Positions 1 to 64,000 of a DNA stretch of 64,000 bases are shown here, in pieces. The position numbers were made by a program, and so were the translations under genes. This stretch comes from Selenomonadaceae bacterium. Lineage in GTDB: Bacteria; Bacillota; Negativicutes; Selenomonadales; Selenomonadaceae. Location: the NCBI GenBank assembly GCA_024698045.1, contig JAILRS010000033.1, positions 1,159 through 65,158 on the forward strand. The letters run 5' to 3'. How positions within the stretch are numbered: the stretch's first letter is position 1; every line of letters starts with the position of its first letter. The notes under the pieces are model-generated. The model was not told where the DNA came from, searched no databases, and worked only from the letters and a program-made list of their open reading frames with translations.

Positions 1-1131
1 AGAGATATCGGATTGTAATTCGGTTGCCAATCTGCGCCGTTCATATCCCACAGCACGATATCAGCCTTGCAACCTATTTCGAGTCGCCCGACATTTTCCA
101 AACCGATTGCCTTCGCTCCGAATTCTGTTGCCATTTGAACAGCCTGCGCGGCGGGAACCGTCAACGGATTTAGTGTAGCTACTTTTGCCAGAAGAGTCGC
201 CAACCGTATTTCTTCCAACATATCCAAATTATTATTGCTTGAAGTGCCGTCCGTACCCAAAGCAACAGTCACACCTTCGGCAAGCAATTTCGATACGGGC
301 GCGATACCGCTCGCCAATTTCATATTACTTCCGGGATTATGCGCCACGCGTATTTTTTTTGCCTTGATAATTTCAATTTCACTATCGCTCAGCCAAACAC
401 AATGTGCCGCCAAAGTTCCCGTATCAAATAAACCGGTCTCTGCCACGACTTCAAAGGGTCGCTTACCGTAATTCTTTATGCTATCGTTAATTTCAGTCTG
501 CGTTTCGTTCATATGCATATGAATTTCCGCGCCTAACTTTCCTGCCTGCGCGGCAACTTTCTTCAAGTATTCGGGCGGACAAGTATAAATTGCGTGCGGA
601 GCAAACATAACGGTAATTCTTCCGTCTGCCGCTCCGTGATAATTTTTGTACAGCTCCACATTTTCGGCAAGTTTTTCGTCGCCGTTAACGAAACTGATTA
701 AGCCGCGCGATAAAGATCCGCGCATGCCCGATTCGTCGACAACCTTCGCAACTTCATCCATACAAGGGCCATACATATCGGCGAATGCGGTTGTACCGCC
801 GCGAATCATTTCGACTGCCGCCAATGCCGCGCCCCAATAAATATCTTTACGTGTCATCTTCGCCTCGATAGGCCAGATATCTTTTTCCAACCAATCCATC
901 AAAGCTTTATCATCGGAATAACTGCGCAGTAAAGTCATCGAGGCATGAGTATGAGCATTAATCAATCCGGGTGTCGCAAATTTTCCGCGCCCATCGATTA
1001 CATTTTCGCCCGTGACTTCGCCGACTCCGATTGCCGAAATTTTATCGCCGTTCACATGAATATTTCCGGTCTTCACTTCGCCGCCGGCCGTTAACATTTG
1101 CACATTGGTTATTACAAAATTATCCGTCATA
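1..1131 (-). CDS. mtaD: 5-methylthioadenosine/S-adenosylhomocysteine deaminase-type amidohydrolase; the C-terminus runs off the left window edge
   Basis: Absent from the ORF track because no stop lies in the window. My minus-strand translation from ATG at 1131..1129 gives MTDNFVITNVQMLTAGGEVKTGNIHVNGDKISAIG...PGLINAHTHASMTLLRSYSDD...HMHMNETQTEI...ALGTDGTSSNNNLDMLEE. These are the HxH and DG..SNN motifs of the MtaD/TrzA amidohydrolase subfamily. It lies next to ahcY. Confidence 0.85.
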
Positions 1132-1197
1132 AAAATTGACGCGACATAACTTCCCGATATCGGAAGACAGTCGCGCCCGTCACTTCCTTTCTGTATA

Positions 1198-2436
1198 TCA
1201 GATGCCCAGATATTTACGCTGTTCTTCGGTTAACGTGTCGATTGTCACGCCGATTGATTCCAATTTTATTTCTGCGATTTTCGTGTTGATTTCGTTAGGC
1301 ATGTAGTAAACTTTGTTTTCCATCGTCTTGTGATTGTGGAGAATGTGCGCCATGCTGAAAAATTGTACGGCAAAACTCAAGTCCATAATTTCCGCGGGAT
1401 GACCGTCGCCCGAAGCCAAATTAACTAATCTGCCTTCCGCCAACAGATAAATTTTCCGTCCGTCGTGCTGTAAAAATTCCTCGACGTTATTGCGGACAAA
1501 TCTCCTCGTCAACGATTGCGAATCCAATTCGGGAATATTAATCTCTACATCAAAATGTCCCGCGTTCGCCAACATTACGCCGTCTTTCATCAACGGATAA
1601 TGTTCGCCGTTGATAACATCTTTATCGCCCGTCAAAGTCAAAAAGATATCGCCCAAAGGTGCGGCGTCTTTCATCGTCATGACGCGGAACCCGTCAAAGA
1701 CAGCCTCGATTGCCTTGATGGGATCCACTTCGGTTATGATGACATTGGCACCCAAACCGCGCGCACGCATCGCGCCGCCCTTGCCACACCAACCGTAACC
1801 GGCTATAACAACGGTTTTTCCTGCCACAACAAGATTTGTCGTGCGCATGATTCCATCCCAAGTCGATTGTCCCGTACCGTAGCGATTATCAAACAAGAAT
1901 TTACAATAAGCGTCATTAGCGGCAATCATCGGGCAAGCAAGTTCCTTACGACGTTCGAGGGCACGAAGACGCAAAACACCCGTAGTAGTTTCTTCAGAAC
2001 CGCCGATAATATTTTTCAGAGCGTCACGACGTGTAGTATGTATCAAGTCGGTAAAATCGCCGCCGTCATCGATGAAAAGATCCGGCGCATAATCCGCCGC
2101 CTTGTTTAAGTAATCGTTATATTCCTTGTCGGTGCAACCGTGAGTAGCCAAAACCGTCACACCGTCCTCGGCCAATGCCGCCGCTACATCATCCTGCGTT
2201 GACAGCGGATTCGAGCCCGTTATTACCACATTCGCCCCTGCATGCATGAATACTTCCGCCATATATGCAGTCTTTGCTTCCAAGTGTAAAGTTATGGAAA
2301 TAGTTTTGCCTGCGAACGGTTTTGACTGCGAAAATTCTCTGTCGATTGCGCTCATTACGGGCATGAAATTTTTTACCCACTCGATTTTATCATGTCCCGA
2401 AGGCGCAAGCTTGATGTCCCTTACGATTGATTTCAT
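1198..2436 (-). CDS. ahcY: adenosylhomocysteinase (S-adenosyl-L-homocysteine hydrolase)
   Basis: 412 aa ORF with the short-form SAHH layout: IEWVKNFMPV, GSNPLSTQDDVAAAL, GYGWCGKG NAD-binding motif, DVEI...L near the C-terminus. Confidence 0.95.
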   Translation of the reverse strand: MKSIVRDIKLAPSGHDKIEWVKNFMPVMSAIDREFSQSKPFAGKTISITLHLEAKTAYMAEVFMHAGANVVITGSNPLSTQDDVAAALAEDGVTVLATHGCTDKEYNDYLNKAADYAPDLFIDDGGDFTDLIHTTRRDALKNIIGGSEETTTGVLRLRALERRKELACPMIAANDAYCKFLFDNRYGTGQSTWDGIMRTTNLVVAGKTVVIAGYGWCGKGGAMRARGLGANVIITEVDPIKAIEAVFDGFRVMTMKDAAPLGDIFLTLTGDKDVINGEHYPLMKDGVMLANAGHFDVEINIPELDSQSLTRRFVRNNVEEFLQHDGRKIYLLAEGRLVNLASGDGHPAEIMDLSFAVQFFSMAHILHNHKTMENKVYYMPNEINTKIAEIKLESIGVTIDTLTEEQRKYLGI

Positions 2437-2521
2437 TGTAAATCCTCCCGAAGATTTTTTTAGACTTAATTATAATTTAAGTTGCAAATTCTTTCAATGC
2501 ACCGCGACAATATCGTTACGC

Positions 2522-2550
2522 TTGACTGCAGAAATAAAATTTGTTAAATT
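2522..2550 (+). promoter_or_regulatory. sigma-70-type promoter for the small ORF at 2569
   Basis: TTGACT (2522-2527), 17 nt spacer, TAAATT (2545-2550), with TG one base upstream (extended -10). Confidence 0.5.
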
Positions 2551-2568
2551 TCGCCTGAGGTGATTGTT

Positions 2569-2736
2569 ATGGGTAAACTTAGTTCAAGTATGGCTGAAAA
2601 ACTCAAGAACATGGCTCGCGGTTTGCAGGACGAAGACAATTCCGACGGCATAAGAGGTGTCGCGAAAAAAATCAAGCAGTCGCAATCCGGTAGGAAAAAC
2701 GTTTCCGATAGAAAAGAATCCGGTCGTAAAGACTGA
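2569..2736 (+). CDS. small hydrophilic protein, 55 aa, unknown function
   Basis: Below the 60 aa track cutoff. ATG is 7 nt after GAGGTGA. Translation is MGKLSSSMAEKLKNMARGLQDEDNSDGIRGVAKKIKQSQSGRKNVSDRKESGRKD. It has its own promoter upstream and a 10 bp hairpin plus T-run downstream. Confidence 0.55.
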   Translation: MGKLSSSMAEKLKNMARGLQDEDNSDGIRGVAKKIKQSQSGRKNVSDRKESGRKD

Positions 2737-2746
2737 AAATTTTTCG

Positions 2747-2779
2747 GCGGTCTCCGTTATTTCGGAGGCTGCTTTTTTT
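2747..2779 (+). terminator. Rho-independent terminator
   Basis: GCGGTCTCCG ttattt CGGAGGCTGC (10 bp including 2 G-U pairs) followed by TTTTTTT. Confidence 0.6.
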
Positions 2780-2920
2780 ATCAAAGGTGTTAATCCGAAC
2801 ACTTTGCATGGAAATTTTGTCGATGTGCAATCTGTGGTATTCTTTAATACAAAATTCATTCTCTACTGTTATATTGAATGTGGTTGTATTTATCAAAAAA
2901 TTTCGGCGGTGATTTTATTA

Positions 2921-3721
2921 ATGGTTGTGGAAATTATCAGTGTAGGTACAGAAATTTTGATGGGCAATATCGTCAATACGAATGCGCAGTATCTTGCGAA
3001 GAAGTTGGCACATTTGGGGCTTGATTGTCATTTTCAGACGGTAGTCGGCGATAATCCCGAAAGAATAAAATCCGCGCTTGATGTTGCCTATTCTCGTGCG
3101 GATGCCGTAATCATGACCGGCGGTCTGGGACCTACGAAAGATGATTTGACGAAAGAAATGTTAATGAAGTATTTCGGCAAGACTCCCGTTGTCGATGAAA
3201 AAGTTTTGAGTTTTCTCGAGGAGCATGTAAAAAAACGCGGCTTTGAAAAATTATCCGACGGTATGCGTAAACAGGCAATAGTCCCCGCCGATTCGATTAT
3301 CCTCTACAATCACAACGGAACTGCGCCCGGTTGTATCATGGAGCGCGACGGAAAAATTTGTATCCTTCTGCCGGGTCCTCCGCACGAAATGAAACCGATG
3401 TTTGAAGAATGTTGCAAAGTTTATCTCAACGGTAAGAGCGATAAAGTTTTCGTGTCGGTGATAATAAAATGTTTGAGCAAAGACGAGGCACCGATAACGA
3501 TGGTGGGCGAAGCTCCGATAGCCGACAGGTTAGACGAATTGACCGATGGAGTTAATCCGACGGTAGCAACTTACGCAAAGCAGGACGGTTGTCTTGTTCG
3601 CATAACCGCGTCCGCAAAAAATCACAGTGACGCCATGAGGCTTTTAACTCCCGTCGTGAATGAATGCCGCAAACGTATCGGCAAAGGATATATCAGTTAC
3701 ATTGAGGAAGATATAAACTGA
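2921..3721 (+). CDS. cinA: CinA-like competence/damage-inducible protein, molybdopterin-binding (MoCF) domain only
   Basis: Track ORF 2657..3721. Homology starts at internal ATG 2921 (MVVEIISVGTEILMGNIVNTNAQYLAKKL...GGLGPTKDDLTKE). At ~267 aa there is no C-terminal PncC deamidase domain. Confidence 0.85.
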   Translation: MVVEIISVGTEILMGNIVNTNAQYLAKKLAHLGLDCHFQTVVGDNPERIKSALDVAYSRADAVIMTGGLGPTKDDLTKEMLMKYFGKTPVVDEKVLSFLEEHVKKRGFEKLSDGMRKQAIVPADSIILYNHNGTAPGCIMERDGKICILLPGPPHEMKPMFEECCKVYLNGKSDKVFVSVIIKCLSKDEAPITMVGEAPIADRLDELTDGVNPTVATYAKQDGCLVRITASAKNHSDAMRLLTPVVNECRKRIGKGYISYIEEDIN

Positions 3722-3736
3722 AGGAGATGAGCAATT

Positions 3737-4708
3737 ATGATTATCGTAACGGGCGGCGCGGGATTTATCGGCAGTAATATTGTCCGCGCCTTGAACGAAC
3801 GAGGACGAACCGATGTTTTGATTGTCGACGATTTGGGCGAAGGTGACAAATATAAAAATTTAATCGGTCTTCGTTTCGTCGACTACTGCCACAAAGACAA
3901 TTTCATGAAGTTGATTAAAGAAAGTACGTTAGGGCAAAACATTACCGCGATTTTCCACGAAGGAGCTTGCTCCGATACAATGCAATATGATGTCAATTTC
4001 ATGATGCGCAGTAATTACGAGTACTCAAAGGAACTCCTGCGCACGTGTATCGCCAAACAAATTACGTTTATTTACGCGTCGAGTGCCTCGGTCTACGGTA
4101 TGGGCAAAAACGGTTTCCGTGAAGAAGAAGCCTGCGAAAATGCATTGAATCCCTACGCCTTTTCCAAATTGATTTTCGATCGTTACGCCAGACAATTTTT
4201 CGCCGCGGCAAAAAGCAAAATCATCGGTCTGCGCTATTTTAATGTCTTCGGTCAACAGGAAAGTCACAAAGGTAAAATGGCGTCGATTTTCTATCAGATG
4301 TATCGCCGAATGAAATTGGGTGGCAGTCCGAAACTTTTCAAAGGTACGGACGGATACGGCGACGGCGAACAGCGACGCGATTTTGTTTACGTCAAGGACG
4401 TTGTAAAAGTAAATCTTTGGTGTCTCGACAATAATCTTGCCAACGGAATTTATAACTGCGGTACGGGTCACGCGCATACTTATAACGAAGTGGCAAAGGC
4501 AATGATTGACGCAATGAATTCCAAAATGAAAACGACTTATTGCGATTTTCCCGACGCGCTTATCGGAAAATATCAGAGTTTCACGGAAGCGGATATGACA
4601 AAACTTTCCGCGGCAGGTTACAAAGAAGGTTTCACGAAATTTAACACGGCGGTCGCCGAATATTGCAAATTCCTCGAGGACGGCGGTTATTACACGTTGG
4701 GGAAATAA
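3737..4708 (+). CDS. hldD: ADP-L-glycero-D-manno-heptose 6-epimerase (LPS core heptose synthesis)
   Basis: MIIVTGGAGFIGSNIVRALNERG...IFHEGACSDT...YASSASVYG...YAFSKL...FRYFNVFG is near-collinear with E. coli HldD/RfaD as I recall it. Confidence 0.92.
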   Translation: MIIVTGGAGFIGSNIVRALNERGRTDVLIVDDLGEGDKYKNLIGLRFVDYCHKDNFMKLIKESTLGQNITAIFHEGACSDTMQYDVNFMMRSNYEYSKELLRTCIAKQITFIYASSASVYGMGKNGFREEEACENALNPYAFSKLIFDRYARQFFAAAKSKIIGLRYFNVFGQQESHKGKMASIFYQMYRRMKLGGSPKLFKGTDGYGDGEQRRDFVYVKDVVKVNLWCLDNNLANGIYNCGTGHAHTYNEVAKAMIDAMNSKMKTTYCDFPDALIGKYQSFTEADMTKLSAAGYKEGFTKFNTAVAEYCKFLEDGGYYTLGK

Positions 4709-4766
4709 TTTGACGACCGAAAGGCGGTGGACGGTTGCGGAAAAATTTTAAGCCGCGCCGATTGTC

Positions 4767-5417
4767 ATGAAAAAATTTTTATCCGCGACTCTGCTTACGA
4801 CAATTTTGTTATCGCCCGTAAATTCTTTTGCCGCTCCGGAAGAAATAATTTTACCTGCGCCGAATTTAACCGACAATCTTTCCGTAATGAAAGCGATAAG
4901 CGAACGTAAAAGCAGTAGGGATTTTGTCGACGGCGATTTATCCGAAGGACAGTTGTCGAAAATATTATGGGCTGCCGACGGGCTTAATCGTCCCGAAAAA
5001 CAAAGACGCGTCACCCCCGCCGGTTTGAGTGTCTATTCGATTGAAATTTACGCCGTCACGCGTCAAGGCATTTATCTTTACGACAACACGAATCATAAAT
5101 TAAATTTGATTGCTGCCGGAGATTATCGCGGTTTGACGACGAAGGGACAGGAATTTGTCGATAAGGCGGCAGTCAATTTGGTTTTCGTCGACAACTTTGA
5201 TGCACAGGACTCGTTAAGCAAAATGCCGCAGAATTTTTATTTGTATAACTATATTCGTGTCGGCACAATGGTTCAAAATGTCGCACTTGCCGCCCAAACA
5301 GAGGGCTTGGGAAATTGTGTACGCGGCTCGATTAACACCGAAGAGTTCGCCAAAGTCGCCAAAATCCCCGACTCAAAAAATATTATCCTTGCGCAGAGTG
5401 TCGGTTTTATAAAATAA
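4767..5417 (+). CDS. nitroreductase-family flavoprotein with an N-terminal Sec-type signal peptide
   Basis: MKKFLSATLLTTILLSPVNSFA|AP signal, then a nitroreductase fold signature (RKSSRDF, LSKILWAADGLNR, GLGNCVRGS). Confidence 0.75.
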   Translation: MKKFLSATLLTTILLSPVNSFAAPEEIILPAPNLTDNLSVMKAISERKSSRDFVDGDLSEGQLSKILWAADGLNRPEKQRRVTPAGLSVYSIEIYAVTRQGIYLYDNTNHKLNLIAAGDYRGLTTKGQEFVDKAAVNLVFVDNFDAQDSLSKMPQNFYLYNYIRVGTMVQNVALAAQTEGLGNCVRGSINTEEFAKVAKIPDSKNIILAQSVGFIK

Positions 5418-5433
5418 TTTTGGAGGTGGTTAC

Positions 5434-6126
5434 GTGTTCATTAAAAAATTTTTTGGTTTAATGTTGCTGGTGGCGTTAATAATTTTGCCGCAAAACGTTT
5501 CTGCGGAGAAAACAGATTGGTTTGACAGGAATTTCAACTTTCATCGCATGAGAAACGTCATAGTTTTCAATGTCGACTTCAATCAGAATTATAATTCGGT
5601 CGACGCGTTAAACATGAGAGACACTTACTACAAGAACGCACGAAAGTTAAAATGCAACATCATCACGGAAGAAGAGGCACGGCGCAGTATCGGTTATCAA
5701 ATCGGAATGGATTTGGAATCAATGGCGCGATCCAATCCGTTGGGCGCAAGACAAGTCATCATGGAGAACGCTTATAACATCGCCGACGGTTGGGTGACGG
5801 CAACTGTTGACACTTGGGAAAATACTTATTACATTGAACCCGAGCGAACTGTTTGGGAGCAAAGACGCGAAACTCGTACCTATTACGACGCATGGGGACA
5901 ACGCCGCGAAGAAGTTTATTACGTGCAAGTGCCGGTTACTTATCCTCCGCGCCGCGTCGACGTTTCCACCATTCAGATGACTTTGCAGCTGTTTGACGCA
6001 AGGAGTGGCGCACAGGTTTTCAGTCGCAAAGATGTTCGCGATCGTGAAGATTATCAGGCACAAAAAGGTATGTACGGCAGAATCACGAATTCATTCTTTG
6101 AGGACGTCGGCAAGAAAATTAAATGA
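5434..6126 (+). CDS. secreted protein of unknown function; paralog of 7219..7926
   Basis: GTG start after GGAGGTGG. Signal peptide ...PQNVSA|EKTDW. Shares AEK(T/S)DW, N(F/Y)NF, ITE(E/D)EA, (V/I)MxNA(Y/W)xIAD, (D/E)TWxN and YYD..G blocks with the 7219 ORF. Confidence 0.75.
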   Translation: MFIKKFFGLMLLVALIILPQNVSAEKTDWFDRNFNFHRMRNVIVFNVDFNQNYNSVDALNMRDTYYKNARKLKCNIITEEEARRSIGYQIGMDLESMARSNPLGARQVIMENAYNIADGWVTATVDTWENTYYIEPERTVWEQRRETRTYYDAWGQRREEVYYVQVPVTYPPRRVDVSTIQMTLQLFDARSGAQVFSRKDVRDREDYQAQKGMYGRITNSFFEDVGKKIK

Positions 6127-6182
6127 TTTATGATACCAATCGGCGGAAAAATTTTTGCCGAAATATAAGGAGGTTTTTTTAT

Positions 6183-7133
6183 ATGGACAAATACTTCAAG
6201 ATTGTTTCTCGCATCGGTATTGCCCTGTTGATGATTTGCGCGGTAATTTTTCCCGGCAAAACATTTGCGGCTGACAATCCCAATTCGGAGGGCATGAAGG
6301 CTTTCCGCGAGGCTTTAACTTCGGATTCCGATTCTCTCGACAGGATTTTCCGTCAAGATATTTACTTCGCCTCTCCGTTTATCATAAGTGAGTTGGAAAT
6401 TTACGGCACAGTCGAAAAAGATGAGTTTATTTCCTACGGCGATTTCTCCATGTGGGTTTACAATGATGACGGTACGCAAAGCGAAAATATCATCCCCTAC
6501 TACATGGTGCAGAACGGCAAAGACATGACGATTTATTTTAAGACCGACAAGAAGTGGCAAAAATTCACGACGCCCAGTCTTGCCGCGGCAGTCATGGATA
6601 TGCTTGCAACACCCACCGAACAGGAAGTCGAAGAAATAATAGCAGATACCAAAGATGTTACGATTTTGCAGGACAACGATTATCGCCGCATAATGCTTAT
6701 CCGTGTTGACGGCAATCGTATTGCCGATTCCTTCAAAAATAAATCCGATGAAAATCCTGCCGACAAAGGTACTGCCACCGACAGTGCATTGCAGGAAAAA
6801 ATTGTTGGTTACATGGATTCGGCTTTGCGCAAGGCAGATGTCTGGTACATGTGGACGATTGATAAACGCGATTGGCATACGGTAGCTATGCAATACAATT
6901 TCTCCGGTATCATTCAGGAAATGGCGCGCGCGGCACTCAACGACCCCGAACAACAATGGCCTGACGAAATAAGCAATATGCTTGAAACAATCGCCTACTA
7001 CAGTGAGATTCGTGCCTACACAACTTATCCGGCAGATCCCAAAGCTAAGAAAAATTTTGTATTGCCTAAAGAAGTTTTGAAGGCGAAACCCGTCGATAGT
7101 TTAAGCGACAGTGTTAAAATAACCGGAAAATAA
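6183..7133 (+). CDS. secreted protein of unknown function
   Basis: Track ORF 6123..7133. Likely start is ATG 6183 (MDKYFKIVSRIGIALLMICAVIFPGKTFA|ADNP), preceded by AAGGAGG. No family recognised. Confidence 0.7.
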   Translation: MDKYFKIVSRIGIALLMICAVIFPGKTFAADNPNSEGMKAFREALTSDSDSLDRIFRQDIYFASPFIISELEIYGTVEKDEFISYGDFSMWVYNDDGTQSENIIPYYMVQNGKDMTIYFKTDKKWQKFTTPSLAAAVMDMLATPTEQEVEEIIADTKDVTILQDNDYRRIMLIRVDGNRIADSFKNKSDENPADKGTATDSALQEKIVGYMDSALRKADVWYMWTIDKRDWHTVAMQYNFSGIIQEMARAALNDPEQQWPDEISNMLETIAYYSEIRAYTTYPADPKAKKNFVLPKEVLKAKPVDSLSDSVKITGK

Positions 7134-7218
7134 TTTCTTACCAATAAATCGAACGAGTCGGGGACTTATTTTCGGTCTCCGATTTTTGTTCACGGAAAAA
7201 TTTTTGAGGTGATTGATT

Positions 7219-7926
7219 ATGTCGGTCAGAAAATTTTTTACCGTGTTGATGATGATTAGCGCGTTGATTGTTTCGCAGACTGTATACGCCGAAAAAAGCG
7301 ATTGGGCTTCTTCAAATTACAATTTCGGCAAGATTAATACCGTGTTGCTTTTGGATGTGACTGTTAATCCCGATTTGGATTACGGCGGCATGATTGGTCT
7401 GCGCGGTTTGCAAAATACTTTCCGAGATCGTTGTCGGCAGGTACTCAATACACATTACAAGGTCATAACCGAAGACGAAGCACTTGTGATTTTAAGTGTG
7501 GAGCTCAACCGGAATTTGGAAAAACTTGCATTGGAAAACGCAATCGAAGCGCGCAAAATTGTTATGAATAACGCTTGGCGTATCGCCGATGCTTTTATCA
7601 TGGGTAATATTGAAACATGGGGCAATAAAAAATATACGCCGTCAAGCAATGTGAATTATGCGGCAGTAATCGAACAGCGCAACTATTACGACGATCGCGG
7701 ACATCTCAACCACGAAAGAGTTCTTATACCGTTGCCGGCGCAATATCTGCCCGAAGATACCGACGTCCCCGCTATCGGTATAATCATGCGTGCTTACGAA
7801 ACAGGAAACGAAACAGTTATCTTTGAACGTTACGAAATGCGTATCCGCAGACCGCAAGAGGCGCAAACGGAAATGTTCGGAGAGATGTGCACACAATTTG
7901 CCGAAAGTTTTATGTCGAAACGTTGA
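7219..7926 (+). CDS. secreted protein of unknown function; paralog of 5434..6126
   Basis: ATG 7219 is 6 nt after GAGGTGA. Signal peptide ...SQTVYA|EKSDW. See the paralog blocks listed for 5434..6126. Confidence 0.75.
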   Translation: MSVRKFFTVLMMISALIVSQTVYAEKSDWASSNYNFGKINTVLLLDVTVNPDLDYGGMIGLRGLQNTFRDRCRQVLNTHYKVITEDEALVILSVELNRNLEKLALENAIEARKIVMNNAWRIADAFIMGNIETWGNKKYTPSSNVNYAAVIEQRNYYDDRGHLNHERVLIPLPAQYLPEDTDVPAIGIIMRAYETGNETVIFERYEMRIRRPQEAQTEMFGEMCTQFAESFMSKR

Positions 7927-7951
7927 CAGAAAATCGAAAGGAAGTGCGGAA

Positions 7952-8473
7952 ATGGAATTGATTGATATCATGAGATCTCGCAGGAGCGTACGCCGTTACA
8001 CCGAGGAAAAAATTTCCGACGAACAACTTAAACAGATAGTAAGCGCGGCATTACTTGCTCCTTCGGGTCATTCAAAATATCCGTGCGAATTTTTAATCGT
8101 GAAGAACCGTGAATTATTGGAAGGCATGTCGAGTTGTCGCAAAGGTGTCGCAAAAATGTTGAGCGGCGCGGCGGCGGCAATCGTGGTTATCGCGGACAGA
8201 GATAAATCGGATACGATAATAGAAGATTCTTCGGTAGCGATGATGAATATGGAATTGATGGCGACGTCATTGGGGATTGGGAATTGTTGGATACAAGTGC
8301 GCGGTCGTGAGGCTGAAGATGATTCGACCAGCGAAAATTATCTGCGCAGTTTGTTAGACTTCCCCGAAAATTTTGCCTGTCAATCGATATTGTCGTTGGG
8401 ATTCCCCGCGAAAGATCCGAAGGTAAGAGAATTAGACAAGTTGGATTTCGACAAGGTCAAAGTCCTCGAATAA
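7952..8473 (+). CDS. nitroreductase-family protein (cytoplasmic)
   Basis: Track ORF 7790..8473 overlaps the previous gene. Homology starts at ATG 7952 (MELIDIMRSRRSVRRYTEEKISDEQLKQIVSAALLAPSG...GIGNCWIQ). Confidence 0.85.
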   Translation: MELIDIMRSRRSVRRYTEEKISDEQLKQIVSAALLAPSGHSKYPCEFLIVKNRELLEGMSSCRKGVAKMLSGAAAAIVVIADRDKSDTIIEDSSVAMMNMELMATSLGIGNCWIQVRGREAEDDSTSENYLRSLLDFPENFACQSILSLGFPAKDPKVRELDKLDFDKVKVLE

Positions 8474-8490
8474 AAAATATCAGTTCAGAT

Positions 8491-8530
8491 AAAAAAAGGA
8501 AGCCACCAATATTAAGCGGCTTCCTTTTTT
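8491..8530. terminator. bidirectional Rho-independent terminator between convergent genes
   Basis: AAAAAAA GGAAGCC (13 nt loop) GGCTTCC TTTTTT. Confidence 0.7.
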
Positions 8531-8560
8531 AGTATCTCAAAAATTTTTATGCGAACAAAA

Positions 8561-8806
8561 TTATTTTGCGACGCCTTCGATTTCGGGCGCGGTCTCATCG
8601 GCCTCATCCGATGCCGCCGCTATCTCGTTCAATGCCTCTACAAGTTTATCCACATCTATTCCGTGCACAAGTGCGCCTTCCTCGATATTTTCAAAACGCG
8701 CCGCCGCACAACCTAAGCAACCCATGCCGGCATACATAAACACCATAGCCGTATCGGGATATTTTTGCACGACTTCGATTATACTCATGTCTTTGGTTAT
8801 CTTCAT
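8561..8806 (-). CDS. DUF1858 / hybrid-cluster-protein-associated redox disulfide domain protein
   Basis: 81 aa: MKITKDMSIIEVVQKYPDTAMVFMYAGMGCLGCAAARFENIEEGALVHGIDVDKLVEALN. The GCxGC motif and length are typical of this small family. Confidence 0.75.
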   Translation of the reverse strand: MKITKDMSIIEVVQKYPDTAMVFMYAGMGCLGCAAARFENIEEGALVHGIDVDKLVEALNEIAAASDEADETAPEIEGVAK

Positions 8807-8954
8807 AAAAAAATTCCTCCTTTGGATTGCCGAAATTATATCATGTGCCCGTCAATCGTCAATGAATTTGCTATGAAAAATTTTTCGGCGTTTAAAGGAA
8901 TTTTTCATTTTAGGTAGAATAGGGGAGAAAACAAATTTAAGGAGCGCGGTAATT

Positions 8955-9893
8955 TTGGAGTTTAAGCATGTAAGTGTTATGCCCGAAGAAGTTTTAACCG
9001 CGCTGAATATCAAGCCCGAAGGAATTTATTTGGATTGTACGCTTGGCGGAGCAGGTCACGCAAGAGCTATCGGCGAGCGTCTGAATTCTCAGGGCAAACT
9101 TATCGGAATAGACCAAGATGAAGATGCTATTCTTGCTGCTGAAAAAAAGTTGACCGGATTAATTTGCAGTGTTAATATAGTTCATGCCAATTTCAGTAAG
9201 CTGGATAAAGTACTCGATGACTTAAATGTTGAAAGTCTTGACGGTGTATTGTTTGATTTGGGTGTCTCTTCGCATCAAATTGATACGGCAGAGCGCGGAT
9301 TTTCTTACATGCACGATTCCCCTTTAGATATGCGTATGGACAGACGGCAAAATTTAACTGCGTGGGATGTTGTCAATCGCTACGATGAAGAGCGTTTGAT
9401 TAAAATTTTCCGCGAATACGGCGAAGAACGATTTGCCAAAAGAATTGCCGCGGCTGTCTGTCGTGAAAGATTGGCTGATTCAATAGATACGACGGGCGCA
9501 TTGGTGAAACTTATCGAGCGAAATGTTCCGCATACGAAAAACGGCGGACATCCTGCCAAAAGAGTTTTTCAGGCGGTGCGCATTGAAGTTAACGGCGAAC
9601 TTGAAATTTTATCGGGCGCGTTGACGAAAGCAGTTGACAGATTGAAAACGGGCGGCCGCCTTGCCGTCATTACTTTTCATTCGCTCGAAGACAGAATTGT
9701 TAAAGAAACTTTCAAATCGTTGGCGCAAGGTTGTATCTGTCCGAAAAATTTCCCCGTATGTGTTTGCAATCATCACGCGACGATAAAACTACTCGGTAAA
9801 TCTCATAAACCTACCGCCGAAGAAACTCAAGAAAACAGTCGCGCTAAATCTGCCAAACTGCGCTTGGTCGAGAAAATCGATTGGCGTAAGTAA
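8955..9893 (+). CDS. rsmH: 16S rRNA (cytosine1402-N4)-methyltransferase
   Basis: HVSVMPEEVL...DCTLGGAGHA...FDLGVSSHQID...RGFSY...FHSLEDRIVK are the RsmH/MraW motifs. TTG start 10 nt after AAGGAG. Confidence 0.93.
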   Translation: MEFKHVSVMPEEVLTALNIKPEGIYLDCTLGGAGHARAIGERLNSQGKLIGIDQDEDAILAAEKKLTGLICSVNIVHANFSKLDKVLDDLNVESLDGVLFDLGVSSHQIDTAERGFSYMHDSPLDMRMDRRQNLTAWDVVNRYDEERLIKIFREYGEERFAKRIAAAVCRERLADSIDTTGALVKLIERNVPHTKNGGHPAKRVFQAVRIEVNGELEILSGALTKAVDRLKTGGRLAVITFHSLEDRIVKETFKSLAQGCICPKNFPVCVCNHHATIKLLGKSHKPTAEETQENSRAKSAKLRLVEKIDWRK

Positions 9894-9921
9894 TATAAAA
9901 TTCTTATAAGGGGGAAATTTT

Positions 9922-10287
9922 GTGCCATTAAAGCATAAAAAGACTTATGAGCAGCAAGCTCAACAGAAGATTTCATCGGAGAAAGCATCATTAACATTGA
10001 TAAAAAAACAACCCAGATTAGATTATTTGCTCCGTTCGCGTTGCAGAGTTTTCTTTCTCGTAGTCGCGGTTTTTGCTATGCTCGTGGTAGTTCGCAGCGG
10101 AATAAGTGCAAGTCGCGGTTACGGTCTTGTCGCTACGCAAAACCAAGCACAAAATATCGAATTGGAGAACGAACGTCTTCGTGTTGAAATTGCTCAACTC
10201 AAGTCTCCTCAAAGAATCAAGGAAATTGCCGAAACTCAACTCGGCATGAAAGTTCCGCCGAAAATGTATTTCTCACACGAGAGATAA
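9922..10287 (+). CDS. ftsL: cell division protein FtsL-like (single TM plus coiled coil)
   Basis: Directly follows rsmH. 121 aa, one TM helix (VFFLVVAVFAMLVVV), then LENERLRVEIAQLKSPQRIKEIA. Confidence 0.7.
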   Translation: MPLKHKKTYEQQAQQKISSEKASLTLIKKQPRLDYLLRSRCRVFFLVVAVFAMLVVVRSGISASRGYGLVATQNQAQNIELENERLRVEIAQLKSPQRIKEIAETQLGMKVPPKMYFSHER

Positions 10288-10293
10288 CAAATT

Positions 10294-10335
10294 AAAAAAC
10301 TCCTTCACACCAACGGCACGAGGGAGTTTTTTTTA
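10294..10335. terminator. bidirectional Rho-independent terminator
   Basis: AAAAAACTCCTT ...loop... AGGGAGTTTTTTTT, between ftsL (+) and the SPFH gene (-). Confidence 0.65.
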
Positions 10336-10360
10336 TTTCACCGATTGACTTCAAAAAATT

Positions 10361-11653
10361 TTACGGTCTGGGTTTTCCGCATTCAGCACAGAATTTTCCC
10401 TTGTTGACGTGACCGCATTCGCAAGTCCATTCGTTACTGACCGGTTTAGGTTTGCCGCACTCTGCGCAGAATTTTCCCTTGTTGACAGCGCCACATTCGC
10501 AAGTCCATTCATTGGCAACAGGTTTGGGCGCACCGCAGTTCGCACAGAATTTTCCGCGGTTACCGTCATTGCCGCAAGCCGTACATTTCCATCTGTTTGC
10601 CTGATTTTGTTGTTGTTGCTGTTGTGCCTGTTGCTGTTGTTGCTGCGCCATAGCGTAGAGATTTCCGGCATTGACGCCGCCGGCATTGGCAGCCATATTC
10701 ATATTCATGAAACCGATAGCCGCACCGCCCGAATTATTCGCCGCGTCCTGCATTGCATTCGCTTGAGCACTTGTGAGTACCGCCGCCGCCATCGCAGGAT
10801 TCCGCAAAGCTCCGCTACGTTGCATTTCCTTAATCATCGCGACATCTTCTTCATTCGCGCTGACATTAGACACGCCGAACGAAACAATTTCCAAACCGCG
10901 CTTTTCGCCCCATTTTTTGCTCAGTACTTCGTTAAGAGCATCGGCAATCTCCTGCGTATGAGCAGGCAACGCACTGTAACGAATACCCATTTCGGAAATT
11001 TTAGCAAAGGCAGGTTGAAGCGCCGTCATCAATTCGGTTTTGAGTTGCGCGTCAATCTCCGAACGATTGTAAACATCTCTGACATTGCCGCAAACATTCG
11101 TATAGAAAAGAATCGGATTGACAATCTTGTAACTGTAGGATCCGAAACATTTGATGGAAATGTCGACGTCAAGCCCGATATTGTAATCAACCACGCGGAA
11201 GGGAATAGGTGTCGGCGTACCGTACTTGTTACCGACAATCTCCTTTGTGTTGAAATAGTAAATACGTTCGTCAATTCCGGAGTCGCCGCCGAATTCAAAT
11301 CTGCCTTTCATCGCGAAGAAAACTTCTTGAATGTTTTCGGCTAAGGTTTTGCCGCTGTCAAATATGCTGGCTTCTTTGGCTTTGTCGTAAATATATTCGC
11401 CGCTGTCTGCGCACAGGTCGATAACTTTGCCCTGCTGAACGATAATCGCACATTGCCCGTTGTTTACGGAAATACGCGATCCGTTTGTGATGATGTTGTC
11501 GTCGCCGTCATTGGAACTCCAACTGCTGTTTTTGCGCCGATGTCCCTTTGAAACCAGAATATCCGCAGATAAACTGTCGCAGTAGAAAAATTCTTTCCAT
11601 TGATCGCCCAATACACCGCCCGCAGATGCTAACGCCGCTTGTATCAATCCCAT
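10361..11653 (-). CDS. SPFH/band-7 domain protein of the YdjI type, with a poly-Q linker and three C-terminal zinc-ribbon repeats
   Basis: MGLIQAALASAGGVLGDQWKEFFYCDSL...NGSRISVNNGQCAIIVQQGKV is YdjI-like. The C-terminus is QQQQQQAQQQQQQNQ followed by 3 x (W.C.CG..N.GKFC..CG.P(K/R)P). Confidence 0.8.
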   Translation of the reverse strand: MGLIQAALASAGGVLGDQWKEFFYCDSLSADILVSKGHRRKNSSWSSNDGDDNIITNGSRISVNNGQCAIIVQQGKVIDLCADSGEYIYDKAKEASIFDSGKTLAENIQEVFFAMKGRFEFGGDSGIDERIYYFNTKEIVGNKYGTPTPIPFRVVDYNIGLDVDISIKCFGSYSYKIVNPILFYTNVCGNVRDVYNRSEIDAQLKTELMTALQPAFAKISEMGIRYSALPAHTQEIADALNEVLSKKWGEKRGLEIVSFGVSNVSANEEDVAMIKEMQRSGALRNPAMAAAVLTSAQANAMQDAANNSGGAAIGFMNMNMAANAGGVNAGNLYAMAQQQQQQAQQQQQQNQANRWKCTACGNDGNRGKFCANCGAPKPVANEWTCECGAVNKGKFCAECGKPKPVSNEWTCECGHVNKGKFCAECGKPRP

Positions 11654-11861
11654 ATTAATTCTCCTCTCCGGAAATATTTTCCGCCCAAATTATACCGCGT
11701 CGGGCGTTTATTTACAACCTGCATTTGATTCGCGCCGTCTACAAAAATAAATTTTATCGCGCGGCTATCTTCTTTTAATTCTTTCGGCTAAATGTTATAT
11801 TAATACCTGCCGAAAACCGCGGCAAAATTTTACTCACACGTAATCGAAAGGAGCAACCTTC

Positions 11862-13667
11862 TTGAACGATAAAATCAGAAATTTTTCTATCATAGCGCAT
11901 ATAGATCACGGCAAATCAACTTTGGCGGACAGATTAATCGAAATGACGGGCACGGTACAGAAACGCGAAATGAGCGATCAACTTTTGGATAATATGGAGC
12001 TTGAACGCGAACGCGGCATCACGATAAAAGCGCAGACCGTCAGATTAAAATATACGGCTTCCGACGGCGAAACTTATCAGCTGAATTTGATTGATACACC
12101 CGGTCACGTTGACTTTACTTATGAAGTTTCGCGCTCCCTTGCCGCGTGCGAAGGCGCACTTTTGGTCGTCGATTCCACTCAAGGCGTCGAGGCGCAGACT
12201 TTGTCTAACGTTTACTTGGCTCTCGAACATGATTTGGAAATTGTCCCCGTCATCAACAAAATCGATTTGCCCAGCGCAGATGTCGAACGCGTCCGCGAAG
12301 AAATCGAGGAAACAATCGGGCTCGACGCAAGTGATGCTGTTCAATGTAGCGCGAAGACCGGCATAGGCGTCGACGAAATTTTAGAGGCGATTGTCAATAA
12401 AATTCCGCCCCCCGAAGGCGATAACAATAAACCTTTGCAGGCTTTGATTTTCGATTCCTATTTTGATTCCTACAAGGGCGCAGTCGCTCACGTCAGAATT
12501 TTCGATGGCACCGTTCGCAAGGGCGATAAACTCAAACTTTTGGCGACGGGTAAAGAATTCGAGGCAACGGAGATAGGAATTTTTTCACCGAATATGACGG
12601 AGCTTGACGAATTGAAAGCGGGCGAAGTCGGTTATATCTGCGGCAGTTTGAAAGATGTTCGCGATGTTCGTGTCGGCGATACCGTTACTTTTTCCGAAAA
12701 TCCTGCCGCCGCACTTGCCGGTTACCGTGCGCCCGTCCCCATGGTTTTCTGCGGACTTTATCCCACCGACAGTGTTGACTACGATAATTTGAAAGACGCA
12801 CTTGAAAAACTCCAATTGAATGATGCCGCGCTTGTTTACGAGCCCGAAACATCTGCCGCATTGGGATTCGGATTCCGTTGCGGTTTCCTCGGGCTGTTGC
12901 ATATGGATGTCATTCAAGAAAGACTTGAGCGCGAATACTCTTTGCGACTCGTCACTACTGCGCCGTCCGTCGTTTACAAAGTACATAAAACCGACGGCGA
13001 AGTATTCACGATTGATAACCCTGCCGCATTACCGCCGACTACCGAGATTAATTTTGTCGAGGAGCCGATGGTAAAAGCTACCGTGATTGTGCCGAGTGAT
13101 TATATCGGTGCGGTCATGGAACTTTGCAGAGATAAGCGCGGCATTTACAAATCAATGGACTACATTGATAAAACACGCGTCATGATTGTCTACGAAATTC
13201 CTTTGAATGAAATTATCTATGACTTTTTCGATAAGCTCAAGTCAATGACTCGCGGCTATGCAAGTCTTGATTACGAACTTTTGGAATACAAAGAAAGCGA
13301 TTTGGTTAAATTGGATATCCTGCTTAACGGCGATATGGTTGACGCGTTGAGCTCGATTGTCCACAGAACACGCGCGGCGAAAATCGGCAGAATCCTGGCG
13401 TTAAAATTAAAGCGGCTGATTCCCGAACAGTTATTTGATATTCCCGTACAGGCAGCAATCGGCGGCAGAATAATCGCGCGCGAAACGGTAAAGGCACGAC
13501 GTAAAGATGTTTTGGCGAAATGTTACGGCGGTGACGTATCGCGCAAAAGAAAACTCCTCGAAAAACAAAAGGCAGGTAAAAAACGCATGAAGGCAGTCGG
13601 GAGCGTCGAATTACCGCAAGAAGCTTTTATGGCGGTGTTGACGGTCGGCGACGACGATACGAATTAA
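11862..13667 (+). CDS. lepA: translation elongation factor 4
   Basis: [21 protein letters not shown]...DTPGHVDF...NKIDLP, with the LepA-specific C-terminal domain. TTG start 8 nt after AAGGAG. Confidence 0.97.
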
Positions 13668-13700
13668 TTAATCGCAGACGATTCGAGGAAGTGGATTATT

Positions 13701-15101
13701 TTGGTTAGCACGCGGCGATTATTACGGATAAGGTTGTTAGCGGAAGGTGCATTGATTGGTATTGTCACGGGTACGATTATCGCGGCTCTGCGATTTTTAT
13801 TGGACGAAGCAGATATTTATCGCCCGATTATCTTTACGAAAATCGACAGCGTGGGAAGAATTTTGCTTGCAATCGGTGTGATGATTTTAATCGCGTTCGC
13901 AATCGACAAGGCAATAAAATTCGACGCGCAAGTATCGGGTAGCGGCGTACCGCAGATAAAGGGGATTTTGCAAAATCGCGCGTGTATGTTCAGACCGTTT
14001 CGCCTATTGGTCGTGAAATTTTTTACAACGGTGGCGGCAATCGGTGCCGGCATGAGTTTGGGTCGTGCGGGTATCAGCGTACAATTCGGCGCGGCTGTCG
14101 GCAATTTCTTTTCCAAAATTTTCCACGCAGATAAAATTCATCATGAAATAACCGAAGGAAATTTTTTACTGACCGCAGGTGCGGGCGCAGGTTTGGCGGC
14201 TATCTTCAATGCTCCTCTTGCCGGAGTTGTTTTCTGTATCGAAGAGATTCGCAAAAGGTATTCGCAGGAAATATTAATCACTTCGGTTGCCGCAGCTATC
14301 ACCGCGTCTTTCGTCGTCAAAATTGTTTTCGGAGTTCGTCCCGTTTTTGAAACAATCACGGCGACACCGTTGAATATCCCGACTGTTTTGACCGTCCCGA
14401 CACTTGAGATGATAAAAACTTTGTCGGATGAGCCCTTTGAATTTTTTTTGCTGTTTATGTTACTCAGTGTACTTTGCGGATTTTTGGGCGCGTTGTTTTC
14501 CAAGGCGTTAATCTTCGCGCTTGATGCCTACGACAAATTAAAAATTTTCGGCGTGAAAAGATACGCGATACCTTTGATTTTGGCGATACCTATCGGCTTA
14601 ATGTTTCCGCAGATTTTGGGTTGCGGCAATGTTTTGGTCGACGAGCTTTTGATTTCTCATACGGCTTTGTCTTTGCTGATAATTTTATTTGTCGGCAAAG
14701 TTTTGTATACGCTGATTTGTTTCGGTACCAATGCCCCGGGCGGTTTATTCCTGCCTGTTTTGGCGATTGGCGCGTTATTCGGCGATATCTTTGCGCGTAT
14801 CGGTAACAAGCTACATTTTTTCACCGCGGATTGGACGACGCTCTTTATCGTCTTCGGGATGGCGGCGTTTTTCGCGGCGGTCATCAAAGCTCCCGTCACG
14901 GGCAGTATTTTGTTACTCGAGTTGACGGGACAATTTTCGCATTTAACGGGTTTGCTTATCGTCAGCGGCGTCGCGTTCATGATTTCCGATTTATGCGGCA
15001 CGGATCCGATTTTTTCGGCACTGCTCAACAGACAGAAAAGTAACGCGGCAAAAAACTTGGCGCAACAAAAAAAAGCCCTCCGTAAGGAACGGAAGGGATA
15101 A
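13701..15101 (+). CDS. ClC-family voltage-gated chloride channel / H+-Cl- antiporter
   Basis: Polytopic membrane protein with GSGVPQIKG, G.S.GR.G and NAPLAGVVFCIEE motifs. Confidence 0.88.
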   Translation: MVSTRRLLRIRLLAEGALIGIVTGTIIAALRFLLDEADIYRPIIFTKIDSVGRILLAIGVMILIAFAIDKAIKFDAQVSGSGVPQIKGILQNRACMFRPFRLLVVKFFTTVAAIGAGMSLGRAGISVQFGAAVGNFFSKIFHADKIHHEITEGNFLLTAGAGAGLAAIFNAPLAGVVFCIEEIRKRYSQEILITSVAAAITASFVVKIVFGVRPVFETITATPLNIPTVLTVPTLEMIKTLSDEPFEFFLLFMLLSVLCGFLGALFSKALIFALDAYDKLKIFGVKRYAIPLILAIPIGLMFPQILGCGNVLVDELLISHTALSLLIILFVGKVLYTLICFGTNAPGGLFLPVLAIGALFGDIFARIGNKLHFFTADWTTLFIVFGMAAFFAAVIKAPVTGSILLLELTGQFSHLTGLLIVSGVAFMISDLCGTDPIFSALLNRQKSNAAKNLAQQKKALRKERKG

Positions 15102-15103
15102 AA

Positions 15104-15466
15104 TTAAAATCTTCGTCTGCCTCTGCGCAGTGCCTTCGGTTTGTCGAGGATTTCGCTCATCACTATTGCGTTCATCACATTTGACGGCGTTAAATCCAAA
15201 TTGACTTTCGGAGATTCCTGCGGCTTTGATGTCTGTGTAAACATTTCGCTTACAGACGATTCGATTTTTTTCGGGCGATATTCGACGGGATTGCGCGTAT
15301 CGGTTATCACCGAAAAATTTTCTTCGTACTTGTTGGGATCGTTTGCAAGTGTGGGGATTTCAAAATTTGAGGTGCCGGTTTGAGTTCGCGGCGGCGGAGA
15401 TTTTTTCTTATTCGATTTCTGCGAAACAATCACCAGGAAAATTATCATACAAATTACGGTAAGCAT
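15104..15466 (-). CDS. small N-terminally membrane-anchored protein, unknown function
   Basis: 120 aa. One N-terminal TM helix (MLTVICMIIFLVIVS), then a low-complexity Pro/Ser/Thr-rich tail ending in ...SEILDKPKALRRGRRRF. Confidence 0.55.
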   Translation of the reverse strand: MLTVICMIIFLVIVSQKSNKKKSPPPRTQTGTSNFEIPTLANDPNKYEENFSVITDTRNPVEYRPKKIESSVSEMFTQTSKPQESPKVNLDLTPSNVMNAIVMSEILDKPKALRRGRRRF

Positions 15467-15513
15467 AATATCACCTCGCGATAATTTATCGACGGAAGGG
15501 GGATTCGGCGGTT

Positions 15514-16284
15514 ATGTTTCTCGAAGAACGACAGGCAAAAATTTTGGAGATGTTAGAGAAAGACGGCAAAGTCTTGGTAAAGGAATTGGCGGAAATTTTC
15601 GGCGTGACAGAAGATTCGATTCGCAAAGATTTAAGCTCGCTCGAATTCGACGGGAAATTGAAACGAACGTACGGCGGCGCGGTGACGATTGAAGAAAAAC
15701 TTCAAATGACCGAGGCAAATAGGCGCAGAGTTTCCGACGTGGAAGCTAAACGCAAAATTGCCGCGGCCGCTGTCAAATTAATCAGTCCGCAAGATTTAGT
15801 TTTCCTTGACATCTCCACAATAAGCATAGCCGTTGCGGAAATTTTGGCGAAGAGTGAAACGAATTACAAAATCATAACCAACATGGTAGATGTCTTAGTC
15901 ATGCTGGCACGAAATCCGAAGATAAATTTATATTTCGTCGGCGGACAAATCAATCAAAGCCGCGACGGTTTTTCAGACGTCCTCAACATAGAATTTGTAT
16001 CAAAGTTTCGTCCCGACATTTCTTTTATAGGCGTATTCGGGGCGGATATTAAAAAAAATTCTCTGTCATCGCGCGACACAACCACCGGCATTCACAAGGC
16101 GAAGATGATTGAGCTAAGTAAATCTTCGTACATAACCGCAACATCGAATAAAATCGGTAGGGAGGGTACTTTTTGTTTCTGTTCGCTTGATAAAGTTGAC
16201 GGGATAATCACGGACGCCGAATTGTCGAAAGATTTAACCGCGGCGGCTAAAAAATTGGATGTGAAAATAATTTCTGCCGCTTAG
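15514..16284 (+). CDS. DeoR-family transcriptional regulator
   Basis: N-terminal wHTH (EERQAKILEMLEKDGKVLVKELAEIFGVTEDSIRKDL) plus a DeoR C-terminal sugar-phosphate sensor domain. Confidence 0.9.
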   Translation: MFLEERQAKILEMLEKDGKVLVKELAEIFGVTEDSIRKDLSSLEFDGKLKRTYGGAVTIEEKLQMTEANRRRVSDVEAKRKIAAAAVKLISPQDLVFLDISTISIAVAEILAKSETNYKIITNMVDVLVMLARNPKINLYFVGGQINQSRDGFSDVLNIEFVSKFRPDISFIGVFGADIKKNSLSSRDTTTGIHKAKMIELSKSSYITATSNKIGREGTFCFCSLDKVDGIITDAELSKDLTAAAKKLDVKIISAA

Positions 16285-16296
16285 ATTGATACTATC

Positions 16297-17100
16297 TCAC
16301 ACTGCAACTATGGAAATGCCGTGCTCTTCGGCTAAAGTAATCATGTTCTTCCTGTCTACAAGAAGTGTTTTACCTGCCTCGATAGCCAAAACCGTCGCAC
16401 CAACCGACACCATAACTTCAATCGTGTGATATCCGACCGTCGGCACATCAAAACGATTATCTTGTTGCGGCTTTTCAACTTTGGCGACGACTGCGCCGCC
16501 GTTCGCCAATTTTCCGCCGCGCTCGATACATGCATCCGTACCTTCGATTGCTTCGAGAGCCATGACCGCACGATTTTTCACTACGACCGTTTGACCGATA
16601 TCGAGCCGCCCCAATTCTTTTGCGATACGAAAACCGAAATCGATATCTTTTTGTTCGGCTTCCGTCGGTTTATTTTTGGTTATCAATCCGCGGCGCGGCA
16701 TAAGATTTTTTATCAGCGCGGTTTGATCGAAAGTCTTAATGCCTTCCCTTGCCAATTCGCGCACAAATGCCAACATGATTGTATCGTCTTTTCTATCGGG
16801 CAAACTCATGATTAACTGCAACATTCTCATATCGGGTTGCACAATGCCGCTGAAAAGTAATTCTTTCGTGACTTTGCCTATCATCGTGACTTGTTTGACT
16901 TCGTTATCTCTAAGATAATTAATTATGGCATCCAATTGCGCAACGCTGATAGACTGATAATCTTTGGCGAATTCGGCAATCTGCGAATCTGTAGCCGGAA
17001 GCAGACCGACCGCGTAAACATCATAGCCGAGTTGTTGGGCGGCGCGGGCACATTCTACGGGCAATTTGCCGACACCTGCCAATATTCCGAGTTTCTCCAT
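16297..17100 (-). CDS. lpxI: UDP-2,3-diacylglucosamine pyrophosphatase LpxI (DUF1009)
   Basis: Track ORF extends to 17124. ATG at 17100 is 7 nt after GGAGGT. MEKLGILAGVGKLPVE...DIGQTVVVKNRAVMALEAIEGTDACIERGG is the LpxI signature. Sits downstream of lpxA. Confidence 0.85.
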   Translation of the reverse strand: MEKLGILAGVGKLPVECARAAQQLGYDVYAVGLLPATDSQIAEFAKDYQSISVAQLDAIINYLRDNEVKQVTMIGKVTKELLFSGIVQPDMRMLQLIMSLPDRKDDTIMLAFVRELAREGIKTFDQTALIKNLMPRRGLITKNKPTEAEQKDIDFGFRIAKELGRLDIGQTVVVKNRAVMALEAIEGTDACIERGGKLANGGAVVAKVEKPQQDNRFDVPTVGYHTIEVMVSVGATVLAIEAGKTLLVDRKNMITLAEEHGISIVAV

Positions 17101-17167
17101 TAAATTGACCTCCAAAATTTTCAAAGTGACATTTTACGAGTTAAGCACGAAAATTTTTTTCGGCTCG

Positions 17168-18013
17168 TCACTTTTCGTCGAAGTCTCTGCGTTCGCGGCA
17201 AATTCCGCGTTCGGCATTTCTGAGGAACCTCAAGAAATGTTCAACCTCTTCGCACGAATCAACTTCCTGTTCGATAACCGCAATCGCCTCTGTCAAACTG
17301 AGACCGGAGCGATATAAAATTTTGTATGCTTTTTTGATGAGGCGACGACTTTCCAAAGGAATACCTGCGCGCGAAATTCCGACATTGTTTAAGCCGACAA
17401 CTTTCGCAGGGTGACCATCTACCAGCGTGTACGGCACAACATCCTGAACAAGTTTACTCATACCGCCGACCATTGCATTGCGCCCGATTTTTACGAATTG
17501 ATGTACGCCCGCCATGCCGCCGATAACTACTCTGTCCTCTACGATTGCATGACCCGAACAACTTGCCAAATTCGACATGATAACACGATTACCCAAAGTG
17601 CAGTTATGCGCGATATGAATATACGCCATCAAAAGACAATCGTTGCCTATACGCGTCTCGTTACCTTCACCGGTTGCGCGGTGTATCGTTGCGCCTTCGC
17701 GGATTGTCGTTCTGTCTCCTATTATGGTAAAACTCTGTTCGCCTTTGAATTTTAAATCCTGCGGTGCTTCACCGACCGAAGCAAATTGATAAATCCTGCA
17801 ACCTTTGCCGAGAGTAGTCCATTTTCCGATAACCGCATGAGATTCTATGATTGAATCGTCACCGATTTCAACATCTTCGCCTATTACGCAGTAAGGACCT
17901 ATTGTGACATTTTCTCCCAGACGAACATTTTTTGCGATAACCGCAGTCGGATGAATATTCGTGCCGGTATTTTCGAGAAAATCATCTTTACTTTCCAGTT
18001 TTATCATATTCAT
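17168..18013 (-). CDS. lpxA: acyl-ACP--UDP-N-acetylglucosamine O-acyltransferase
   Basis: Left-handed beta-helix hexapeptide repeats (IHPTAVI...VTIGPYCVIG...IGDDSIIESHAVIG), then the LpxA helical C-terminal domain. Confidence 0.93.
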   Translation of the reverse strand: MNMIKLESKDDFLENTGTNIHPTAVIAKNVRLGENVTIGPYCVIGEDVEIGDDSIIESHAVIGKWTTLGKGCRIYQFASVGEAPQDLKFKGEQSFTIIGDRTTIREGATIHRATGEGNETRIGNDCLLMAYIHIAHNCTLGNRVIMSNLASCSGHAIVEDRVVIGGMAGVHQFVKIGRNAMVGGMSKLVQDVVPYTLVDGHPAKVVGLNNVGISRAGIPLESRRLIKKAYKILYRSGLSLTEAIAVIEQEVDSCEEVEHFLRFLRNAERGICRERRDFDEK

Positions 18014-18084
18014 TTACTCCTAGAGTTTGGGTGTAGGAATCCGCAATCAAATTCCGCGATTGCCGATTCCTATTTTTATCTCGA

Positions 18085-18525
18085 TTAAAGTTCGTCTCTA
18101 CCTTTAAGCGCGAAAGTAAAATCCGCAACCGCGACAAGTTTGTCGTCTACATATCCGTCCGTATGAAGTACGCCGAAAAGACCGCGCACCTTTATGATTT
18201 CCGCCTTGGTTATCAGCGTATCGCCGGGCACGACAACTTTTTTAAACTTGATATTATCCATACCGCCGAAGAGTGCGATTTTACCTCGGTGTTCTTCGGG
18301 GTAAAGCATGGCAACGCCGCCGACTTGAGCCATCGCCTCGAGTTGAAGGACGCCCGGCATTATCGGATGTCCCGGAAAATGTCCGGCAAATTGCGGCTCA
18401 TTCATCGTGATATTTTTCAAGCCCGTTGCCGATTTAAACGGATCAATCTCTAAAATTCTGTCCACCAAAAGCATAGGCGGACGATGCGGCAAAATTTTCA
18501 TGATGTCTTCAATTTCCAATACCAT
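18085..18525 (-). CDS. fabZ: 3-hydroxyacyl-ACP dehydratase
   Basis: ILPHRPPMLLVDRI...FAGHFPGHPIMPGVLQLEAMAQ is the FabZ hot-dog motif. Confidence 0.96.
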   Translation of the reverse strand: MVLEIEDIMKILPHRPPMLLVDRILEIDPFKSATGLKNITMNEPQFAGHFPGHPIMPGVLQLEAMAQVGGVAMLYPEEHRGKIALFGGMDNIKFKKVVVPGDTLITKAEIIKVRGLFGVLHTDGYVDDKLVAVADFTFALKGRDEL

Positions 18526-18589
18526 TAGTATCTCTCCCTTTGAGTGTAAAAATTTTTTATTACGCGACGCCGATAATCAGCAGAAATAT

Positions 18590-19438
18590 TCACTTACAAT
18601 CGGCATAGATTTTTTTTGCAAGTTGAGTATTAAGCGCGTGCCCCGAAGCCGTCGCCACGATATGACAGTTCATAAAGCCGGCTAATCTCATATCGCCTAT
18701 CAAATCCAAAATTTTATGGCGAACAAGTTCATCGGGGTAATTCAATTCATTAAGCCAACCATTGTCGTTATAGACTATAACATTTTCCAAAGTACCGCCC
18801 AAACCCAAGCCCATGGATTGCAACGCGGCAATTTCCTTTTCGTAGGCGATTGTGCGCGCCGAAGCTATTTCACGTTCGTAAATCTCTTCGGTTATTTCGT
18901 AATCGCCGTACTGAATGCCGATTAACTTATGCGGATTGACCGAAACGAAACTGACGCGAAAACCATCGTAGGGCAGAGCCATGACAAAGCGTTTACCGTC
19001 TTCATCATCGACGCGATAAATTTTTTTCGGGCGAATTATTTTGCGCTCCGCATCCTGCTCAATCGTGCCGACTGATTTTATCATACGAAAGAAATCGATA
19101 GAATTTCCGTTGAGTACGGGCGGCTCCTCCGCGCTGATTTCTATTTCGCAGTTGTCTACGCCGCTGACTGAAAGAGCACTCATCAAATGTTCTACCGTGA
19201 AAACTTTTGCGCCGTTTTCCTCAAGCGTCGTCGCTCTCATTGTCGCAGTGACATTTTCCGCCGTCGCATGTATCTTCGGGCGTTCGGGTAAATCCGTCCT
19301 GACAAAAATTATTCCGCTGTCAACTTCGGCAGGTTTTATTTCAAGACTTACATCTTTTCCCGAATGCAAGCCGATTCCTATACAGGTTGTTTTATCCCTT
19401 AAAGTTTGTTGTCTCTGCAAAACATATCCCCCTTTCAA
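18590..19438 (-). CDS. lpxC: UDP-3-O-acyl-N-acetylglucosamine deacetylase
   Basis: QQTLRDKTTCIGIGLHSGKDVSLEIKPA...TTLEENGAKVFTVEHLMSAL...HKILDLIGDM...ASGHALN are LpxC motifs. Confidence 0.95.
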   Translation of the reverse strand: MKGGYVLQRQQTLRDKTTCIGIGLHSGKDVSLEIKPAEVDSGIIFVRTDLPERPKIHATAENVTATMRATTLEENGAKVFTVEHLMSALSVSGVDNCEIEISAEEPPVLNGNSIDFFRMIKSVGTIEQDAERKIIRPKKIYRVDDEDGKRFVMALPYDGFRVSFVSVNPHKLIGIQYGDYEITEEIYEREIASARTIAYEKEIAALQSMGLGLGGTLENVIVYNDNGWLNELNYPDELVRHKILDLIGDMRLAGFMNCHIVATASGHALNTQLAKKIYADCK

Positions 19439-19501
19439 AAATTCTCCGATTGATTATAGCATTAATCTTCAACAACGTCGATAATAATTTACATATTTTT
19501 T

Positions 19502-20950
19502 TCAGGTTATAACATTTATCGTCTCCAAAGTCGAATCAAACGCGCCGATAACGCGACTGCCCGAAAGTTTTTCCTGACGAATCAGCGCGACAACTTCCGC
19601 GGATATTTTTTCTCCCGGCATAATCAACGGTATACCCGGCGGATAAAAAGTTATTTCCTCCGCACATATTCGCCCGATTGATTTTTCCAATCGAATTGAT
19701 TCAACAGGTGCGTAAAATGTTTCGCGCGGACTGATTGTCGCCGAAGAAATTATTTTCGGTACGATGGGCGGCGAAAATTTTTTTATCGGGCGTTGCGGCA
19801 ATTTTTTCAGCGCGTCGATTAAAATTTCCGCTGTCTGTTCGTTATCGGCGTATGTTATCAGGAACAACAGATTTGCGACATCGGATAGTTCGCATTGTAC
19901 TTTTAACTCGTTCCGCAAAATTTTTTCCGCTTCTTGTCCCGTCAAGCCCAAATCTTGCACATTCACCGTAACTTTTGTTGTATCCAATGAAAAATTTTTT
20001 ACCGTGTCGAATGTTTTCAACCTGCGCAGATTTTTTATTGCGGCACGAATTTTTTTCGACAGATTAACCGCCGAAGAAATTTTTTCGTGTCCGTCCGTTT
20101 CCATTTGCAATCGCGCGATATCCAACGACGCCAACAATATTTGATTCGGGCTTGTCGTTTGCAAGAGACTTGCCGCGCGTTTTACCTTTTCGACGTCGAT
20201 AAAATTTTTCCGCAACATCAGCATTGAAGTTTGAGTTAACGAGCCTAAAATTTTATGCGTTGACTGTGCCGATAAATCCGCGCCGCTGTCCATCGCCGAT
20301 AAAGGTAATTCGTCGCTGAATTGCAGATGTGCGCCGTGCGCCTCGTCCACCATCAAAATTATTCCGACTTCGTGCGCCAATCGTGCAATTTCCGCAACAT
20401 CCGCGGCTACTCCGTAATAATTCGGCGACACAAGTAAAATTGCCTTTACGTTCGGGAAATTTTTTATCGCGCGTTTTACAGTCTCCGTACTAACGTTCAG
20501 CGGCACACAAAATTTTTCGTCATATTCAACCGGCAAAAATATCGGTACCGCCCCCGATAAAATCAAACCTGCTATTACCGATCGATGTGCATTTCGCGGA
20601 ATCAATATCTCGTCGCCCGCTTTGAGCGTCCCGAAAATCATTGCCTGTACCGCCGCGCTTGTCCCGTTCACTACGAATATACATTCATCCGCATGCCAAA
20701 GTTTCGCCGCCAAATTTTCCGATTCCTTTATGCAAGTGTGCGGTTCGTGTAAATCGTCCAGCTCTTCCATCAACGAAACTTCTTGCCGCAATCCTTCCGA
20801 CGTTAACAGTTCGCGCAAAAATTCATGTGCGCCCCGTCCTTGTTTATGCCCCGGCGTATGGAACGGCGTCACTTTATCTGCGGAATATTTTTTCATTGCC
20901 GATACTATCGGCGCAGATTTTTCTTTCGGAACTCTAAGCAATAATATCAA
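19502..20950 (-). CDS. Orn/Lys/Arg decarboxylase-family PLP enzyme (SpeA/YaaO-like)
   Basis: FHTPGHKQGRG near the N-terminus and STHKILGSLTQTS (PLP lysine). The long start is kept because APIVSAMKKY...FHTPGHK matches the family N-terminus; the exact start (TTG 20950 or 20941) is uncertain. Confidence 0.85.
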   Translation of the reverse strand: MILLLRVPKEKSAPIVSAMKKYSADKVTPFHTPGHKQGRGAHEFLRELLTSEGLRQEVSLMEELDDLHEPHTCIKESENLAAKLWHADECIFVVNGTSAAVQAMIFGTLKAGDEILIPRNAHRSVIAGLILSGAVPIFLPVEYDEKFCVPLNVSTETVKRAIKNFPNVKAILLVSPNYYGVAADVAEIARLAHEVGIILMVDEAHGAHLQFSDELPLSAMDSGADLSAQSTHKILGSLTQTSMLMLRKNFIDVEKVKRAASLLQTTSPNQILLASLDIARLQMETDGHEKISSAVNLSKKIRAAIKNLRRLKTFDTVKNFSLDTTKVTVNVQDLGLTGQEAEKILRNELKVQCELSDVANLLFLITYADNEQTAEILIDALKKLPQRPIKKFSPPIVPKIISSATISPRETFYAPVESIRLEKSIGRICAEEITFYPPGIPLIMPGEKISAEVVALIRQEKLSGSRVIGAFDSTLETINVIT

Positions 20951-21112
20951 TCTCCTTTATAGTCACAAGCGCGGTCGTTAACTTTAGTTGTCGAAACCTT
21001 TGCCGCCACTTTCAAAGTGACTGTGCTTTCTTGAATAACTTTAATCGTTGTGTTAATCTTTGCTTGGTTATGATTTACGATTTTAACATTAACTGTTTGG
21101 AGGATTATAACT

Positions 21113-22918
21113 TTGATTGACAACTCTAACAACGGTAATGATGAATACGCTTCCAGATTAATACCGCTTGCTTTGTTTTGCGTGCTGGTTATAACGGCAC
21201 TGATTGTGCGGATATGGTATCTGCAAATTTACGACGGAGAATATTACGCGGACTTGGCGGACGGCAACCGAATCCGAATCATCCCGACAATGGCTCCGCG
21301 CGGTACATTCTACGACAGGAACGGGCAACCGCTTGTAACGAATCGCCCGGGCTTTAGTGTTTCATTTATGCCGTTGACCGCGCCGATTTCTCCCGAAGTC
21401 GTCGACCGTGTGTCTAAACTTTTGAACGTACCCAAAGAGGAGATTGAGCAAAGAATTTCTGTTCATTACGGTTTCGATCCGATACGAATCAGTATCGATG
21501 TAAGTCAGGAGATTGTGACGATAATCGAAGAGCAAAAAAATCTTTATCCGGGTGTCGTCATTGAGGTTCAACCGATTAGAAATTACGCGCTCAAACAGGA
21601 GGGCGCACACACTTTCGGTTACGTCAGCGAAATATCCGACGCGGAACTCGAGAAAAAAAAGGAAGAGGGTTACAAGTCGGGCGATATCATCGGCAAATTC
21701 GGTCTTGAACGCGTCTACGATAAATTGATTCGCGGCGTCAACGGCGGCGAACAGGTTGAAGTAGATGTATCGGGCAAACCTGTTCAAATTCTGGGTAAAA
21801 AGGAGCCGACGCCCGGCAATGATTTGATATTGACGATTGACGGCGATTTACAAATTGCGGCTGAAAATGCTGTTGACGAGATGCTTGGTCAACTTGGTTG
21901 TCATGCGGCGGCTGCCGTCGTGCTCAATCCGCAGAACGGCGAAGTACTTGCCATGGTCAGTCGTCCCGCATTCGATCCCAATCTTTTCGCTCACGGTATT
22001 TCTTCCAAAGATTGGAACGCGATTAACAATAATCCTTATCATCCGATGGATAACAAATGTATCACGGGCGAATATCCGCCGGGCTCCACGTTTAAAATTG
22101 TCACGGGTACGGCGGCACTTGCCGAGGGAAAAGTCGCGCCCGAAGAATTGATTTTCGACAGCGGTCAACACTGGTTGGTTCCCAAAGGTAATGCGGGCGG
22201 CGAAGCTTTGGGCTGGTTGAATTTTTATGCCGCGCTGTCACATTCCGATAACGTTTACTTTTACGAGATGGGTAACAGATTGGGCGTCGATTTACTTTCC
22301 GATTACGCCAAAAAATTCGGATTGGGTTCGGTCACGGGAATTGATTTGCCTTACGAATCTCCGGGGCTTGCCGATTGGCGTCAATACAAATGGGATGTCT
22401 ACAAAGACGAATGGTATTTATCCGAAACAATGGACGCGGCTATCGGGCAAGGTTTCAATTTGTTGACACCTTTACAAGCGGCGATGGTTATGGGCGAAAT
22501 TGCCGCCAACGGTAAAAGATATAAGCCGCATTTGGTTAAACAGATTGTCACGCAGGATAAGGAAGTAGTACAGGATTTTCAGCCCGAACTTGTCGGAGAA
22601 TTGCAAGTAGAGCCGTGGGTTATCGAGCTTGTGCAATCCGCTTTGAATGATGTTACCAAAAACGGAACGGCGGCGCGTAATTTCTACGGATTCCCTTACA
22701 ACATAGCAGGCAAGACGGGTACGGCGGAAAATTCTCAAGGTATAGATCATGGCTGGTTTGTCGGCTATGGGCCTTTTGAAAATCCGACAATTTCCGTTGC
22801 GGTTATCGTTGAGCAAGGCGGTTACGGTGCAAGCTCCGCCGTGCCTATCGGGCGCAAAATCATGGAGGCGGCTTTTAATCTGCAAGTTCAACGCGGTGAG
22901 CTTGTCGCACCCAAATAA
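21113..22918 (+). CDS. mrdA: penicillin-binding protein 2 (elongation-type class B transpeptidase)
   Basis: TTG start 8 nt after GGAGG. N-terminal TM, then NRIRIIPTMAPRGTFYDRNGQPLVTNRP (PBP2-type), STFK, SHSDN (SxN) and KTGTA motifs. Confidence 0.9.
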   Translation: MIDNSNNGNDEYASRLIPLALFCVLVITALIVRIWYLQIYDGEYYADLADGNRIRIIPTMAPRGTFYDRNGQPLVTNRPGFSVSFMPLTAPISPEVVDRVSKLLNVPKEEIEQRISVHYGFDPIRISIDVSQEIVTIIEEQKNLYPGVVIEVQPIRNYALKQEGAHTFGYVSEISDAELEKKKEEGYKSGDIIGKFGLERVYDKLIRGVNGGEQVEVDVSGKPVQILGKKEPTPGNDLILTIDGDLQIAAENAVDEMLGQLGCHAAAAVVLNPQNGEVLAMVSRPAFDPNLFAHGISSKDWNAINNNPYHPMDNKCITGEYPPGSTFKIVTGTAALAEGKVAPEELIFDSGQHWLVPKGNAGGEALGWLNFYAALSHSDNVYFYEMGNRLGVDLLSDYAKKFGLGSVTGIDLPYESPGLADWRQYKWDVYKDEWYLSETMDAAIGQGFNLLTPLQAAMVMGEIAANGKRYKPHLVKQIVTQDKEVVQDFQPELVGELQVEPWVIELVQSALNDVTKNGTAARNFYGFPYNIAGKTGTAENSQGIDHGWFVGYGPFENPTISVAVIVEQGGYGASSAVPIGRKIMEAAFNLQVQRGELVAPK

Positions 22919-22945
22919 CGGACGATTAAACGACTTAAAATTTTC

Positions 22946-22974
22946 TTGTCAGCGTGAATTGTTTGTGGTTTAAT
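22946..22974 (+). promoter_or_regulatory. sigma-70-type promoter upstream of the 23055 ORF
   Basis: TTGTCA (22946-22951), 17 nt spacer, TTTAAT (22969-22974), with TG one base upstream. Confidence 0.45.
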
Positions 22975-23054
22975 GAGCACAGAAAATTTTGTTTACGATT
23001 ACTTGAAAGGTGGTGACGACGCGGCTTGTCGTTGATATTTGCCGTGTCAATCCT

Positions 23055-23678
23055 ATGAATTTGAAAGAGGCATTTCAAGCGCAAAATTCAATCGAAAAGT
23101 TATTGTCCTTCCTCGAAGATTATTTCTCTAACGGAGATAATTTGATAAGCACGACAGAAAAACATTTTCGCTCGAAAGCTGCGCAAGGTCAGCCCGATGA
23201 AAAAATAAATATCGTCACCGAGGATAAATTTCCGCCCGATAAAGTTATCGAATTCCTTTTGGTTTTGCTTGACGAACGCGAAAAACTTGCCGCGGCGGTT
23301 CACGATACAAAGGCAGCTATGAATTTCGATTTGGATTCCGCCGTTGATGTCAACAAAAAACGTCATTGCGCTATCGAAATGTTGCGCGGTCTTCGTAACT
23401 ACAAAAGTTCAAGTCTCGTCGAAAAAAATGCCGGTGTCGGTTACGTCTTCAACAACGAAGGCAATCAAACTACTTACCGTTACGATATCGAGCGCGTCAA
23501 GACCATTGACTTTGACAGAAATAAAGTTCGCAATATTGTTGCCAAACTTCAGGAGCAGGCGGATAAAGTTTCTGCGGAAATAGATGCCGCGCTTATCTCC
23601 TCGACCGTTAACTATGAATATCCCTTCGATATGCACGCGAGTAATTTGGAGATTCTCGAGGATTTTGTAAACAGATAA
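23055..23678 (+). CDS. hypothetical protein (207 aa from ATG 23055; 222 aa if GTG 23010 is used)
   Basis: MNLKEAFQAQNSIEKLLSFLEDYF... is mostly helical by composition with a beta-like middle (GVGYVFNNEGNQTTYRYDIERVKTIDF). No family recognised. No long competing ORF in another frame. Confidence 0.65.
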   Translation: MNLKEAFQAQNSIEKLLSFLEDYFSNGDNLISTTEKHFRSKAAQGQPDEKINIVTEDKFPPDKVIEFLLVLLDEREKLAAAVHDTKAAMNFDLDSAVDVNKKRHCAIEMLRGLRNYKSSSLVEKNAGVGYVFNNEGNQTTYRYDIERVKTIDFDRNKVRNIVAKLQEQADKVSAEIDAALISSTVNYEYPFDMHASNLEILEDFVNR

Positions 23679-23687
23679 ATTTTCGTT

Positions 23688-24063
23688 CGAGGTCTCGGCG
23701 GAGGGCGGAATTTTTTCGGCGGCGTCGGTTCAGATGCAGATGAACTGAGAGGCTGCATGACCTTCGGTTTCGGGTTAATGAAACTATCTTTGACGTTTGT
23801 TTACTCCTTCGGGAATGAACACCGCTTAATATTGATTGATGCGTTCACTGCGCAGGCAATCATAAATCGTTTCGACATTACCGAAAGACACAAATCGTTA
23901 ACGCGTCAAATCGTTAACACCAAAATTCTTTAGGCACAAATACGTTTCTCCGAGATTATGCCTAATGAGGCTTTTTAAAATCTTTGAGTCGTTCGGCTTT
24001 CGTTACGGGAGTCGGCGACAAATAGACAATGCCGGAAATTTTTTGCCTTCCGCCGAGACCTTG
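23688..24063 (+). ncRNA. candidate large structured RNA / leader element closed by a long helix; alternative reading is a MITE-like inverted-repeat element
   Basis: 23688-23706 pairs with 24045-24063 (19 bp). 23707-23710 pairs with 24041-24044. 23713-23720 pairs with 24031-24038. Five of the 7 arm imperfections are G-U on the + strand. Internal hairpins: 23727-23762, 23799-23820 (C-UUCG-G capped), 23833-23862, 23870-23886, 23930-23965. Confidence 0.45.
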
Positions 24064-24073
24064 AGCGATTTTT

Positions 24074-24112
24074 AGGGACTAGAGAAATTAAATTTTCTAG
24101 TCCCTTATTTAT
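24074..24112 (+). terminator. strong hairpin with U-rich tail immediately upstream of the cydA RBS
   Basis: AGGGACTAGAGAA attaaa TTTTCTAGTCCCT (13 bp, one G-U) followed by TATTTAT. The cydA RBS AAGGGGGG starts at 24113. Confidence 0.6.
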
Positions 24113-24127
24113 AAGGGGGGAAACCTT

Positions 24128-25495
24128 ATGGACGCAGTGATTTTATCGCGATTGCAGTTCGCGATAACCACAATCTATCATTTTCTTTTCGTGCCCGTGA
24201 CGTTGGGTCTTTCAATCTTCGTCGCACTGCTTGAATTGTGGTATGTCAACAGTGACAGTTACTACGAACGATTGAAACTCAAACGGCTTGTAAAATTTTT
24301 CGGGACAATCTTCCTGATAAATTTCGCAATGGGTGTCGTAACCGGTATCGTGCAAGAATTTCATTTCGGCATGAACTGGTCGGAATACTCTCGATTCATG
24401 GGCGATATCTTCGGTGCGCCTCTTGCCTTGGAGGCTCTTACGGCTTTCTTCCTTGAATCAACTTTTATCGGGCTGTGGATTTTCGGCTGGGATAAGTTGA
24501 GCGAAAAAATGCATTGCCTTTGCATTTGGATTGTAGCCTTTGGCAGTAATTTATCAGCCTTTTGGATTCTCGTCGCCAATTCTTTCATGCAACACCCTGT
24601 AGGCTACGAAATTTCAGACGGGCGTGCGGTCATGACGAGTTTCTTTGACTTGGTTACTAATCCCTACGTTTTGGGCGAATATTTCCATGCATTGTTCGCA
24701 GGAATCACTACCGCGGGATTTTTGGTTATCGTGGTCAGCGCGTGGAAAATCGCGACGGATGATATTTCACGCGAAATGTTTGTCCGTACATTGCGCCGCG
24801 CGGTTCTGTTTACCTTCTTCGGCTTATTGGGCGTCATGGGTTCCGGTCACATGCACGCGCAATATCTTGCCGAAGCCAATCCGATGAAGTTGGCATCTTT
24901 TGAAGCTCTTTGGGAGACAGAAAATCCTGCGCCGTTCGCAATCGTAGCCGATATCAATCAAAAAGAAGGTCGCAATGATTTTGAAATCACAATCCCCAAA
25001 ATGTTTACGTTCATGGTGCATAATTCTTTCAGCGGCGAAGTAAAAGGTATCAACGATTTGCAAAATGAGGCAGTTGAAAAATACGGTAGCGGTTATTATA
25101 TCCCGAATGATGTGCGCGGTATGTTTTGGAGCTTCCGCATAATGATTGCCACGGGCGGATTGATGATGCTGGTTGTCTTCGCAATGTGGTTCGTTTCGTT
25201 TTTAAAGCGCAAGTATATCAACGATTACAAATGTTACCTGAAGATGATGCCGATACTTTTGCCGATTCCGTTTATCGCAAATTCTGTCGGCTGGTATATC
25301 GCCGAGGCAGGTCGTCAACCGTGGATAGTGGTTGGTCTGCAGAAAACCGCAGTAGCCGTCAGCCCGAATTTATCCGCCGAAGAAGTTTGGTTGACTATGA
25401 TTGGTTTCACGATAATTTATTTGGCATTGGCTGTCCTCGCGGTTTTCGCGGCGGTCAAATTTATTCGGCGCACAAAAATTACGGCGGAAGAATGA
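24128..25495 (+). CDS. cydA: cytochrome bd-type quinol oxidase subunit I
   Basis: LSRLQFAITTIYHFLFVPVTLGL...EFHFGMNWS...GRQPW(I)V are CydA signatures. 455 aa. Confidence 0.96.
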   Translation: MDAVILSRLQFAITTIYHFLFVPVTLGLSIFVALLELWYVNSDSYYERLKLKRLVKFFGTIFLINFAMGVVTGIVQEFHFGMNWSEYSRFMGDIFGAPLALEALTAFFLESTFIGLWIFGWDKLSEKMHCLCIWIVAFGSNLSAFWILVANSFMQHPVGYEISDGRAVMTSFFDLVTNPYVLGEYFHALFAGITTAGFLVIVVSAWKIATDDISREMFVRTLRRAVLFTFFGLLGVMGSGHMHAQYLAEANPMKLASFEALWETENPAPFAIVADINQKEGRNDFEITIPKMFTFMVHNSFSGEVKGINDLQNEAVEKYGSGYYIPNDVRGMFWSFRIMIATGGLMMLVVFAMWFVSFLKRKYINDYKCYLKMMPILLPIPFIANSVGWYIAEAGRQPWIVVGLQKTAVAVSPNLSAEEVWLTMIGFTIIYLALAVLAVFAAVKFIRRTKITAEE

Positions 25496-25528
25496 TTCGG
25501 AAAAATTTTCCGCAAGGGAGTGAGCAAC

Positions 25529-26533
25529 ATGGATTTAAATATTATCTGGTTCGCGCTGATAACGATACTCTTCACGGGATTTTTTATCCTCGAGGGTTTT
25601 GATTACGGCGTAGGAATAATGATGATAGGTCGCCCGAGAAATGAACGCGGACAATTTATTCGCGCAATCGGTCCCGTATGGGATGGAAACGAAGTGTGGA
25701 TGATAACGGCCGGCGGCGCAACTTTCGCGGCATTTCCGCACGTTTACGCTACCATGTTCAGCACGTTTTATATCGCGTTGTTTTTGATGTTAATGGCACT
25801 GATTATGCGCGGCGTTGCCTTTGAATTGCGCGGAAAATTTCAATCGCCCGACTGGGTAAATTTATGGGACTTCGGAATTATTTTCGGCAGTTTTGTCCCC
25901 GCGTTACTTTGGGGCGTCGCGGTCGTCAATCTCCTGCGCGGCTTACCGATTGATTTCCAAATGCATTATGTCGGAACATTTTTTGACTTGCTGAATCCCT
26001 GCGCATTGCTCGGCGGAATTTTCTTCGTCCTGCTGTTTACTTTCCACGGCGCGAATTTTTTGCTGATTAAATTATCCGACAAGGGTCTGCTGCAGGAAAT
26101 AAGTCGCCAAAGTTTTAAATTGGGAATTGCCGCGCTGATTGTCTATGTACTCTTCGGAGCGGTCGCCGCCGTCGAAACGGATTTACTTGCCAAAGCTCCG
26201 ACGATTATCTTTATCTTACTGTCAATCGTCGCGCTCGTCTACGGTTGCCGCAGTGCATATATCAAATCCGGTCAATGCGCGTTCTTTTCGTCGACGCTCA
26301 GTGTTGCTATGCTGGTATTCGGATTTTTTACGGCACTGTTCCCGAGAATCATGGTCTCGAGTATAAATCCCGAATACAGTCTTGATATTTACAATGCCGC
26401 GTCAACTTCCTACACCTTGACGATTATGACGGTAGCGGCATTAATCTTCGTGCCGATTGTCCTTTGCTATCAAGCGTGGAGCTACAAAATTTTCAAGGAA
26501 CGAATCGCGCCGACCGACGTGAATTATCATTGA
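25529..26533 (+). CDS. cydB: cytochrome bd-type quinol oxidase subunit II
   Basis: Track start is GTG 25520. ATG 25529 is 8 nt after GGGAG. MDLNIIWFALITILFTGFFILEGFDYGVG...GPVWDGNEVW are CydB motifs. Confidence 0.94.
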   Translation: MDLNIIWFALITILFTGFFILEGFDYGVGIMMIGRPRNERGQFIRAIGPVWDGNEVWMITAGGATFAAFPHVYATMFSTFYIALFLMLMALIMRGVAFELRGKFQSPDWVNLWDFGIIFGSFVPALLWGVAVVNLLRGLPIDFQMHYVGTFFDLLNPCALLGGIFFVLLFTFHGANFLLIKLSDKGLLQEISRQSFKLGIAALIVYVLFGAVAAVETDLLAKAPTIIFILLSIVALVYGCRSAYIKSGQCAFFSSTLSVAMLVFGFFTALFPRIMVSSINPEYSLDIYNAASTSYTLTIMTVAALIFVPIVLCYQAWSYKIFKERIAPTDVNYH

Positions 26534-26590
26534 GTGAAACTATAACAAAATAAAGGCTTTATGTTGCAAATACTACGTTAATTTTATCGG

Positions 26591-26619
26591 TTGACAGAAA
26601 AATTTTTGATGACTATAAT
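26591..26619 (+). promoter_or_regulatory. consensus sigma-70 promoter of the cold-shock gene
   Basis: TTGACA (26591-26596), 17 nt spacer, TATAAT (26614-26619). Confidence 0.7.
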
Positions 26620-26667
26620 AAATCCTGTTAGGCAATAGAGCTTCAGATTAATTGGAGGTATTTCAAC

Positions 26668-26868
26668 ATGGCAGTTGGTAAAGTAAAATGGTTCAGCGCG
26701 GAAAAAGGATACGGATTTATCGCGCGTGAAGGCGGCGACGATGTTTTTGTACATTTCTCGGCTATTCAAAGTGACGGTTACAAAACTCTCGATGAAGGTC
26801 AGGAAGTTTCTTTCGATATCATCGAAGGCGAACGCGGACCTCAGGCGGCTAACGTTAAAAAACTTTGA
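26668..26868 (+). CDS. cspA: cold-shock protein (CspA family)
   Basis: [34 protein letters not shown] carries the RNP1/RNP2 motifs. 66 aa. Confidence 0.97.
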
Positions 26869-26918
26869 TATTGTCGCACGATAATTTTTCCACGTTGAAA
26901 GTGGTTTAGCAAAAGAAC

Positions 26919-26964
26919 GATGACTTGTTTCGGATGATTTTTTGTCGGAAACAAGTCATTTTTG
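26919..26964 (+). terminator. Rho-independent terminator after csp
   Basis: TGACTTGTTTC (16 nt loop) GAAACAAGTCA followed by TTTTTG. Confidence 0.65.
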
Positions 26965-26979
26965 ATTAGGAGGCTTGAG

Positions 26980-27732
26980 ATGAAATTTACTTCGTGGAAT
27001 GTGAACGGTCTGCGCGCAAGATTGAAGAAAGACTTTATGACGACGTTTAACAAGTTAGACGCGGATATCTTTGCCGTACAGGAAATAAAAATGCAACAGG
27101 GCGAAGCGATACTTGAGCTGAACGGCTATAAACAGATTTGGAATTACGGGGAGCGCAAAGGCTATTCGGGTACGGCAATTTTTTCGCGCGTCGAGCCTCG
27201 GGAAATTACTTACGGAATCGGCTTGAACGAATTCGACAGCGAAGGGCGTGTCATCACTTTGGATTTGGGCGATTATTTTTTCGTCAACGTCTATGTCCCG
27301 AATTCTCATAATCTCGAATGGTTAGATCGCCGTATTATTTGGGAAGACGCTTTCAGAAATTATCTGGTGTCGTTAGACGCGAAAAAGCCCGTGATAATTT
27401 GCGGCGACTTCAATGTTGCGCATGAACCTATTGATTTAAAAAATCCGTCGGCGAATCATCACAATGCAGGATTCAGCGACGAAGAACGCGGCAAATTTTC
27501 CGAACTGTTAAACGCCGGTTTTGTCGACATCTTCCGCAAATTAAATCCGACACTCACGGGCGCATATACTTGGTGGAGTTATCTACACAAGGCGCGCTTG
27601 AATAATTCGGGTTGGCGTATCGATTACTTTCTGTTATCGGAAAGACTTGTCGACAAAGTTATCACAGCGACGATTGACAGCGAAATTTTCGGTAGCGATC
27701 ATTGTCCCGTAACTTTGGAGCTGGCAGATTAA
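26980..27732 (+). CDS. xth: exodeoxyribonuclease III (AP endonuclease)
   Basis: ATG 26980 follows AGGAGG. MKFTSWNVNGLRA...DIFAVQE...GDFNVAH...WWSY...GWRIDY...SDHCPV. Confidence 0.95.
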   Translation: MKFTSWNVNGLRARLKKDFMTTFNKLDADIFAVQEIKMQQGEAILELNGYKQIWNYGERKGYSGTAIFSRVEPREITYGIGLNEFDSEGRVITLDLGDYFFVNVYVPNSHNLEWLDRRIIWEDAFRNYLVSLDAKKPVIICGDFNVAHEPIDLKNPSANHHNAGFSDEERGKFSELLNAGFVDIFRKLNPTLTGAYTWWSYLHKARLNNSGWRIDYFLLSERLVDKVITATIDSEIFGSDHCPVTLELAD

Positions 27733-27792
27733 ATCATAATTGCAGTTTTTGATTATCGGCGTTATAATTGTCAAAAAAGGAGGCTGATATAA

Positions 27793-29043
27793 TTGATTCA
27801 GGAAAATAGAGTTGTGGTTACCGGATTGGGTGCTGTTTCTCCCATAGGAATCGGCAAAGAAAAATTTTGGGAGGCACTCAAAGCCGGCACGAACGGAATC
27901 GGAAAAATTACTCTGTTCGATGCAAGCGATTACGGTTCACAGATTGCCGGCGAAGTTTTGGATTTTGATCCTGCGCAGTTCATTGACAAAAAAGAACTCA
28001 AACGCATGGATCGCTACACTCAATTTGCTCTAGCCGCGACAAAACTTGCTTACGAAGATGCCAAATTGAACGACGAAAATTTAGACGGCGAACGCGCGGG
28101 AGTTTTTGTCGGCACGGGTATCGGCGGCATGAGTACTCTTCACAGTCAATATCAAAAGCTCTTTGAAAAAGGTCCTTCGCGAATCAGTCCGTTTTTTATC
28201 CCGATGATGATAGCCAATATGGCGGCAGGTAATATTGCGATTGCTTTCAAATTGCAAGGTCCCAGCGAATGCATAGTCACGGCTTGCGCATCGGGTACAA
28301 ATTCAATCGGCGACGCTTTCAGAGTAATTCAGCGCGGCGAAGCCGATATCATGTTCGCAGGCGGTACCGAAGCGGCTATTTCTCCTGCAGGTGTGGCAGG
28401 TTTTGCGTCTATGAAGGCTCTTTGTTCAGACCATAATGACGATCCTGCACATGCCTCCAGACCGTTTGATAAAAATCGTAGCGGTTTCATTATGGGCGAA
28501 GGTTCCGGCATTATCGTCTTGGAAAATTTGGAACACGCCAAAGCACGCGGCGCACATATTTACGCGGAAATTGTCGGCTACGGTCGCAATGATGACGCTT
28601 ACCACATTACGACTCCCGCGCCCGGCGGAAAAACTCAAGCCCGTTGCATGCAGTTGGCTTTGGATGACGCAGGACTCAAGCCCGAAGATATTGACTATGT
28701 AAATGCTCACGGCACTTCAACTCATTTCAACGATCAGAGCGAAACCGAAGCAATTAAAATGCTTTTCGGCGAACACGCTTACAAATTGGCAGTCTCCTCA
28801 ACAAAATCCATGACGGGGCATATGTTGGGCGCGGCAGGCGGTATCGAGGCAGTCGCGACGGTTTTGTCAATCGAAAATAATATCGTTCATCCTACGATTA
28901 ACTACGAGACACCCGACGAAGGTCTTGATTTAAACTACGTGCCGAACACTGCGCAGGAGCGTACGGTTAACGCGGCTATCTCCAATTCTTTCGGATTCGG
29001 CGGACACAATGCTTGCGTTGCCTTTAAAAAATTCGTCGACTAA
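27793..29043 (+). CDS. fabF: 3-oxoacyl-ACP synthase II
   Basis: RVVVTGLGAVSPIG...ACASGTNSIGDA...HGTST..ND..E...GHMLGAAG...NSFGFGGHN. TTG start 9 nt after AGGAGG. Confidence 0.96.
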   Translation: MIQENRVVVTGLGAVSPIGIGKEKFWEALKAGTNGIGKITLFDASDYGSQIAGEVLDFDPAQFIDKKELKRMDRYTQFALAATKLAYEDAKLNDENLDGERAGVFVGTGIGGMSTLHSQYQKLFEKGPSRISPFFIPMMIANMAAGNIAIAFKLQGPSECIVTACASGTNSIGDAFRVIQRGEADIMFAGGTEAAISPAGVAGFASMKALCSDHNDDPAHASRPFDKNRSGFIMGEGSGIIVLENLEHAKARGAHIYAEIVGYGRNDDAYHITTPAPGGKTQARCMQLALDDAGLKPEDIDYVNAHGTSTHFNDQSETEAIKMLFGEHAYKLAVSSTKSMTGHMLGAAGGIEAVATVLSIENNIVHPTINYETPDEGLDLNYVPNTAQERTVNAAISNSFGFGGHNACVAFKKFVD

Positions 29044-29056
29044 AAATTTTTTCCGC

Positions 29057-29096
29057 AAAAAAAATCCCTCGCAACTTTCTGCGGGGGATTTTTTTA
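29057..29096. terminator. bidirectional Rho-independent terminator (fabF / cheV)
   Basis: AAAAAAAA ATCCCTCGC aactttct GCGGGGGAT TTTTTT. Confidence 0.7.
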
Positions 29097-29117
29097 TTAC
29101 GAATTTTGACGGTCGAC

Positions 29118-30095
29118 TTACTTTTTGCCGAAGATAAATTTATCCAAAAGCTCAATAAGTTGACCGATTTCGGGTTTGGATATCTGAGCACTCGCGCCCA
29201 AATCTTCGCCCTTCAAACGCATTTCTTCGTTGATTAACGACGAGAACAGAACGAAAGGAACATCCGTGAGACGTTCGTTATTGCGGACGAGTTTTAATAA
29301 TCTGTGACCGTCCATCTTCGGCATCTCGACGTCGGAAACGATAATGCCGACGTGTTCGGAAATATCGCCCTCTTTCGCGGCAAGTGTCTGCAGATAATTC
29401 CACGCATCTTGACCGTTGCCGAAATCGCGGACGAAACGATAACCGGAATCGTGCAGAGTAGAGACAAGCAAATCGCGCAACATCGGGGAGTCTTCCGCGA
29501 CAACAACATGAACATCGGCACGCAGTGAACGAACATCCGCATTTGCATCCGATACCGTTGTAAGTTTTGCGTTGATTTCGGGATTTATTTCCGCAATGAT
29601 TGTTTCAAAGTCGAGGAGCAAGACAATTCTGTCGGGCATTTTGATTATACCGACAACGCGGCTTTGATCGCCGACTTCGGGCGACGGCTCCATATTTTTC
29701 CATGAAATGCGGTGGATACGCGAAACATTTTCGACTAAGAAACCGATGTTGTAGTTATTGATTTCCGTGACGATAATATTTTTTGCGTAGTCACTGTTCG
29801 CAACATTAAGACAGCGCGGAAGATTTACAAGGGGAATAGCCTTGCCGCGAAGAGTAAATAAACCGTCGATATATGGATGAGCCTGAGGCATTGCGGTTAC
29901 GGGTGCACGCTGGATAACCTCGCGAACTTTGGCGACGTTTATACCGTAATTGACGGCACCTATACTAAATTCAACTATCTCAAATTCATTCGTACCGGTC
30001 TCAAGCAGAATACCCTTTTTATCGCCGAAGACATCTTCGCCGCCTATGCGCGCTCTGTCTTTTTCTTTACCGGAATTTTTTCCAATCTGCGCCAT
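29118..30095 (-). CDS. cheV: chemotaxis coupling protein CheV (CheW domain plus receiver domain)
   Basis: ATG 30095 is 8 nt after GGAGG. LLETGTNEFEIVEFSIGAVNYGINVAKVREVI is the CheW-like part. VVVAEDSPMLRDLL...SDVEMPKMDG is the REC domain. Confidence 0.9.
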   Translation of the reverse strand: MAQIGKNSGKEKDRARIGGEDVFGDKKGILLETGTNEFEIVEFSIGAVNYGINVAKVREVIQRAPVTAMPQAHPYIDGLFTLRGKAIPLVNLPRCLNVANSDYAKNIIVTEINNYNIGFLVENVSRIHRISWKNMEPSPEVGDQSRVVGIIKMPDRIVLLLDFETIIAEINPEINAKLTTVSDANADVRSLRADVHVVVAEDSPMLRDLLVSTLHDSGYRFVRDFGNGQDAWNYLQTLAAKEGDISEHVGIIVSDVEMPKMDGHRLLKLVRNNERLTDVPFVLFSSLINEEMRLKGEDLGASAQISKPEIGQLIELLDKFIFGKK

Positions 30096-30195
30096 GAAAT
30101 CCGCCTCCATTTAGTAAGCCTATTAATTGATTGAATTTTTCGCCGCAAAATATTTTAATCCTTCAAAACACAATGTTTTTTTTGGGCAAACGATT

Positions 30196-30570
30196 TCATT
30201 CGCCGTCCTCACTCTGAAATATCGGGAAGGCAATTAAAAATTTTTCACGGAAAACCATCATGAGTTCGATTAACGCCAAGGATAAAGTTTTGCGTTGAGA
30301 ATCGCGCGGCGGTAAAAATGTCTCGACAAAACTTTTGGCATCACCCAATTCAAAAAATTGTTGACCTAAAGAATAAAATCCCACTGTCAATGCGGCTATC
30401 GCTCCCACCGTCCACGGCAATGCCGTTACAATTTTTTTCGCGACAAATTGAATTGCCAAACCGATTGCCACCAAACCGTAAAGAAAAATTTTGGGTGATT
30501 TCATTATCAGAGCAAGCACGATTAACAGTGAAAATACGACAACCACAATTGTAACCAACACGCCGAACAT
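30196..30570 (-). CDS. small integral membrane protein, unknown function
   Basis: 124 aa, 3 predicted TM helices. Start is 33 nt after the TRAP permease stop, with a GGGGAAGTGA RBS. Confidence 0.55.
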   Translation of the reverse strand: MFGVLVTIVVVVFSLLIVLALIMKSPKIFLYGLVAIGLAIQFVAKKIVTALPWTVGAIAALTVGFYSLGQQFFELGDAKSFVETFLPPRDSQRKTLSLALIELMMVFREKFLIAFPIFQSEDGE

Positions 30571-30603
30571 GTTATCACTTCCCCAAAAAATTTTTTCGGT
30601 TAA

Positions 30604-32541
30604 TCAAGCTTCCTTGTTGTTGCGAATTTGTATGCCGAGTATCACCGCAAAAATAGCTACGCCGATAACATCCGTGACCCAACCCGGATTGATTAACAGC
30701 AGACCGCCGCAGAACAATATAACTCGTTGCAAAGTATTCATCGATGCGGCAAGGTATCCGATTAACGACGAACTCAGCGCAATCATGCCGATAATCGCCG
30801 TGAACAATATCAATATCGTTTCAATCTCGAATCCGTTAATCAAAAGCAATTCGGGACTTAATACGAACATGTACGGGATGATGAAAGCCGCGATTGCCAA
30901 CTTTGATGCGTTAACACCCGTTCGCAATGCGTTGCCGCCCGATATGCCCGAACCTGCATATGCCGCCAATGCTACGGGTGGAGTGACGTCCGCTATGATG
31001 CCGAAGTAAAATACGAACATATGAGCCGCCAAAATCGGGACGCCTATACCGATTAATGCAGGCGCGGCAATTGTCGATGTGATAACGTAGTTGGCGGTAG
31101 TGGGAACCCCCATACCGAGTAAAATCGCCGTTAGCATTGTAAGAAACATAGCCGGAAGAATTAAGCCGCCCGATAAATTCAAAAGTGTCGACGCCAATTT
31201 TAATCCGACGCCCGTCTTTGTAACAACGCCGATTATTATGCCTGCCGACGCGCACGCAATCAACACACCCAAAACATTTCTTGCACCCGTCTCCAAGCCC
31301 TTGACTATTTCCATCGGCGACATACGCGTTTCTGCCTTTAAAGCCGATGCGACAATTGACAGGACAATAGCAATAAGTGCCGCGCGCATTGGGGTATAGC
31401 CGCTGACCAACAAGTAAACTATGACTATCAACGGTATCGCCAAATGTCCGCGTGTTCTTAAAATTTCTCCCAACTTCGGAAGTTGATCGCGCGGAATGCC
31501 CTGCAAATTATTTCTCTTCGCTTCAAAGTGAACACCCAACCATACCCCGGCAAAATAAAGTATCGCAGGAATAATAGCCGCCTTGACGATTTCAATGTAG
31601 GGTACGCCGACAAATTCAGCCATGAGGAAAGCCGCCGCGCCCATGACGGGGGGCATTAACTGTCCGCCTGTTGAGGCCGCCGCCTCTACCGCGCCCGCAA
31701 AATCTTTGTGGTAACCTAATTTTTTCATCATCGGGATTGTTAACGAACCTGTGCCGACAACATTTGCGACGGAACTGCCGCTGACAGTACCCATCAAGCC
31801 GCTGGACAACACCGCGACTTTTGCGGGGCCGCCGCTCGCCCAACCTGCTATTGCGTTCGCCGAATCAATAAAAAATTTTCCTAAGCCCGTGCCTTCCAAA
31901 TACGCGCCGAATAAAATAAAAAGAAAGATAAAAGTCGACGAGACACCGAGCGGAATACCGAAAATGCCTTCTGTCGTGAAGAAAACATGACTGACAAAAT
32001 AATCCACGGTTAATCCGCGATGCGCCAAAATCCCCGGCATGTAGGGACCTGCGAAAGCGTAGGCAATAAACAAAAGCACCACGCAAACCATTGGGATTCC
32101 GACAACGCGCCGCGCCGCCTCGATTACCAATAAAATTCCGATTGCACCGACAATAACATCGGTTGTAGTGGGAAGTGCTGCACGCAAAATCAGTTCGCGA
32201 TAATTTATAACTATGTAGGCAGGAGCCGCCGCGCCCATGATTGCTAAAATTAAATCGACGGGATGAAGTTTATCGCGCCGCCATGATTTTAATGTCGGAT
32301 ATAACAAATATGATAAGCATAAACCAAAACCCAAATGGATTGCGCGTTGCAGTTGCGCGTCCAATAATCCGAATGTCGCCGTGTATAATTGAAATACCGA
32401 AAAGCTTATTGCCAGTGCGGAAACAATTTTCGCCATTATTCCCGTATATTCCATTGTGTTGGATTCGTTGTCGTATTTTTTTAAAACTTCCTCGGCAGTC
32501 ATCTCTTTTCTCTTACTATCCAAAATTTTCACATCCCTCAT
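30604..32541 (-). CDS. TRAP transporter fused 4TM/12TM permease (TAXI-type)
   Basis: 645 aa polytopic protein. Size and the DctM-like repeats match fused TAXI-TRAP permeases. No solute-binding protein gene is adjacent. Confidence 0.85.
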   Translation of the reverse strand: MRDVKILDSKRKEMTAEEVLKKYDNESNTMEYTGIMAKIVSALAISFSVFQLYTATFGLLDAQLQRAIHLGFGLCLSYLLYPTLKSWRRDKLHPVDLILAIMGAAAPAYIVINYRELILRAALPTTTDVIVGAIGILLVIEAARRVVGIPMVCVVLLFIAYAFAGPYMPGILAHRGLTVDYFVSHVFFTTEGIFGIPLGVSSTFIFLFILFGAYLEGTGLGKFFIDSANAIAGWASGGPAKVAVLSSGLMGTVSGSSVANVVGTGSLTIPMMKKLGYHKDFAGAVEAAASTGGQLMPPVMGAAAFLMAEFVGVPYIEIVKAAIIPAILYFAGVWLGVHFEAKRNNLQGIPRDQLPKLGEILRTRGHLAIPLIVIVYLLVSGYTPMRAALIAIVLSIVASALKAETRMSPMEIVKGLETGARNVLGVLIACASAGIIIGVVTKTGVGLKLASTLLNLSGGLILPAMFLTMLTAILLGMGVPTTANYVITSTIAAPALIGIGVPILAAHMFVFYFGIIADVTPPVALAAYAGSGISGGNALRTGVNASKLAIAAFIIPYMFVLSPELLLINGFEIETILILFTAIIGMIALSSSLIGYLAASMNTLQRVILFCGGLLLINPGWVTDVIGVAIFAVILGIQIRNNKEA

Positions 32542-32791
32542 TTTTTATTGCTTGGTGTCTTGTAAACAGCTTACGAATTTTTATCGGCAAACGATAAATC
32601 CGTTCGCATGCACATGACAAGCGCGTTGAATTCGTTTTTTTTCCGTATCGCCTCCCCGTAATCTTTGGTGGACGATTCATGAATTTTTTGACAGTACATC
32701 TTTCCCTTGATGCAACAAATCAAGTTCGTTCATGAAAGTTTTCCTTTTCGCAATGTCGCGTTGAAATTTGCGCCGTTAAATTCATGACTGT

Positions 32792-32820
32792 ATATTATCA
32801 CAAGTACATATGATTCGCAA
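32792..32820 (-). promoter_or_regulatory. sigma-70-type promoter for the TRAP permease operon
   Basis: On the minus strand: TTGCGA (32820-32815), 17 nt spacer, TAATAT (32797-32792). This implies a ~240 nt leader. Confidence 0.45.
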
Positions 32821-32855
32821 AGTTTTGTCTGAATATACCGCCGATATTCGGAGTC

Positions 32856-32884
32856 TTGAAAATTATCTGTAAGAGTGTTATACT
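32856..32884 (+). promoter_or_regulatory. sigma-70-type promoter for the dehydrogenase operon
   Basis: TTGAAA (32856-32861), 17 nt spacer, TATACT (32879-32884). Confidence 0.5.
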
Positions 32885-32909
32885 TCGCCGCGTGAAGAGG
32901 TGATTTGAA

Positions 32910-33788
32910 ATGGTTGCTCTGAAGAAAATCGGATTTATCGGTACCGGCATAATGGGCGCGGCTATGGCGGGACATTTGATGGATGCAGGTTTTGAAGTCA
33001 GTGTCTACAACCGCACGAAGTCAAAAGCGCAAGGCTTGATTAATCGCGGTGCTCATTGGTGCGAAACGGTCGGCGAATGTGCCAAAAATCAAGACGTCGT
33101 CATAACAATCGTCGGTTACCCAAAAGATGTTGAGGCGGTTTATCTCGGCGAAGGCGGCATTGTCGATTCTGCCAAAGAAGGCGCGTATTTAATCGACATG
33201 ACAACTTCATCGCCGATTCTCGCCGAAAAAATTTACACGGCGGCGAAGGTCAAGAAACTTCACGCGGTAGATGCTCCCGTCACGGGCGGAGACGTCGGCG
33301 CGCGTAATGCCACATTAACAATTTTGGTCGGAGGCGACGAAGACGATTTCAATGCCCTTCAACCTGTCTTTGCGGCGATGGGAAAAAATATAGTCTACGA
33401 AGGCGCGGCAGGTGCGGGACAAAAGACAAAGGCTTGCAATCAAATTGCGATAGCCGGGACGTTGGCAGGAGTTTGCGAGGCATTTGCATATGCCAAAGCG
33501 TCGGGGCTTGATGTCGAGAAAGTTTATTCGGCGATTGCGACGGGTGCCGCGGGATCCTTCCAAATGACAGGCGTAGCGCGCAAAGGTTTGGACGGCGATT
33601 TTAATCCCGGGTTCATGCTCAAACATTTCGGAAAAGATTTGTCAATCGGTAGCGAAACCGCCACGGCTTACGGCGCGGCTCTTCCCGTATTGGCTATGGT
33701 TCTTCACGAAGTTCGTCAGCTTGAGGCTTCGGGCGAAGGAAATTTAGGCACGCAAGCTCTGTTAAAATACTACGGAGTAATTGAATGA
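32910..33788 (+). CDS. NAD(P)-dependent beta-hydroxyacid dehydrogenase (3-hydroxyisobutyrate / tartronate semialdehyde reductase family)
   Basis: KIGFIGTGIMGAAMAGHLMDAGFEVSVYNRT...DAPVTGG...GAGQKTKACNQ. Confidence 0.88.
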   Translation: MVALKKIGFIGTGIMGAAMAGHLMDAGFEVSVYNRTKSKAQGLINRGAHWCETVGECAKNQDVVITIVGYPKDVEAVYLGEGGIVDSAKEGAYLIDMTTSSPILAEKIYTAAKVKKLHAVDAPVTGGDVGARNATLTILVGGDEDDFNALQPVFAAMGKNIVYEGAAGAGQKTKACNQIAIAGTLAGVCEAFAYAKASGLDVEKVYSAIATGAAGSFQMTGVARKGLDGDFNPGFMLKHFGKDLSIGSETATAYGAALPVLAMVLHEVRQLEASGEGNLGTQALLKYYGVIE

Positions 33789-34474
33789 TGAGTACGATTT
33801 TTATCACGGGCGCGAATAAGGGAATCGGTTTTGCGCTTGCCGAAGAATTGTTGAAGAAAAATTTTCGCGTGATTGTCGGGGCGCGTGACTTAAAGCGCGG
33901 AAGCGATGCGGTGAAAATTTTGTCGACATTCGGCGAAGTTCATCTTCAATTAATCGACGTTGCGGATTTGGAAAGTATTCGCAGGGCGGCGCAGGACGTC
34001 GCAAAAAATTTCGGCGATTTGACAATGCTGATAAATAACGCAGGAATCGCCGGGGATATGCATAAAACCGCGTGGGATTTTTCTGCGCAGGAGTTAATCG
34101 AAGTCTACATGACCGATTTTATCGGCGCGTTTGAGTTGACGAAAAATCTTTTGCCGCTCCTCGAAAAAAATCACGGGCGGATAGTAAATATCACGATGCC
34201 GACCAATGCCACGGAATTTTTCCACCCGTTGGCTTATCAAGCCGCAAAGGCTCCAATGAATATCATGATAGACAATTTTGGATTCGAGTTCGCACAGAAA
34301 AAAATGTCTGCGCAGATTTTCGGATTAATGCCCGGAGTTGTCTCTACCGATTTAAACAATCACATTCAGGGCGCACATGTTAAATCACCGTCACAATCGG
34401 CAAAACAGATGACAGAAATTATTTTAGATAACAGAAATCTCAACGGTCAAATTATTGACGTTGACAAGTTTTAG
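33785..34474 (+). CDS. short-chain dehydrogenase/reductase (classical SDR)
   Basis: [23 protein letters not shown]...NNAGI...YQAAKAP. The start overlaps the upstream stop (ATGA). Confidence 0.85.
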
Positions 34475-34485
34475 GAGGAATTATC

Positions 34486-34932
34486 TTGTTAGACGAATTT
34501 AAAAAGTTTATTATGCGCGGCAACGTTGTCGACATGGCAACGGGTGTTATTATCGGTGCGGCGTTCGGCAAAATTGTTTCGTCGTTCACTGCGGATATTT
34601 TGATGCCGCCCCTCGGTATATTGCTCGGTAAAGTTGACTTCTCGAATTTCTATCTCAATCTTTCGAGCACGCAATATGAATCATTGGCAGCCGCGAAAGA
34701 GGCAGGCGCGCCCGTCATTGCTTACGGTGCCTTCCTCAATGTTTGTTTGGACTTTTTAATCTTGGCCACGGCGATTTTCATTTTGATTAAACAAGTCAAT
34801 CGTTTGATGCCTGCGCCGCCCCCCGCACCTGTTCCGCGCAAATGTCCCTTCTGCCGCGAAGTTGTTGCCGACGACGCTACTAAATGTCCTCACTGCGCCT
34901 CAGACATTGCGGACGATATCAAGAAGAAGTAA
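34486..34932 (+). CDS. mscL: large-conductance mechanosensitive channel with a C-terminal CxxC...CxxC tail
   Basis: [41 protein letters not shown] is the MscL signature. The tail is [24 protein letters not shown]. Confidence 0.93.
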
Positions 34933-34944
34933 ACGATTAACCAT

Positions 34945-34988
34945 AAAAAAATTTATCCCCACCGCGTTAACGATGGGGATTTTTTTTC
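34945..34988. terminator. bidirectional Rho-independent terminator (mscL / pyk)
   Basis: AAAAAAATTT ATCCCCA ccgcgttaacga TGGGGAT TTTTTTT. Confidence 0.7.
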
Positions 34989-35021
34989 GTATAATGTGCG
35001 GAAGTTTAATCCGCGATTAAT

Positions 35022-36434
35022 TTAGATTGTGTAGAGTCTGATTGAAGAGGTACCGCCTTCGCCGTACTTCATGCCGGCTGTCATGATAACCAAATCATCT
35101 TTGGCGACGTAATTCTTTTCAAGTGCGCTGTTCGCAGAAAACTCAATCATCTGAACGATATCAAGCCACGGAGTACCTGGAATCGGGAAGACACCCCAAC
35201 GCAAATTCAAATGACGCGCAACCTTATGATCGGGCGTAAAGGCAATGATTGAAGCCTTCGGGCGATATTTGGAGACGACACGCGTTGTGTAACCGGATTT
35301 TGTGGGCGTGACGATTGCGGCGGCATTCAGTTCGTAAGCAAGCTGAACGGTAGCATGTGCGATAGCGTCCGTGTGCGAATTTTTTCTGCCGATACCCTTC
35401 ATAATGAATATGTCTTTGTATTCGAGTGATTCCTCGATACGCGTCGCAATTTGGTTCATCATTTGAACGGCCTCGACGGGATATTTGCCGCTTGCTGTTT
35501 CGCCGCTCAACATGATTGCGTCTGCGCCGTCAATGATAGCGTTACCGACGTCGGAAACTTCTGCGCGAGTGGGGCGAGGATTGACAGTCATACTTTCCAA
35601 CATCTGTGTAGCGACAACAACGGGTTTACCAATCGCGTTACATTTTTTGATTATATCCTTTTGGATAATCGGAACGTCTTCGGCAGGAATCTCGACGCCC
35701 AAATCGCCGCGCGCAATCATTATACCGTCACTTGCCTCGATTATCTCGTCAATGTTCTTGACGCCCTCGAGGTTTTCGATTTTGGAAATAATTTCCATGT
35801 GACTGTTGTTTGCGACAATCAGTTTACGAATTGCCTCGACATCGGAAGCGCGTTGAATGAAACTGGCCGCGACGAAATCCATATCGTTTTCAATGCCGAA
35901 CAAAATATCTTTCTCATCCTGTTCGGAGATTGCGGGCAGACCGAGAGAAACACCGGGCGCGGCGACGCGTTTGCGACTGCTCATCTTACCTGAATTAAGA
36001 ATCGTCGTGTAAATATTTTTGTTTTCAATCTTGTCGATTCTCAATTCAACCAAGCCGTCATTTAATAACAACTTGTTACCAACTTGAACTTCGGTGTAAA
36101 GGAGTTTATGAGTGACGCTGGCTTGTTTTTCATCGCCGAGAATGTCGTCGTTAACGAGCGTGAAGGTATTACCCTCGACAAGTTGTACGGAACCGTCTTT
36201 GAATTCGCCCAGACGCATTTCGGGGCCTTTGGTGTCGAGAATCATCGAAATGATTTGACCCGTCTTGATTGCCGCCTCTCTTACCGCGTCGATACGTTTC
36301 TTATGTCCTGCATGATCTCCGTGCGAGAAATTGAAGCGTGCGCAGTTCATTCCGTGCTGAATCAGTCCTTCGATTACCCCGGGATTATCCGTGGCCGGTC
36401 CTTGCGTGCAAATAATTTTTGTTTTCTTAAGCAT
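35022..36434 (-). CDS. pyk: pyruvate kinase
   Basis: MLKKTKIICTQGPAT...NFSHG...MIARGDLGVEIP...ATQMLESM. 470 aa with no PEP-utiliser extension. Confidence 0.97.
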   Translation of the reverse strand: MLKKTKIICTQGPATDNPGVIEGLIQHGMNCARFNFSHGDHAGHKKRIDAVREAAIKTGQIISMILDTKGPEMRLGEFKDGSVQLVEGNTFTLVNDDILGDEKQASVTHKLLYTEVQVGNKLLLNDGLVELRIDKIENKNIYTTILNSGKMSSRKRVAAPGVSLGLPAISEQDEKDILFGIENDMDFVAASFIQRASDVEAIRKLIVANNSHMEIISKIENLEGVKNIDEIIEASDGIMIARGDLGVEIPAEDVPIIQKDIIKKCNAIGKPVVVATQMLESMTVNPRPTRAEVSDVGNAIIDGADAIMLSGETASGKYPVEAVQMMNQIATRIEESLEYKDIFIMKGIGRKNSHTDAIAHATVQLAYELNAAAIVTPTKSGYTTRVVSKYRPKASIIAFTPDHKVARHLNLRWGVFPIPGTPWLDIVQMIEFSANSALEKNYVAKDDLVIMTAGMKYGEGGTSSIRLYTI

Positions 36435-36638
36435 ACTTCGCCCCTCCTAAGAATTTTTATATATTATACACGATTTATCCATGTGCACAAAATAAAATTG
36501 AAAAAATTTTTGAGGTCTAATATAATATTTTGACCTAAGGGGTTGAAGATAATTTTTGGTAACATATTTGATTTTAACAGGAAAGGAAGTGACGGGCGCA
36601 CTTGCTCCGAATTTAGGCAGTAAAGTTGCGTCGAGCTT

Positions 36639-37508
36639 ATGAATATTTTCAAAACAGTACTTTTGATGTCGTTGATGACGGGTTTGATGGTGGCAATCGG
36701 TGGAGCGATTGGCGATTCAACGGGTGCGATAATCATGTTGATAATTTCCGTCGGTATGAATTTCGCAAGTTATTGGTTCAGCGATTCGATTGTCCTTAAT
36801 AGTTACGGTGCAAGGGAAGTAACCGAGGCGGAAGCTCCTCAACTTTGGAAAATCGTTTCGGATTTGGCAACCAAGGCAGATTTACCGATGCCGCGCGTTT
36901 ACGTAATTAACAGTGACGTTCCCAATGCTTTTGCCACGGGCAGAAATCCCGATAATGCAGCTGTAGCAGTCACGACCGGTATCATGAATGTTTTAGACTA
37001 CAATGAAATTTCGGGCGTACTTGGTCATGAATTGGCGCACGTCAAACACCGCGATATTTTAATTGGCACGATTGCCGCGTCAATGGCCGGTGTCATTTCG
37101 ATGGTTGCCAATATCGTTCAATGGGGCGCGATTTTCGGATCTCATTCGGATGACGACGATAACGGCGGCATTGTTGGTTTTCTTTTGACCGTTATTGTTG
37201 CTCCTCTTGCGGCTACTTTGATTCAGTTGGCAATATCCCGTTCGCGCGAATACGATGCCGATAAAACGGGCGGCGAAATTTGCGGTAACCCAATGTATTT
37301 GGCGCATGCGCTCGAGAAAATCGAATACTATGCACAACATGCCGCGCCTATGGCTCAAGCTGGTACCGCAACCGCTCATATGTTTATTGTCAATCCCCTT
37401 GAAAATTCCGGTAAGACACTGAAAAATTTATTCTCGACACATCCCGATACCGATGACAGAATTGCACATTTGCGCGAACAAGCAAGAGATATGAATTTGC
37501 CTGCGTAA
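36639..37508 (+). CDS. htpX: zinc metalloprotease HtpX (M48 family)
   Basis: NAFATGRNP...GVLGHELAHVKHRD (HExxH)...EYDADK. Confidence 0.94.
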   Translation: MNIFKTVLLMSLMTGLMVAIGGAIGDSTGAIIMLIISVGMNFASYWFSDSIVLNSYGAREVTEAEAPQLWKIVSDLATKADLPMPRVYVINSDVPNAFATGRNPDNAAVAVTTGIMNVLDYNEISGVLGHELAHVKHRDILIGTIAASMAGVISMVANIVQWGAIFGSHSDDDDNGGIVGFLLTVIVAPLAATLIQLAISRSREYDADKTGGEICGNPMYLAHALEKIEYYAQHAAPMAQAGTATAHMFIVNPLENSGKTLKNLFSTHPDTDDRIAHLREQARDMNLPA

Positions 37509-37530
37509 TGCGCGGATAAAATTTGACATA

Positions 37531-37571
37531 AAAAAATTCCCCGATAACTTTTGTCGGGGAAAATTTTTTTT
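37531..37571. terminator. bidirectional Rho-independent terminator (htpX / GNAT operon)
   Basis: AAAAAA TTCCCCGA taactttg TCGGGGAA AATTTTTTTT. Confidence 0.7.
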
Positions 37572-37575
37572 GCGA

Positions 37576-38046
37576 TTAATGTAAAGGCTCGTCCAAAATC
37601 ATTGCAACTTCGTCGCAGTTCGGGAACTTCGGACACTCAATACATTCTTTCCAAATTTTATGCGGCAGTGATTCCTTTGTCGTCTCCTCGAATCCGAGAG
37701 ATTGGAAGAAATCGGGACGATAAGTCAGCGTGAAAAATTCTTTGACACCGACCGCGCGTCCTTCCGCCAAAAGTTTTTCGACGATTGTTTTGCCGATTCC
37801 TTGACGCGAATAATCTTCATGTACCGCCATGGAACGAATTTCCGCCAATTCATTCCAAGTCAAATGGAGAGCACCGACGCCGACGATTTTTTTTGACTCG
37901 ACATCTTCGGCGACAATGAATTCGCGCAGAATTTCATAGAGTACACTGTGAGGTTTCGGTAACATGATTCCTTTCGCGGCATAACCGTCGATTAAATTAT
38001 AAATTTCATCCACATCGTTAAAAGTAGGTTTGCGATAGAGAAGCAT
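37576..38046 (-). CDS. GNAT-family N-acetyltransferase (ArgA-like short form) with a C-terminal Cys-rich tail
   Basis: VHEDYSRQGIGKTIVEKLL is the acetyl-CoA motif. The tail is HKIWKECIECPKFPNCDE. Last gene of the licD operon. Confidence 0.8.
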   Translation of the reverse strand: MLLYRKPTFNDVDEIYNLIDGYAAKGIMLPKPHSVLYEILREFIVAEDVESKKIVGVGALHLTWNELAEIRSMAVHEDYSRQGIGKTIVEKLLAEGRAVGVKEFFTLTYRPDFFQSLGFEETTKESLPHKIWKECIECPKFPNCDEVAMILDEPLH

Positions 38047-39114
38047 TCAATTTCCTTTCCGCTCAACAAGGGAGCGTAAAATTTCAACAGATTTGCGAAC
38101 GCCCGAATGCGTATCATCTTTGGGCGTCCACCCTAACGAACGTAATTTGTCGTTAGGCATTATTGCATTAACGGCTTTTGAAAAACCTTTCGCCTGCGTT
38201 TCGTTCGGCAATTCAAAGACAACTTTACGACCGGCAAGCGAACTGATATACTCGGCAATTTCGCGCAGAGAAAGAATTTCGCTTGAGTCGGATATATTGT
38301 AAGCTTCGCCGCATTCGCCTTTCAGCAAACAGTAGAGGAGACCTCTGACACAATCCGCGCCGTAGCAATACGAAAATCTCGGTACGCCTTGACTTTTCAA
38401 GACTATATCTTCGCCGCGGACACCATTCATGATAAATTCGCTCATTGCCTTACTGTCATTGAGCCGCATTGTTGCGCCGTAAATCCTCGAAGGACGCGCG
38501 ATAACCACATCGAGATTATACTGACTGATGTACGCTTGACAAAGAGCCTCACCGGCACGTTTTGCCTCGGGATAACCTGCGCGGAGCGTGTTGCAATTTA
38601 TGTAGCCGCAATAATTTTCGTCAAAAACATCTTCGGGATTCAAACCTTTGCCGTAAATTTCGACGCTCGATATAAAGACAAGTCGCGAAATTTTTTTAAA
38701 CCGCCCGAACTCAAGCAGATTATGTGTACCGATAATATTCGCCGTGACGGTGCCGACGGGATCCGTCGAATAGAGCAGAGGATGAGTATTACTGGCGGCG
38801 TGAATGATGTAATCGACGGGGAAATTACTTTTGATAGGTTCGTTGACATCAAGCTTGACGAATTCAAAATTTTTATCGCCGAAGTAATCCGCAAATCTTT
38901 CACGGGCTATTTTTTCGTTGCGACCTGCCGCGTAAATTTTGACATTGAGATTTTCCTCACGATTCTTTTTCATAAGGACGTCGACAATAATTGTACCGAT
39001 AAGACCGCTGGCACCCGTCAACAATAAATTTTTCCCGTTGAGTTTTTCCCACGGTAAATTTTCACCGGCAATGCTCGCAACGTCCGCCGCATAAATTTCA
39101 TGATTGATATACAT
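38047..39114 (-). CDS. extended SDR (NAD-dependent epimerase/dehydratase/reductase family)
   Basis: LLLTGASGLIGTIIVDVL (TGxxGxxG)...ISSVEIYG...YPEAKRAGE (YxxxK). The stop abuts the GNAT start. Confidence 0.85.
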   Translation of the reverse strand: MYINHEIYAADVASIAGENLPWEKLNGKNLLLTGASGLIGTIIVDVLMKKNREENLNVKIYAAGRNEKIARERFADYFGDKNFEFVKLDVNEPIKSNFPVDYIIHAASNTHPLLYSTDPVGTVTANIIGTHNLLEFGRFKKISRLVFISSVEIYGKGLNPEDVFDENYCGYINCNTLRAGYPEAKRAGEALCQAYISQYNLDVVIARPSRIYGATMRLNDSKAMSEFIMNGVRGEDIVLKSQGVPRFSYCYGADCVRGLLYCLLKGECGEAYNISDSSEILSLREIAEYISSLAGRKVVFELPNETQAKGFSKAVNAIMPNDKLRSLGWTPKDDTHSGVRKSVEILRSLVERKGN

Positions 39115-39123
39115 TGCGACACC

Positions 39124-39843
39124 TCACTTGAGCCACGAAGTTTTTTTCGCGGCAAGCAACGCTTTGAACAATTCTATATCGTCAACGGTTGTTATCTTGA
39201 TATTTCTGTCGGAACCGCCGGCAAAGTAAAGCGTTTCGCCCAAATCAACCATCATCGTATTGGTGTAAGACGATCCGTAAATGCCGATACCTTCGGCGAA
39301 GGCCTTTTCGTACGCCCAAACTATTTTATCGAATTTGTATGCCTGAGGAGTTTGCACGCGGCGCAGTGTTTCGCGGACAATATATTCTTTCGTGCTCGTG
39401 TCGTCAAGTTTTTTGAATATCTGTTCGTTGTAAGGCAAACTTGTTACGCCGTTGCCGTACTTCTTACAAGTTGCGATAACATCAGACAATACTTCTTCGT
39501 CTACCATCGGGCGGATACCGTCATGCACCACGACAATGTCATCATCCTTGCAAAATTCTTTCATTGCAAAAACGCCGTTGCGACAAGATTCTTGAACGGT
39601 TGCGCCGCCATTGACAATCTTTTTGAGTTTATCAATATTGTATTGACGCGAATAGGCACGAAGAATATCTTGCCAACCGTCAAGGCAAACGACGACTATG
39701 CCGTCAATTTCGGGATGCCGCTGAAAATTTTCCAACGTGTATATGATTATCGGTTTATCGTAAACGTTTATGAATTGTTTCGGAATATCTTGGCGAGTGC
39801 GCTGACCTTTGCCCGATGCCAACAATAATGCATATGTACTCAT
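39124..39843 (-). CDS. IspD/TarI-family nucleotidyl(cytidylyl)transferase
   Basis: Track ORF starts at GTG 39879. Family homology starts at ATG 39843 (MSTYALLLASGKGQRTRQDIPKQF...VVVHDGIRP...RVQTPQAY). Confidence 0.85.
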   Translation of the reverse strand: MSTYALLLASGKGQRTRQDIPKQFINVYDKPIIIYTLENFQRHPEIDGIVVVCLDGWQDILRAYSRQYNIDKLKKIVNGGATVQESCRNGVFAMKEFCKDDDIVVVHDGIRPMVDEEVLSDVIATCKKYGNGVTSLPYNEQIFKKLDDTSTKEYIVRETLRRVQTPQAYKFDKIVWAYEKAFAEGIGIYGSSYTNTMMVDLGETLYFAGGSDRNIKITTVDDIELFKALLAAKKTSWLK

Positions 39844-39852
39844 AATTTTCGC

Positions 39853-39883
39853 GACAAAAAAATTTCTGCCGCTCGTCACCTCC
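39853..39883 (-). repeat. 31 nt repeat, copy A, just 3' of the licD1 stop
   Basis: + strand gacaaaaaaatttctgccgctcgtcacctcc, 29/31 identical to 41214..41244. The minus strand reads GGAGGTGACGAGCGGCAGAAA..TTTTTGTC. Confidence 0.8.
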
Positions 39884-39897
39884 CATGATGTCGTTAG

Positions 39898-41061
39898 TTA
39901 ATCGTTTTGTTCTTCCAACAATACTCCTACAATCTGATCGTTTTCTTTTATCGGCGATTTGTTTGCGACTTTGGCAAAGTAATCTTTGTAGGAAATGTCT
40001 ACACTGTAGTCGGAAACGTGCGAAGGAGCATAAATTAATTTGTGCCAATCGCCGTATCTTGCTGCCAAAATGTTTTCGTAACCGGCGGGAACAGGCACTT
40101 CGATTTTTTCAAACGGCAGATAAATAATCTTCTCAAAGTCTTTCGTATTATAAGCGATTTTACGACCTGCGATTATATAATCTCTGAAGTCGGCAACGCA
40201 TTCCGAATCAAAGAAACTTTTCGCCATAAACGATTCGAATTGCAATGTACGCTCTTTATGTTTCAGCCCCATGAATTTTTTCATGCTCTCATGAGGCAGA
40301 TAGAATCTTTGATTATTTTCCATTGCTTTCTTCACATTATCGGGAAAAGCAATCATCCAAAGCAATTCTTTCGCTATTTGCCAATTTATTTCCTGTTGTT
40401 TTTCGATGAACGGCGGAGCAAAATCAAACGCAAAAATATCAATCCAAATACCTTGATTCACGTGTTTACGATTCGGCCACTGAATCATTGATGTACGACT
40501 GTCGCGAATTTTAATCATAGGCCAAAACGGAAACCAACCCGCAAAATCTTTTTCTTGTTGGAGCGGAACAAACTGTAAAGAATTATCGGAAGGAGAATCG
40601 GGACTTTCTTCGCTTTCCAATCTGTAATTGAACCATGCATCCAAAAAATAAGGCGGTTGAAGTTCCTGGGCGACGACCCTTTTAAATTTTTCGTAATCGG
40701 GACGGAACATAAATACATCAACATCATCATCCCATGGAATAAAGCCTTTGTGCCGCACCGCGCCGATAAGCGTACCCGAAAATACAAACCACTTAATGTC
40801 ATGTTTCTTACAAATTCTGTCAAATTCTTTCAGCAAACCGATTTGAACGTTCCACAATTTTTTTCGGTGACTTGTTACCAAAAAGCCGTTACGCATTTCG
40901 TCGCTGTCGATGTTTTCGATAAAAACTTCTTGATTGTCGATTGCGGAAACAGATTTTGATTTACGCAAAAAATCGTTCTGTTCGCGCAACAACTTATTTT
41001 GTTCTTCGAGTAATTCGTTTTGTCTGGTAATCGCGTCGAGTTTGTTTGTACCTTTTCCCAA
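39898..41061 (-). CDS. licD: LicD-family phosphotransferase with an N-terminal coiled-coil extension (copy 1)
   Basis: TTG start 7 nt after GGAGG. MGKGTNKLDAITRQNELLEEQNKLLREQNDFLRK, then EMRNGFLVTSHRKKLWNVQIGLLKEFDRICKKHDIKWFVFSGTLIGAVRHKGFIPWDDDVDV (LicD core with DxD). Confidence 0.88.
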   Translation of the reverse strand: MGKGTNKLDAITRQNELLEEQNKLLREQNDFLRKSKSVSAIDNQEVFIENIDSDEMRNGFLVTSHRKKLWNVQIGLLKEFDRICKKHDIKWFVFSGTLIGAVRHKGFIPWDDDVDVFMFRPDYEKFKRVVAQELQPPYFLDAWFNYRLESEESPDSPSDNSLQFVPLQQEKDFAGWFPFWPMIKIRDSRTSMIQWPNRKHVNQGIWIDIFAFDFAPPFIEKQQEINWQIAKELLWMIAFPDNVKKAMENNQRFYLPHESMKKFMGLKHKERTLQFESFMAKSFFDSECVADFRDYIIAGRKIAYNTKDFEKIIYLPFEKIEVPVPAGYENILAARYGDWHKLIYAPSHVSDYSVDISYKDYFAKVANKSPIKENDQIVGVLLEEQND

Positions 41062-41213
41062 TGATGAACCTCCTCAAAATTCGTTAAATCTGTAATTCTT
41101 TGGCCATCGTCTTGAAAATAAATTCTACGACCGTAGTTCCGTTTGTCTTCATGCAATTCATATTCTCGTCGAAAAATTTCACACGTATCGCAAACATATT
41201 ACCTATTGACCTA

Positions 41214-41244
41214 GACAAAAATTTTTCTGCCGCTCGTCACCTCC
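41214..41244 (-). repeat. 31 nt repeat, copy B, just 3' of the licD2 stop
   Basis: + strand gacaaaaatttttctgccgctcgtcacctcc; see copy A. Confidence 0.8.
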
Positions 41245-41251
41245 GTGAAAA

Positions 41252-42355
41252 TTATTTTTTCGGAATGGTTCTAATATATTCATCCCAAGAAATGTCCACA
41301 CTGTAACTGACTACGTGACTATGCGTAAACACGGGTGTCCGCCAATCGCCGTAAAAATCCGTTAAGATTGAATCGTAATTTGCCGGCGCAGGTACTTGAA
41401 TTTTTTCAAACGGAAGATAAACAACGTCGGCAAAATCCTTCATTCGATAAGATTTTTGCGTTCGAATTATGCACCAATTACGCACGTCACCAACCCGTTC
41501 GGATTCAAAAAAGTTTTGACCCAAAAATTTTTCCAACTGCATGCCGCGTTGTTTATAAGGCATAGCGATAAATTTGTTGAGTGTATCGTAATCCAAAATG
41601 AGTTTTTTATTTTCCTTCATCAATGCCCGTATGCTTTCGGGATGTGTCGTCGCAATATACAGCAGCCTCATAATTTCGAAATTCATTTTTCGGCGTTCGT
41701 CCTCAAACGGCGGCAACGAATCCATCGGAAAGATATCTAGGAAAACATTTTGCCTCATGGTTTTCGAATCGGGTATTTCGATGTAAAAAGTTCGCGAATC
41801 CCTTATTTTTACTATCGGGAAGAAAGGATAATGCAAGGGGTATTTTTTGTGTTGTTCGGTTGTCAGCATTGTCAATGACGAATCTGCTTGATTTGAAGGG
41901 GCATCGTCTTCCAAACGAAAATCATACCAGGAATTTGCGACGTACGGACTTCTAACCTCGGATGCTACTATCTTTCGGAACTTGTCATAATCCGGGCGCA
42001 ACATTGCAACATCAACATCATCATCCCACGGAATAAAACCCTTGTGCCGCGCCGCGCCGATAAGAGTGCCGCCGATTGCAAACCAACGCAAATTGTGTTT
42101 CTTACAAATTCTGTCGAATTCCTTTATCAAAGCGATTTGCACGTTCCACAATTTTTTCCGTTGAGACGTTACAAGAAAACCGTTGCGTATTTCATCACGG
42201 TCAATGTTGTCGATAAAAATTTCTCTTCCGTCTTCAAGTTTGGTAACCGTATTTTTCTTTATCAATTCGTTTTGTTCGCGAAGTAAGTCGTTTTGTTCAC
42301 GCAGTAATTTATTCTGTTCTGCCATTTCGTTTGATTTGTTTGGAGCTTTGCCCAT
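41252..42355 (-). CDS. licD: LicD-family phosphotransferase with an N-terminal coiled-coil extension (copy 2)
   Basis: Track start is GTG 42364. ATG 42355 is 6 nt after GAGGTG and gives MGKAPNKSNEMAEQNKLLREQNDLLREQNELIKK, parallel to copy 1. The core is RNGFLVTSQRKKLWNVQIALIKEFDRICKKHNLRWFAIGGTLIGAARHKGFIPWDDDVDV. Confidence 0.88.
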   Translation of the reverse strand: MGKAPNKSNEMAEQNKLLREQNDLLREQNELIKKNTVTKLEDGREIFIDNIDRDEIRNGFLVTSQRKKLWNVQIALIKEFDRICKKHNLRWFAIGGTLIGAARHKGFIPWDDDVDVAMLRPDYDKFRKIVASEVRSPYVANSWYDFRLEDDAPSNQADSSLTMLTTEQHKKYPLHYPFFPIVKIRDSRTFYIEIPDSKTMRQNVFLDIFPMDSLPPFEDERRKMNFEIMRLLYIATTHPESIRALMKENKKLILDYDTLNKFIAMPYKQRGMQLEKFLGQNFFESERVGDVRNWCIIRTQKSYRMKDFADVVYLPFEKIQVPAPANYDSILTDFYGDWRTPVFTHSHVVSYSVDISWDEYIRTIPKK

Positions 42356-42451
42356 CAATTTCACCTCAAAAATTTCAACGCTTACGGTTTAATCTTGTTG
42401 TCCTACAAAAAAATCGTGTAACAGCTTATCACAGCAATCAAGATTTTTCAA

Positions 42452-42994
42452 TTAGTATTCAATGCCCGATTGCGCCGTTATTCCTTGTTGATACGGATGC
42501 TTGATTAATTTCATTTCGGTTACCAAATCTGCCGCGTCAATCAATTCCGGCAGAGCGTCGCGCCCCGTGAACAGTAAATGCATCTGCGGCGGTTTTGATT
42601 TCACCAATGACAAAACATCTTCCGCCGAAAGTAAACCGAACTTTGCCGCGTAATTTATTTCATCCAAAATTATCATATCCCATGCGCCCGAAGATATTTC
42701 CTCCTGCGCAGTTTCCAATGCCGTTCTTGCCGCCTCGACATGTGAATCGTGTTCGCCTCTGCTCGTAAATCCCAAACCCAGTTGTCGCACTTCAATCGTC
42801 GCCCGAAAATTTTTCAGCACCTCCAATGCTTCCAATTCGCCCGATTTCATTTTCCCCTTGATGAATTGCAGAATTAAAACCTTCAAACCGGATCCGAACG
42901 CACGAATCGCAAGCCCTAACGCCGCAGTAGTTTTGCCTTTGCCGTCGCCAGTATGTACCATAATCAATCCGTGTCTTTCCTTCATGATTTTCAT
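42452..42994 (-). CDS. cobO: cob(I)yrinic acid a,c-diamide (corrinoid) adenosyltransferase
   Basis: GLIMVHTGDGKGKTTAALGLAIRAFGSGLKVLILQFIKG...ILDEINYA...LLFTGR is the CobO/BtuR signature. Confidence 0.9.
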   Translation of the reverse strand: MKIMKERHGLIMVHTGDGKGKTTAALGLAIRAFGSGLKVLILQFIKGKMKSGELEALEVLKNFRATIEVRQLGLGFTSRGEHDSHVEAARTALETAQEEISSGAWDMIILDEINYAAKFGLLSAEDVLSLVKSKPPQMHLLFTGRDALPELIDAADLVTEMKLIKHPYQQGITAQSGIEY

Positions 42995-43067
42995 CGACCT
43001 CCTTAAAAAATTTTTCCACCCTTGAAATATATAACTTGCTCACGGAAAAATAAAGCGATGATTGTCC

Positions 43068-43096
43068 TTGCGTAAATGTCGAAATGAATTTATAAT
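43068..43096 (+). promoter_or_regulatory. sigma-70-type promoter of proB
   Basis: TTGCGT (43068-43073), 17 nt spacer, TATAAT (43091-43096). Confidence 0.55.
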
Positions 43097-43125
43097 GAAA
43101 GAAAAAACGAGAGCAGGGATGAAAT

Positions 43126-43929
43126 TTGAGCAAAGCGCGAGAAAAATTAATCACGGCGCGCAGAATTGTTATCAAGGTTGGTACAAGCACATTGGCACAT
43201 GCCGAAAGCGGCAAATTGAATTTGTACAGAATCGAACATTTAGTTCGTGAAATAGCCGATTTACATAATGCCGGTAAGGAAATAATTTTCGTGACTTCGG
43301 GCGCAATCGCTACCGGTTTAAACAAATTGGGCATGAAGAAAAAACCCGAGGGCATTCCCGAAAAACAGGCATTGGCGGCAATCGGTCAAGGTATCTTGAT
43401 GCATATCTACGAAAAATTTTTCGCCGAATACGGTCAAACAATCGGGCAAATACTTTTGACGAAGGAAAATGCCGCCGACGATCACGCTCGCGAAAATTCT
43501 CATAACTCCCTACGTGCAATCCTAGACATGGGCGCGATTCCCGTCATCAACGAAAATGACGCCGTGGCTGTCGACGAAATCAAAATCGGCGACAACGATA
43601 ATCTTTCCGCAATCGTGGCCAATATGATTAACGCCGATGTCTTAATCATATTGAGCGATATTGACGGACTTTATGACGGTAATCCGAAAGTCGACAAAAA
43701 TGCAAAGTTGATTGACGAAGTGCCGATAATCGACGAGGAGACGGAAAGAATAGCGGGCGGCGCGGGTACGAAATTGGGAACGGGCGGAATGCTTACGAAG
43801 ATACAAGCCGCCAAATCCGCAACCGCAAACGGTGTGACAATGTTAATCATAAACGGCGCAACCATCGGGAATATACGCAGAGCATTAAACGGCGAAAACA
43901 TCGGTACTATTTTCCCTTGTATGGATTGA
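43126..43929 (+). CDS. proB: glutamate 5-kinase (short form without PUA domain)
   Basis: TTG start. ARRIVIKVGTSTLAH...IIFVTSGAIATG...GDNDNLSA...GTGGMLTKIQAA. 267 aa. Confidence 0.93.
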   Translation: MSKAREKLITARRIVIKVGTSTLAHAESGKLNLYRIEHLVREIADLHNAGKEIIFVTSGAIATGLNKLGMKKKPEGIPEKQALAAIGQGILMHIYEKFFAEYGQTIGQILLTKENAADDHARENSHNSLRAILDMGAIPVINENDAVAVDEIKIGDNDNLSAIVANMINADVLIILSDIDGLYDGNPKVDKNAKLIDEVPIIDEETERIAGGAGTKLGTGGMLTKIQAAKSATANGVTMLIINGATIGNIRRALNGENIGTIFPCMD

Positions 43930-44046
43930 AATAAATTTTCTTCAGCCTTCCGCTTAATCAGGTTTCAGATAACTACGGAAAGGAAGTGAGTGTGCGCGGT
44001 CAAAATCTACGGCTTGCAGTTAACCGTATACGCCGCGCCATTGCCA

Positions 44047-45396
44047 ATGAATTCTAAACTGTCATCAATCATAGTAAGTGCCGCGTTTGCATTCGGAACA
44101 TTTTTTGCGCCGACTCTCTCCGTTCCGACCGCTTATGCCGCGCTGGCTGTTCAGGATAACCGCGCCACCGCCGACTATTGGGTTAACAAAAATTCTTCGG
44201 GCGAAAATGTTACCGTCGCGACAAGCGATTTAAATATGCTTAATCTGCAAATTCGTCAGAAGAGCACAAACAGAATCATCGAATTAGATAAATACCCCGA
44301 GAAAGTTTATCCGCAATGGATTAAAGACAAAATCACTACGGCAATCACAGTCGGCAATTTCCAAAAAGAGGAGGTGCCCAAACTTTTCAAAAACGGTGCG
44401 GCTTTAACAGAATACAGTTACGCGCAGGCAAAAAAAAATTGCGGTCTCGAAAATGTCCCCGAAGTTTGCGAAGTGCGTTATGCCTTGACGATTGACAGGA
44501 CAAATATTCGCCTGTTACCCGAGGAAATCGGTTGGTTTGAGACTCAAGACGATACGCATTACGATTATCTGCAGGGTTCGGCGATAGATCCGGGCGAACC
44601 TGTTGCGGTACTTGTTGACAGTATAGATAAAAAATTCGTGTTCATAGAATCCCGTACTTATTCCGGTTGGGTTAAATCTTCCGCATTGGCTTTTACCGAT
44701 AAATCTACTTGGATGAAATATGTTAAGCCGAAAAATTATTTGACGGTCACGGCAAGTCGCAAGACAGTCCCCGAAGGTAAAGCGTTTTATCAGATGGGCG
44801 GAAAAATTTTGCTGCGTGCCGCCGACGTACAAAAAGACGGTACATGGGCAATTTATGTCCCGAGCGTCGACGCAAACGGCACAATCATTGAACAAGGTTT
44901 AAACATTGCCAAAGATAACGGCGTTGTCAAAACCGCGCTACCTTATACCGAAAATAATTTGATTCGACAGGCGTTCAGATTTTTGGGCGAAGATTATGGT
45001 TGGTGCGGCGTAGAAAAGAATGTTGATGCATCTTCTTTCGTGCAAGATGTTTATCGCAGTGTGGGAATTGAATTGCCGCGCGATGCCGAAAGACAAGAAA
45101 AAGTCATGGCGCGTTCCATTTCCCTTGAAGGTATGACGCGCGAACAAAAATTAAATATCCTCAAGCAATCAAAAGCCGGTTCGTTACTTTTCGCCGACGG
45201 GCATGTCATGATTTATCTGGGCACCGACGATAAAGGCGAACCGTATGTAATTCACGCAATCAGCAGTTATTTTACTTTCGAGAATGATAAAACCGTTAAG
45301 CATTATGTTCGCAAAGTTTTGGTCAGTGATTTGCATTTCATGAATCGCAATAAAGTTGAGATGATTGACAGAATTAGAACTATCGGGAATTTCTGA
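44047..45396 (+). CDS. secreted SH3b plus NlpC/P60-domain protein with the catalytic Cys position substituted (YkfC-like architecture)
   Basis: ATG 44047 gives the signal peptide MNSKLSSIIVSAAFAFGTFFAPTLSVPTAYA|A. The C-terminal domain is FLGEDYGWCGVEKNVDASSFVQDVYRSVGIELPRDAERQ...GSLLFADGHVMIYLG...YVIHA, i.e. NlpC/P60 with DCSG replaced by DASS. Confidence 0.75.
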   Translation: MNSKLSSIIVSAAFAFGTFFAPTLSVPTAYAALAVQDNRATADYWVNKNSSGENVTVATSDLNMLNLQIRQKSTNRIIELDKYPEKVYPQWIKDKITTAITVGNFQKEEVPKLFKNGAALTEYSYAQAKKNCGLENVPEVCEVRYALTIDRTNIRLLPEEIGWFETQDDTHYDYLQGSAIDPGEPVAVLVDSIDKKFVFIESRTYSGWVKSSALAFTDKSTWMKYVKPKNYLTVTASRKTVPEGKAFYQMGGKILLRAADVQKDGTWAIYVPSVDANGTIIEQGLNIAKDNGVVKTALPYTENNLIRQAFRFLGEDYGWCGVEKNVDASSFVQDVYRSVGIELPRDAERQEKVMARSISLEGMTREQKLNILKQSKAGSLLFADGHVMIYLGTDDKGEPYVIHAISSYFTFENDKTVKHYVRKVLVSDLHFMNRNKVEMIDRIRTIGNF

Positions 45397-45457
45397 TTTA
45401 CCCGCGACGGTTGAAAATATATCTGCTTATAAATTTTGGGAGGAAGTTATCGTGTTT

Positions 45458-46705
45458 ATGAAAGATCATGTGATAAAGCAAGCCCGACGGGCAAAAGAAG
45501 CATCAAGAGTATTGGCATTGATTCCCGTTGAAATAAGAAACAAAGCACTTTTGGCAATGGCGGACGCGCTCGAGGCTCAACAAGATGAAATTTTAGAGGT
45601 AAACGCAAAAGAAGTCGAGGCAGTCAAAGAAAAGGGCAAACGTCTTAATATGCTCGACAGATTAATCCTCACGCCGAAAAGAATCAAAGATATGGCGGAC
45701 GGTATTCGTCAAGTCGTAAATCTCGACGACCCGACAAGTAAAATCGATTTTGAGGTCACGCGCCCGAACGGTTTAAAAATTCGTCGTGTTCGTGTCCCCT
45801 TCGGCGTTGTCGGTATCATTTACGAATCGCGCCCCAATGTTACTGCCGATGCTATTTCTCTTTGTATAAAATCCGGTAACTCCTGTATTTTGCGCGGCGG
45901 TTCCGATGTCGTTCGCACAAATAAAAAAATCGTCGACATCATGAAAGCAGCGGCGGCAGAAAACGGAATCCCTTCAACCGCAATCGAATTTGTCGGCATT
46001 TTGGATCGTGATGTTATCGTCGTTATGTGCAGACTGCGCAAATTTATCGATGTCATTATTCCGCGCGGCGGCGCAGGTCTTATTTCGCGTGTCATTGAAC
46101 ACAGTACGGTACCCGTGATTGAAACCGGTACGGGTATTTGTCACACCTACGTCGACAAGTCCGCCAATCAAGATATGGCGTTGAAAGTTTGCATTAACGC
46201 AAAAACTTCGCGCCCGTCCGTTTGCAACGCAATGGAAACTTTACTTATCAACAAAGATATCGCCGAGGAATTTTTACCGAAAGTAGCAAAGGCAATGATT
46301 GACGCAGGTGTAGAATTACGCGGCGACGAGGCTTGTTTAAAAATTTGTCCCGAAATGAAAGCGGCAGAAGAAATCGATTGGGAGACCGAATATAACGATT
46401 TGATTTTATCGGTTAAAATTGTCGACGATGTTGACGCGGCAATCGAACATATAAACCAGTACAGTAGTGCACATTCCGACGCGATAATCACCGAAGATAA
46501 AGATAATGCCGTTAAATTCCAAAGCGTCGTTGATTCGGCGAATGTTTACGTAAATGCCTCGACACGTTTCACCGACGGATTTGAATACGGCTTCGGCGCG
46601 GAAATAGGAATCAGTACGCAGAAACTTCACGCAAGAGGACCTATGGGACTTGAGGCTTTGACGACAATGAAATATTTGATTGATGGCGAGGGACAAATTC
46701 GCTGA
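45458..46705 (+). CDS. proA: gamma-glutamyl phosphate reductase
   Basis: Track ORF starts at 45365 and overlaps the previous gene. GGGAGGAAG precedes GTG 45452 / ATG 45458. MKDHVIKQARRAKEASRVLA...IYESRPNVT...CNAMETLL...HSDAIIT. Confidence 0.93.
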   Translation: MKDHVIKQARRAKEASRVLALIPVEIRNKALLAMADALEAQQDEILEVNAKEVEAVKEKGKRLNMLDRLILTPKRIKDMADGIRQVVNLDDPTSKIDFEVTRPNGLKIRRVRVPFGVVGIIYESRPNVTADAISLCIKSGNSCILRGGSDVVRTNKKIVDIMKAAAAENGIPSTAIEFVGILDRDVIVVMCRLRKFIDVIIPRGGAGLISRVIEHSTVPVIETGTGICHTYVDKSANQDMALKVCINAKTSRPSVCNAMETLLINKDIAEEFLPKVAKAMIDAGVELRGDEACLKICPEMKAAEEIDWETEYNDLILSVKIVDDVDAAIEHINQYSSAHSDAIITEDKDNAVKFQSVVDSANVYVNASTRFTDGFEYGFGAEIGISTQKLHARGPMGLEALTTMKYLIDGEGQIR

Positions 46706-46845
46706 TGCTTTGCGGCTATCTGCGCACGATAAAAAATTATCTGCGAACGCCCAAGGCTCGACATGATTGGCTCGATTACCTTCGCGCATTGTTAATCATT
46801 ACGTTTATCGCGGCAATCATTATGCTGATATTTAATTCTCTTTAA
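46705..46845 (+). CDS. possible 46 aa tail-anchored small membrane protein
   Basis: ATG overlaps the proA stop (TGATG). MLCGYLRTIKNYLRTPKARHDWLDYLRALLIITFIAAIIMLIFNSL has a basic N-terminal half plus one C-terminal TM helix. Below the track cutoff. Confidence 0.35.
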   Translation: MLCGYLRTIKNYLRTPKARHDWLDYLRALLIITFIAAIIMLIFNSL

Positions 46846-46886
46846 ACTCGACGGCGAAGTAAAAAATTTTAACGAGGTGACTTGCT

Positions 46887-47492
46887 TTGAAAATCGGAAT
46901 AATGGGCGGCACCTTCGACCCGATTCACTTTGGACATTTGGCGACCGCCGAGGCAGTGCGCGAAAATTTTTCTCTCGACGAAATTTTATTCATACCTGCC
47001 GCCCGTCCGCCGCATAAATCCGAAAATATTGTCACGGATGAAAACCAAAGATTAGAGATGACTACTTTGGCGACGCGTTCCAACAAATTTTTCAGCGTAT
47101 CCGATATCGAATTGAGACGCAAAGGATTATCCTACACATTCGATACCATGAACGAACTGCATAAAATTTTCGGCAACGCAACCGAATTATTTTTCATAAT
47201 GGGTGCGGATTCTCTGGCGGATTTATCGAAATGGCACGAGGCGCGAAAACTTGTCGATAAATGTCACTTCATAGCAACGACGCGGCAGGGCGTTGACGTT
47301 GACTTTTCCGAAGTCAAAAAATTTTTCGGCGATGCGGCAACCAAACATATTCATCGTATAGTTACACCGGCATTGGAAATTTCTTCGACCGATATCCGCC
47401 AAAAAATTCGGCGCGGTCTCTCGATAAAATATCTCGTGCCCGATGTCGTGGAAGAATATATCACGGCGCACGGGCTTTATCGCGAAAATTAA
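46887..47492 (+). CDS. nadD: nicotinate-nucleotide adenylyltransferase
   Basis: TTG start 6 nt after GAGGTGA. KIGIMGGTFDPIHFGHL...ISSTDIR. Confidence 0.94.
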   Translation: MKIGIMGGTFDPIHFGHLATAEAVRENFSLDEILFIPAARPPHKSENIVTDENQRLEMTTLATRSNKFFSVSDIELRRKGLSYTFDTMNELHKIFGNATELFFIMGADSLADLSKWHEARKLVDKCHFIATTRQGVDVDFSEVKKFFGDAATKHIHRIVTPALEISSTDIRQKIRRGLSIKYLVPDVVEEYITAHGLYREN

Positions 47493-47510
47493 TTGAGGAG
47501 TAAATTTGTC

Positions 47511-48083
47511 ATGAACGTAAACGAAATGAGGCGTGAATTGCAAAACAGATTGAAGCGCGGCAGATTTGCTCATTCAATCGGCGTAGCAAATACCGCCGTA
47601 AATTTGGCGAAACGTTTCGGCGCAGATGAAGATAAAGCGTACATTGCCGGACTTTTGCACGATTGCGCCCGTCAATACGAAGACGAAGAATTAATTGCGC
47701 AGGCGGAAAATTATTCTATTGAAATAGGCGAAGTAGAAAGAGAAATGCCGTTACTCCTGCATCCGTACATCGGCGCGAAAATGATTCGTGATGTCTACGG
47801 CGTAGAGGATGCGGAAATTTCTCAAGCAATATGGCGGCATACGGTTGGCGCGGCGAATATGACCGTGCTTGATAAAATTATTTACTTCGCCGATATGATT
47901 GAACCGAACAGGAAATACCCGGGTGTCGAGGAGTTGCGAACATTGGCGACGACGGCGGATTTGAATACGATTATGCTTACGGCTTTGAGCGAATCGATTA
48001 TTTTCGTCGTGCAAAAAAATTCTTTGGTACATCCCGACACCGTTGCGGCAAGAAATTTCCTTTTAATCAATAAAAAAAAGTGA
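47511..48083 (+). CDS. yqeK: HD-domain bis(5'-nucleosyl)-tetraphosphatase YqeK
   Basis: ATG 47511 is 10 nt after GAGGAG. RFAHSIGVANTAVNLAK...AGLLHDCAR. It follows nadD, as in Bacillus. Confidence 0.88.
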   Translation: MNVNEMRRELQNRLKRGRFAHSIGVANTAVNLAKRFGADEDKAYIAGLLHDCARQYEDEELIAQAENYSIEIGEVEREMPLLLHPYIGAKMIRDVYGVEDAEISQAIWRHTVGAANMTVLDKIIYFADMIEPNRKYPGVEELRTLATTADLNTIMLTALSESIIFVVQKNSLVHPDTVAARNFLLINKKK

Positions 48084-48093
48084 GTAAAGCTTT

Positions 48094-49089
48094 ATGGCCA
48101 ATACGACTAAGGAGAACATAGACAAAAAACGTAAATCGATTAGACGGAAGAGGAGAGTAAGATTTTTCCGTTTGATTTTCGTTTTGGTGATGATATGTCT
48201 TGTGTGCTCCGCAATTCTGTTCGTTAGTTTTGCCGTCTATAATGCCGGCGTTCGCGTATACAGCGAGTTCACTGATATGTATCAAGGTTACAACGACCGC
48301 AGGACTTCAAATATGGGACAAATAGATCCGAAGTTTGACGGCTATACAAATATATTAGTGTTGGGCGTGGATGATGGCGAGCGACAAAATGCCGATACGA
48401 TTTTAGTGTTGAGTTTCTCCAACGACACGGGTAAAAGCCGAATCATAGCGATACCGCGCGATACGTGGATAACATCATCGAATCATTCGGGGAGATTGGG
48501 CGAACTCTATTCTTGGGGCGGCGCGTCTACTCTTGTTCGTGAAGTTTCTTCGCTGCTCAGTATTTCGATTCATCAATACGTAATTATAGATATGGCGACA
48601 TTCGCGGAATTGATTGACGTATTGGGCGGACTCGATATCTACGTCGAGGAAGATATGGATTACGAAGACGAAAATGCAGGTTTGTCAATTCATATCGGGC
48701 AGGGTTATCAACATCTTGACGGCGCGGGCGTACAAAAATATTTGAGATATCGCGGCGAAAAATTGGGCGATGTCGGACGCGTACAACGTCAACAGAAATT
48801 TATCAAAGCACTCTACGCCAAAGTTTTACAGCTTGATACAATTCCGAAATTGCCGGCGATAGCCGATATTTTCCGTAACAGAATGCAAACCAGTGCGGAA
48901 ATATTCGACTCGGCACATTTGGCGAACGTCCTGCGCAAAATGAGTTCGGATCCCCCGTCGACTTTCATGCTACCGGGTTCCGAAAACGAAGAAGGAATTT
49001 GGATTCCCAATAACGCGGAAATTGCCGAACGTATAAATTTACTTTTCCCTGCGCAGGATATTGTTAAAAATCCCGACGAGGAAGAGTAA
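48094..49089 (+). CDS. LytR-CpsA-Psr (LCP) family glycopolymer transferase
   Basis: N-terminal TM, then TNILVLGVDDGE...ADTILVLSF...IIAIPRDT...ELIDVLGGLDIYV...R.R......GD..R..RQQ. Confidence 0.88.
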   Translation: MANTTKENIDKKRKSIRRKRRVRFFRLIFVLVMICLVCSAILFVSFAVYNAGVRVYSEFTDMYQGYNDRRTSNMGQIDPKFDGYTNILVLGVDDGERQNADTILVLSFSNDTGKSRIIAIPRDTWITSSNHSGRLGELYSWGGASTLVREVSSLLSISIHQYVIIDMATFAELIDVLGGLDIYVEEDMDYEDENAGLSIHIGQGYQHLDGAGVQKYLRYRGEKLGDVGRVQRQQKFIKALYAKVLQLDTIPKLPAIADIFRNRMQTSAEIFDSAHLANVLRKMSSDPPSTFMLPGSENEEGIWIPNNAEIAERINLLFPAQDIVKNPDEEE

Positions 49090-49263
49090 GCATCGGGGAT
49101 TAAAAAACTTGCCAAAAACAAAATCCGTGTGTAGAATAAAAATTAATAAGAACGGGGCGAGACAGCGTCCTGCGTGAAAGACTTTGTAAGACCTAAAATT
49201 TTGGGCGTAAGTCACCGAAAACGCAATCCCTTCAACGGGAATATGTCAAAGGAGGGATTTGAT

Positions 49264-49608
49264 TTGAAGACAGTTGATTTGGCGACGAAAATTTGCAAGG
49301 CGGCAAGCGATAAGAAAGCAAGCGAAATCATAACAATGGATATGCGCGGCGTCATGTTCTCGACAGATTGTTTTGTCGTTTGTTCGGCGCAGACGACTAC
49401 TCAAGTTCGCGCCATTGCCGATAATATTCAAGAGGAACTAGAAAAGGACAGCATAACCGTAACGCACCGCGAAGGTTATCACGAAGGCGAATGGATTCTT
49501 TTGGATTACGGTGATGTGGTTGCGCACATTTTCAGAGAGGAAAACCGTCAATATTATGCGCTCGAACAACTTTGGAGCGAGGCAAAAATAAAACTCTATG
49601 AGGATTGA
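49264..49608 (+). CDS. rsfS: ribosome silencing factor
   Basis: Track ORF starts at 49174. AAGGAGG sits 7 nt before TTG 49264. (M)KTVDLATKICKAASDKKASEIITMDMRG...DCFVVCSAQTTTQVRAIADNI...EGEWILLDYGDVVAHIF. Confidence 0.88.
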   Translation: MKTVDLATKICKAASDKKASEIITMDMRGVMFSTDCFVVCSAQTTTQVRAIADNIQEELEKDSITVTHREGYHEGEWILLDYGDVVAHIFREENRQYYALEQLWSEAKIKLYED

Positions 49609-50467
49609 CACGATACAGCAATTGAAACCAATGACGGTGGCGACGCTGAAAGTTTTGCGTACGGGCGAAATGGGTGTCTTCCTTGACGGCGGCACGGGTA
49701 ACACATCCGATGATATTCTTCTGCATAAGGCACAACAAACCGCGCCCGTCAAGCCCGGGGATATGGTAAAAGTCATGCTGTATCTGGATCCGAAGAAAAG
49801 ATTGACGGCAAGTATGCGAGTCCCGAAAATGCGCGAAGGTCAAATAGCCCGATTGAAAATCATAAACACAACGGAAGTCGGGGCATTTGTCGATGTCGGT
49901 GCCGAACGCGGAATTTTTATGCCGTTCGCCGAAATGATTGGGCGTCCGAAAGTCGGCGAAATTGTTTGGGCAAAACTCTATACGGATAAATCCGGAAGAC
50001 TTGCGGTCTCGATGAAAGTGTCCGACGAAATTCGCCGTGCCTCGAAACCTGCCGTAAATGTAAAACGCGGCGATAAACTCAAGGGCGCGATTTTCAACAT
50101 AATCGAAGAAGGCGCATTTGTCTTCAGCACCGAACGATATATAATTTTCATAGCGCAACAGGAAATACCGCGCGTGCTCAGAGTCGGCGAAGTTGTCGAG
50201 GTTCGTATAACTTTCTTGCGCGACGACGGACGACTTGACGGCTCCTTGCGTGAAAAGAAAGAAATTGCCTTAGAAGGCGACGCAAGAGTAATTTACGACT
50301 ACATGACGGCTCACGGCGGAACAATGCCCTTTAACGACAAGAGCGATCCCGAAAAAATTTTGGCGACGTTCAAAATCAGTAAGGCGGCATTTAAACGCGC
50401 CGTAGGTCATTTGTTACACGAAAACTTTATCGAAAAGGACGGCAAAGATTTCAAAGTTGCCGATTGA
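49598..50467 (+). CDS. cvfB: S1-domain RNA-binding protein of the CvfB/YitL family
   Basis: Three S1-like repeats (GVFLDGG..., GAFVDVGAERGIFMPF..., EGAFVFS...) plus a C-terminal winged-helix-like tail (SKAAFKRAVGHLLHENFIEKDGK). Confidence 0.8.
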   Translation: MRIDTIQQLKPMTVATLKVLRTGEMGVFLDGGTGNTSDDILLHKAQQTAPVKPGDMVKVMLYLDPKKRLTASMRVPKMREGQIARLKIINTTEVGAFVDVGAERGIFMPFAEMIGRPKVGEIVWAKLYTDKSGRLAVSMKVSDEIRRASKPAVNVKRGDKLKGAIFNIIEEGAFVFSTERYIIFIAQQEIPRVLRVGEVVEVRITFLRDDGRLDGSLREKKEIALEGDARVIYDYMTAHGGTMPFNDKSDPEKILATFKISKAAFKRAVGHLLHENFIEKDGKDFKVAD

Positions 50468-50491
50468 TATTGATATGCGCGACCAAATACG

Positions 50492-50520
50492 GAGCGACAC
50501 GAAATATGTCGCTCTTTTCA
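50492..50520 (+). terminator. Rho-independent terminator after cvfB
   Basis: GAGCGACA cgaaata TGTCGCTC TTTT. Confidence 0.65.
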
Positions 50521-50726
50521 TTTGAAAATGTTACATTGATGCTCGGATTAATAATCCGACAAAATTTTTGGTGCCACAAAAATAAATTTGTGATATAATT
50601 ACTTGACAAAATCTCAAAACGTTTAAATGACGCCGTCAAAGTCACGATAAAATTTTTGATAAAACTTCTTGGTGAATTGTATATATTCGGCACAAAGATT
50701 TTAAATTCGGGAGGCCAAAAGTTTAC

Positions 50727-51674
50727 ATGAGATTAACCTCAATCCTCATTAGATGGAATCCGTTAAAATATTTGGGGATTTTTATCGGATGTTTAATTGC
50801 CGCCTCCTCAATAAATCTTTTCGTAGTGCCGAGCAGCCTTTTGACGGGCGGAGTAACAGGCATTGCGATTATTTTTTATTTTTTGTCGGGGCTGCCTATC
50901 GGCATTCAAACTTTGCTGTATAACATTCCGCTGCTGATTGCTTCATACAAATTACTCGGGAAAAAATATACGCTTGATGTTGTAATCGGTACTTTGATTT
51001 TTTCGTTTGCATTGGATGCCACAAAATTTTTAGGCGCGTATGCTCCGACGGACGAATCAATGTTGGCGGCAATTTACGGCGGAATTTTTAACGGCATCGG
51101 TTACGGCATTGTCTTCCGCATGAACGGTTCCACGGGCGGATTTGATATCTTGGGCGCAATCTTCAAAAGATATTTTTCCATGGAAATCGGTTCGGTTATC
51201 TTCGGATTCAACTGCATTATCGTAGCGATTGCCGGCATACTTTTCAGTATCAATTCCGCAATGTTTACTTTGATTTACATGTATGTCACTTCACAGATGA
51301 CAAATAAAGTTGTCGACGGTTTCAACCAGCGCAAAGCGATTTTAATCATTTCCGATAAGGCGCAGGATATTGCCGACGGAATCATGAAGGAAATCGGGCG
51401 CGGGGTCACATTCTTTGACGGCGAAGGCGGTTACACGGGCGTCCGTAAAAAAATTATCATGGCAGTCGTCAGCATGACGCAGGTAGCCAAAATAAAAATT
51501 GTCGCCGATACCGTAGATCGCAACGCTTTTATGCTAATTCTTTCCGCAAGTGAAGTTATGGGGCGCGGCTTCACCCGTCCCAATCGACTGAAAAAATTTC
51601 GTACCGACACTCAGATTAATCTTGAAGTCGAGGAAAAAATTCAGAAGGCACTTGCCAAACGCGGCGGCGATTAG
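50727..51674 (+). CDS. YitT-family membrane protein (DUF2179 C-terminal domain)
   Basis: Five TM helices with the GG(V/T)(T/G)G motif twice (LLTGGVTGIA, GSTGGFDILG), then a DUF2179-like soluble domain (AILIISDKAQDIADGIMKEIGRGVTFFDGEGGYTG). Confidence 0.85.
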   Translation: MRLTSILIRWNPLKYLGIFIGCLIAASSINLFVVPSSLLTGGVTGIAIIFYFLSGLPIGIQTLLYNIPLLIASYKLLGKKYTLDVVIGTLIFSFALDATKFLGAYAPTDESMLAAIYGGIFNGIGYGIVFRMNGSTGGFDILGAIFKRYFSMEIGSVIFGFNCIIVAIAGILFSINSAMFTLIYMYVTSQMTNKVVDGFNQRKAILIISDKAQDIADGIMKEIGRGVTFFDGEGGYTGVRKKIIMAVVSMTQVAKIKIVADTVDRNAFMLILSASEVMGRGFTRPNRLKKFRTDTQINLEVEEKIQKALAKRGGD

Positions 51675-51746
51675 CGACACCATTAAAATAGTTTGTAGGC
51701 GACCGACTTAAAACATATTGTTGGTCGGGGGAGGATAAAGTATTTT

Positions 51747-52472
51747 ATGAATATTTACTATCTTTTAAACAGCGGTTTTCTGATTCAGGATGAACGAACG
51801 TTGATGATATTCGATGACTACGAGGATCCCGAAGGAATCATTGATGCCGCCTATGACAAGGGGGAATTCGACAAGCTTTACATTTTCGTCACGCATTCGC
51901 ATTTCGATCACTTCGGCACTCGCATTCGCGCGTACGCTCCCAAAGTCGAAAAGTACATTTTCAGCAGCGATATCAAACGTACTAAACGCGTCAAACTGTT
52001 TCCGACGCCTAAAATCGTCTACATGAAACGCTATACCAATTGGGAGGACGACACAATCAAGGTCAAGACTTTTGATTCGACCGATGTCGGTGTCTCTTTC
52101 CTTGTCGAAACTCCTTCGGGCAAAAAGATTTTCCATGCCGGCGATTTCAACTGGTGGCATTGGGAAGATGATACCTTGCAGAATATCGAATTGGCGGAAA
52201 AAGTTTTCAAGCGTCAAATGCAACGTATCACGGGACTCGAGGCAGATTTGGCATTTTTCCCCGTTGACGGGCGTCTTGGTTCTTCGCAGGAAAAGGGCGC
52301 GATTCATTTCATTTCCCGTACGAAATTCAAGGGCTTTGTAGCAATGCACCGCGCAGATTATCCGTTGTGGAAACCATCGAGAGAATTTTGCAATGCGTCG
52401 AAAAATATTCCCGTATGGGCACCCGTAAAGCCCGGTGAACATCGTTCGTTTGACGGTATTAGATTTTATTGA
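51747..52472 (+). CDS. MBL-fold metallo-hydrolase
   Basis: THSHFDHF is the HxHxDH motif; later HAGD and a conserved His. Confidence 0.75.
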   Translation: MNIYYLLNSGFLIQDERTLMIFDDYEDPEGIIDAAYDKGEFDKLYIFVTHSHFDHFGTRIRAYAPKVEKYIFSSDIKRTKRVKLFPTPKIVYMKRYTNWEDDTIKVKTFDSTDVGVSFLVETPSGKKIFHAGDFNWWHWEDDTLQNIELAEKVFKRQMQRITGLEADLAFFPVDGRLGSSQEKGAIHFISRTKFKGFVAMHRADYPLWKPSREFCNASKNIPVWAPVKPGEHRSFDGIRFY

Positions 52473-52492
52473 GAGGATTGATTTAACTTAAC

Positions 52493-52972
52493 ATGGCCGA
52501 AAAAAAAATCATGCTCACGCAAGAAGGCTACGACAAATTAGTTGAAAAACTCGACTACATGAAGAGCGTACGCCGCATTGAAGTTTCCGAACGACTCAAA
52601 GCGGCTATTGCGTTGGGCGATATCAGTGAAAACTCCGAATACGATGACGCCAAAAACGAACAGGGACGACTTGAAGGCGAAATCAGCGAACTCGAAAACA
52701 AACTGCGTAACAGCGAAATTATCAAGGTAAACGCAGACGGCTCCGATAACAAAAAAATTACATTCGGGCGCACAATAACGGTTCGCGACGTGGAATATGA
52801 CATGACGGAAAAATATATGTTGGTCGGCTCGACCGAAGCAGATCCCGATCAAAATAAAATTTCCGACGAATCTCCTTTGGGTTCCGCGATAATCGGAAAA
52901 ACCGCCGGCGAGATCGTTAATGTGCATGCACCCGTAGGGGTTATTCAATACGAAATTTTGAATGTCGAATAA
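52493..52972 (+). CDS. greA: transcription elongation factor GreA
   Basis: LTQEGYDKLVEKLDYMKSVRRIEVSERLKAAIALGDISENSEYDDAK...SDESPLGSAIIGK. Confidence 0.96.
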   Translation: MAEKKIMLTQEGYDKLVEKLDYMKSVRRIEVSERLKAAIALGDISENSEYDDAKNEQGRLEGEISELENKLRNSEIIKVNADGSDNKKITFGRTITVRDVEYDMTEKYMLVGSTEADPDQNKISDESPLGSAIIGKTAGEIVNVHAPVGVIQYEILNVE

Positions 52973-53058
52973 TTTCTCAATGTTAACCGGAAAGGAAGTG
53001 AAAGGCGCGGCCGCTTATTATCTGTAAATATTTTGCAGTATCTTCCGCGTCAATTCCG

Positions 53059-54318
53059 ATGAATGTATTGTTAATCGGCAGCGGCGGGCGTGAACATGCA
53101 TTGGCATGGAAAATTTCACGGAGTCCGTTGCTGAAAAATTTCTACGCAATCCCCGGTAGCTCGGGCATTTCGGATTTTGCTCAATGTGTAGAAAATATTT
53201 CCGTCGACGATAATGCCGCAATAGTGAATTTCGCCAAATCCAACGCGATTGATTTGGTAGTCGTTGGTCCCGAGGCTCCTCTCGTTAACGGTCTTGTCGA
53301 CGAATTAAGTACCGCAGGCATTAAGGCGTTCGGTTGCAACAAAGCCGCCGCGCAAATCGAAGGATCGAAAATTTTCGCCAAAAGGTTGATGAAAAAATAT
53401 AATATCCCGACGGCGGAATTTGAAGTATTCGATAATGTTGATGATGCCAAAAAATATATCCGCGAAAAAAATGCCCCGATAGTCATCAAGGCCGACGGTT
53501 TGGCGGCAGGCAAGGGCGTTATTGTTGCGCAAACTTTGGAAGAGGCACTTAACGCCGTTGACGAAATGAAAAACTTCGGCGCGGCAGGGAGTAAAATTGT
53601 CGTCGAGGAATTTATGGACGGCGAAGAGGCTTCGGTACTTTCGTTGACCGATGGCAAAAAAATTATTCCGCTCGTAGCTGCGCAGGATCACAAGAGAGTT
53701 AACGACGGCGACCAAGGTTTGAATACTGGCGGCATGGGTGCCTACGCTCCCGCGCCAATCGTCGACGAAAAAATTTCCAAACTCGTCGAGGATACAATTC
53801 TTAAACCTACGATAGCCTCGCTCAAAGCCGAAGGAATTACCTATCGCGGTTGTCTCTATGCCGGGCTTATGATTGTTGACGGCGTGCCCAAAGTTGTTGA
53901 ATTTAATGCACGATTCGGCGACCCTGAAACTCAAGTTGTATTGCCGCTCTTGGAGGATGATTTACTTAAACTCATGGACGAATGCGCCACGGGCAATTTG
54001 ACAACCGATAAACTTTCGTGGCTTAATCAAAGTGCCGTTTGCGTCATCATGGCAAGCGGCGGATATCCCAAATCCTACAAAAAAAATCTGCCCATTGACG
54101 GAATTGGTAAGGCAAAATCTTTGGGCGCGTTGGTTTTTCACGCAGGCACAAAAATTTCCGACGGCGAACTTGTCACAAACGGAGGACGTGTCTTAGGTGT
54201 GACAATGACCGCGCCGACTTTGCGCGAGGCCGTCGACAAAGTTTATCGTTGCGTTGAGGTTATCAATTTCGATAACGTTCACTATCGCCGCGATATTGCC
54301 GCACGTGCCTTGAAATAA
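53059..54318 (+). CDS. purD: phosphoribosylamine--glycine ligase
   Basis: MNVLLIGSGGREHALAWKI...VVGPEAPL...IKADGLAAGKGV...EFNARFGDPE...NGGRVLGV. Confidence 0.97.
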   Translation: MNVLLIGSGGREHALAWKISRSPLLKNFYAIPGSSGISDFAQCVENISVDDNAAIVNFAKSNAIDLVVVGPEAPLVNGLVDELSTAGIKAFGCNKAAAQIEGSKIFAKRLMKKYNIPTAEFEVFDNVDDAKKYIREKNAPIVIKADGLAAGKGVIVAQTLEEALNAVDEMKNFGAAGSKIVVEEFMDGEEASVLSLTDGKKIIPLVAAQDHKRVNDGDQGLNTGGMGAYAPAPIVDEKISKLVEDTILKPTIASLKAEGITYRGCLYAGLMIVDGVPKVVEFNARFGDPETQVVLPLLEDDLLKLMDECATGNLTTDKLSWLNQSAVCVIMASGGYPKSYKKNLPIDGIGKAKSLGALVFHAGTKISDGELVTNGGRVLGVTMTAPTLREAVDKVYRCVEVINFDNVHYRRDIAARALK

Positions 54319-54333
54319 TTTCCCAAAATAAAA

Positions 54334-54377
54334 AGTACCATACCGCAGAAATTTTATCTGCAGTATGGCTTTTTTTA
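54334..54377. terminator. bidirectional Rho-independent terminator (purD / radical SAM gene)
   Basis: CCATACCGCAGA aatttta TCTGCAGTATGG (one mismatch) followed by CTTTTTTT. Confidence 0.65.
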
Positions 54378-54390
54378 TTGCCGCGAACCT

Positions 54391-55218
54391 TCAGCAGTTA
54401 CCGGTATAAACGAAATTTAAATGACGTTTAGCGACCGCGACAAGTTCGTAAATTTTTTCAACGGGTGTGGGCGGTAAATTCCTAACCTTGTAGCGCGGAA
54501 AAAATCGACTGATGTGTAGCGGAATATCTTCGGAAATACTTGCCAACCATTTTGCTTCGGCGTCCATATCTTCGGGCGAATCGTTCATATTCGGCACAAT
54601 CAAGCTCGTTACTTCAACGTGACAACTCTGCGCAGAAAGTTCAATCGTCCGTAAAACCGTCTCGAAATTTCCGCCCAACGTATCATAAATTTTTTGACTG
54701 TAACCTTTCAAATCAATATTCATAGCGTCAATCAGCGGCAGAATTTTTTTCAGTGCGGCAGGTGCGACAGTCCCGTTGGTCACGAGGACACTTTTTAAGC
54801 CGCAGGATTTCAACAGAGCCGAAGTATCGCGAACAAATTCGTAGCCGATAAACGGTTCATTGTAAGTAAAAGCAATCCCGATATTTCCCTGCGCCGTCAA
54901 TTCTTCGGCAAGCGCGACTAATTGTTCGGGCATGACCTTGCGCGTCGGAAAGGTTGAATCAGCCATAGAAATTTCATGGTTTTGACAGAAAGGACAGTTG
55001 AGATTACAACCGAAACTGCCGACCGACAAAATTTTACTGCCCGGAAAAAATTTATACAGTGGTTTCTTCTCAATCGGATCCAAGGCAATCGAAGTCAATT
55101 CGCCGTAATTAAGCGGAATAATTTTATCGCCGTCATTCATTCGCGCCCGACATTTGCCTACTTCGCCGCGTTCTATTCGACAATGATGCGGACATATCTC
55201 GCAAGTTAAAGCCGTCAT
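54391..55218 (-). CDS. radical SAM enzyme of the PflA/AmrS-like (COG1180) activase group
   Basis: CEICPHHCRIERGEVGKCRARMN...DPIEKKPLYKFFPG...GCNLNCPFCQNHEIS (CxxxCxxC)...RFFPRYK...VYTGN. Divergent from nrdD. Not the canonical short NrdG layout. Confidence 0.8.
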   Translation of the reverse strand: MTALTCEICPHHCRIERGEVGKCRARMNDGDKIIPLNYGELTSIALDPIEKKPLYKFFPGSKILSVGSFGCNLNCPFCQNHEISMADSTFPTRKVMPEQLVALAEELTAQGNIGIAFTYNEPFIGYEFVRDTSALLKSCGLKSVLVTNGTVAPAALKKILPLIDAMNIDLKGYSQKIYDTLGGNFETVLRTIELSAQSCHVEVTSLIVPNMNDSPEDMDAEAKWLASISEDIPLHISRFFPRYKVRNLPPTPVEKIYELVAVAKRHLNFVYTGNC

Positions 55219-55369
55219 TAAATTTCTCTCCAGTCGTTAAAAATTTGCTCGCCACAATTTTAGCACAGATTGAAAGCGGCTTTCAGCTTAAATTTTTTTT
55301 TAGAGTCAAACGGGTTGTAGAGCGCATATTTACGCGAAAGTCAAAGATAAAGGCGCGGCAGAATGGGAA

Positions 55370-55387
55370 ATGTTAAGATGTTCACAA
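55370..55387 (+). promoter_or_regulatory. possible Rex-type operator overlapping the nrdD -35
   Basis: ATGTTAA GATG TTCACAA versus the Rex consensus TTGTGAA-N4-TTCACAA. The right half is perfect; the left half has 2 mismatches. Confidence 0.3.
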
Positions 55388-55409
55388 AAACATTTTCGTT
55401 TGATATAAT
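55381..55409 (+). promoter_or_regulatory. sigma-70-type promoter of nrdD
   Basis: TTCACA (55381-55386), 17 nt spacer, TATAAT (55404-55409), preceded by TGA (extended -10). Confidence 0.55.
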
Positions 55410-55504
55410 CACGGTCAATCACACCGAAGGGAGCGCGTACCAATTAATATTTTCAATTACCAACAAATAAGCGTATTTTTTTTGCACTTTGATGGGAGGG
55501 GATC

Positions 55505-57691
55505 ATGTTGAATCTGGCCAAAGTTCGGAAACGTTCGGGGCAACGAGTTTCCTACGACCGCGAAAAAATTTACAATGCAATCGTAGGTGCAAACCGTGAC
55601 GCATCGACACCTGCCGACAGGCTTTCAACAGAGGACATCGAAGTTGTCACCAATTCTGTCGAGCAAGCTATTGCCGATAACGAAATTGTCGGCGTCGAAG
55701 CGATTCAAGATCAAGTAGAGAAAGCCCTCATGGCTCACGGTTTTTTTGATGTTGCCAAACAATTTATTGTCTATCGTCAAAAACATACTCAACGACGAGC
55801 CGCGCAGAAAAAATTGATGGCTACTTACCGCGATATCTTTTTTGCCGATTCCGTCGATATCGATTTGAAACGCGATAATGCTAACATCAACACAGATGCG
55901 TCAATGGGTATCATGCTCAAATTGGGCGCGGAAAGTTCCAAGTATTTTGTCGATAACTACGTTTTGCCCGAGGAATTTGCTCAAGCCGACAAAGATAATT
56001 GGATTCATATTCACGACAAAGATTTTTCGCTGATAACTTTCAACTGCTGTCAAATCGATTTGCTGAAACTTTTCCGCGGTGGTTTTTCTACAGGTCATGG
56101 ATTTTTGCGCGAACCTAATTCAATTCGTTCGTATGCTTCGCTTGCCTGTATCGCTATCCAAAGCAATCAGAATGATATGTTCGGCGGACAAAGTATCAAT
56201 GCCTTCGACTACGCAATGGCGGAAGGCGTAAAGAAATCTTTCAAGAAGGCGATTCGCGACGAAATAAGACGTGCTTGCGAATTTTGCGACATCAAACCGA
56301 ACGGCGATGTAGATTTTGACATCTGTACCTATTCCGAGTCGGGAAATCCTACCGCCGTCGAAAACCTTACCAAAGTTATCGGTTCTGCCAAAATCGCGGA
56401 AAAAATTTACAGTCAAGCTTGCCACGACGTCACCGAGGAAACTCATCAGGCAATGGAGGCTTTGATTCATAATTTCAATACGCTACACAGCCGCGCAGGT
56501 GCTCAAGTTCCCTTCAGCTCGATTAATTACGGAATGGATACCAGTCCCGAGGGGCGTCTCGTCACGCGCGAAGTACTTAACGCTATCGAGGCAGGTCTCG
56601 GCAATGGTGAAACTCCTATCTTCCCTATCAGTGTCTTTCAATTGAAGAGCGGCGTTAATTACAACGTCGACGATCCGAATTATGATTTATTCCGTCAGGC
56701 TTGCAAAGTCAGCGCGAAAAGATTGTTCCCCAACTTCGTAAATATCGACGCGCCTTATAATCTGCAATATTACAAGCCCGGCGATTATAACAGCTGCGTC
56801 GCGACAATGGGCTGCCGTACTCGTGTCATGTCGAATGTCAACGGGCGTGAAGAATCGGGCAGCCGCGGTAATTTTGCCTTCGTGACTATCAATCTGCCCA
56901 AACTTGCACTCGAGGCTAAAGGCAACCTTGAGGAGTTCTTTAACCTCTACGACAAATATATCACTATGTGCCACGATTACTTATTGTTGCGGCTGAAGAT
57001 TATCGAAGAGAAACACGTCTATAATTTCCCGTTCCTCATGGGGCAAGGAGTTTGGATGGATTCGGAAAAACTCAAGCCTTCCGATAAAATTAAAGACGTC
57101 CTCAAACATGCAAGTTATTCCGTAGGTTTTTGCGGTTTGGCAGAATGTCTTGTTGCGTTAATCGGCAAACATCACGGGCAGAGCGAAGAGGCGCAGGAAC
57201 TCGGATTGAAAATTGTCGGTCATCTGCGCGAACGTCTGGATAATTACGCCAAGGCGGAGAAAAGAAATTGGACGACCTTCGGGACGCCTGCCGAATCAAC
57301 TGCGGGACAATTCCAACGCTCCAACAGAAAAATTTACGGTAACATCAAAGGCGTAACCGACAGACCTTATATGACAAATTCAAGTCATGTGCCCGTTTAT
57401 TTCCCGATATGCGCAGGTGAAAAAATCAGAATCGAGGCACCGTATCACGCTCTTTGTAATGCCGGACATATTGCATACATCGAAATGGACGGAGATCCGA
57501 CGAAAAATTTATCGGCATTCGAGGCATTGGTTCGCGCCATGCATGACGCAAATATGGGTTACTTCTCGATAAATCATCCCGTCGACAGAGATCCTATTTG
57601 CGGTTACACCGGTATTATCGCCAATGAATGTCCGCACTGTCACCGTAAAGAAACCGAAATCGGAACTTTCCATCTCAGACGACTTAAATAA
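55505..57691 (+). CDS. nrdD: anaerobic ribonucleoside-triphosphate reductase (class III), reading frame ends before the glycyl-radical motif
   Basis: N-terminal ATP-cone (VRKRSGQRVSYDREKIYNAI) and an NrdD core throughout. The C-terminal zinc-ribbon region is PICGYTGIIANECPHCH, then RKETEIGTFHLRRLK-stop. The expected RR(V/I)(C/T)GY...NxGKxxE tail is absent. Confidence 0.9.
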   Translation: MLNLAKVRKRSGQRVSYDREKIYNAIVGANRDASTPADRLSTEDIEVVTNSVEQAIADNEIVGVEAIQDQVEKALMAHGFFDVAKQFIVYRQKHTQRRAAQKKLMATYRDIFFADSVDIDLKRDNANINTDASMGIMLKLGAESSKYFVDNYVLPEEFAQADKDNWIHIHDKDFSLITFNCCQIDLLKLFRGGFSTGHGFLREPNSIRSYASLACIAIQSNQNDMFGGQSINAFDYAMAEGVKKSFKKAIRDEIRRACEFCDIKPNGDVDFDICTYSESGNPTAVENLTKVIGSAKIAEKIYSQACHDVTEETHQAMEALIHNFNTLHSRAGAQVPFSSINYGMDTSPEGRLVTREVLNAIEAGLGNGETPIFPISVFQLKSGVNYNVDDPNYDLFRQACKVSAKRLFPNFVNIDAPYNLQYYKPGDYNSCVATMGCRTRVMSNVNGREESGSRGNFAFVTINLPKLALEAKGNLEEFFNLYDKYITMCHDYLLLRLKIIEEKHVYNFPFLMGQGVWMDSEKLKPSDKIKDVLKHASYSVGFCGLAECLVALIGKHHGQSEEAQELGLKIVGHLRERLDNYAKAEKRNWTTFGTPAESTAGQFQRSNRKIYGNIKGVTDRPYMTNSSHVPVYFPICAGEKIRIEAPYHALCNAGHIAYIEMDGDPTKNLSAFEALVRAMHDANMGYFSINHPVDRDPICGYTGIIANECPHCHRKETEIGTFHLRRLK

Positions 57692-57702
57692 AGGAGACGC
57701 CT

Positions 57703-58422
57703 ATGAATATCGTTAATTTAGGCGAACCTTCAAGAACTTACGGTAACGCAAATCAAATCGGTAATAAGCGAGTACCTTCCACAAGTTTTGCGAATTTATT
57801 GACTGAGACTGTTTTTGCCGATAGCCCAACAAAATCCGTACAAAGCTTTGAAGATATGTGGAAATCAAAATTTCCCGAAGCTAAATACCATGTAATGGAT
57901 GCGTCTAAAATCTCCCAAGGAGTATGGGAACGCAACGATTTTCCTTTTGAAAAATTCTTTGCCGAAAGCGTCGATGAATCAGTTTTGAATTGGCAACCTA
58001 CGGGAATTGAACCACAAATGAGCGATTCAAACGTTCAGACCAAATTAAATTCAACATTAGGGACAAAATCGATTCTTGTTCCGCCCGAATTAGATGAGAA
58101 GATGAAAACTGATTCAGAACTGTCCGAAAAGGTTATGGATAAAGTTAACGGTTTCATCGCAAATCATCCGACAAGACCGGGACGAGTACTGTCATACTTG
58201 ATTGCTTTGGATGGAAATGGTGATATCGCGCATTTTCGTGTAACGGGTGGCGGCGGACATATATCCGCTCCTTCTAAGGAAGAATTGCGACAATTCGAGG
58301 CAGAGCAAGCGGTCCAAAAAGAAAGAAAAGCTAAACTTGAGGCAAATCAAAATGTTGCAGATGAACGACGCCTTAAAGAGGCGGAAAATCTGCGCAGGAA
58401 AGATATAGAATCCGATTTTTGA
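57703..58422 (+). CDS. hypothetical protein, 239 aa
   Basis: Strong RBS AAAGGAGA 5 nt before the ATG. Contains FEDMWKSKFPEAKYHVMDASKISQGVWERNDFPFEKFF and a charged coiled-coil tail. No family recognised. Confidence 0.7.
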   Translation: MNIVNLGEPSRTYGNANQIGNKRVPSTSFANLLTETVFADSPTKSVQSFEDMWKSKFPEAKYHVMDASKISQGVWERNDFPFEKFFAESVDESVLNWQPTGIEPQMSDSNVQTKLNSTLGTKSILVPPELDEKMKTDSELSEKVMDKVNGFIANHPTRPGRVLSYLIALDGNGDIAHFRVTGGGGHISAPSKEELRQFEAEQAVQKERKAKLEANQNVADERRLKEAENLRRKDIESDF

Positions 58423-58471
58423 ATACCCGAACTTTTGTATTTGATGATACTTCAATAAATTGTATAATACG

Positions 58472-58500
58472 GAAGCCGCCCCGCAGGGGCGGCTTCTTCT
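58472..58500 (+). terminator. GC-rich hairpin after the 239 aa ORF
   Basis: GAAGCCGCCCC gca GGGGCGGCTTC followed by TTCT (weak U-tract). Confidence 0.5.
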
Positions 58501-58575
58501 CTCCCTATAAGTCGATATTAACATTGACTTGGGACGTTTATTAATGTTGAGGCCGCCCAAGGACGGGCGGCCGCC

Positions 58576-58666
58576 GGCAACGTGACGTTGCATCCTGAAA
58601 TCGCGACAAAGTTTTTGCCAACCGTAATTAATGACCGCGATTGTAACAATTACCAAGTTGACTTTG
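58576..58666. repeat. 91 nt structured module, copy 1
   Basis: ggcaacgtgacgttgcatcc..aaatcgcga.aaagtttttgcca...gtaattaatgaccgcg..tgtaa.....a.gttgactttg. About 87% identical to copy 2. Contains the 15 bp palindrome GCAACGTGACGTTGC (58577-58591). Confidence 0.85.
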
Positions 58667-58710
58667 AACACTTTCGATAACGACTGAAAGTGCCGCCACC
58701 GCAAAGAAAA

Positions 58711-58801
58711 GGCAACGTGACGTTGCATCCCAAAATCGCGATAAAGTTTTTGCCAGCTGTAATTAATGACCGCGCCTGTAAATTATAACAGGTTGACTTT
58801 G
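58711..58801. repeat. 91 nt structured module, copy 2
   Basis: Same module 135 nt downstream. Palindrome at 58712-58726. Confidence 0.85.
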
Positions 58802-58873
58802 TCTCCTTTTGTTAACCGAACGAAAGGAGCCCACTCACACTATTGATAATTTCCGATAAATACAATATGAATA

Positions 58874-58902
58874 TTGACTGAAAGGGCATGATTTGCTACA
58901 AT
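58874..58902 (+). promoter_or_regulatory. near-consensus sigma-70 promoter of the stp-pknB-rsgA operon
   Basis: TTGACT (58874-58879), 17 nt spacer, TACAAT (58897-58902). Confidence 0.6.
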
Positions 58903-58948
58903 CAATTAACAAAAAATTATTCGTCGGATTTATCAAGAGGTGACTGTC

Positions 58949-59650
58949 TTGGCGAAAATATATAGGGCGACACATGTCGGTAAAGTCCGCCGCAATAACG
59001 AGGACTCGATAATAGTAATAGATCCGAAAACATTTGTAGTGGCGGACGGAATGGGCGGAGCCTCCGCAGGAGAAGTAGCCAGCCAAATGTTAGTCGAAAT
59101 CGTAAAAATTTTTCTGTTGAAAATGCCAAGACCATGGGATGATAAAATTTTGAGCCGGGCAATATTGTTGGCTAACCAAAAAATTTTTGATATGGCACAA
59201 CAGAACAGTAACTACAACGGAATGGGCACCACGGCAACAATATTGTCGCTATACAAAGACAAAGCGTACTTTGCTCACGTCGGTGACAGTCGCATCTACA
59301 TGTTGAGGAACAATGTCCTTAAACAAATAACCGAAGATCATTCCTACGTAGAAAGTTTAGTCAGACGAGGAGATATAACGCCCGAACAGGCACGCAGTCA
59401 CCCGATGAAAAATGTTTTGACACAAGCAGTGGGTGTCGTGGAGAAAATTTTCGTCGATACGGCAAATTTCACGACACAAAAAGGCGATATGTTCCTGTTG
59501 TGCACAGACGGTTTAACGAATATGATAGACGACGAAACAATTGGCAAAATTATGCGCAAAGCGGAAGATCCTGCCAAAGAATTGGTCGAGGCCGCCCTTG
59601 ATGCCGGCGGAAAAGATAATGTCAGTGTTATCGTTGCAGGAGTTGATTAG
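58949..59650 (+). CDS. stp: PP2C-family Ser/Thr protein phosphatase
   Basis: Track start GTG 58940 lies inside the RBS. TTG 58949 is 6 nt after AGAGGTG. THVGKVRRNNEDS...ADGMGG...GTTAT...VGDSR...CTDGL...GGKDNVS. Confidence 0.92.
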   Translation: MAKIYRATHVGKVRRNNEDSIIVIDPKTFVVADGMGGASAGEVASQMLVEIVKIFLLKMPRPWDDKILSRAILLANQKIFDMAQQNSNYNGMGTTATILSLYKDKAYFAHVGDSRIYMLRNNVLKQITEDHSYVESLVRRGDITPEQARSHPMKNVLTQAVGVVEKIFVDTANFTTQKGDMFLLCTDGLTNMIDDETIGKIMRKAEDPAKELVEAALDAGGKDNVSVIVAGVD

Positions 59651-59761
59651 TCATGTGCCGCGAAATTTTTTACTGCGCATTGAATATTTATCATGCAATG
59701 CGTGGGGCGATTGATTATGCGTTCCGTATTGCACATGATGCATTAATTTGAGGGGCATGAT

Positions 59762-61612
59762 ATGATTCAGCGAGTCTTAGGCGAGCGATACGAGCTCGAA
59801 GAGAAAATCGGTAGCGGTGGCATGGCTGAAGTCTACAAAGCCCATGATAGACTGCTTGCTCGTCCCGTTGCAGTGAAAATTCTCCATGCGGCTTACCGTT
59901 CGGACGTGGAATTTATCGAACGCTTTCACCGTGAAGCAAAATCGGCGGCGCGGCTCACGAATACACACATAGTCAGCGTTTACGACGTAGGCGAGGACGA
60001 CGGCGATCATTATATCGTAATGGAATATGTAAAGAGCAGCACACTCAAGAAAAAAATTCAGGACGAAGGACCTCTCGATTTGTTGGCTGCCGTTTCCATT
60101 GCAAAGGATATTGCCGACGGTCTCACTCATGCTCACGCAAATAATATCGTTCATTGCGATATCAAGCCGCATAATGTTTTGATGACCGAAGACGGACACG
60201 CAAAAATAACGGACTTCGGAATAGCGCGCGCGGTAACCGAATCGACTTTGACTTATGGCGGAAATGTTATCGGTTCGGTGCATTACTTTTCGCCCGAACA
60301 GGCGCGCGGCGGCTCAATTACTCCCAAATCCGATATCTATTCATTGGGTATCGTACTCTATGAAATGTTGACGAATCGTTTGCCGTTCACGGGCGATAAT
60401 CCCGTAGCGATAGCGATGAAACACCTTGAGGACGAGCCGATAGCTCCCAGTCGATATCGGCCGCAGATTCCGCCGATGCTTGAATCGATTATCTGCCGCG
60501 CAATGAGTAAAAGTCCCGAAATTCGTCCGTCAAGTTTCGAAATGATGCAGGAGCTGGGCAATGTCGAAAAAATATTGATGAGTTCTTCCGAAGGGACAGA
60601 CCCCGATGCGACAAAAGTTTTGAAACCGACAAACATCCCACCGCGCAGAATAAATCGTCAAGGTTTGGGCACAACCTCGAAAGACGATGCCAAAATTAAG
60701 AAGACCGTTCCCGAATCAAAACCGTTTTTCAAATCGAAAATTTTTATGTTCATGATGGTTTTCGTGCTGATGATTGGTTTCGGCGTGGGAATTTTTGCGG
60801 CGTTCGGGAATGTAATGGGTAACAGCGAAACGGTTGTAGTGCCCGATGTCAAAGGTAAACAACTCGCACTTGCCAGACAAATTTTGGAAGATGGCAAATT
60901 GCGCGTCAATGTCGCCGAAACATATGATGCAAGCGTCCCCGCGGGACAAGTTGTGTCACAAGATCCCGATGTAGGAAAAACAGTCAAAAGCAATCGTCTT
61001 GTCACGATTTATGTAAGCAAGGGCGGCGAAGAAATAGAAATGCCCGACTTAACGGGCTTGGCAAAGTCTGCGGCTGTCGAACGGATTCAAAAACTTGGAT
61101 TGAATTTGGGATCCGTTTACGAAAAAGATTCGGAAAGCGAACCGGGAACGGTTTTATCGCACGATCCGAACACCGGCACTAAAATTACTCGCGGACAAAT
61201 TATTGATTTGGTTGTCTCGCGCGGCGTGCCGCAAACTCAAACGCAGGAAGTGCAACAGGTTACCCGAAAAGTTACGCAGGTACCCGATGTCGCTTCGGTT
61301 AATTTGAGCAGTGCCGAAGAAAGTATCACGGGACGCGGATTAAAAGTCGGCTCCATAACGTATCAGGAAAGTCAGCAAACCGACGGGACGATTATATCGC
61401 AATCTCCTTCCGCCAATTCCGAAGTCGATTTGGATTCTTACGTTGATTTGGTTGTAGCGCGATATGTGCCGCCCGAACCCGAACCACAGCCGGAACCGCA
61501 ACCCGAGCCCCAACCCGTGGATAATTACAACGATGACAATAATTCGGATACATCTGCTCCCGTGGAGCCCGAACCTACACGCGAAGACAGTCAGCCGAAA
61601 GGAAATTATTGA
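59762..61612 (+). CDS. pknB: Ser/Thr protein kinase with extracellular PASTA repeats and a PEPQ-repeat tail
   Basis: Hanks kinase motifs (GSGGMAEVYKA, VAVKIL, HCDIKPHN, DFGIA), one TM, three PASTA units (VPDVKG..., MPDLTG..., VPDVAS...), then a PEPEPQPEPQPEPQPV tail. Confidence 0.94.
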   Translation: MIQRVLGERYELEEKIGSGGMAEVYKAHDRLLARPVAVKILHAAYRSDVEFIERFHREAKSAARLTNTHIVSVYDVGEDDGDHYIVMEYVKSSTLKKKIQDEGPLDLLAAVSIAKDIADGLTHAHANNIVHCDIKPHNVLMTEDGHAKITDFGIARAVTESTLTYGGNVIGSVHYFSPEQARGGSITPKSDIYSLGIVLYEMLTNRLPFTGDNPVAIAMKHLEDEPIAPSRYRPQIPPMLESIICRAMSKSPEIRPSSFEMMQELGNVEKILMSSSEGTDPDATKVLKPTNIPPRRINRQGLGTTSKDDAKIKKTVPESKPFFKSKIFMFMMVFVLMIGFGVGIFAAFGNVMGNSETVVVPDVKGKQLALARQILEDGKLRVNVAETYDASVPAGQVVSQDPDVGKTVKSNRLVTIYVSKGGEEIEMPDLTGLAKSAAVERIQKLGLNLGSVYEKDSESEPGTVLSHDPNTGTKITRGQIIDLVVSRGVPQTQTQEVQQVTRKVTQVPDVASVNLSSAEESITGRGLKVGSITYQESQQTDGTIISQSPSANSEVDLDSYVDLVVARYVPPEPEPQPEPQPEPQPVDNYNDDNNSDTSAPVEPEPTREDSQPKGNY

Positions 61613-61613
61613 T

Positions 61614-62489
61614 ATGCAAAATATCGGACGCGTAATAAAATTTTATAACAGTTTTTTCTTCGTGAAGTCGGATAACGAGTTAATCCCCTGCAAATTGCGC
61701 GGACTGCTCAAGCGCGACAAAAAAATCGGCAGTGCGGTCTGCGTCGGGGATTTCGTGGAAATATCAAGACTTAGGGACGGTAGCGGCGTGATTGAAAGTA
61801 TTCAGTCGCGCCGAAATTTTTTAATACGGCCGCCCGTTGCCAATGTCGACAGAGTTATTTTGACTTTCGCAGTCGACGCCCCGAAATTACATCCGCTGCT
61901 TTTGAATCGCTTTATCACTTTGGCGGAACAGTCCGCACTTGACGAAATTATAATTTGCGTCAACAAATCGGATTTGGCGACGGAAGAAAATTTTTTGGCG
62001 GAATATGAATCGCTCTACAAAATTTTGCGCGTGTCCGCCGCGACGGGTGAAGGCATTGACGAATTGAAAAAAATTTTGTCTACGGGCGTAACCGTTTTGG
62101 CAGGTCCCAGCGGTGTCGGAAAATCTTCGCTGTTAAACGCCGTGGATAATAATCTGCAACTTAAAGTCGGCAAAGTCAGCGAAAAAATTTTGCGCGGCAA
62201 ACATACGACACGTGTCGCCGAACTTCTGCAATACAACGACGGTTTTCTTGTCGATACTCCCGGTTTCAGCGCGGTTGATTTGGTTGACGCAGGTTTAGAC
62301 AAAAATAAATTGCGCCATTGCTTCAAGGAGTTTACCCAATTCGCAGGCGCATGTAAATTTCGCAATGTATGTACTCACAGCCACGAACCCGATTGCGGCG
62401 TTAAAGCGGCCGTTGAGCGCGGCGATATCCTTCGTGAACGCTATGATGCTTATCTTACTTTATTGAACGAAGTTGCCGCCGATAAGTAA
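61614..62489 (+). CDS. rsgA: ribosome small-subunit-dependent GTPase A
   Basis: Track ORF 61464.. is an out-of-frame overlap with pknB. ATG 61614 is 1 nt after the pknB stop. GRVIKFYNSFFFV...NKSDL...LAGPSGVGKSSL...HTT...DTPGF...C.F..C.H..EPDC. Confidence 0.92.
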   Translation: MQNIGRVIKFYNSFFFVKSDNELIPCKLRGLLKRDKKIGSAVCVGDFVEISRLRDGSGVIESIQSRRNFLIRPPVANVDRVILTFAVDAPKLHPLLLNRFITLAEQSALDEIIICVNKSDLATEENFLAEYESLYKILRVSAATGEGIDELKKILSTGVTVLAGPSGVGKSSLLNAVDNNLQLKVGKVSEKILRGKHTTRVAELLQYNDGFLVDTPGFSAVDLVDAGLDKNKLRHCFKEFTQFAGACKFRNVCTHSHEPDCGVKAAVERGDILRERYDAYLTLLNEVAADK

Positions 62490-62516
62490 ATGTCAAAAAA
62501 TTTATCCGAAAGGTTT

Positions 62517-63173
62517 TTAAGCGTATTTCATGACTACGCCGCGAATCATATCACTGACTTTCTTCGTGTGGTCTAAGGCGTCCTCAATGTCCTCTAAGAT
62601 GTCTTTCCACTTAATCAGATGAATGACCGCGCGGCTGGCTCCGTGCTCCTTTGCCGCCTCTACTGCGTCGTCGAAAAGTATTCCGATTTCGGATCGGTAA
62701 ATCAAATCGCCCGCGCTTTCCCAATTTGAAACTTTGTGCACCGAATCCAAAATCTCGCGCTGATTGTTTTTCACGTCACTCAAAAGCTTGAACATCTTGA
62801 CAAGTTCTTCGGTGCTTTCAACCAAAAGCTTTGTCAAATCGGGACTGCGTTGTGTCGAATGTCCCGCGCTGTACATCAAAATTCTCTGCAATGCGCCCTG
62901 TATCATGTCGACGCCTATGCCCAATTCGCTCGCTATGGAGTAAATATCTTCGCGATCTATCGGCGTGATAAAACTTAAGTTTAGTTTGTTGAAAATCTTT
63001 TCGTTGATTTCGTCTGCGGCCGTTTCAAGACCCAAAATTTCCTCGCTCTGTTCGCTGGATTTATTTGGGTCTTTTATTATGTTGTCAAGTAAGACCGCGC
63101 CCCGATTGAAAAATTTTGCGTTCTCGACAAATAAATCGAAGAACTCCGTATCTTTTCGAGCAAAATTAAACAT
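62517..63173 (-). CDS. DUF47 (PhoU-like, YkaA/TIGR00153) family protein
   Basis: MFNFARKDTEFFDLFVENAKFF...ETAADEINEKIFNKLNLSFITPIDREDIYSIASEL... is the typical DUF47 layout. Confidence 0.82.
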   Translation of the reverse strand: MFNFARKDTEFFDLFVENAKFFNRGAVLLDNIIKDPNKSSEQSEEILGLETAADEINEKIFNKLNLSFITPIDREDIYSIASELGIGVDMIQGALQRILMYSAGHSTQRSPDLTKLLVESTEELVKMFKLLSDVKNNQREILDSVHKVSNWESAGDLIYRSEIGILFDDAVEAAKEHGASRAVIHLIKWKDILEDIEDALDHTKKVSDMIRGVVMKYA

Positions 63174-63185
63174 GGTAGACCTCCG

Positions 63186-63500
63186 TTAAAGTTTTTCGGT
63201 CATCAAGCCGTAAATGCATTTGCGACTACACCAACCGTTTGAGTGACCGTGATTATTTGAAATTTGATATGTATTGCCGTTTCGTATCGCCGTAATTTTA
63301 TGTAGATAGTAATGCCCTGCCACTTTGCAGAAGACAATATTATTTTTGGCAAGTTTTATGTCGGCGGTAACGGGTACAACGATTGCAGGCTGCCCGGATT
63401 TTAAAATCGGTGTCATCGATTGCCCGAACCCTATTATCGTTATTGTTTCTCCTGCTTGAAGATGTTCCGCCGAAATTTTATTTTCCCTCCCGACAAACAT
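63186..63500 (-). CDS. small S24/S26-peptidase-like single-domain protein
   Basis: 104 aa. GQSMTPILKSGQ resembles the G(D)SM.P nucleophile motif of the LexA/signal-peptidase fold, with K in FCKVAGHYYLHKI downstream. This is a weak, motif-level call. Confidence 0.45.
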   Translation of the reverse strand: MFVGRENKISAEHLQAGETITIIGFGQSMTPILKSGQPAIVVPVTADIKLAKNNIVFCKVAGHYYLHKITAIRNGNTYQISNNHGHSNGWCSRKCIYGLMTEKL

Positions 63501-63530
63501 CTTATCAGCTCCCGAAAAATTTTGCGCCGA

Positions 63531-64000
63531 TTAATTAAACCATTTCATGACTTCCTTTGTCGCGCCGCGCAGACAAAATAAAATCGTCCTGTCGCCCGGC
63601 TCAAGAATCGTATTGCCGTTCGGGATTGCCGCCTTGTTTTTCCGTACGTAAGCGCAAACCAGACACGATTTCGGTAAATTGACTTCCATTAATTTTTTGC
63701 CGGCAACTTTCGCGCCGCTTTGCACTATCAATTCAACGGCTTCCGCTCTTGCTCCTTCCAATATCGATACGCTTACCACACCGCCGCGCCGTACGAATGC
63801 AAGTACCTCGCTGGCTGCCAAAAGACGCGCCGAAATGACGATATCAACGCCGACTTTCTCGATTAAATCAGCGTACTCCGTTCGATAAACGCGTACAACT
63901 GTTTTTTTCGCGCCCAAGTGTTTTGCCAAAAGTGCCATCATCAAATTTAATTTATCGTCTTCGGTCAAACATACTACAACATCTGCCGACGCGATTCCCT
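63531..64000 (-). CDS. trkA: Trk-type potassium uptake protein TrkA (C-terminal RCK part); the N-terminus lies beyond the right window edge
   Basis: The frame stays open to the window edge (..GIASADVVVCLTEDDKLNLMMALLAKHLGAKKTVVRV...). The RCK_C part is EAVELIVQSGAKVAGKKLMEVNLPKSCLVCAYVRKN. Confidence 0.85.
   Translation of the reverse strand, partial: GIASADVVVCLTEDDKLNLMMALLAKHLGAKKTVVRVYRTEYADLIEKVGVDIVISARLLAASEVLAFVRRGGVVSVSILEGARAEAVELIVQSGAKVAGKKLMEVNLPKSCLVCAYVRKNKAAIPNGNTILEPGDRTILFCLRGATKEVMKWFN

Follow-up and report, generated by a model that had tools for sequence, protein, structure and literature searches.

A-run-then-T-run blocks, preferentially about 20 bases apart, as a genus-wide pattern in the DNA of the rumen bacterium Quinella

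The stretch of DNA analysed here, which we call the window, comprises 64,000 bp from a member of Quinella, an uncultured giant rumen bacterium, the genus being assigned via a published bin. Its G+C content is 44.8% (genome average 44.5%), in keeping with the mid-40s estimated in a first-pass annotation of the same DNA, which had also counted by hand 75-80 copies of the octamer AAAATTTT where about one per 30 kb would be expected from independent bases. The exact count is 78, the expectation agrees with our own, and the four examples quoted in that annotation were all located. Fifty-three of the copies lie in ORFs and 25 in spacer or boundary DNA, which makes up 11% of the window. The features, none of which is assigned a strand of its own, are as follows.

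1..64000: field of 78 AAAATTTT (exact count), crests of A(n)T(m) blocks that together take up 4.3% of the window
AAAATTTT starts, first part: 2736, 4742, 4772, 5445, 6148, 7051, 7197, 7230, 8367, 8540, 8877, 9402, 10355, 11824, 14115, 14541, 15314, 15538, 17114, 17150
AAAATTTT starts, second part: 17316, 18491, 18549, 18708, 19774, 19917, 19991, 20201, 20247, 20509, 22937, 22983, 24292, 25502, 26486, 26599, 27861, 29043, 30237, 30485
AAAATTTT starts, third part: 30587, 31872, 32522, 33858, 33914, 36503, 37560, 38866, 39724, 41218, 41524, 42806, 43007, 43413, 44803, 46863, 46963, 47163, 47318, 49195
AAAATTTT starts, fourth part: 50354, 50561, 50649, 51023, 53368, 55028, 59105, 59144, 59180, 59444, 60737, 61637, 61987, 62019, 62070, 62184, 63110, 63516
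6148..6155: example quoted in the first-pass annotation (cggAAAAATTTTTgccg), from the exact count
8367..8374: second quoted example, from the exact count
43413..43420: third quoted example, from the exact count
63516..63523: fourth quoted example, from the exact count
19774..20516: densest run of blocks, lying in the gene of a PLP-dependent decarboxylase (19502-20950, minus strand)
30584..30594: A6T6 block (cccAAAAAATTTTTTcgg) of strain-variable length, from comparison with the contigs of run X6
23973..23980: the mirror word TTTTAAAA, listed for contrast only and outside the system; other copies at 32479 and 63399

The densest run holds six AAAATTTT (19774, 19917, 19991, 20201, 20247 and 20509) together with several A3-4T5-7 blocks, and on direct inspection CG-rich DNA flanks every one of its blocks; the decarboxylase gene carries 10.35 blocks per kb, the median for the genome being 4.57. 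In the strain-variable block, the contigs of run X6 lack two bases at 30584 and one base at 30591. The mirror word had been described as rare, a single copy having been noticed at about 23972; the rarity holds, with three copies in the window and 116 in the genome. The asymmetry is also seen in longer forms, the window having 20 copies of A5T5 and none of T5A5.

Across the 2.08 Mb genome AAAATTTT is the top-ranking 8-mer with 1951 copies, at 0.77 per kb where the DNA is coding and 2.15 per kb where it is not. A lineage-specific palindrome that occurs about once per kb with an even spread (9.4 per 10 kb, and copies in all but 3 of 189 bins) could in principle be a specific recognition word, whether an uptake sequence, a HIP1-like palindrome served by a methyltransferase or by a repair system, or a single protein's binding site. 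We regard this reading as largely refuted, since shifted and one-off variants nearly equal AAAATTTT in number: A5T3 occurs 1694 times and A3T5 1618 times, A2T6 and A6T2 nearly match A4T4 in abundance, and the one-off variants number 467-715 each (GAAATTTT 715, AAATATTT 606). Its candidacy as a USS or DUS was rejected on these counts, A4T4 being barely above A5T3 and A3T5. The observed/expected ratio (O/E), 26.8 or about 27-fold under a Markov model of order 0, is 4.2 at order 1, 3.2 at order 3, 1.7 at order 4, 1.42 at order 5 and 1.07 at order 6, the last value being near 1 because neighbour words such as A5T3 and A3T5 are inflated equally. The flanks of the A|T junction show neither an extended consensus nor palindromy, and within ORFs AAAGTTTT, AAAACTTT and AAATATTT are enriched 2.2-2.6-fold, similarly to AAAATTTT. 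Word-like behaviour does occur in the same genome, in CTGCGCAG, which acts as a specific word with an O/E of 11 and is species-specific. The density of AAAATTTT had been likened to that of uptake-signal or architectural motifs; given the abundant variants and lack of consensus the uptake signal falls away, and the likeness to an architecture-type feature at the DNA level holds.

AAA, TTT, ATT and AAT are common codons and about 1444-1451 of the 1951 copies lie in ORFs, as would be expected if codon usage and common peptides (K-I-F/L, K/E-N-F, K-F) yielded AAAATTTT as a by-product. This explanation we consider refuted. Enrichment in non-coding DNA is equal or higher, with 447 copies in 207 kb and an O/E of 32 at order 0, 5.2 at order 1 and 3.1 at order 3, on par with the genome-wide value. 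A synonymous shuffle, which preserves each protein and its codon usage, gives 651 copies against the 1451 observed in ORFs (O/E 2.2, z 38); such a codon-aware null had been named beforehand as a test that could refute the excess, and it comes out in favour of the excess, as do the ratios at orders 0 and 3. All three codon phases are in use (680/369/402), through peptides of the types KIL/KIF, K/E-N-F and x-K-F, which bears out the earlier claim that a single peptide motif is not the cause. The same K-F peptide is encoded with or without a block depending on the site (with a block in 0 of 21, 2 of 15, 5 of 8 and 7 of 8 cases). Shuffling codon order lowers the expectation to 197 copies (O/E 7.4). 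In the codon shuffle of ORFs TTTTAAAA has an O/E of only 0.9 and AAAAAAAA of 0.51; what sets the two orientations apart is hence an excess of A(n)T(m), and not a shortage of T(n)A(m) or a general bias toward A/T runs, and the proposed comparison of AAAATTTT with TTTTAAAA upholds the A(n)T(n) specificity. The excess of AAAATTTT is thus a pattern at the level of DNA, neither a recognition word nor a peptide effect.

AAAATTTT is over-frequent because A/T bases are packed as A-run-then-T-run blocks, preferentially about 20 bases apart, in genes and spacers alike; within genes this is achieved mainly through synonymous codon choice and partly through the choice of amino acids. The blocks are free of TpA, mostly 6-11 bp long with n close to m, and the matrix of A(n)T(m) counts has its maximum at n=m. 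Among A/T-only runs of 8-9 bp about 20% are of the form A+T+ as against 0.5-1.6% of the form T+A+. Homopolymer runs of A or T of at least eight bases are avoided, the flanked pure runs of exactly eight numbering just 48 (27 A8, 21 T8) and those of nine just 10. CpG-rich G/C stretches border the blocks, CpG being enriched 1.4-fold at 7-9 bp from the junction, and the genomic dinucleotide odds are 1.67 for CG, 1.35 for AA/TT, 0.70 for TA and 0.65 for AG/CT. The first-pass statement that G or C usually flanks the motif holds as a tendency, G+C, which averages 44.5%, reaching 54-57% at a distance of 7-10 bp from the A|T junction.

The spacing of the blocks is that of a lattice. The A/T autocorrelation dips to -0.045 at lag 9, with peaks at 38, 59, 79, 99, 118, 138 and 159, while distances between AAATTT pairs peak at 18, 38-40, 57-60, 76-80 and 97-100. 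The spectral maximum lies at 19.7-20.0 bp, or two helical turns, and power at 10.3-10.9 bp is under background, with only a small harmonic at about 9.9 bp. The spacing of about 10.5 bp expected from the first reading was not found, A/T content being anti-correlated with itself at 9-10 bp. In the window alone, the A/T spectrum has its maximum at 19.7 bp, with 1.44 times the median, and the shift in periodicity extends over the genome (median band ratio 1.18, null 0.94). From the second to the seventh multiple the sigma of the peaks is constant at 1.9-2.3 bp; in a chain of variable blocks the peaks would widen as the square root of n. Register is kept for about 150-300 bp, and the amplitude decays over about 300 bp. 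The comb does not reflect protein periodicity, because it is strongest at codon position 3, is abolished by the synonymous shuffle and is detected in spacers as well as ORFs. In a comparison of phase coherence across species for six conserved genes, no distinct peak at about 20 bp was seen.

The main rival to a functional explanation is that the pattern arose as a neutral side effect of a mutation or repair bias that depends on context and is specific to the lineage. Such a bias would favour AA/TT and AT steps as well as CpG, work against TpA and AG/CT and make long homopolymers unstable, so that A(n)T(m) is the sole A/T-rich string left without TpA or long runs. Low-order composition indeed covers most of the 27-fold excess, as the ratios at orders 1 and 4 indicate, every sequence class is affected equally, and single-base indels change block lengths between strains. 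Blocks contain 8 natural-strain SNPs where 11.8 were expected (P=0.17), which is no clear depletion, so that whatever purifying selection acts on a single block is weak. The genes poorest in blocks are likely to be highly expressed (enolase, GlgC, PTS, lactate permease), and it is there that codon selection is strongest; a mutation bias opposed by selection would give the same picture. However, a context of a few neighbours cannot fix register over at least seven periods without broadening the peaks, nor does it explain why A/T content is anti-correlated at 9-10 bp and then forms a sharp comb. At orthologous sites with the same peptide, moreover, the presence or absence of a block agrees between species with a rho of 0.40 (bootstrap 0.21-0.44), about 2.5 times the 0.16 found for ordinary two-fold codon choices, and the order of amino acids is bent too, as seen from the 7.4-fold excess over the codon-order shuffle compared to 2.2-fold over the synonymous one. 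On balance we judge a mutational origin rather unlikely.

Repeating the analysis in related genomes, as had been proposed, showed that the pattern is genus-wide: all 60 of the 60 genus members sampled have a large AAAATTTT excess or frequent AAATTT pairs, and 38 sister genera are without the AAAATTTT excess, one of them having a lower G+C content (41.1% against 44.5%). Within the genus the pattern is carried over a range of 41-56% G+C, a breadth which a mutation bias could also accommodate. The member at 56% (G160) has 1.06 AAAATTTT per kb and zero TTTTAAAA. A comb at about 19.6-20 bp is also found in this genome and in G159, and more weakly in G164; three further genera of the family, among them one with 41% G+C, lack it, as does another family. 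The contrast between pair spacings of 37-41 and 47-51 bp is clear in about a quarter of the genus members and about 1.0 in many, so that block excess and phasing are partly separable.

The genus-wide odds of TA are 0.39-0.70, and long A/T runs are overwhelmingly without TpA. Both fit a co-evolution of the genome with a hypothetical silencer or defence factor that would bind flexible, TpA-containing A/T-rich DNA, host A/T being hidden in rigid A-tracts such that only foreign DNA is bound, and the Rok/Bacillus system offers a precedent (PMC6212790). Such co-evolution does not account for the 20 bp lattice, and a likely mobile BREX-4 defence island (contig C37, 35-48 kb) shows a host-like signature, with AAATTT at 83 against TTTAAA at 19. 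We hold such co-evolution to be improbable. As for other candidate readers, HU is encoded by a single, ordinary gene. Histone-fold (PF00808) and Alba (PF01918) genes were found in none of 25 genomes, 16 of them genus members, while archaeal controls were detected; this result for the 16 genus members counts against a histone- or Alba-type chromatin with a positioning code.

The explanation we prefer, and to which we give about an even chance, is that AAAATTTT is the top word of a genus-wide style of writing DNA in Quinella, kept by weak genome-wide selection on DNA shape. Such selection, on shape or nucleoid packing, would uphold the block pattern as a whole. Rigid, putatively bent A(n)T(m) segments with a narrow minor groove would return to the same helix face every second turn, and their recurrence is predicted to favour a regular curved or superhelical path of the DNA. 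Alternatively, the blocks could be regular docking sites for a hypothetical nucleoid protein, plentiful in cells of this very large size. Selection on any one block would be weak and would give way, in genes with high expression, to the demands of translation and of the protein. Counting against this explanation are the near-expected number of SNPs in blocks, the scarcity of blocks in genes likely to be highly expressed, the patchy pair-spacing contrast, the phase-coherence result for six conserved genes and the outcome for histone-fold, Alba and HU genes. We tentatively raise a further reading that we consider unlikely, in which the lattice of about 20 bp is the footprint of a hypothetical bacterial chromatin-like packaging in the giant cells, an abundant protein or a protein filament contacting the narrow minor groove of a block every two turns and the genome having been rewritten to fit. 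If this were true, the rewriting would reach codon and even amino-acid choice.

No earlier description of Quinella's phased A-then-T pattern was met in the literature searched, yet several known systems invite comparison. HIP1 (GCGATCGC), the highly iterated palindrome of cyanobacteria, is like AAAATTTT a lineage-specific palindromic octamer that occurs about once per kb, in all frames of genes and in spacers. HIP1 is one exact word that is prominent against its own sub-words, whereas AAAATTTT, with its ratio of 1.07 at order 6, is a member of a class variable in length and register. The USS of Pasteurellaceae and DUS of Neisseriaceae share the density of about one per kb, and A-then-T segments occur in USS flanks (PMC1626085); unlike these, AAAATTTT is without a specific core or orientation and its variants are nearly as common, and uptake sequences have no known counterpart of the 20 bp phasing. 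Rok and MvaT favour TpA steps over A(n)T(m) tracts, and Bacillus genomes with Rok abound in A-tracts but have few silencer targets of the TpA type (PMC6212790). Quinella likewise holds its A/T content as rigid, TpA-free A(n)T(m) tracts, but its excess is far larger, and a lattice is not reported for Bacillus.

The closest likeness is to prokaryotic genomes in which A(n)T(m) A-tracts are over-represented and form clusters with a phase of 10-12 bp (Tolstorukov et al. 2005, as cited in PMC4761138 and PMC2843746), and to those in the genome periodicity surveys of Mrazek and Herzel (as cited in PMC3940949, PMC3431218 and PMC7537859). As these citing papers describe them, such genomes resemble Quinella in preferring A(n)T(m) to T(n)A(m), in carrying the signal in both coding and non-coding DNA and in forming clusters of about 100-300 bp, and the usual reading is DNA curvature or nucleoid packaging. 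The Mrazek survey scanned periods of 5-20 bp according to PMC7537859, which places the Quinella period at the edge of its range. Quinella differs in its unit, a block of about one helical turn that alternates with a CpG-rich one, in its extreme magnitude, AAAATTTT being the top octamer even at 56% G+C, and in the restriction of the trait to one genus. The pattern in Quinella belongs with A-tract over-representation but differs in period, which is about 19.7-20 bp with anti-correlation at 9-10 bp, as opposed to the 10-11 bp of the phased A-tract genomes.

Our main finding is a lattice of A/T blocks, that is, of TpA-free A(n)T(m) tracts with a preferred spacing of two helical turns, which is specific to Quinella, the host genus, is period-doubled and runs over genes and spacers. 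The first-pass annotation had drawn attention to the A4T4 octamer AAAATTTT, with a hand count of 75-80 copies in the window (C28:1159-65158, C numbers being contigs of the 2.08 Mb, 40-contig source assembly). The exact count is 78, the quoted examples lie at 6148, 8367, 43413 and 63516, and the estimated G+C content in the mid-40s percent agrees with the 44.8% obtained. The mirror octamer TTTTAAAA is indeed rare in the window, although it has three copies rather than the single one placed at ~23972. Genome-wide, AAAATTTT is the most frequent octamer (1951 copies), followed by A5T3 (1694), A3T5 (1618), A2T6 (1115) and A6T2 (1102), and TTTTAAAA totals 116. AAAATTTT is spread evenly over the genome, at 9.4 copies per 10 kb with a variance of 16 and 3 of 189 bins empty. 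The excess that had been observed is therefore confirmed, and its size depends on the order of the null model.

Observed/expected ratio (O/E) of AAAATTTT in the genome under Markov models
Order 0: 26.8
Order 1: 4.2
Order 3: 3.2
Order 4: 1.7
Order 6: 1.07

Gene calls were crude (ORFs of 90 aa or longer, chosen greedily without overlap, which take up 90% of the genome), and AAAATTTT occurs at 0.77 copies per kb inside these ORFs vs 2.15 outside. It is found in every codon phase, as had been reported, encoding the peptides KIL, KIF, KNF, ENF and xKFx. A synonymous shuffle, which preserves every protein sequence and the codon usage of each gene, yields 651 copies in ORFs vs the 1451 observed (O/E 2.2, z 38), so that the excess persists under a codon-aware null, and the control octamer TTTTAAAA stands at 0.90 in the same tests. 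Permuting the codons leaves only 197 copies (O/E 7.4), which indicates that amino-acid order too is bent towards AAAATTTT. The 207 kb of non-coding DNA (39.9% G+C) holds 447 copies, an enrichment equal to that of the whole genome (O/E 32 at order 0, 5.2 at order 1 and 3.1 at order 3). A peptide or codon artefact was rejected on the strength of this non-coding enrichment and the 2.2-fold excess over the synonymous shuffle. A simple bias towards A/T runs was rejected because poly-A and poly-T octamers are under-represented in ORFs (O/E 0.4-0.6), and a restriction-driven depletion of TTTAAA because the O/E of that word in ORFs is 1.14. The asymmetry is a surplus of A-then-T; it is neither a deficit of T-then-A nor a preference for A/T runs.

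The same preference is seen in maximal A/T-only runs bounded by G or C. About 20% of the runs of 8-9 bp have the form A+T+, vs 7 of the 256 possible 8-mers, only 0.5-1.6% have the form T+A+, and pure poly-A or poly-T runs are nearly absent from 8 bp upwards. Counts of maximal A(n)T(m) tracts are highest at n=m (205, 275, 368, 516, 419, 280 and 258 tracts for n+m=8). Since an A/T string free of TpA must be A(n)T(m), and long homopolymers are disfavoured, A4T4 is the natural modal octamer. The O/E of 1.07 at order 6 likewise means that AAAATTTT is not distinct from its own overlapping relatives, and AAAGTTTT, AAAACTTT and AAATATTT lie 2.2-2.6 times above the synonymous shuffle, comparable to AAAATTTT itself. 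Around the A|T junction neither an extended consensus nor palindromy was found; G+C reaches 54-57% at 7-10 bp from the junction, and CpG in these G/C-rich flanks is enriched 1.4-fold. The equal enrichment of shifted variants and the lack of a flank consensus are evidence against a sequence-specific recognition word, and on these grounds the resemblance to uptake signals that the first-pass annotation had raised was rejected, as was a HIP1-type word in view of the order-6 value and the equally enriched relatives.

The genome does contain a word of a different kind. The palindrome CTGCGCAG has 477 copies in the genome, 15 of them in the window, lies 11 times above the synonymous shuffle in ORFs with the highest z-score among all octamers, and occurs in all three codon phases, mostly as T-CTGCGCAG-A. 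It is species-specific, with 0-60 copies in 18 other genus members sampled and none in two of them. In contrast to AAAATTTT, it has the behaviour of a genuine recognition word, whether driven by methylation, by repair or by something similar.

Copies of CTGCGCAG in the window (positions)
922, 8342, 10462, 15123, 20022, 23848, 27971, 28949, 34083, 34308,
42704, 49049, 53678, 54628, 58390

Other words are strongly avoided genome-wide, namely GATC (1963 copies, about one quarter of expectation), TTCGAA (132) and TGGCCA (41), and octamers that contain any of the three are near zero in ORFs. This avoidance looks like the footprint of restriction-modification. The dinucleotide odds of the genome (CG 1.67, AA/TT 1.35, GC 1.27, TA 0.70, AG/CT 0.65) form a signature that we call extreme. 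CpG is strongly over-represented here and in three further genus members (1.5-1.66), vs 0.65-1.36 in the other genera of the family that were sampled, and AG/CT is depleted to 0.65-0.73 in the genome and the genus samples.

The arrangement of the blocks is what sets the lattice apart. Centre-to-centre distances of AAATTT peak at 18, 38-40, 57-60, 76-80 and 97-100 bp. Once codon periodicity is removed by 3 bp smoothing, the autocorrelation of A/T content dips deeply at lag 9 (-0.045) and rises to sharp peaks at lags 38, 59, 79, 99, 118, 138 and 159, and the power spectrum has its maximum at 19.7-20.0 bp. The multiples of ~10.5 bp that had been suggested for the spacing are thus replaced by a trough at lag 9 and a period about twice as long. 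Regression over lags 30-630 gives a period of 19.78 bp, and the fitted centres of the autocorrelation peaks follow 19.96n - 1.1. Half of the comb amplitude is lost per ~100-150 bp, and the peak sigma stays constant at 1.9-2.3 bp from the second through the seventh multiple, whereas the width would grow with the square root of n in a chain of blocks of variable length; the blocks thus behave as though set on a ruler with many vacant positions. The effect is a genome-wide shift, the ratio of the 19.2-20.4 bp band in 1.2 kb windows having a median of 1.18 vs 0.94 in the null, and the spectrum of the window itself peaks at 19.7 bp (1.44x median). Three loci of extreme 20 bp power are tandem repeats of 39 or 78 bp, and the comb persists in the autocorrelation, regression and peak-width fits after these are masked.

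Among the codon positions of ORFs, the third gives the strongest comb (peaks at 13, 19-20, 26-27 and 33 codons), and the first gives a weaker one that is still visible. Synonymous shuffling nearly erases the comb and codon-order shuffling abolishes it. In the 167 kb of spacers that are 120 bp or longer, the trough recurs at 8-10 bp and the peaks fall near 17, 37, 58, 79 and 99 bp, and the comb keeps no fixed phase relative to stop codons. The lattice belongs to the DNA, not to the proteins.

Tandem repeats were also catalogued in their own right. Among 73 independent arrays the unit is 39 bp in eight and 78 bp in five, that is, 2x and 4x 19.5 bp, and units of 99 and 177 bp occur as well. Several arrays share no sequence relation, and in FlhF one encodes an acidic repeat of 13 aa. 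Repeat units that are in frame and preserve the ~19.7 bp DNA register seem to be favoured.

Tandem-repeat arrays in the source genome
C12:22596-23403
C4:55722-56205
C4:35146-35579
C8:8-482
C2:5104-5518
C26:141195-141409
C36:19949-20410
C28:72022-72279, just past the end of the window

Three published bins with <10% contamination have been assigned to Quinella by GTDB (PMC9585023). The NrdD protein of the window is 88-91% identical to those of rumen Selenomonadaceae MAGs and 73% identical to that of Selenomonas ruminantium. All of the first 18 genus members sampled carry an excess of AAAATTTT (488-5802 copies per genome, 3- to 27-fold over TTTTAAAA), vs 34-989 copies per genome across 38 other genera of the family and a AAAATTTT/TTTTAAAA ratio of ~1 in 12 other families of the class. 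The comb was recovered from long contigs of three further genus members (G numbers denote sampled genomes).

The comb in long contigs of genus members
G160: 56.4% G+C, period 19.65 bp, amplitude 4.25, 1.06 AAAATTTT per kb, TTTTAAAA absent
G159: 44.7% G+C, period 19.6 bp, amplitude 4.56
G164: 41.0% G+C, period ~20.05 bp, amplitude 1.65 (weak)

Neither the lag-9 trough nor the comb was present in three other genera of the family and one other family. One of these comb-less genera has 41.1% G+C and 0.09 AAAATTTT copies per kb, so G+C content is no explanation for the trait. When AAATTT pairs 37-41 bp apart were compared with pairs 47-51 bp apart in 41 genus members, the contrast was clear in G000 (157/85), G160 (115/28), G011 (95/47) and G159 (302/153), likewise in G150, G001 and G017, and ~1.0 in many others; samples of ~100 kb each in fragmented contigs (G004, G016, G003) were too noisy for a comb to be seen. 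The block excess is genus-wide and the strength of phasing differs among members. The block signature is a sharp marker by which Quinella DNA could be binned or recognised in rumen metagenomes, and a warning against codon-based predictions of expression or horizontal transfer in this lineage.

Whether selection or mutation maintains the blocks was addressed by three kinds of comparison. Six genes were aligned by codon across 11-30 species (69-82% DNA identity), and sites whose peptide permits AAAATT, AAATTT or AATTTT differ strongly in actual use; AAATTT encoding K-F is used at four such sites by 0/21, 2/15, 5/8 and 7/8 species. The species-to-species concordance at one site is 0.71, vs 0.52 for different sites that encode the same peptide. 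The rho for block sites is 0.40 (bootstrap 0.21-0.44), and since ordinary two-fold codons of these alignments have a rho of 0.16 (0.11-0.17), block positions are remembered about 2.5-fold better than silent choices of other kinds. Third-position A/T in six conserved genes has a cross-species phase coherence that is raised at every period, with no distinct peak near 20 bp. The species representatives of the genus are all at least 18% diverged in DNA, and exact-protein matches sought for a close strain gave none that was syntenic. Strains were compared by means of contigs from two metagenome runs, 95-99% identical to the window, with power limited to the 213 SNPs among the differences listed. 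Blocks of at least 6 bp hold 8 of these SNPs vs 11.8 expected (P=0.17), which excludes ten-fold protection between strains (P=3e-5) and leaves three-fold protection borderline (P=0.048) among the listed SNPs. Several blocks vary by 1-2 bases between strains, and the single-base differences in or beside A/T runs (window 30584-30594, 32526, 37530, 37564, 26938 and 18078) mean that block lengths are polymorphic. Block density varies among genes between 0 and 16 per kb, the poorest being enolase, GlgC, MeaB, fructose PTS, lactate permease and giant repeat proteins and the richest PolA, a U32-family protein, BREX-4 PglZ and a leucine-rich-repeat protein.

Taken together, the three tests point to a force that is weak per site and gives way to stronger constraints. 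Such a force is compatible with a mutation bias that produces the blocks and with weak selection that maintains them; both fit. We favour structural constraint, which is backed by the long-range register and the extra positional memory.

The BREX-4 type defence island (C37:35361-47533; PglZ match, E 5e-114) has a low G+C content of 36-40% and keeps the host's A-then-T signature (AAATTT 83 vs TTTAAA 19, AAAATTTT 31 vs TTTTAAAA 5). A contig of a related natural strain in metagenome run X6 fuses 39852 to 41214, skipping 1361 bp (window 39853-41213) that contain a 387-aa ORF (39898-41061) of a licD-type operon, and a second, weaker strain joint leaves out 20037-21639.

Stiffness, a narrow minor groove and DNA bending are properties of A(n)T(m) tracts. 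A spacing of 19.7-20 bp would set them on nearly the same face of the helix every second turn, and same-face tracts could lead the DNA along a gently superhelical path or, alternatively, could serve as regularly spaced minor-groove docking sites. The architectural role proposed in the first-pass annotation is plausible but unproven, the DNA-level excess and a lattice being observed, though not at ~10.5 bp. A search for candidate readers of the lattice among histone-fold, Alba, HU and small basic proteins gave nothing beyond a single ordinary HU gene (89 aa, C8:77856-78122). No histone-fold (PF00808) or Alba (PF01918) genes were found in 16 genus members and 9 other families of the class, in a search that detected the archaeal control genomes, and the scan of small basic ORFs returned mostly out-of-frame noise. 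The cells of the uncultured Quinella reach 8 um in length and have a volume ~60-fold that of E. coli (PMC9585023); a cell volume of this order suggests that nucleoid organisation may be unusual, and the same paper is silent on nucleoid, histone or DNA-binding proteins.

Full-text literature searches returned no paper on 20 bp periodicity in a bacterial genome or on AAAATTTT abundance in bacteria. To our knowledge, bacterial sequence periodicity, a feature whose purpose is under dispute, is known solely at a single turn of the helix. Earlier work describes over-representation of A(n)T(m) and clusters of A-tracts phased at 10-12 bp over ~100 bp (Tolstorukov 2005 via PMC4761138; PMC2843746), and phased A-tract periodicity is likewise covered in PMC3940949 and PMC3431218; in these four papers phased A-tracts are read as aids to nucleoid packing. 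Mrazek's survey covered periods of 5-20 bp, according to PMC7537859. Bacillus genomes with Rok are A-tract rich because Rok avoids A-tracts (PMC6212790), a possible partial analogue of the Quinella blocks that leaves the lattice unexplained. The Quinella signal is much stronger than the known periodicity, is period-doubled and overrides codon choice at 41-56% G+C, and it makes a clear test case for the question whether "structural codes" come under selection and by what they are read. The Quinella lattice is a new form of the known A-tract periodicity.

Follow-up and report, generated by a model that had tools for sequence, protein, structure and literature searches.

What is the stretch of DNA that separates an uncharacterized gene from cydAB in a Selenomonadaceae contig, and why should its two ends pair with each other over such a length? 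An earlier note read it as a large structured RNA rather than a DNA repeat, and comparison with homologs from Quinella-like Selenomonadaceae and from phages upholds this proposal, as the closing helix (P1) is kept across unrelated sequence classes and an internal pseudoknot covaries. The best explanation, to which we assign a probability of roughly 0.6, is that gene and RNA form a new protein–RNA module of phage origin, which would be co-transcribed and whose RNA would probably be excised at P1 and bound by protein. The features of the window (the whole 64-kb stretch of DNA that was analyzed) on which the discussion relies are the following.

22946–22974, + strand: sigma-70-type promoter, read from the sequence and not listed by a simple consensus scan
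23055–23678, + strand: partner gene of an uncharacterized 207-residue protein family, from its translation; alternative GTG start at 23010
23683–23726, + strand: 5′ arm of the closing helix P1, which has 34–42 pairs across 29/29 Quinella-clade elements of three unrelated sequence classes
23727–23758, + strand: H-type pseudoknot core, GGUUCAGAUGCAGAUGAACUGAGAGGCUGCAU (32 nt), adjoining the P1 5′ arm on its inner side
23759–23856, + strand: variable zone with lineage-specific hairpins, differing in length and sequence among species
23857–23951, + strand: G-poor, C/A-rich stretch, probably single-stranded, its G-poor center shared by Quinella and phage elements
23952–23984, + strand: hairpin Hx, which follows the pyrimidine block immediately and is conserved in position
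23988–24019, + strand: hairpin Hy, found by RNAalifold, with both-side changes at two pairs
24020–24024, + strand: conserved junction AAAUA leading into the P1 3′ arm (AATAG columns invariant)
24025–24068, + strand: 3′ arm of P1, on the same basis as the 5′ arm
24074–24105, + strand: terminator-like hairpin followed by UAUUUAU, from a terminator scan; lineage-specific and outside the conserved element
24128–26533, + strand: cydA (24128–25495) and cydB (25520–26533), matching Pfam Cyt_bd_oxida_I and II

The closing helix and the folded strand

The element is 386 nt long and is closed by the pairing of 23683–23726 with 24025–24068, of which 7 pairs are G·U. P1 is the top-scoring inverted repeat of the whole window, in which its arm and the core motif each occur as a single copy. 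The helix had earlier been put at ~31 bp, and every pair then listed is present, namely 23688–23706 with 24045–24063 (19 bp, 2 G·U among them), 23707–23710 with 24041–24044 (2 G·U and 2 A-U) and, past a 2 × 2 internal loop of U·U/U·U 3′ of 23710, 23713–23720 with 24031–24038 (1 U·G); only the extent was underestimated, as the helix reaches ~40 pairs. The 7 mismatches between the arms when compared as DNA, 5 of which become G·U on the + strand, were likewise recovered.

From these wobble pairs the + strand had been proposed as the folded one, and several further lines agree. Its minimum free energy is −151.4 kcal/mol (z = −9.75 against dinucleotide shuffles) versus −121.5 kcal/mol (z = −5.4) for the − strand, a difference of 30 kcal/mol. 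On the ORF-sense strand, G·U pairs outnumber A/C mismatches by 132 to 17 in the Quinella set and by 359 to 56 in 64 distinct phage homologs, raw counts that exceed the number of separate evolutionary events because the homologs share phylogeny; with strand-symmetric scoring, the ORF-sense strand obtains the higher score in 54/64 phage elements.

Homologs of the closing helix reveal what is maintained in it. It is retained in 29/29 Quinella-like Selenomonadaceae species despite three unrelated classes of arm sequence, and in phage elements it has a median of 43.5 pairs. Between sister species that share 94% identity in the ORF, 87% in cydA and 85% in the RNA interior, the outer P1 arms are entirely different in sequence, and this replacement of both arms amounts to a clean natural experiment on what selection acts on in the stem. 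As the classes of arm do not permit an alignment (MAFFT plus RNAalifold on the whole element recovered only 21 pairs, and the interior consensus structure is incomplete), P1 pairing was scored one sequence at a time, while the pseudoknot core was scored on an ungapped alignment.

P1 has the length expected of an RNase III stem, i.e., dsRNA of at least about two helical turns. It is a long duplex of perfect to wobble pairing in which the sequence of the outer 30 bp is exchangeable as a whole, in keeping with a sequence-independent recognition of dsRNA, so that P1 is probably a processing stem of this kind, one that would release the RNA as a stable species. One part of it, UCGGCU..GGGCAGAA, is conserved in sequence in many phages and in Quinella class A, suggesting that the stem may double as a sequence-specific binding site instead of being a plain dsRNA target. 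RNase III stems of the T7 early mRNAs and of the 16S/23S rRNA operon offer a parallel, as there too a long duplex encloses a functional RNA between cistrons of one transcript, and the duplex here tolerates replacement of its sequence; the difference is that the RNA enclosed here belongs to a new family and is not rRNA, and that cleavage of P1 is a prediction.

Long terminal inverted repeats in a family associated with phages might also denote a feature that acts as DNA. Such a feature could be a MITE or another inverted repeat that is mobile, a site of recombination, or a structure inherited from phages that serves as an origin or in packaging as single-stranded DNA. Folded ssDNA tolerates G·T too, so the strand bias alone cannot separate it from RNA. 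A role as DNA is nonetheless very improbable, given that the arms covary rather than retain a common protein-binding sequence, that the Quinella element lies in the sense orientation within an operon whose promoter is conserved, and that compensatory changes in the internal pseudoknot would serve nothing in duplex DNA. Nor were the dispersed copies seen that the earlier note regarded as the mark of a MITE: the element is present once in the 64 kb, the sole window searched, and is fixed at a syntenic position in about 30 species.

Conserved and variable parts of the interior

The pseudoknot consists of stem 1, 23727–23732 with 23741–23746, and stem 2, 23734–23739 with 23753–23758. It is near-invariant in 27/29 Quinella-clade intergenic regions and in about half of the phage elements. 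In its alignment 96.6% of the cells are paired, and changes on both sides of a pair occur in 32 cells compared with 8.3 in shuffles, none of 500 shuffles reaching 32; three covarying pairs are distributed over both stems. Compensatory changes, whose absence from homologs the earlier note would have held against an RNA, are thus present in the pseudoknot stems. The simple hairpin that had been drawn at 23727–23762 is structured as claimed, its true form being this conserved pseudoknot. Taken together, the sequence comparisons indicate that the flagged stretch is a real folded RNA on the ORF-sense strand.

The other internal hairpins proposed at first are only partly conserved, and several of them are lineage-specific. 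Those at 23799–23820 and 23833–23886 fall in the lineage-variable zone, and no conserved pairing was recovered from 23759–23856, where the hairpins are predicted in the fold of the window only. This zone contains CCUUCGG at 23761 and the hairpin 23799–23820 with its C-UUCG-G cap. The following stretch reaches a G minimum of 11% over 70 nt and includes the direct repeat CAAATCGTTAAC at 23891–23902 and again at 23907–23918; repeat and CCUUCGG are both as described before. The stretch ends with a pyrimidine (CUCC) block, ACGUUUCUCC, at 23942–23951 (consensus ACACGCCUCCA), which is common to Quinella and phage elements.

A hairpin at 23930–23965 had been suggested next, and it is rivaled by Hx, which is better supported among homologs. 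In Hx, GAGAUU (23952–23957) pairs with AAUCUU (23979–23984) around an inner GCCU/AGGC stem, and the stem varies by species as AGGA/UCCU, AAGG/CCUU, AGUC/GACU and AGCU/AGCU, a reading of the alignment made by eye and carrying no tool score. Hy is formed by GUCGUU (23988–23993) and GGCGAC (24014–24019), with the consensus GUCGCC/GGCGGC and frequently a UUCG cap, and is followed by a junction that reads RAAUAG in Quinella and AAAUGG in phages. Two other candidates were set aside. Pairing between AGGUG of the pseudoknot 5′ strand and CGCCU of the pyrimidine block, judged by eye, is possible in some sequences and breaks down in others; an internal 58-aa ORF at 23757–23933 has no family match, and its ATG is missing in homologs.

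This interior bears on two further explanations. According to one of them, the element is only a device for mRNA processing or stability, either an oversized intercistronic RNase III site or a 3′ stabilizer of the ORF message, an idea that fits the very tight intercistronic placement and the long duplex with its replaceable sequence. A processing stem has no need of a conserved interior, yet the 32-nt pseudoknot, the pyrimidine block, the two hairpins and the 3′ junction are kept between Quinella and remote phages, at a protein identity of just 30–40%, and a size of 300–500 nt is upheld across both groups, all of which makes a mere processing function unlikely. The other explanation takes the G-poor, repeat-bearing center as the template in a template/primer RNA for a reverse transcriptase encoded elsewhere, in the manner of retrons or DRTs. 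An RNA closed by terminal inverted repeats, with a pseudoknot and with short direct repeats in a single-stranded, C/A-rich center, would suit such a role; the idea is hardly credible, as no reverse transcriptase lies beside the module in the window (the neighbors are PBP2 and cydAB) or among the called genes of the phage loci L035, L036 and L110–L115, and the partner protein is too small and does not match one.

The partner protein and the phage loci

The ORF upstream of the element had been called an orphan, a description that no longer holds: it belongs to a large family and is the obligate and widely distributed partner of the RNA. There are 548 close homologs in Selenomonadaceae, and in metagenomes the family comprises 757 clusters at 50% identity and 3022 at 90% identity; it is common in uncultivated phages. 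Each of the 64 distinct phage loci found via the protein has a helix-closed element of 380–522 nt downstream of the ORF, beginning a median of 14.5 nt past its stop codon (64 loci). In the reverse direction, the ORF lies directly upstream in 67/67 phage loci retrieved by the RNA core motif alone, and among the loci examined gene and RNA are never separate. This strict genetic linkage makes binding and reconstitution experiments straightforward.

No conserved third gene was found beside the module among 75 phage loci. The gene that follows has the same orientation in 48/56 loci, often 11–42 nt past P1, and its Shine–Dalgarno sequence lies 3–8 nt past the P1 arm; the genes in this position are diverse, and cydAB is not among them. 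Of 46 loci, 14 have same-strand tRNA genes no more than 3 kb away. In phages and prophages the module also adjoins accessory or defense-type genes, e.g., AbiEii and PemK.

The protein has no match in Pfam, PADLOC, PHROGs, NCBIfam or PDB by sequence profile, and none by tblastn in 50,697 GenBank phages and 72,556 plasmids. Its AlphaFold2 model is confident (pLDDT 94.4), and fold searches with this model gave no significant match; at the top stood 3KDQ, an uncharacterized protein of C. diphtheriae (TM-score 0.53 by query and 0.69 by target, E about 1), and, equally non-significant, an uncharacterized Vibrio phage protein. No RNA-binding domain is recognizable in it. The invariant polar residues are K4, E5, Q10, N11, R39, K41, K86, D94, N100, N133, N137, Q138, Y141, D154, R155, S173 and D177.

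Searches with the RNA gave a similar outcome. At the gathering score, none of the 4227 models of Rfam 15 matches anywhere in the whole window; these models include RNase P, tmRNA, SRP, 6S, ROOL, GOLLD, HEARO, OLE and raiA, as well as group I and II introns and riboswitches. At E ≤ 10 over 23400–24300 there were chance-level matches only, Rfam found nothing but tRNAs over 22 phage loci, and a permissive search of two phage loci at E ≤ 1 likewise yielded no model for the RNA. A clean match to a known family, which the earlier note counted against its proposal, was therefore seen neither in the window nor in the 22 phage loci. ARAGORN detected no tmRNA or tRNA-like domain on the element in the window and 46 phage loci. 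In the literature, searched also with the core sequence as text, no description of the module was found; a survey of >10,000 short phage RNA motifs may contain fragments of the element anonymously (PMC10690425). The RNA family and the protein family are both outside every curated library searched.

Several named systems resemble the module in part. In rsr (Ro60)–Y RNA and smpB–ssrA (tmRNA), a protein gene is followed by an RNA on the same strand whose ends are paired in a long stem. The present module has the same layout of gene and then RNA with an end-pairing stem, and its order of long helix, H-type pseudoknot, single-stranded stretch and further helices also resembles that of tmRNA. Both the cleavage by RNase III and the binding of the RNA by the protein are predicted by analogy with such neighboring pairs of protein and RNA genes. 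The partner protein differs in having no TROVE or SmpB domain, and neither Y RNA nor tmRNA gives an Rfam match on the element. The omega RNAs of IscB/TnpB (HEARO) and the bridge RNA of IS110 share with it the obligate linkage, an RNA that abuts the ORF and the spread through mobile genomes; here the partner is a protein of 207 residues that lacks RuvC, HNH and DEDD domains, the element has no HEARO match in Rfam, and no hypervariable guide-like segment was identified in it. ROOL and GOLLD, Rfam families of large ornate RNAs with structures solved by cryo-EM (PMC12286853), are likewise large and structured, lack an assigned function, and come from phages and prophages of the rumen and the gut, where tRNA genes are often close by. 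The present element is smaller (300–520 nt), has no Rfam match and invariably goes with a single specific protein gene, a pairing that is not known for ROOL or GOLLD.

Type III toxin–antitoxin systems (ToxIN, CptIN) are similar in combining a protein with a pseudoknotted RNA and in being carried by phages and plasmids, which raises the question of whether the RNA neutralizes a toxic protein here as well. The obligate linkage, the position of the phage and prophage modules beside AbiEii and PemK genes and the pseudoknot as the conserved core of the RNA would all be in keeping with this. The gene order is reversed, with the RNA downstream of the protein gene and not upstream behind a terminator; tandem repeats are missing from the RNA (none in 23000–24200), and the protein matches no ToxN, CptN, AbiE-type, Pfam toxin or PADLOC model. 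Furthermore, fixed chromosomal inheritance with a conserved ORF over about 30 species is atypical of addiction modules, and we consider a toxin–antitoxin pair improbable, if worth keeping in mind.

The chromosomal locus ahead of cydAB

In the window, the module is flanked by chromosomal and not by prophage genes (LepA, LpxI/A/C, PBP2, FabF and others). Its promoter is composed of a −35 box TTGTCA (22946–22951), a 17-nt spacer with an extended TG (22966–22967) and a −10 box TTTAAT (22969–22974), and in clade A and clade B homologs the promoter block TTGTCAAcgggcgcgaTTTATGaTTTAATAA is conserved ~40 nt ahead of the start of the ORF. In the Quinella clade, cydA and cydB are the downstream cistrons of the ORF–element transcription unit; the order ORF–element–cydA is found in 30/34 related loci, its syntenic position is fixed over about 30 species, and in most related species the gap between the element and the start codon of cydA is only 25–33 nt. 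The co-transcription with the ORF from the promoter at 22946 that had been proposed in the earlier note agrees with the conservation of this promoter in relatives and with the tight gap to cydA.

The protein–RNA module that we favor would thus consist of a gene for a 207-residue protein followed by a structured RNA of 300–520 nt, widespread in uncultivated phages and, in the Quinella-like Selenomonadaceae, apparently established in the chromosome at the head of the cydAB transcription unit. The layout suggests a single transcript of ORF, RNA and next gene, which would start at the conserved promoter of the ORF because there is no room for another one, and in which P1 would let the RNA domain fold independently of its translated flanks. 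Once released at P1, the RNA would probably bind the partner protein to give a ribonucleoprotein.

A bolder and more tentative extension, which we regard as possible but somewhat short of probable, is that ORF and RNA constitute a new phage-borne class of ribonucleoprotein with a biochemical activity of its own, in which the RNA would be catalytic, guiding or scaffolding and would serve early or tRNA-linked phage functions, and which a lineage of rumen bacteria would have domesticated into its oxygen-detoxifying cytochrome bd operon. If this were true, the class would have a standing comparable to omega-RNA/IscB, retron RT–ncRNA or Ro–Y RNA. Large conserved RNAs of bacteria and phages without an assigned function are rare and have repeatedly led to new biochemistry; few of them have an obligate protein partner, and the protein family in this case comprises >3000 sequence clusters with a fold that is confidently predicted yet unmatched. 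Domestication ahead of cydAB in abundant rumen bacteria also points to cellular phenotypes to seek, such as oxygen tolerance or oxidase expression.

The same locus invites another idea, that the element regulates cydAB in cis as a leader of the type of a riboswitch, an attenuator or a processive antitermination RNA, tuning the output of the oxidase genes. Quinella cydAB has no room for a promoter of its own and has to be transcribed through the element, the window has a terminator-like hairpin between element and cydA, clade B homologs carry a run of 8 U directly 3′ of P1, and the CUCC block shows generic complementarity to the Shine–Dalgarno region of cydA (−13.3 kcal/mol in the window). A leader function is nevertheless unlikely: the phage homologs carry ORF and RNA in front of unrelated genes, cydA following only in the Quinella clade, and a P1 of 40 bp is much too stable for a switching helix. 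Masking of the downstream Shine–Dalgarno sequence by the pyrimidine block was rejected, as the pairing is no better in a species' own combination (−10.38 kcal/mol) than between mismatched species (−10.71 kcal/mol), 4487/5000 permutations do as well, and covariation lends it no support. Also rejected was P1 followed by a U-run as a terminator, an arrangement seen in the Quinella clade and not general in phages, where only 20% of the elements have a T-run of at least 4 after P1. The hairpin at 24074–24105 is itself not conserved: most homologs lack it, and some of these have different hairpins, built from repeats, in its place.

Closing helix and transcription unit

The window is a stretch of ordinary chromosome from a rumen Selenomonadaceae (Quinella-like) bacterium, in which the 207-aa ORF and the structured RNA element lie among genes for LepA, a CLC channel, LpxI/A/C, a PLP-dependent decarboxylase and PBP2, and further for CydA, CydB, an exonuclease-phosphatase family protein, FabF and CheV.

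Features of the ORF-RNA module (window coordinates)
22946-22974, + strand: promoter, TTGTCA (22946-22951), 17-nt spacer with extended TG, TTTAAT (22969-22974)
23055-23678, + strand: ORF, 207 aa; the element lies between it and cydA (24128)
23683-23726 pairing with 24025-24068, + strand: closing helix P1, about 40 pairs, seven of them G·U
23727-23758, + strand: H-type pseudoknot, GGUUCAGAUGCAGAUGAACUGAGAGGCUGCAU, directly 3' of the P1 5' arm; stem 1 GGUUCA/UGAACU; stem 2 AUGCAG/CUGCAU, its 5' strand inside the stem 1 loop
23759-23856, + strand: variable zone of length-variable, lineage-specific hairpins
about 23857-23951, + strand: G-poor, C/A-rich stretch, G = 9-14% in both Quinella and phage sets
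3' end of the G-poor stretch: conserved pyrimidine (CUCC) block, ACGUUUCUCC in the window, ACACGCCUCCA in the Quinella consensus, ACAUCUCCA in phages
23952-23984, + strand: hairpin Hx, at a fixed position, with a stem sequence that varies between species (read from the alignment)
23988-24019, + strand: hairpin Hy, from RNAalifold, with both-side changes
24020-24024, + strand: conserved junction AAAUA
24074-24105, + strand: terminator-like hairpin, without conservation in homologs

Every closing-helix pair listed in the earlier note was confirmed by reading the sequence, but P1 is longer than described there and is the strongest inverted repeat of the whole 64-kb window. The Rfam scan suggested in the same note gave no gathering-score match in the window and only chance-level matches at E <= 10 around the element, and ARAGORN found no tRNA or tmRNA in the window.

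The promoter that had been proposed for the ORF is a block kept about 40 nt upstream of its start in clades A and B, where it is often preceded by the terminator of the upstream gene. On the other side, 25-33 nt separate the end of the P1 3' arm from the cydA ATG in most Quinella-clade loci. Of 56 phage loci, 48 have a same-strand gene after the element, often at 11-42 nt past the arm and with a Shine-Dalgarno sequence 3-8 nt after P1. Because a conserved ORF promoter is combined with a tightly spaced same-strand gene downstream, the layout of the sequence indicates that the RNA is an intercistronic insert in a polycistronic transcript.

A survey of related metagenome-assembled genomes, one per species, gave 34 loci, of which 30 preserve the arrangement of ORF, 340-470-nt spacer and cydA, while the gene upstream of the ORF differs. 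A helix of 34-42 pairs closes the element in all spacers with the core motif, and the P1 sequences of these Quinella-clade spacers form three unrelated classes; in each class the 3' arm complements the 5' arm of that class.

P1 classes (5' arm)
Class A: CAAGGUCUCGGCGGAGGGCAGAA...
Class B: GCGUUGCGCAUUACGCCUUGCGCAUUG...
Class C: UUCGGAGCUUUGAAAGAGGGCAG...

Sister species with exchanged arms
L001 (class A) 3630-3965 and L004 (class B) 3630-3974
L014 3630-3931 and L009 3633-3964

For the first two sisters, identity is 94% (ORF), 87% (cydA) and 85% (RNA interior), but over the outer ~30 bp their P1 arms are entirely different on both sides and the innermost 8-10 bp alone are common; the second pair repeats this pattern, with near-identical neighbours and unrelated outer arms. 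It is thus the pairing that is kept, not the sequence. In both pairs of species the two arms, 300 nt apart, were replaced together. That the inverted repeat belongs to a DNA-level mobile element is contradicted by this covariation of the arms, by synteny and by copy number, as a count over the 64-kb window, the one stretch of this genome searched for further copies, found the P1 arm and the core motif each once.

Folded strand and interior anatomy

The earlier note had placed the fold on the + strand, and the comparisons of strands agree with it. The 28 distinct Quinella-clade helices hold 132 G·U pairs versus 17 A/C mismatches and the 64 distinct phage helices 359 versus 56, although these homologs are related by descent, so that counts of pairs or loci are not counts of independent events. 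Since helix scoring rewards G·U, the identical search was run on the reverse complement as a control, and the ORF-sense strand outscored it in 54 of 64 phage elements (mean 67.8 vs 54.4). In the window, the element folds at -151.4 kcal/mol (z = -9.75) on the + strand and at -121.5 kcal/mol (z = -5.4) on the - strand. It follows that the strand which folds is the one that carries the ORF and cydA in the sense direction. Strand bias by itself would leave a DNA fold possible, G·T being tolerated in single-stranded DNA as well; the arguments for RNA are the operon layout and the pseudoknot.

The interior of the element is partly resolved. Covariation, which the earlier note had proposed as a check, was found in both stems of the pseudoknot when 42 distinct Quinella and phage cores were aligned without gaps: 96.6% of alignment cells are paired, both sides changed in 32 cells where shuffling predicts 8.3 (none of 500 shuffles got that high), and pairing falls to 25-40% when the partner columns are slid. 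Three pairs covary, one in stem 1 (GC/CG) and two in stem 2 (UA/CG, and one position with five pair types). Two UUCG features noticed earlier are present but lie inside the lineage-specific variable zone, and a direct repeat falls within the G-poor stretch; the hairpin formerly drawn at 23930-23965 is peculiar to this genome and in competition with Hx. A bare processing stem would leave this conserved interior without account.

Association of the RNA with one protein family

The ORF had been called an orphan, whereas it has 548 close homologs, all in Selenomonadaceae, and belongs to a larger family that is the partner of the RNA. Profile searches gave 757 clusters at 50% identity (E <= 1e-3) and 3022 at 90% identity (E <= 1e-5). 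No Pfam or NCBIfam model backs the NCBI label "formate dehydrogenase" on some homologs, which looks like a propagated misannotation. The AlphaFold2 model (56-sequence alignment; pLDDT 94.4, pTM 0.71) predicts four long helices and a beta-hairpin of 12-14 residues; Foldseek searches of PDB and BFVD returned no significant match, the best being uncharacterised proteins. The family has 22 invariant positions, mostly polar, which suggests a binding or active surface.

Distant members occur in phage-like contexts, near Bro-N, GP88 and PemK genes and tRNA arrays, and others adjoin serine recombinases and cI/Cro-like repressors; the family was absent by tblastn from 50,697 GenBank phage records and from PLSDB plasmids. 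Scanning IMG/VR with the protein profile gave 73 loci, many on contigs of 60-215 kb. In the 64 distinct loci with enough downstream sequence, the closing helix has 25-81 pairs (median 43.5), begins at a median distance of 14.5 nt past the ORF stop codon and encloses a gene-free element of 380-522 nt. The pseudoknot recurs at the equivalent position in about half of the phage elements, where compensatory variants include GCUUC/GAAG and CCGCAG/CUGCGG; the core of the others is a variant with two hairpins, of which the second is capped by GCGA. In the reverse test, a search of IMG/VR by the RNA core motif alone gave 94 stretches, and the ORF family stood directly upstream in every one of the 67 loci that this search added and that had 750 nt or more of upstream sequence. 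The ORF and the RNA are thus a phage module, in which a structured RNA on the sense strand sits between cistrons and is tied obligately to a single protein gene, and we put the probability of a real structured RNA in an obligate module at about 0.9.

No third gene is conserved beside the two in the phage loci, and with no reverse transcriptase nearby a template RNA for such an enzyme lacks its counterpart. In Quinella, cydAB expression has to pass through the element, so the module may also influence oxidase expression, but it cannot have arisen for this role; a leader of cydAB is at odds with the phage homologs and with the CUCC block, which does not covary with the Shine-Dalgarno region. A type III-like toxin-antitoxin pair is a possible reading of the module, but the order of the genes speaks against it, as do the lack of repeats and a stable vertical inheritance. 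No curated family or published description of the RNA or the protein was found, though short fragments may stand anonymously among the phage motifs of PMC10690425.

As for how the module might work, P1 would let the RNA domain fold apart from ribosomes translating both flanks, and it may be recognised as double-stranded RNA, which would fit its length and the wholesale exchange of its outer part. Processing stems of rRNA and intercistronic sites of T7 are precedents for excision by RNase III. By likeness to them, P1 is predicted from its sequence to be a site where RNase III excises a stable RNA; the released RNA may then be bound by the ORF protein, as in other adjacent protein-RNA gene pairs. 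Excision and ribonucleoprotein formation each seem to fall a little short of even odds.

Repeats, insertions and neighbours of the element

The 5' untranslated region of the ORF (22975-23057) carries in this genome an extra insertion of ~55 nt and no GGAGUG Shine-Dalgarno sequence, which is present in homologs; another possible start is the in-frame GTG at 23010, which follows AAAGG and would give 222 aa.

Of 46 phage loci, 14 have tRNA genes on the same strand within 3 kb, and several large phage contigs carry the module inside, or directly before, same-strand tRNA arrays.

Phage loci with tRNA arrays
L035: 1681-3973 and 7690-8384
L055: 2851-5098; the first downstream tRNA begins 9 nt past the RNA 3' arm
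L049: 2955-3602
L068: 1707-5090

In L113, where the context is temperate-phage-like, a convergent HTH_3 repressor-like gene (5986-6351, - strand) runs with its 3' end into the 3' part of the element (5661-6054), and their transcripts would be mutually antisense there.

Among the Quinella-like relatives, the element-cydA spacers of L001, L012, L025, L026 and L027 were considered together with the class B arms (e.g., L004 3630-3675). These arms and the spacer hairpins of L001, L012, L025 and L026 are built of tandem heptamer-like repeats on both arms (e.g., AGGAACU x3 vs AGUUCCU x3; GCAUUAC x3). The window hairpin at 24074-24105 occupies the same position as these spacer hairpins, and such repeats look like a recurrent route to long hairpins in Quinella-like genomes. 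Three species (L002, L024 and L031) have an HNH_3-type insertion between the element and cydA, which in L002, the one checked against Pfam, is a free-standing homing-endonuclease gene (4241-4726; E = 9.5e-12), a phage-type selfish gene beside a domesticated module. In L005 and L006, a segment that includes some of the P1 3' arm (…GCGCCGAGACCUUGAAC) recurs twice more in tandem ~230 nt past the element, and these copies are alternative partners for the P1 5' arm.

Follow-up and report, generated by a model that had tools for sequence, protein, structure and literature searches.

The window, by which we mean the whole 64,000-nt stretch of DNA analysed, comes from a Quinella-like rumen member of the Selenomonadaceae and carries both genes of a cytochrome bd oxidase, cydA and cydB, behind a gap of 449 nt that separates the end of a hypothetical ORF (23678) from the cydA start codon (24128). 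This cydAB pair is the single copy in a 2.08-Mb genome whose assembly is 99% complete, and a second copy equipped with its own promoter was ruled out, none being present. The Cyd proteins are 80-89% identical among genomes that carry the cassette described below. Because cydAB is the sole genome copy and is well conserved among these carriers, it must be expressed. A literature search returned no paper connecting Quinella with cytochrome bd. The features on which the analysis draws are the following.

22946-22974, + strand: predicted sigma-70-type promoter, with -35 TTGTCA at 22946-22951, a 17-nt spacer and an extended -10 TGgTTTAAT at 22966-22974
23055-23678, + strand: gene for a 207-aa protein ('up222') with the conserved N-terminus MNLKEAFQ
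23683-24068, + strand: structured RNA of ~385 nt, from the P1 5' arm through the P1 3' arm, predicted by folding and comparison
23683-23720, + strand: P1 5' arm, pairing with 24031-24068
23727-23758, + strand: conserved core of the RNA, comprising the P2 hairpin GGUUCA (23727-23732)/UGAACU (23741-23746) and a pseudoknot
23942-23951, + strand: family-wide motif ACGUUUCUCC, containing UUUCUC (consensus ACG(Y)UUC(N)CC)
24020-24027, + strand: conserved junction AAAUAGAC before the P1 3' arm, its GAC pairing with GUC at 23724-23726
24031-24068, + strand: P1 3' arm, pairing with 23683-23720
24074-24105, + strand: putative intrinsic-terminator hairpin of 13 pairs, 5 of them G-C, with a loop of 6 and arms AGGGACUAGAGAAAUU/AAAUUUUCUAGUCCCU
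24106-24113, + strand: interrupted U-tract UAUUUAUA, directly 3' of the hairpin
24113-24130, + strand: cydA Shine-Dalgarno (SD) sequence AAGGGGGG (24113-24120) and start codon ATG at 24128
24128-25495, + strand: cydA (Pfam PF01654, E = 2e-153)
25520-26533, + strand: cydB (Pfam PF02322, E = 2e-95)

Structured RNA and partner protein upstream of cydA

Folding of the RNA gave a minimum free energy of -174 kcal/mol (z = -10.1) on the + strand and -140 kcal/mol (z = -6.6) on the - strand. Its ends are formed by the arms of an inverted repeat of 38 nt (23683-23720 and 24031-24068), which encloses 310 nt and would close the RNA as helix P1; of the eight mismatches between the arms at the DNA level, six can form G-U pairs, which holds for the + strand alone. 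Among relatives the P1 helix is kept while its sequence is wholly exchanged (GAGGUCUCGGCGGAGGGC..., CGUUGCGCAUUACGUC..., GUUCGGAGUUUUGGUUGAGGGC..., CAGCCGCUUGAGCAGGGACAG..., GGCUGCUCCGGCAGGGGCAGGG...), and in a comparison of 81 distinct sequences representing 33 arm types the cognate arms paired at a mean of -47.7 kcal/mol over a median of 29 bp, compared with -22.5 kcal/mol for non-cognate arms, the cognate arm falling within the top 5% for 67 of the 81 sequences. The typical core consists of a GGUUCA/UGAACU hairpin whose loop, GUGCAG, is paired to CUGCAC eight bases downstream in an H-type pseudoknot, and the corresponding pairing in the window joins the P2 loop AUGCAG (23734-23739) to CUGCAU (23753-23758). 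Across the cores compared (A3, 37 distinct cores) 98.6% of cells were paired, against 26-36% in slid controls, and four of the six pseudoknot pairs vary on both sides (GC, UA, AU, CG, GU). The GAC/GUC pair at the junction covaries as well, becoming GCC/GGC in two loci (L015 and L023) and AUC/GGU in a third (L036), and AAUAG is conserved ahead of the P1 3' arm. The motif ACG(Y)UUC(N)CC was found in Selenomonas, Centipeda, Anaerovibrio, Mitsuokella and phage copies. When genera were compared by eye, GAGAGG (23747-23752) and this motif presented a candidate long-range pairing.

Searches of Rfam 15 at E <= 1 with the window copy and 20 related loci returned nothing relevant and so ruled out membership of a known RNA family. 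A mobile element of the MITE type was rejected because the 2.08-Mb genome has just one copy of the element, and this reading and that of an invertible promoter are further opposed by G-U pairs confined to the + strand and by arms that covary across species. We likewise rejected a coding function for the gap: its 58-aa ORF (23757-23933) belongs to no family, and variation across the region takes the form of indels and covarying stems. Judged from these comparisons, the RNA is real and autonomous.

The 207-aa protein gave no significant match in Pfam, NCBIfam, PADLOC, PHROGs or PDB sequence searches; it has 548 close homologues, and a profile search placed it in a family of 928 clusters at 50% identity. 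The NCBI name 'formate dehydrogenase' was found to be without support. An AlphaFold2 model (pLDDT 87.6) consists of long helices, a coiled coil and beta-hairpins, and a fold search with this model returned 3kdq as the best match, a structure whose function is not known, together with prefoldin-like coiled coils, all at E > 1e-3. The protein is predicted to be soluble, prefoldin-like and coiled-coil.

Distribution of the gene pair in Selenomonadaceae and phages

Of 262 Selenomonadaceae genomes, 81, from 15 of 40 genera, contain the RNA core pattern a single time, and a reversed control of the pattern gave 0 matches among the same 262 genomes. Carriers of the cassette, that is, of the 207-aa protein gene together with the RNA, include Selenomonas ruminantium, S. 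sputigena, Centipeda periodontii, Mitsuokella jalaludinii, Anaerovibrio and Schwartzia; the RNA reaches 520-610 nt in Selenomonas and Centipeda. Of the 25 first-sampled genomes of the Quinella-like genus, 17 have the gap conserved and in synteny. Barring contig ends, a homologue of the 207-aa protein lies just upstream of the RNA in all 30 fetched loci, and approached from the protein side the core lies 40-110 nt past the stop codon in 76 of 80 loci, the remaining four being truncated by contig ends or broken. Conversely, cydA follows the RNA at 12 of 16 examined loci of the Quinella-like genus but at none of 14 loci of other genera, and the downstream genes outside Quinella are heterogeneous. 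By this pattern of synteny the RNA is linked to the 207-aa protein gene and not to cydA. Copies in Selenomonas and Centipeda end in textbook terminators, such as GCCCGCCCACGAACG...CGUGGGCGGGCGUUUUU, a few nucleotides after P1. Since the RNA is tied to the 207-aa gene and ends in terminators elsewhere, we regard it as a gene of its own and the hairpin ahead of cydA as its probable terminator.

Distant members of the protein family occur on metagenomic contigs with phage genes (GP88, an RNA ligase and an intein-bearing methylase). They are followed by a gene-free gap of 480-500 nt whose fold combines a long closing helix with a covaried version of the hairpin-pseudoknot core (for example, GCUUCG-UUGUGUA-UGAAGU...UACAC). 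A single query matched 52 viral contigs in IMG/VR, 28 of which carry the core downstream under the strict pattern, with others missing it by a single outer pair, and we count the pair as occurring on at least 52 phage contigs there; a tblastn search of the INPHARED annotated phage collection with two family members gave no match. The phage copies hold further pseudoknot variants, and the pair is followed on phage contigs by genes other than cydA and, in some copies, by tRNA genes after the RNA. On one phage-like contig (L225) a terminator stands immediately after P1, and on two others (L227 and L229) the SD sequence of the next gene comes directly after P1 with no terminator, from which it follows that the RNA can sit inside operons. 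The cassette is, on these occurrences, phage-related.

Predicted promoter and terminator of the unit

The earlier note had reported no acceptable promoter near cydA and had proposed that cydAB depends on transcription from upstream, and our scans bear out the first statement and, with the comparison of relatives, support the second. A consensus scan of 23679-24127 on either strand found no promoter, and a position-weight scan of the same interval reached a maximum of 8.1 bits, with 7.3 bits across the hairpin, the scans using the sigma-70-type consensus only. By the position-weight scan, relatives have conserved cydA promoters with scores of 11.8-15.4 bits. The same scan yielded the site at 22946-22974, whose position falls outside the range of the consensus scan and which lies after the PBP2 gene, 1.15 kb upstream of cydA. 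This site scores 11.8 bits, has -35 and -10 hexamers separated by 17 nt together with an extended -10 TG, and is identical in hexamers and spacing to the cydA promoters of cassette-free relatives. In these relatives (L028, L030, L035, L040, L042 and L038) a strong promoter, usually GTTGCAAATTTCATTGTCAA-N-GCGATTTATGATTTAAT and containing the conserved block TTGTCA-17-TGnTTTAAT, stands 32-48 nt ahead of the cydA ATG (~100 nt in L028).

The block compared in alignment A5 and in the scan comprises the terminator of the preceding gene, GTTGCAAATTTCATTGTCAA...GCGATTTATGATTTAAT, an A/T-rich leader and an SD sequence. Across the ten sequences of A5 the -35, TG and -10 elements are invariant, and the window block can be aligned with the cydA promoters of the relatives, to which, on this alignment, it is orthologous. 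The block precedes cydA (ATGGAC) in the cassette-free loci L028, L030, L035 and L040 and precedes the 207-aa gene (ATGAAT) in carriers, as seen in ~24 cassette-bearing Quinella-type loci, and therefore the cassette sits between the cyd promoter and cydA. This displacement of the block from directly before cydA in relatives to before the 207-aa gene in carriers supports the dependence of cydAB on read-through. The window promoter region has itself diverged, with a leader of 81 nt compared with ~35 nt, loss of the upstream TTGCAAATTTCA element and a poor SD sequence before the ATG at 23055. The predicted promoter at 22946-22974 likely drives the whole unit of 207-aa gene, RNA and cydAB.

Other starts are suggested by the sequences adjoining P1. 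Two loci (L020 and L021) have a perfect promoter, TTGAAT-17-TGTATAAT, ~12 nt before P1, followed by the RNA and then cydA; both are incomplete assemblies, and no 207-aa gene was found in either. Because the promoter, the RNA and cydA are all present at these loci and no protein gene could be detected, small scope remains for a cis role of the RNA. A TATAAT box occurs 6-15 nt ahead of P1 in several lineages, and both the S. ruminantium-type loci and L164/L165 have a -10 box directly before P1. In some lineages, then, a separate promoter may serve the RNA, so that transcription of the unit may begin at more than one site.

A terminator directly before a gene usually marks a new transcription unit, which would be accommodated by a hidden cydAB promoter, be it a weak sigma-70 promoter, one read by an alternative sigma factor or one dependent on an activator, situated in the 3' part of the RNA or over the hairpin, with the hairpin merely insulating the oxidase genes. 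Weak matches exist at 24061-24089 (TTGAGC-17-GAAATT, 7.3 bits) and 23898-23926 (TTAACG-17-CAAAAT, 8.1 bits), and the restriction of our scans to sigma-70-type sequences leaves room for other classes. These candidates nevertheless fall far below the real cydA promoters of the genus (11.8-15.4 bits), and only 22 nt separate the hairpin stem from the ATG, 8 of which are taken by the SD sequence, so that a start there would remove it. In most carriers, moreover, P1 and the ATG are separated by a U-rich leader of just 20-45 nt that lacks conserved hexamers, and the real cyd promoter block has already been located upstream. We consider such a promoter improbable.

The hairpin itself conforms to what the earlier note had described, a 13-bp terminator-like stem with a UAUUUAU tail just before the cydA ribosome-binding site. 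Folded in isolation it gives -18.9 kcal/mol (z = -4.1), one of 200 shuffles being equally good, and its tail is T-rich on the + strand only. Terminator-like sites in a 1.2-kb stretch numbered 2 against 1.8 expected, a count at chance level, and the reality of the hairpin therefore rests on comparative evidence. Because P1 ends were over-extended, automatic classing of the sequence downstream of P1 was unreliable, and this sequence was judged by eye. Hairpins of the same geometry follow P1 in the Selenomonas and Centipeda copies and on contig L225, a covarying hairpin occupies the equivalent position in L012/L153, and L149 has another hairpin. The hairpin of the window is confined to about three Quinella lineages; elsewhere a U-run comes directly after the closing helix, and most cyd-linked orthologues have kept P1 and the U-run and lost the separate hairpin.

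In form, the element at 24074-24105 is a stable, G+C-containing stem-loop, of the type found in Rho-independent terminators, that begins 5 nt past the P1 3' arm and so lies at the 3' end of the unit. Its tail, with 5 U in 8 and interrupted by A, satisfies the scan rule but is a weaker tract than those of orthologues, which have runs of U5-U9; because the U-tract is interrupted, the terminator should be leaky. Taken with its counterparts after P1, the element is best read as the 3' terminator of the protein-plus-structured-RNA cassette and not as a cyd-specific attenuator. The competition between UUUCUC and the GAGAAA of the hairpin that the earlier note had raised is unlikely, because UUUCUC lies within the family-wide motif and is conserved in hairpin-less genomes and phages.

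The same interrupted tail can be read another way, with the hairpin acting mainly as a processing or stability element: the long transcript would be cleaved between the RNA and cydA, the RNA 3' end would be protected from exonucleases and cydAB mRNA would be made at full level. The terminator-free copies within operons on L227 and L229 favor this possibility, since such copies imply that some members of the family release the RNA by processing, and 6S RNA (ssrS-ygfA) offers a precedent. In many copies, on the other hand, the 3' end is a textbook terminator with 5-9 consecutive U, and a recognisable cleavage-site motif is lacking. The proposal also overlaps with the explanation that we favor, from which it differs in neither promoter nor co-transcription, and as an account of the hairpin's main role we think it unlikely.

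Proposed arrangement and known systems

We propose that a cassette of 207-aa gene and RNA is lodged between the cyd promoter and cydA, that the hairpin serves as its Rho-independent terminator or forms its 3' end, and that cydAB is reached by read-through, a reading to which we assign a probability of about 0.6. The order would be promoter (22946-22974), 207-aa gene, RNA, leaky terminator and cydAB. Transcription of cydAB would begin at the conserved promoter and cross the protein gene and the RNA, only those polymerases that pass the closing helix and hairpin would make cydAB mRNA, and stops at P1 or the hairpin, or processing, would yield the stable RNA. The analysis shows the structure and conservation of the RNA, its linkage to the protein gene and not to cydA, the orthology of the promoter block and the lack of a promoter in between; where transcription starts, how much of it terminates and whether read-through is regulated are inferred. 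The 38-bp helix and the 13-bp hairpin might terminate efficiently, leaving cydAB poorly expressed.

Least probable of the readings is the suggestion, made in the earlier note, that 23688-24112 forms a conditional, riboswitch-like leader for the oxidase. In full, this model would have a leader dedicated to cydAB sense a signal such as oxygen, redox state or haem and toggle the hairpin between terminator and antiterminator. The RNA is indeed highly structured around a conserved pseudoknotted core, stands directly before cydA in many Quinella-type genomes and is all that separates promoter from cydA in L020 and L021, but beyond that one genus it is never beside cydA and always after the 207-aa gene, it occurs in 15 genera and on phage contigs, its 385-600 nt far exceed known riboswitch aptamers, UUUCUC is conserved where such a hairpin is absent, and no conserved, mutually exclusive pairing with the hairpin was found, the hairpin being missing from most cyd-linked orthologues.

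More speculatively, the 207-aa protein and the ~385-nt RNA could form an undescribed, phage-borne ribonucleoprotein module, with variants numbering in the hundreds among phages of the gut and rumen and in 15 Selenomonadaceae genera, that was captured in the cyd operon of the Quinella-like genus, where the way the closing helix and terminator fold, perhaps depending on whether the partner protein is bound, would gate the sole cytochrome bd oxidase; we regard this fuller scenario as doubtful. The read-through arrangement, for its part, would explain why the respiratory oxidase operon of this uncultured anaerobe from the rumen seems to lack a promoter. It would place the organism's sole cytochrome bd oxidase, an oxygen-scavenging enzyme, behind a foreign cassette and its terminator, with the level of the enzyme probably set by read-through. 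The cassette is a conserved pair of a predicted ~210-aa coiled-coil protein and a 350-600-nt pseudoknotted RNA. A literature search found no paper describing this RNA or the gene pair, and the RNA family and its protein partner thus appear undescribed in Rfam, Pfam and the literature searched. Because the pair is carried by culturable oral and rumen Selenomonadaceae, namely Selenomonas ruminantium, S. sputigena, Centipeda periodontii and Mitsuokella jalaludinii, both this new, large and structured RNA and the protein that is its likely partner are open to direct tests.

Both parts of the arrangement, read-through of an internal terminator and an RNA gene co-transcribed with downstream ORFs, are known from other systems. 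In Escherichia coli the structured 6S RNA gene ssrS is co-transcribed with the downstream protein gene ygfA. The cassette RNA resembles 6S RNA in being a long, helix-closed RNA that lies upstream of protein genes, is probably co-transcribed with them and would be released by termination or processing. It differs in lacking an Rfam match, in being twice as long with a pseudoknotted core, in having a dedicated upstream protein gene, and in a distribution that is patchy and phage-borne, not universal. Leaky internal intrinsic terminators and attenuators offer a second likeness, in that a stem-loop and U-tract stand between promoter and distal genes and distal expression equals the read-through fraction; the terminator here, however, would come from an inserted RNA cassette and not from a leader evolved for the distal genes, and no antiterminator alternative is evident. 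With riboswitch and T-box leaders the locus shares a structured 5' region and a terminator hairpin immediately before the SD sequence of a gene, but it lacks a conserved link to its downstream gene, it is several-fold larger and its terminator is dispensable among orthologues.

A further likeness is to the large structured bacterial or phage RNAs of unknown function, namely OLE, with OapA/B/C, and GOLLD and ROOL, which often occur in prophages near tRNA genes (PMC12286853, PMC5737381). Like these, the cassette RNA is several hundred nucleotides long, ornate and closed by a long helix, and is found in phages and a few bacterial lineages, though without a match to any Rfam model at E <= 1 it is not a member of their families. 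Its placement before tRNA genes in some phage copies recalls GOLLD and ROOL, and the dedicated protein gene adjacent to the RNA recalls OLE, from which the cassette is set apart by the order of protein gene then RNA and by a partner protein that is predicted to be soluble and prefoldin-like and is unrelated to OapA.

Start and annotation of the 207-aa protein gene

The ATG that opens the conserved start (MNLKEAFQ) of the 207-aa protein lacks a good Shine-Dalgarno sequence in the window, where the leader of the gene spans 81 nt versus about 35 nt elsewhere. An in-frame GTG (23010/23013) lies directly 3' of an AAAGG and may provide the start codon used in the window's species. Farther downstream, inside the gene itself, is the sequence that scores highest as a sigma-70 promoter in this region:

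23010/23013, + strand: in-frame GTG
23055-23678, + strand: 207-aa protein gene, counted from the conserved ATG
23512-23539: sigma-70 match, TTGACA-16-TATTGT, 12.5 bits

This match falls within the stretch that encodes the invariant IDFDRNKVR motif and may therefore be a side effect of the protein-coding sequence; a comparable match is present in the Selenomonas ruminantium copies of the gene. Homologues of the protein are labelled 'formate dehydrogenase' in several NCBI MAG records, a name for which we found no support from domain, fold or context in this analysis.

Cassette borders, two copies in one genome, and decay

When the promoter and leader blocks preceding cydA in cassette-free relatives were aligned with those preceding the 207-aa gene in loci that carry the cassette, a leader segment, AAAATTTTTT..GGA(G/A)AGTGA, was found twice in the carriers, once ahead of the 207-aa gene and once ahead of cydA (junctions of L145 and L009). 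This doubled segment looks like an imperfect direct repeat of ~25 nt on both sides of the cassette.

Two cassettes occur in the single genome of S. ruminantium ATCC 12561 (L178 and L192), and these differ in the arms of P1, the closing helix of the RNA, and in their pseudoknots (GUGCAG/CUGCAU and GUGUGG/CCACAC). Another locus, L137, holds a decaying copy: a frameshift interrupts the gene for the 207-aa protein, and the two strands of the pseudoknot are now mismatched (ACGCAG/CUACGC). In the cassette-free relative L029, an insertion of ~400 nt splits the promoter of cydA, about 430 nt ahead of that gene; the insertion is flanked on both sides by TTGTCAAG repeats and contains its own promoter (TTGAAA-17-TATAAT) and a G+C-rich, possibly structured segment.

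The interval between the RNA and cydA

One Quinella lineage (L032 / L139 / L125) carries an HNH-type homing-endonuclease-like ORF of 161 aa (MEFRTIPSLENRYEISRDGK...) inserted between the RNA 3' end and cydA, which may have a bearing on cassette mobility. At L011 and L014 (identical to L143 and L142), a unit of ~100 nt, containing TTTGTCAAC and ending in a copy of the P1 3' arm tail (GCGCCGAGACCTTGAAC), is present twice in tandem 3' of the RNA, thus placing cydA ~200 nt more distant from it. The spacer of some species (L039, L163, L164 and L138) consists of short tandem repeats of TAGTGGTG-like, CCCTAA-like and ACTAGGAAC/CTAGTTCCT types.

In the window, the predicted fold of 24060-24135 includes one further element:

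24108-24132, + strand: small A/U-rich hairpin, UUAUAAGG pairable with CCUUAUGG

This hairpin would mask part of the Shine-Dalgarno sequence and AUG of cydA; it is not conserved in L012.

Phage copies and tRNA genes

On some phage contigs from IMG/VR (L260, L261 and L265), tRNA genes lie directly 3' of the RNA region, an adjacency that resembles the one reported for the GOLLD and ROOL RNAs (PMC12286853, PMC5737381).
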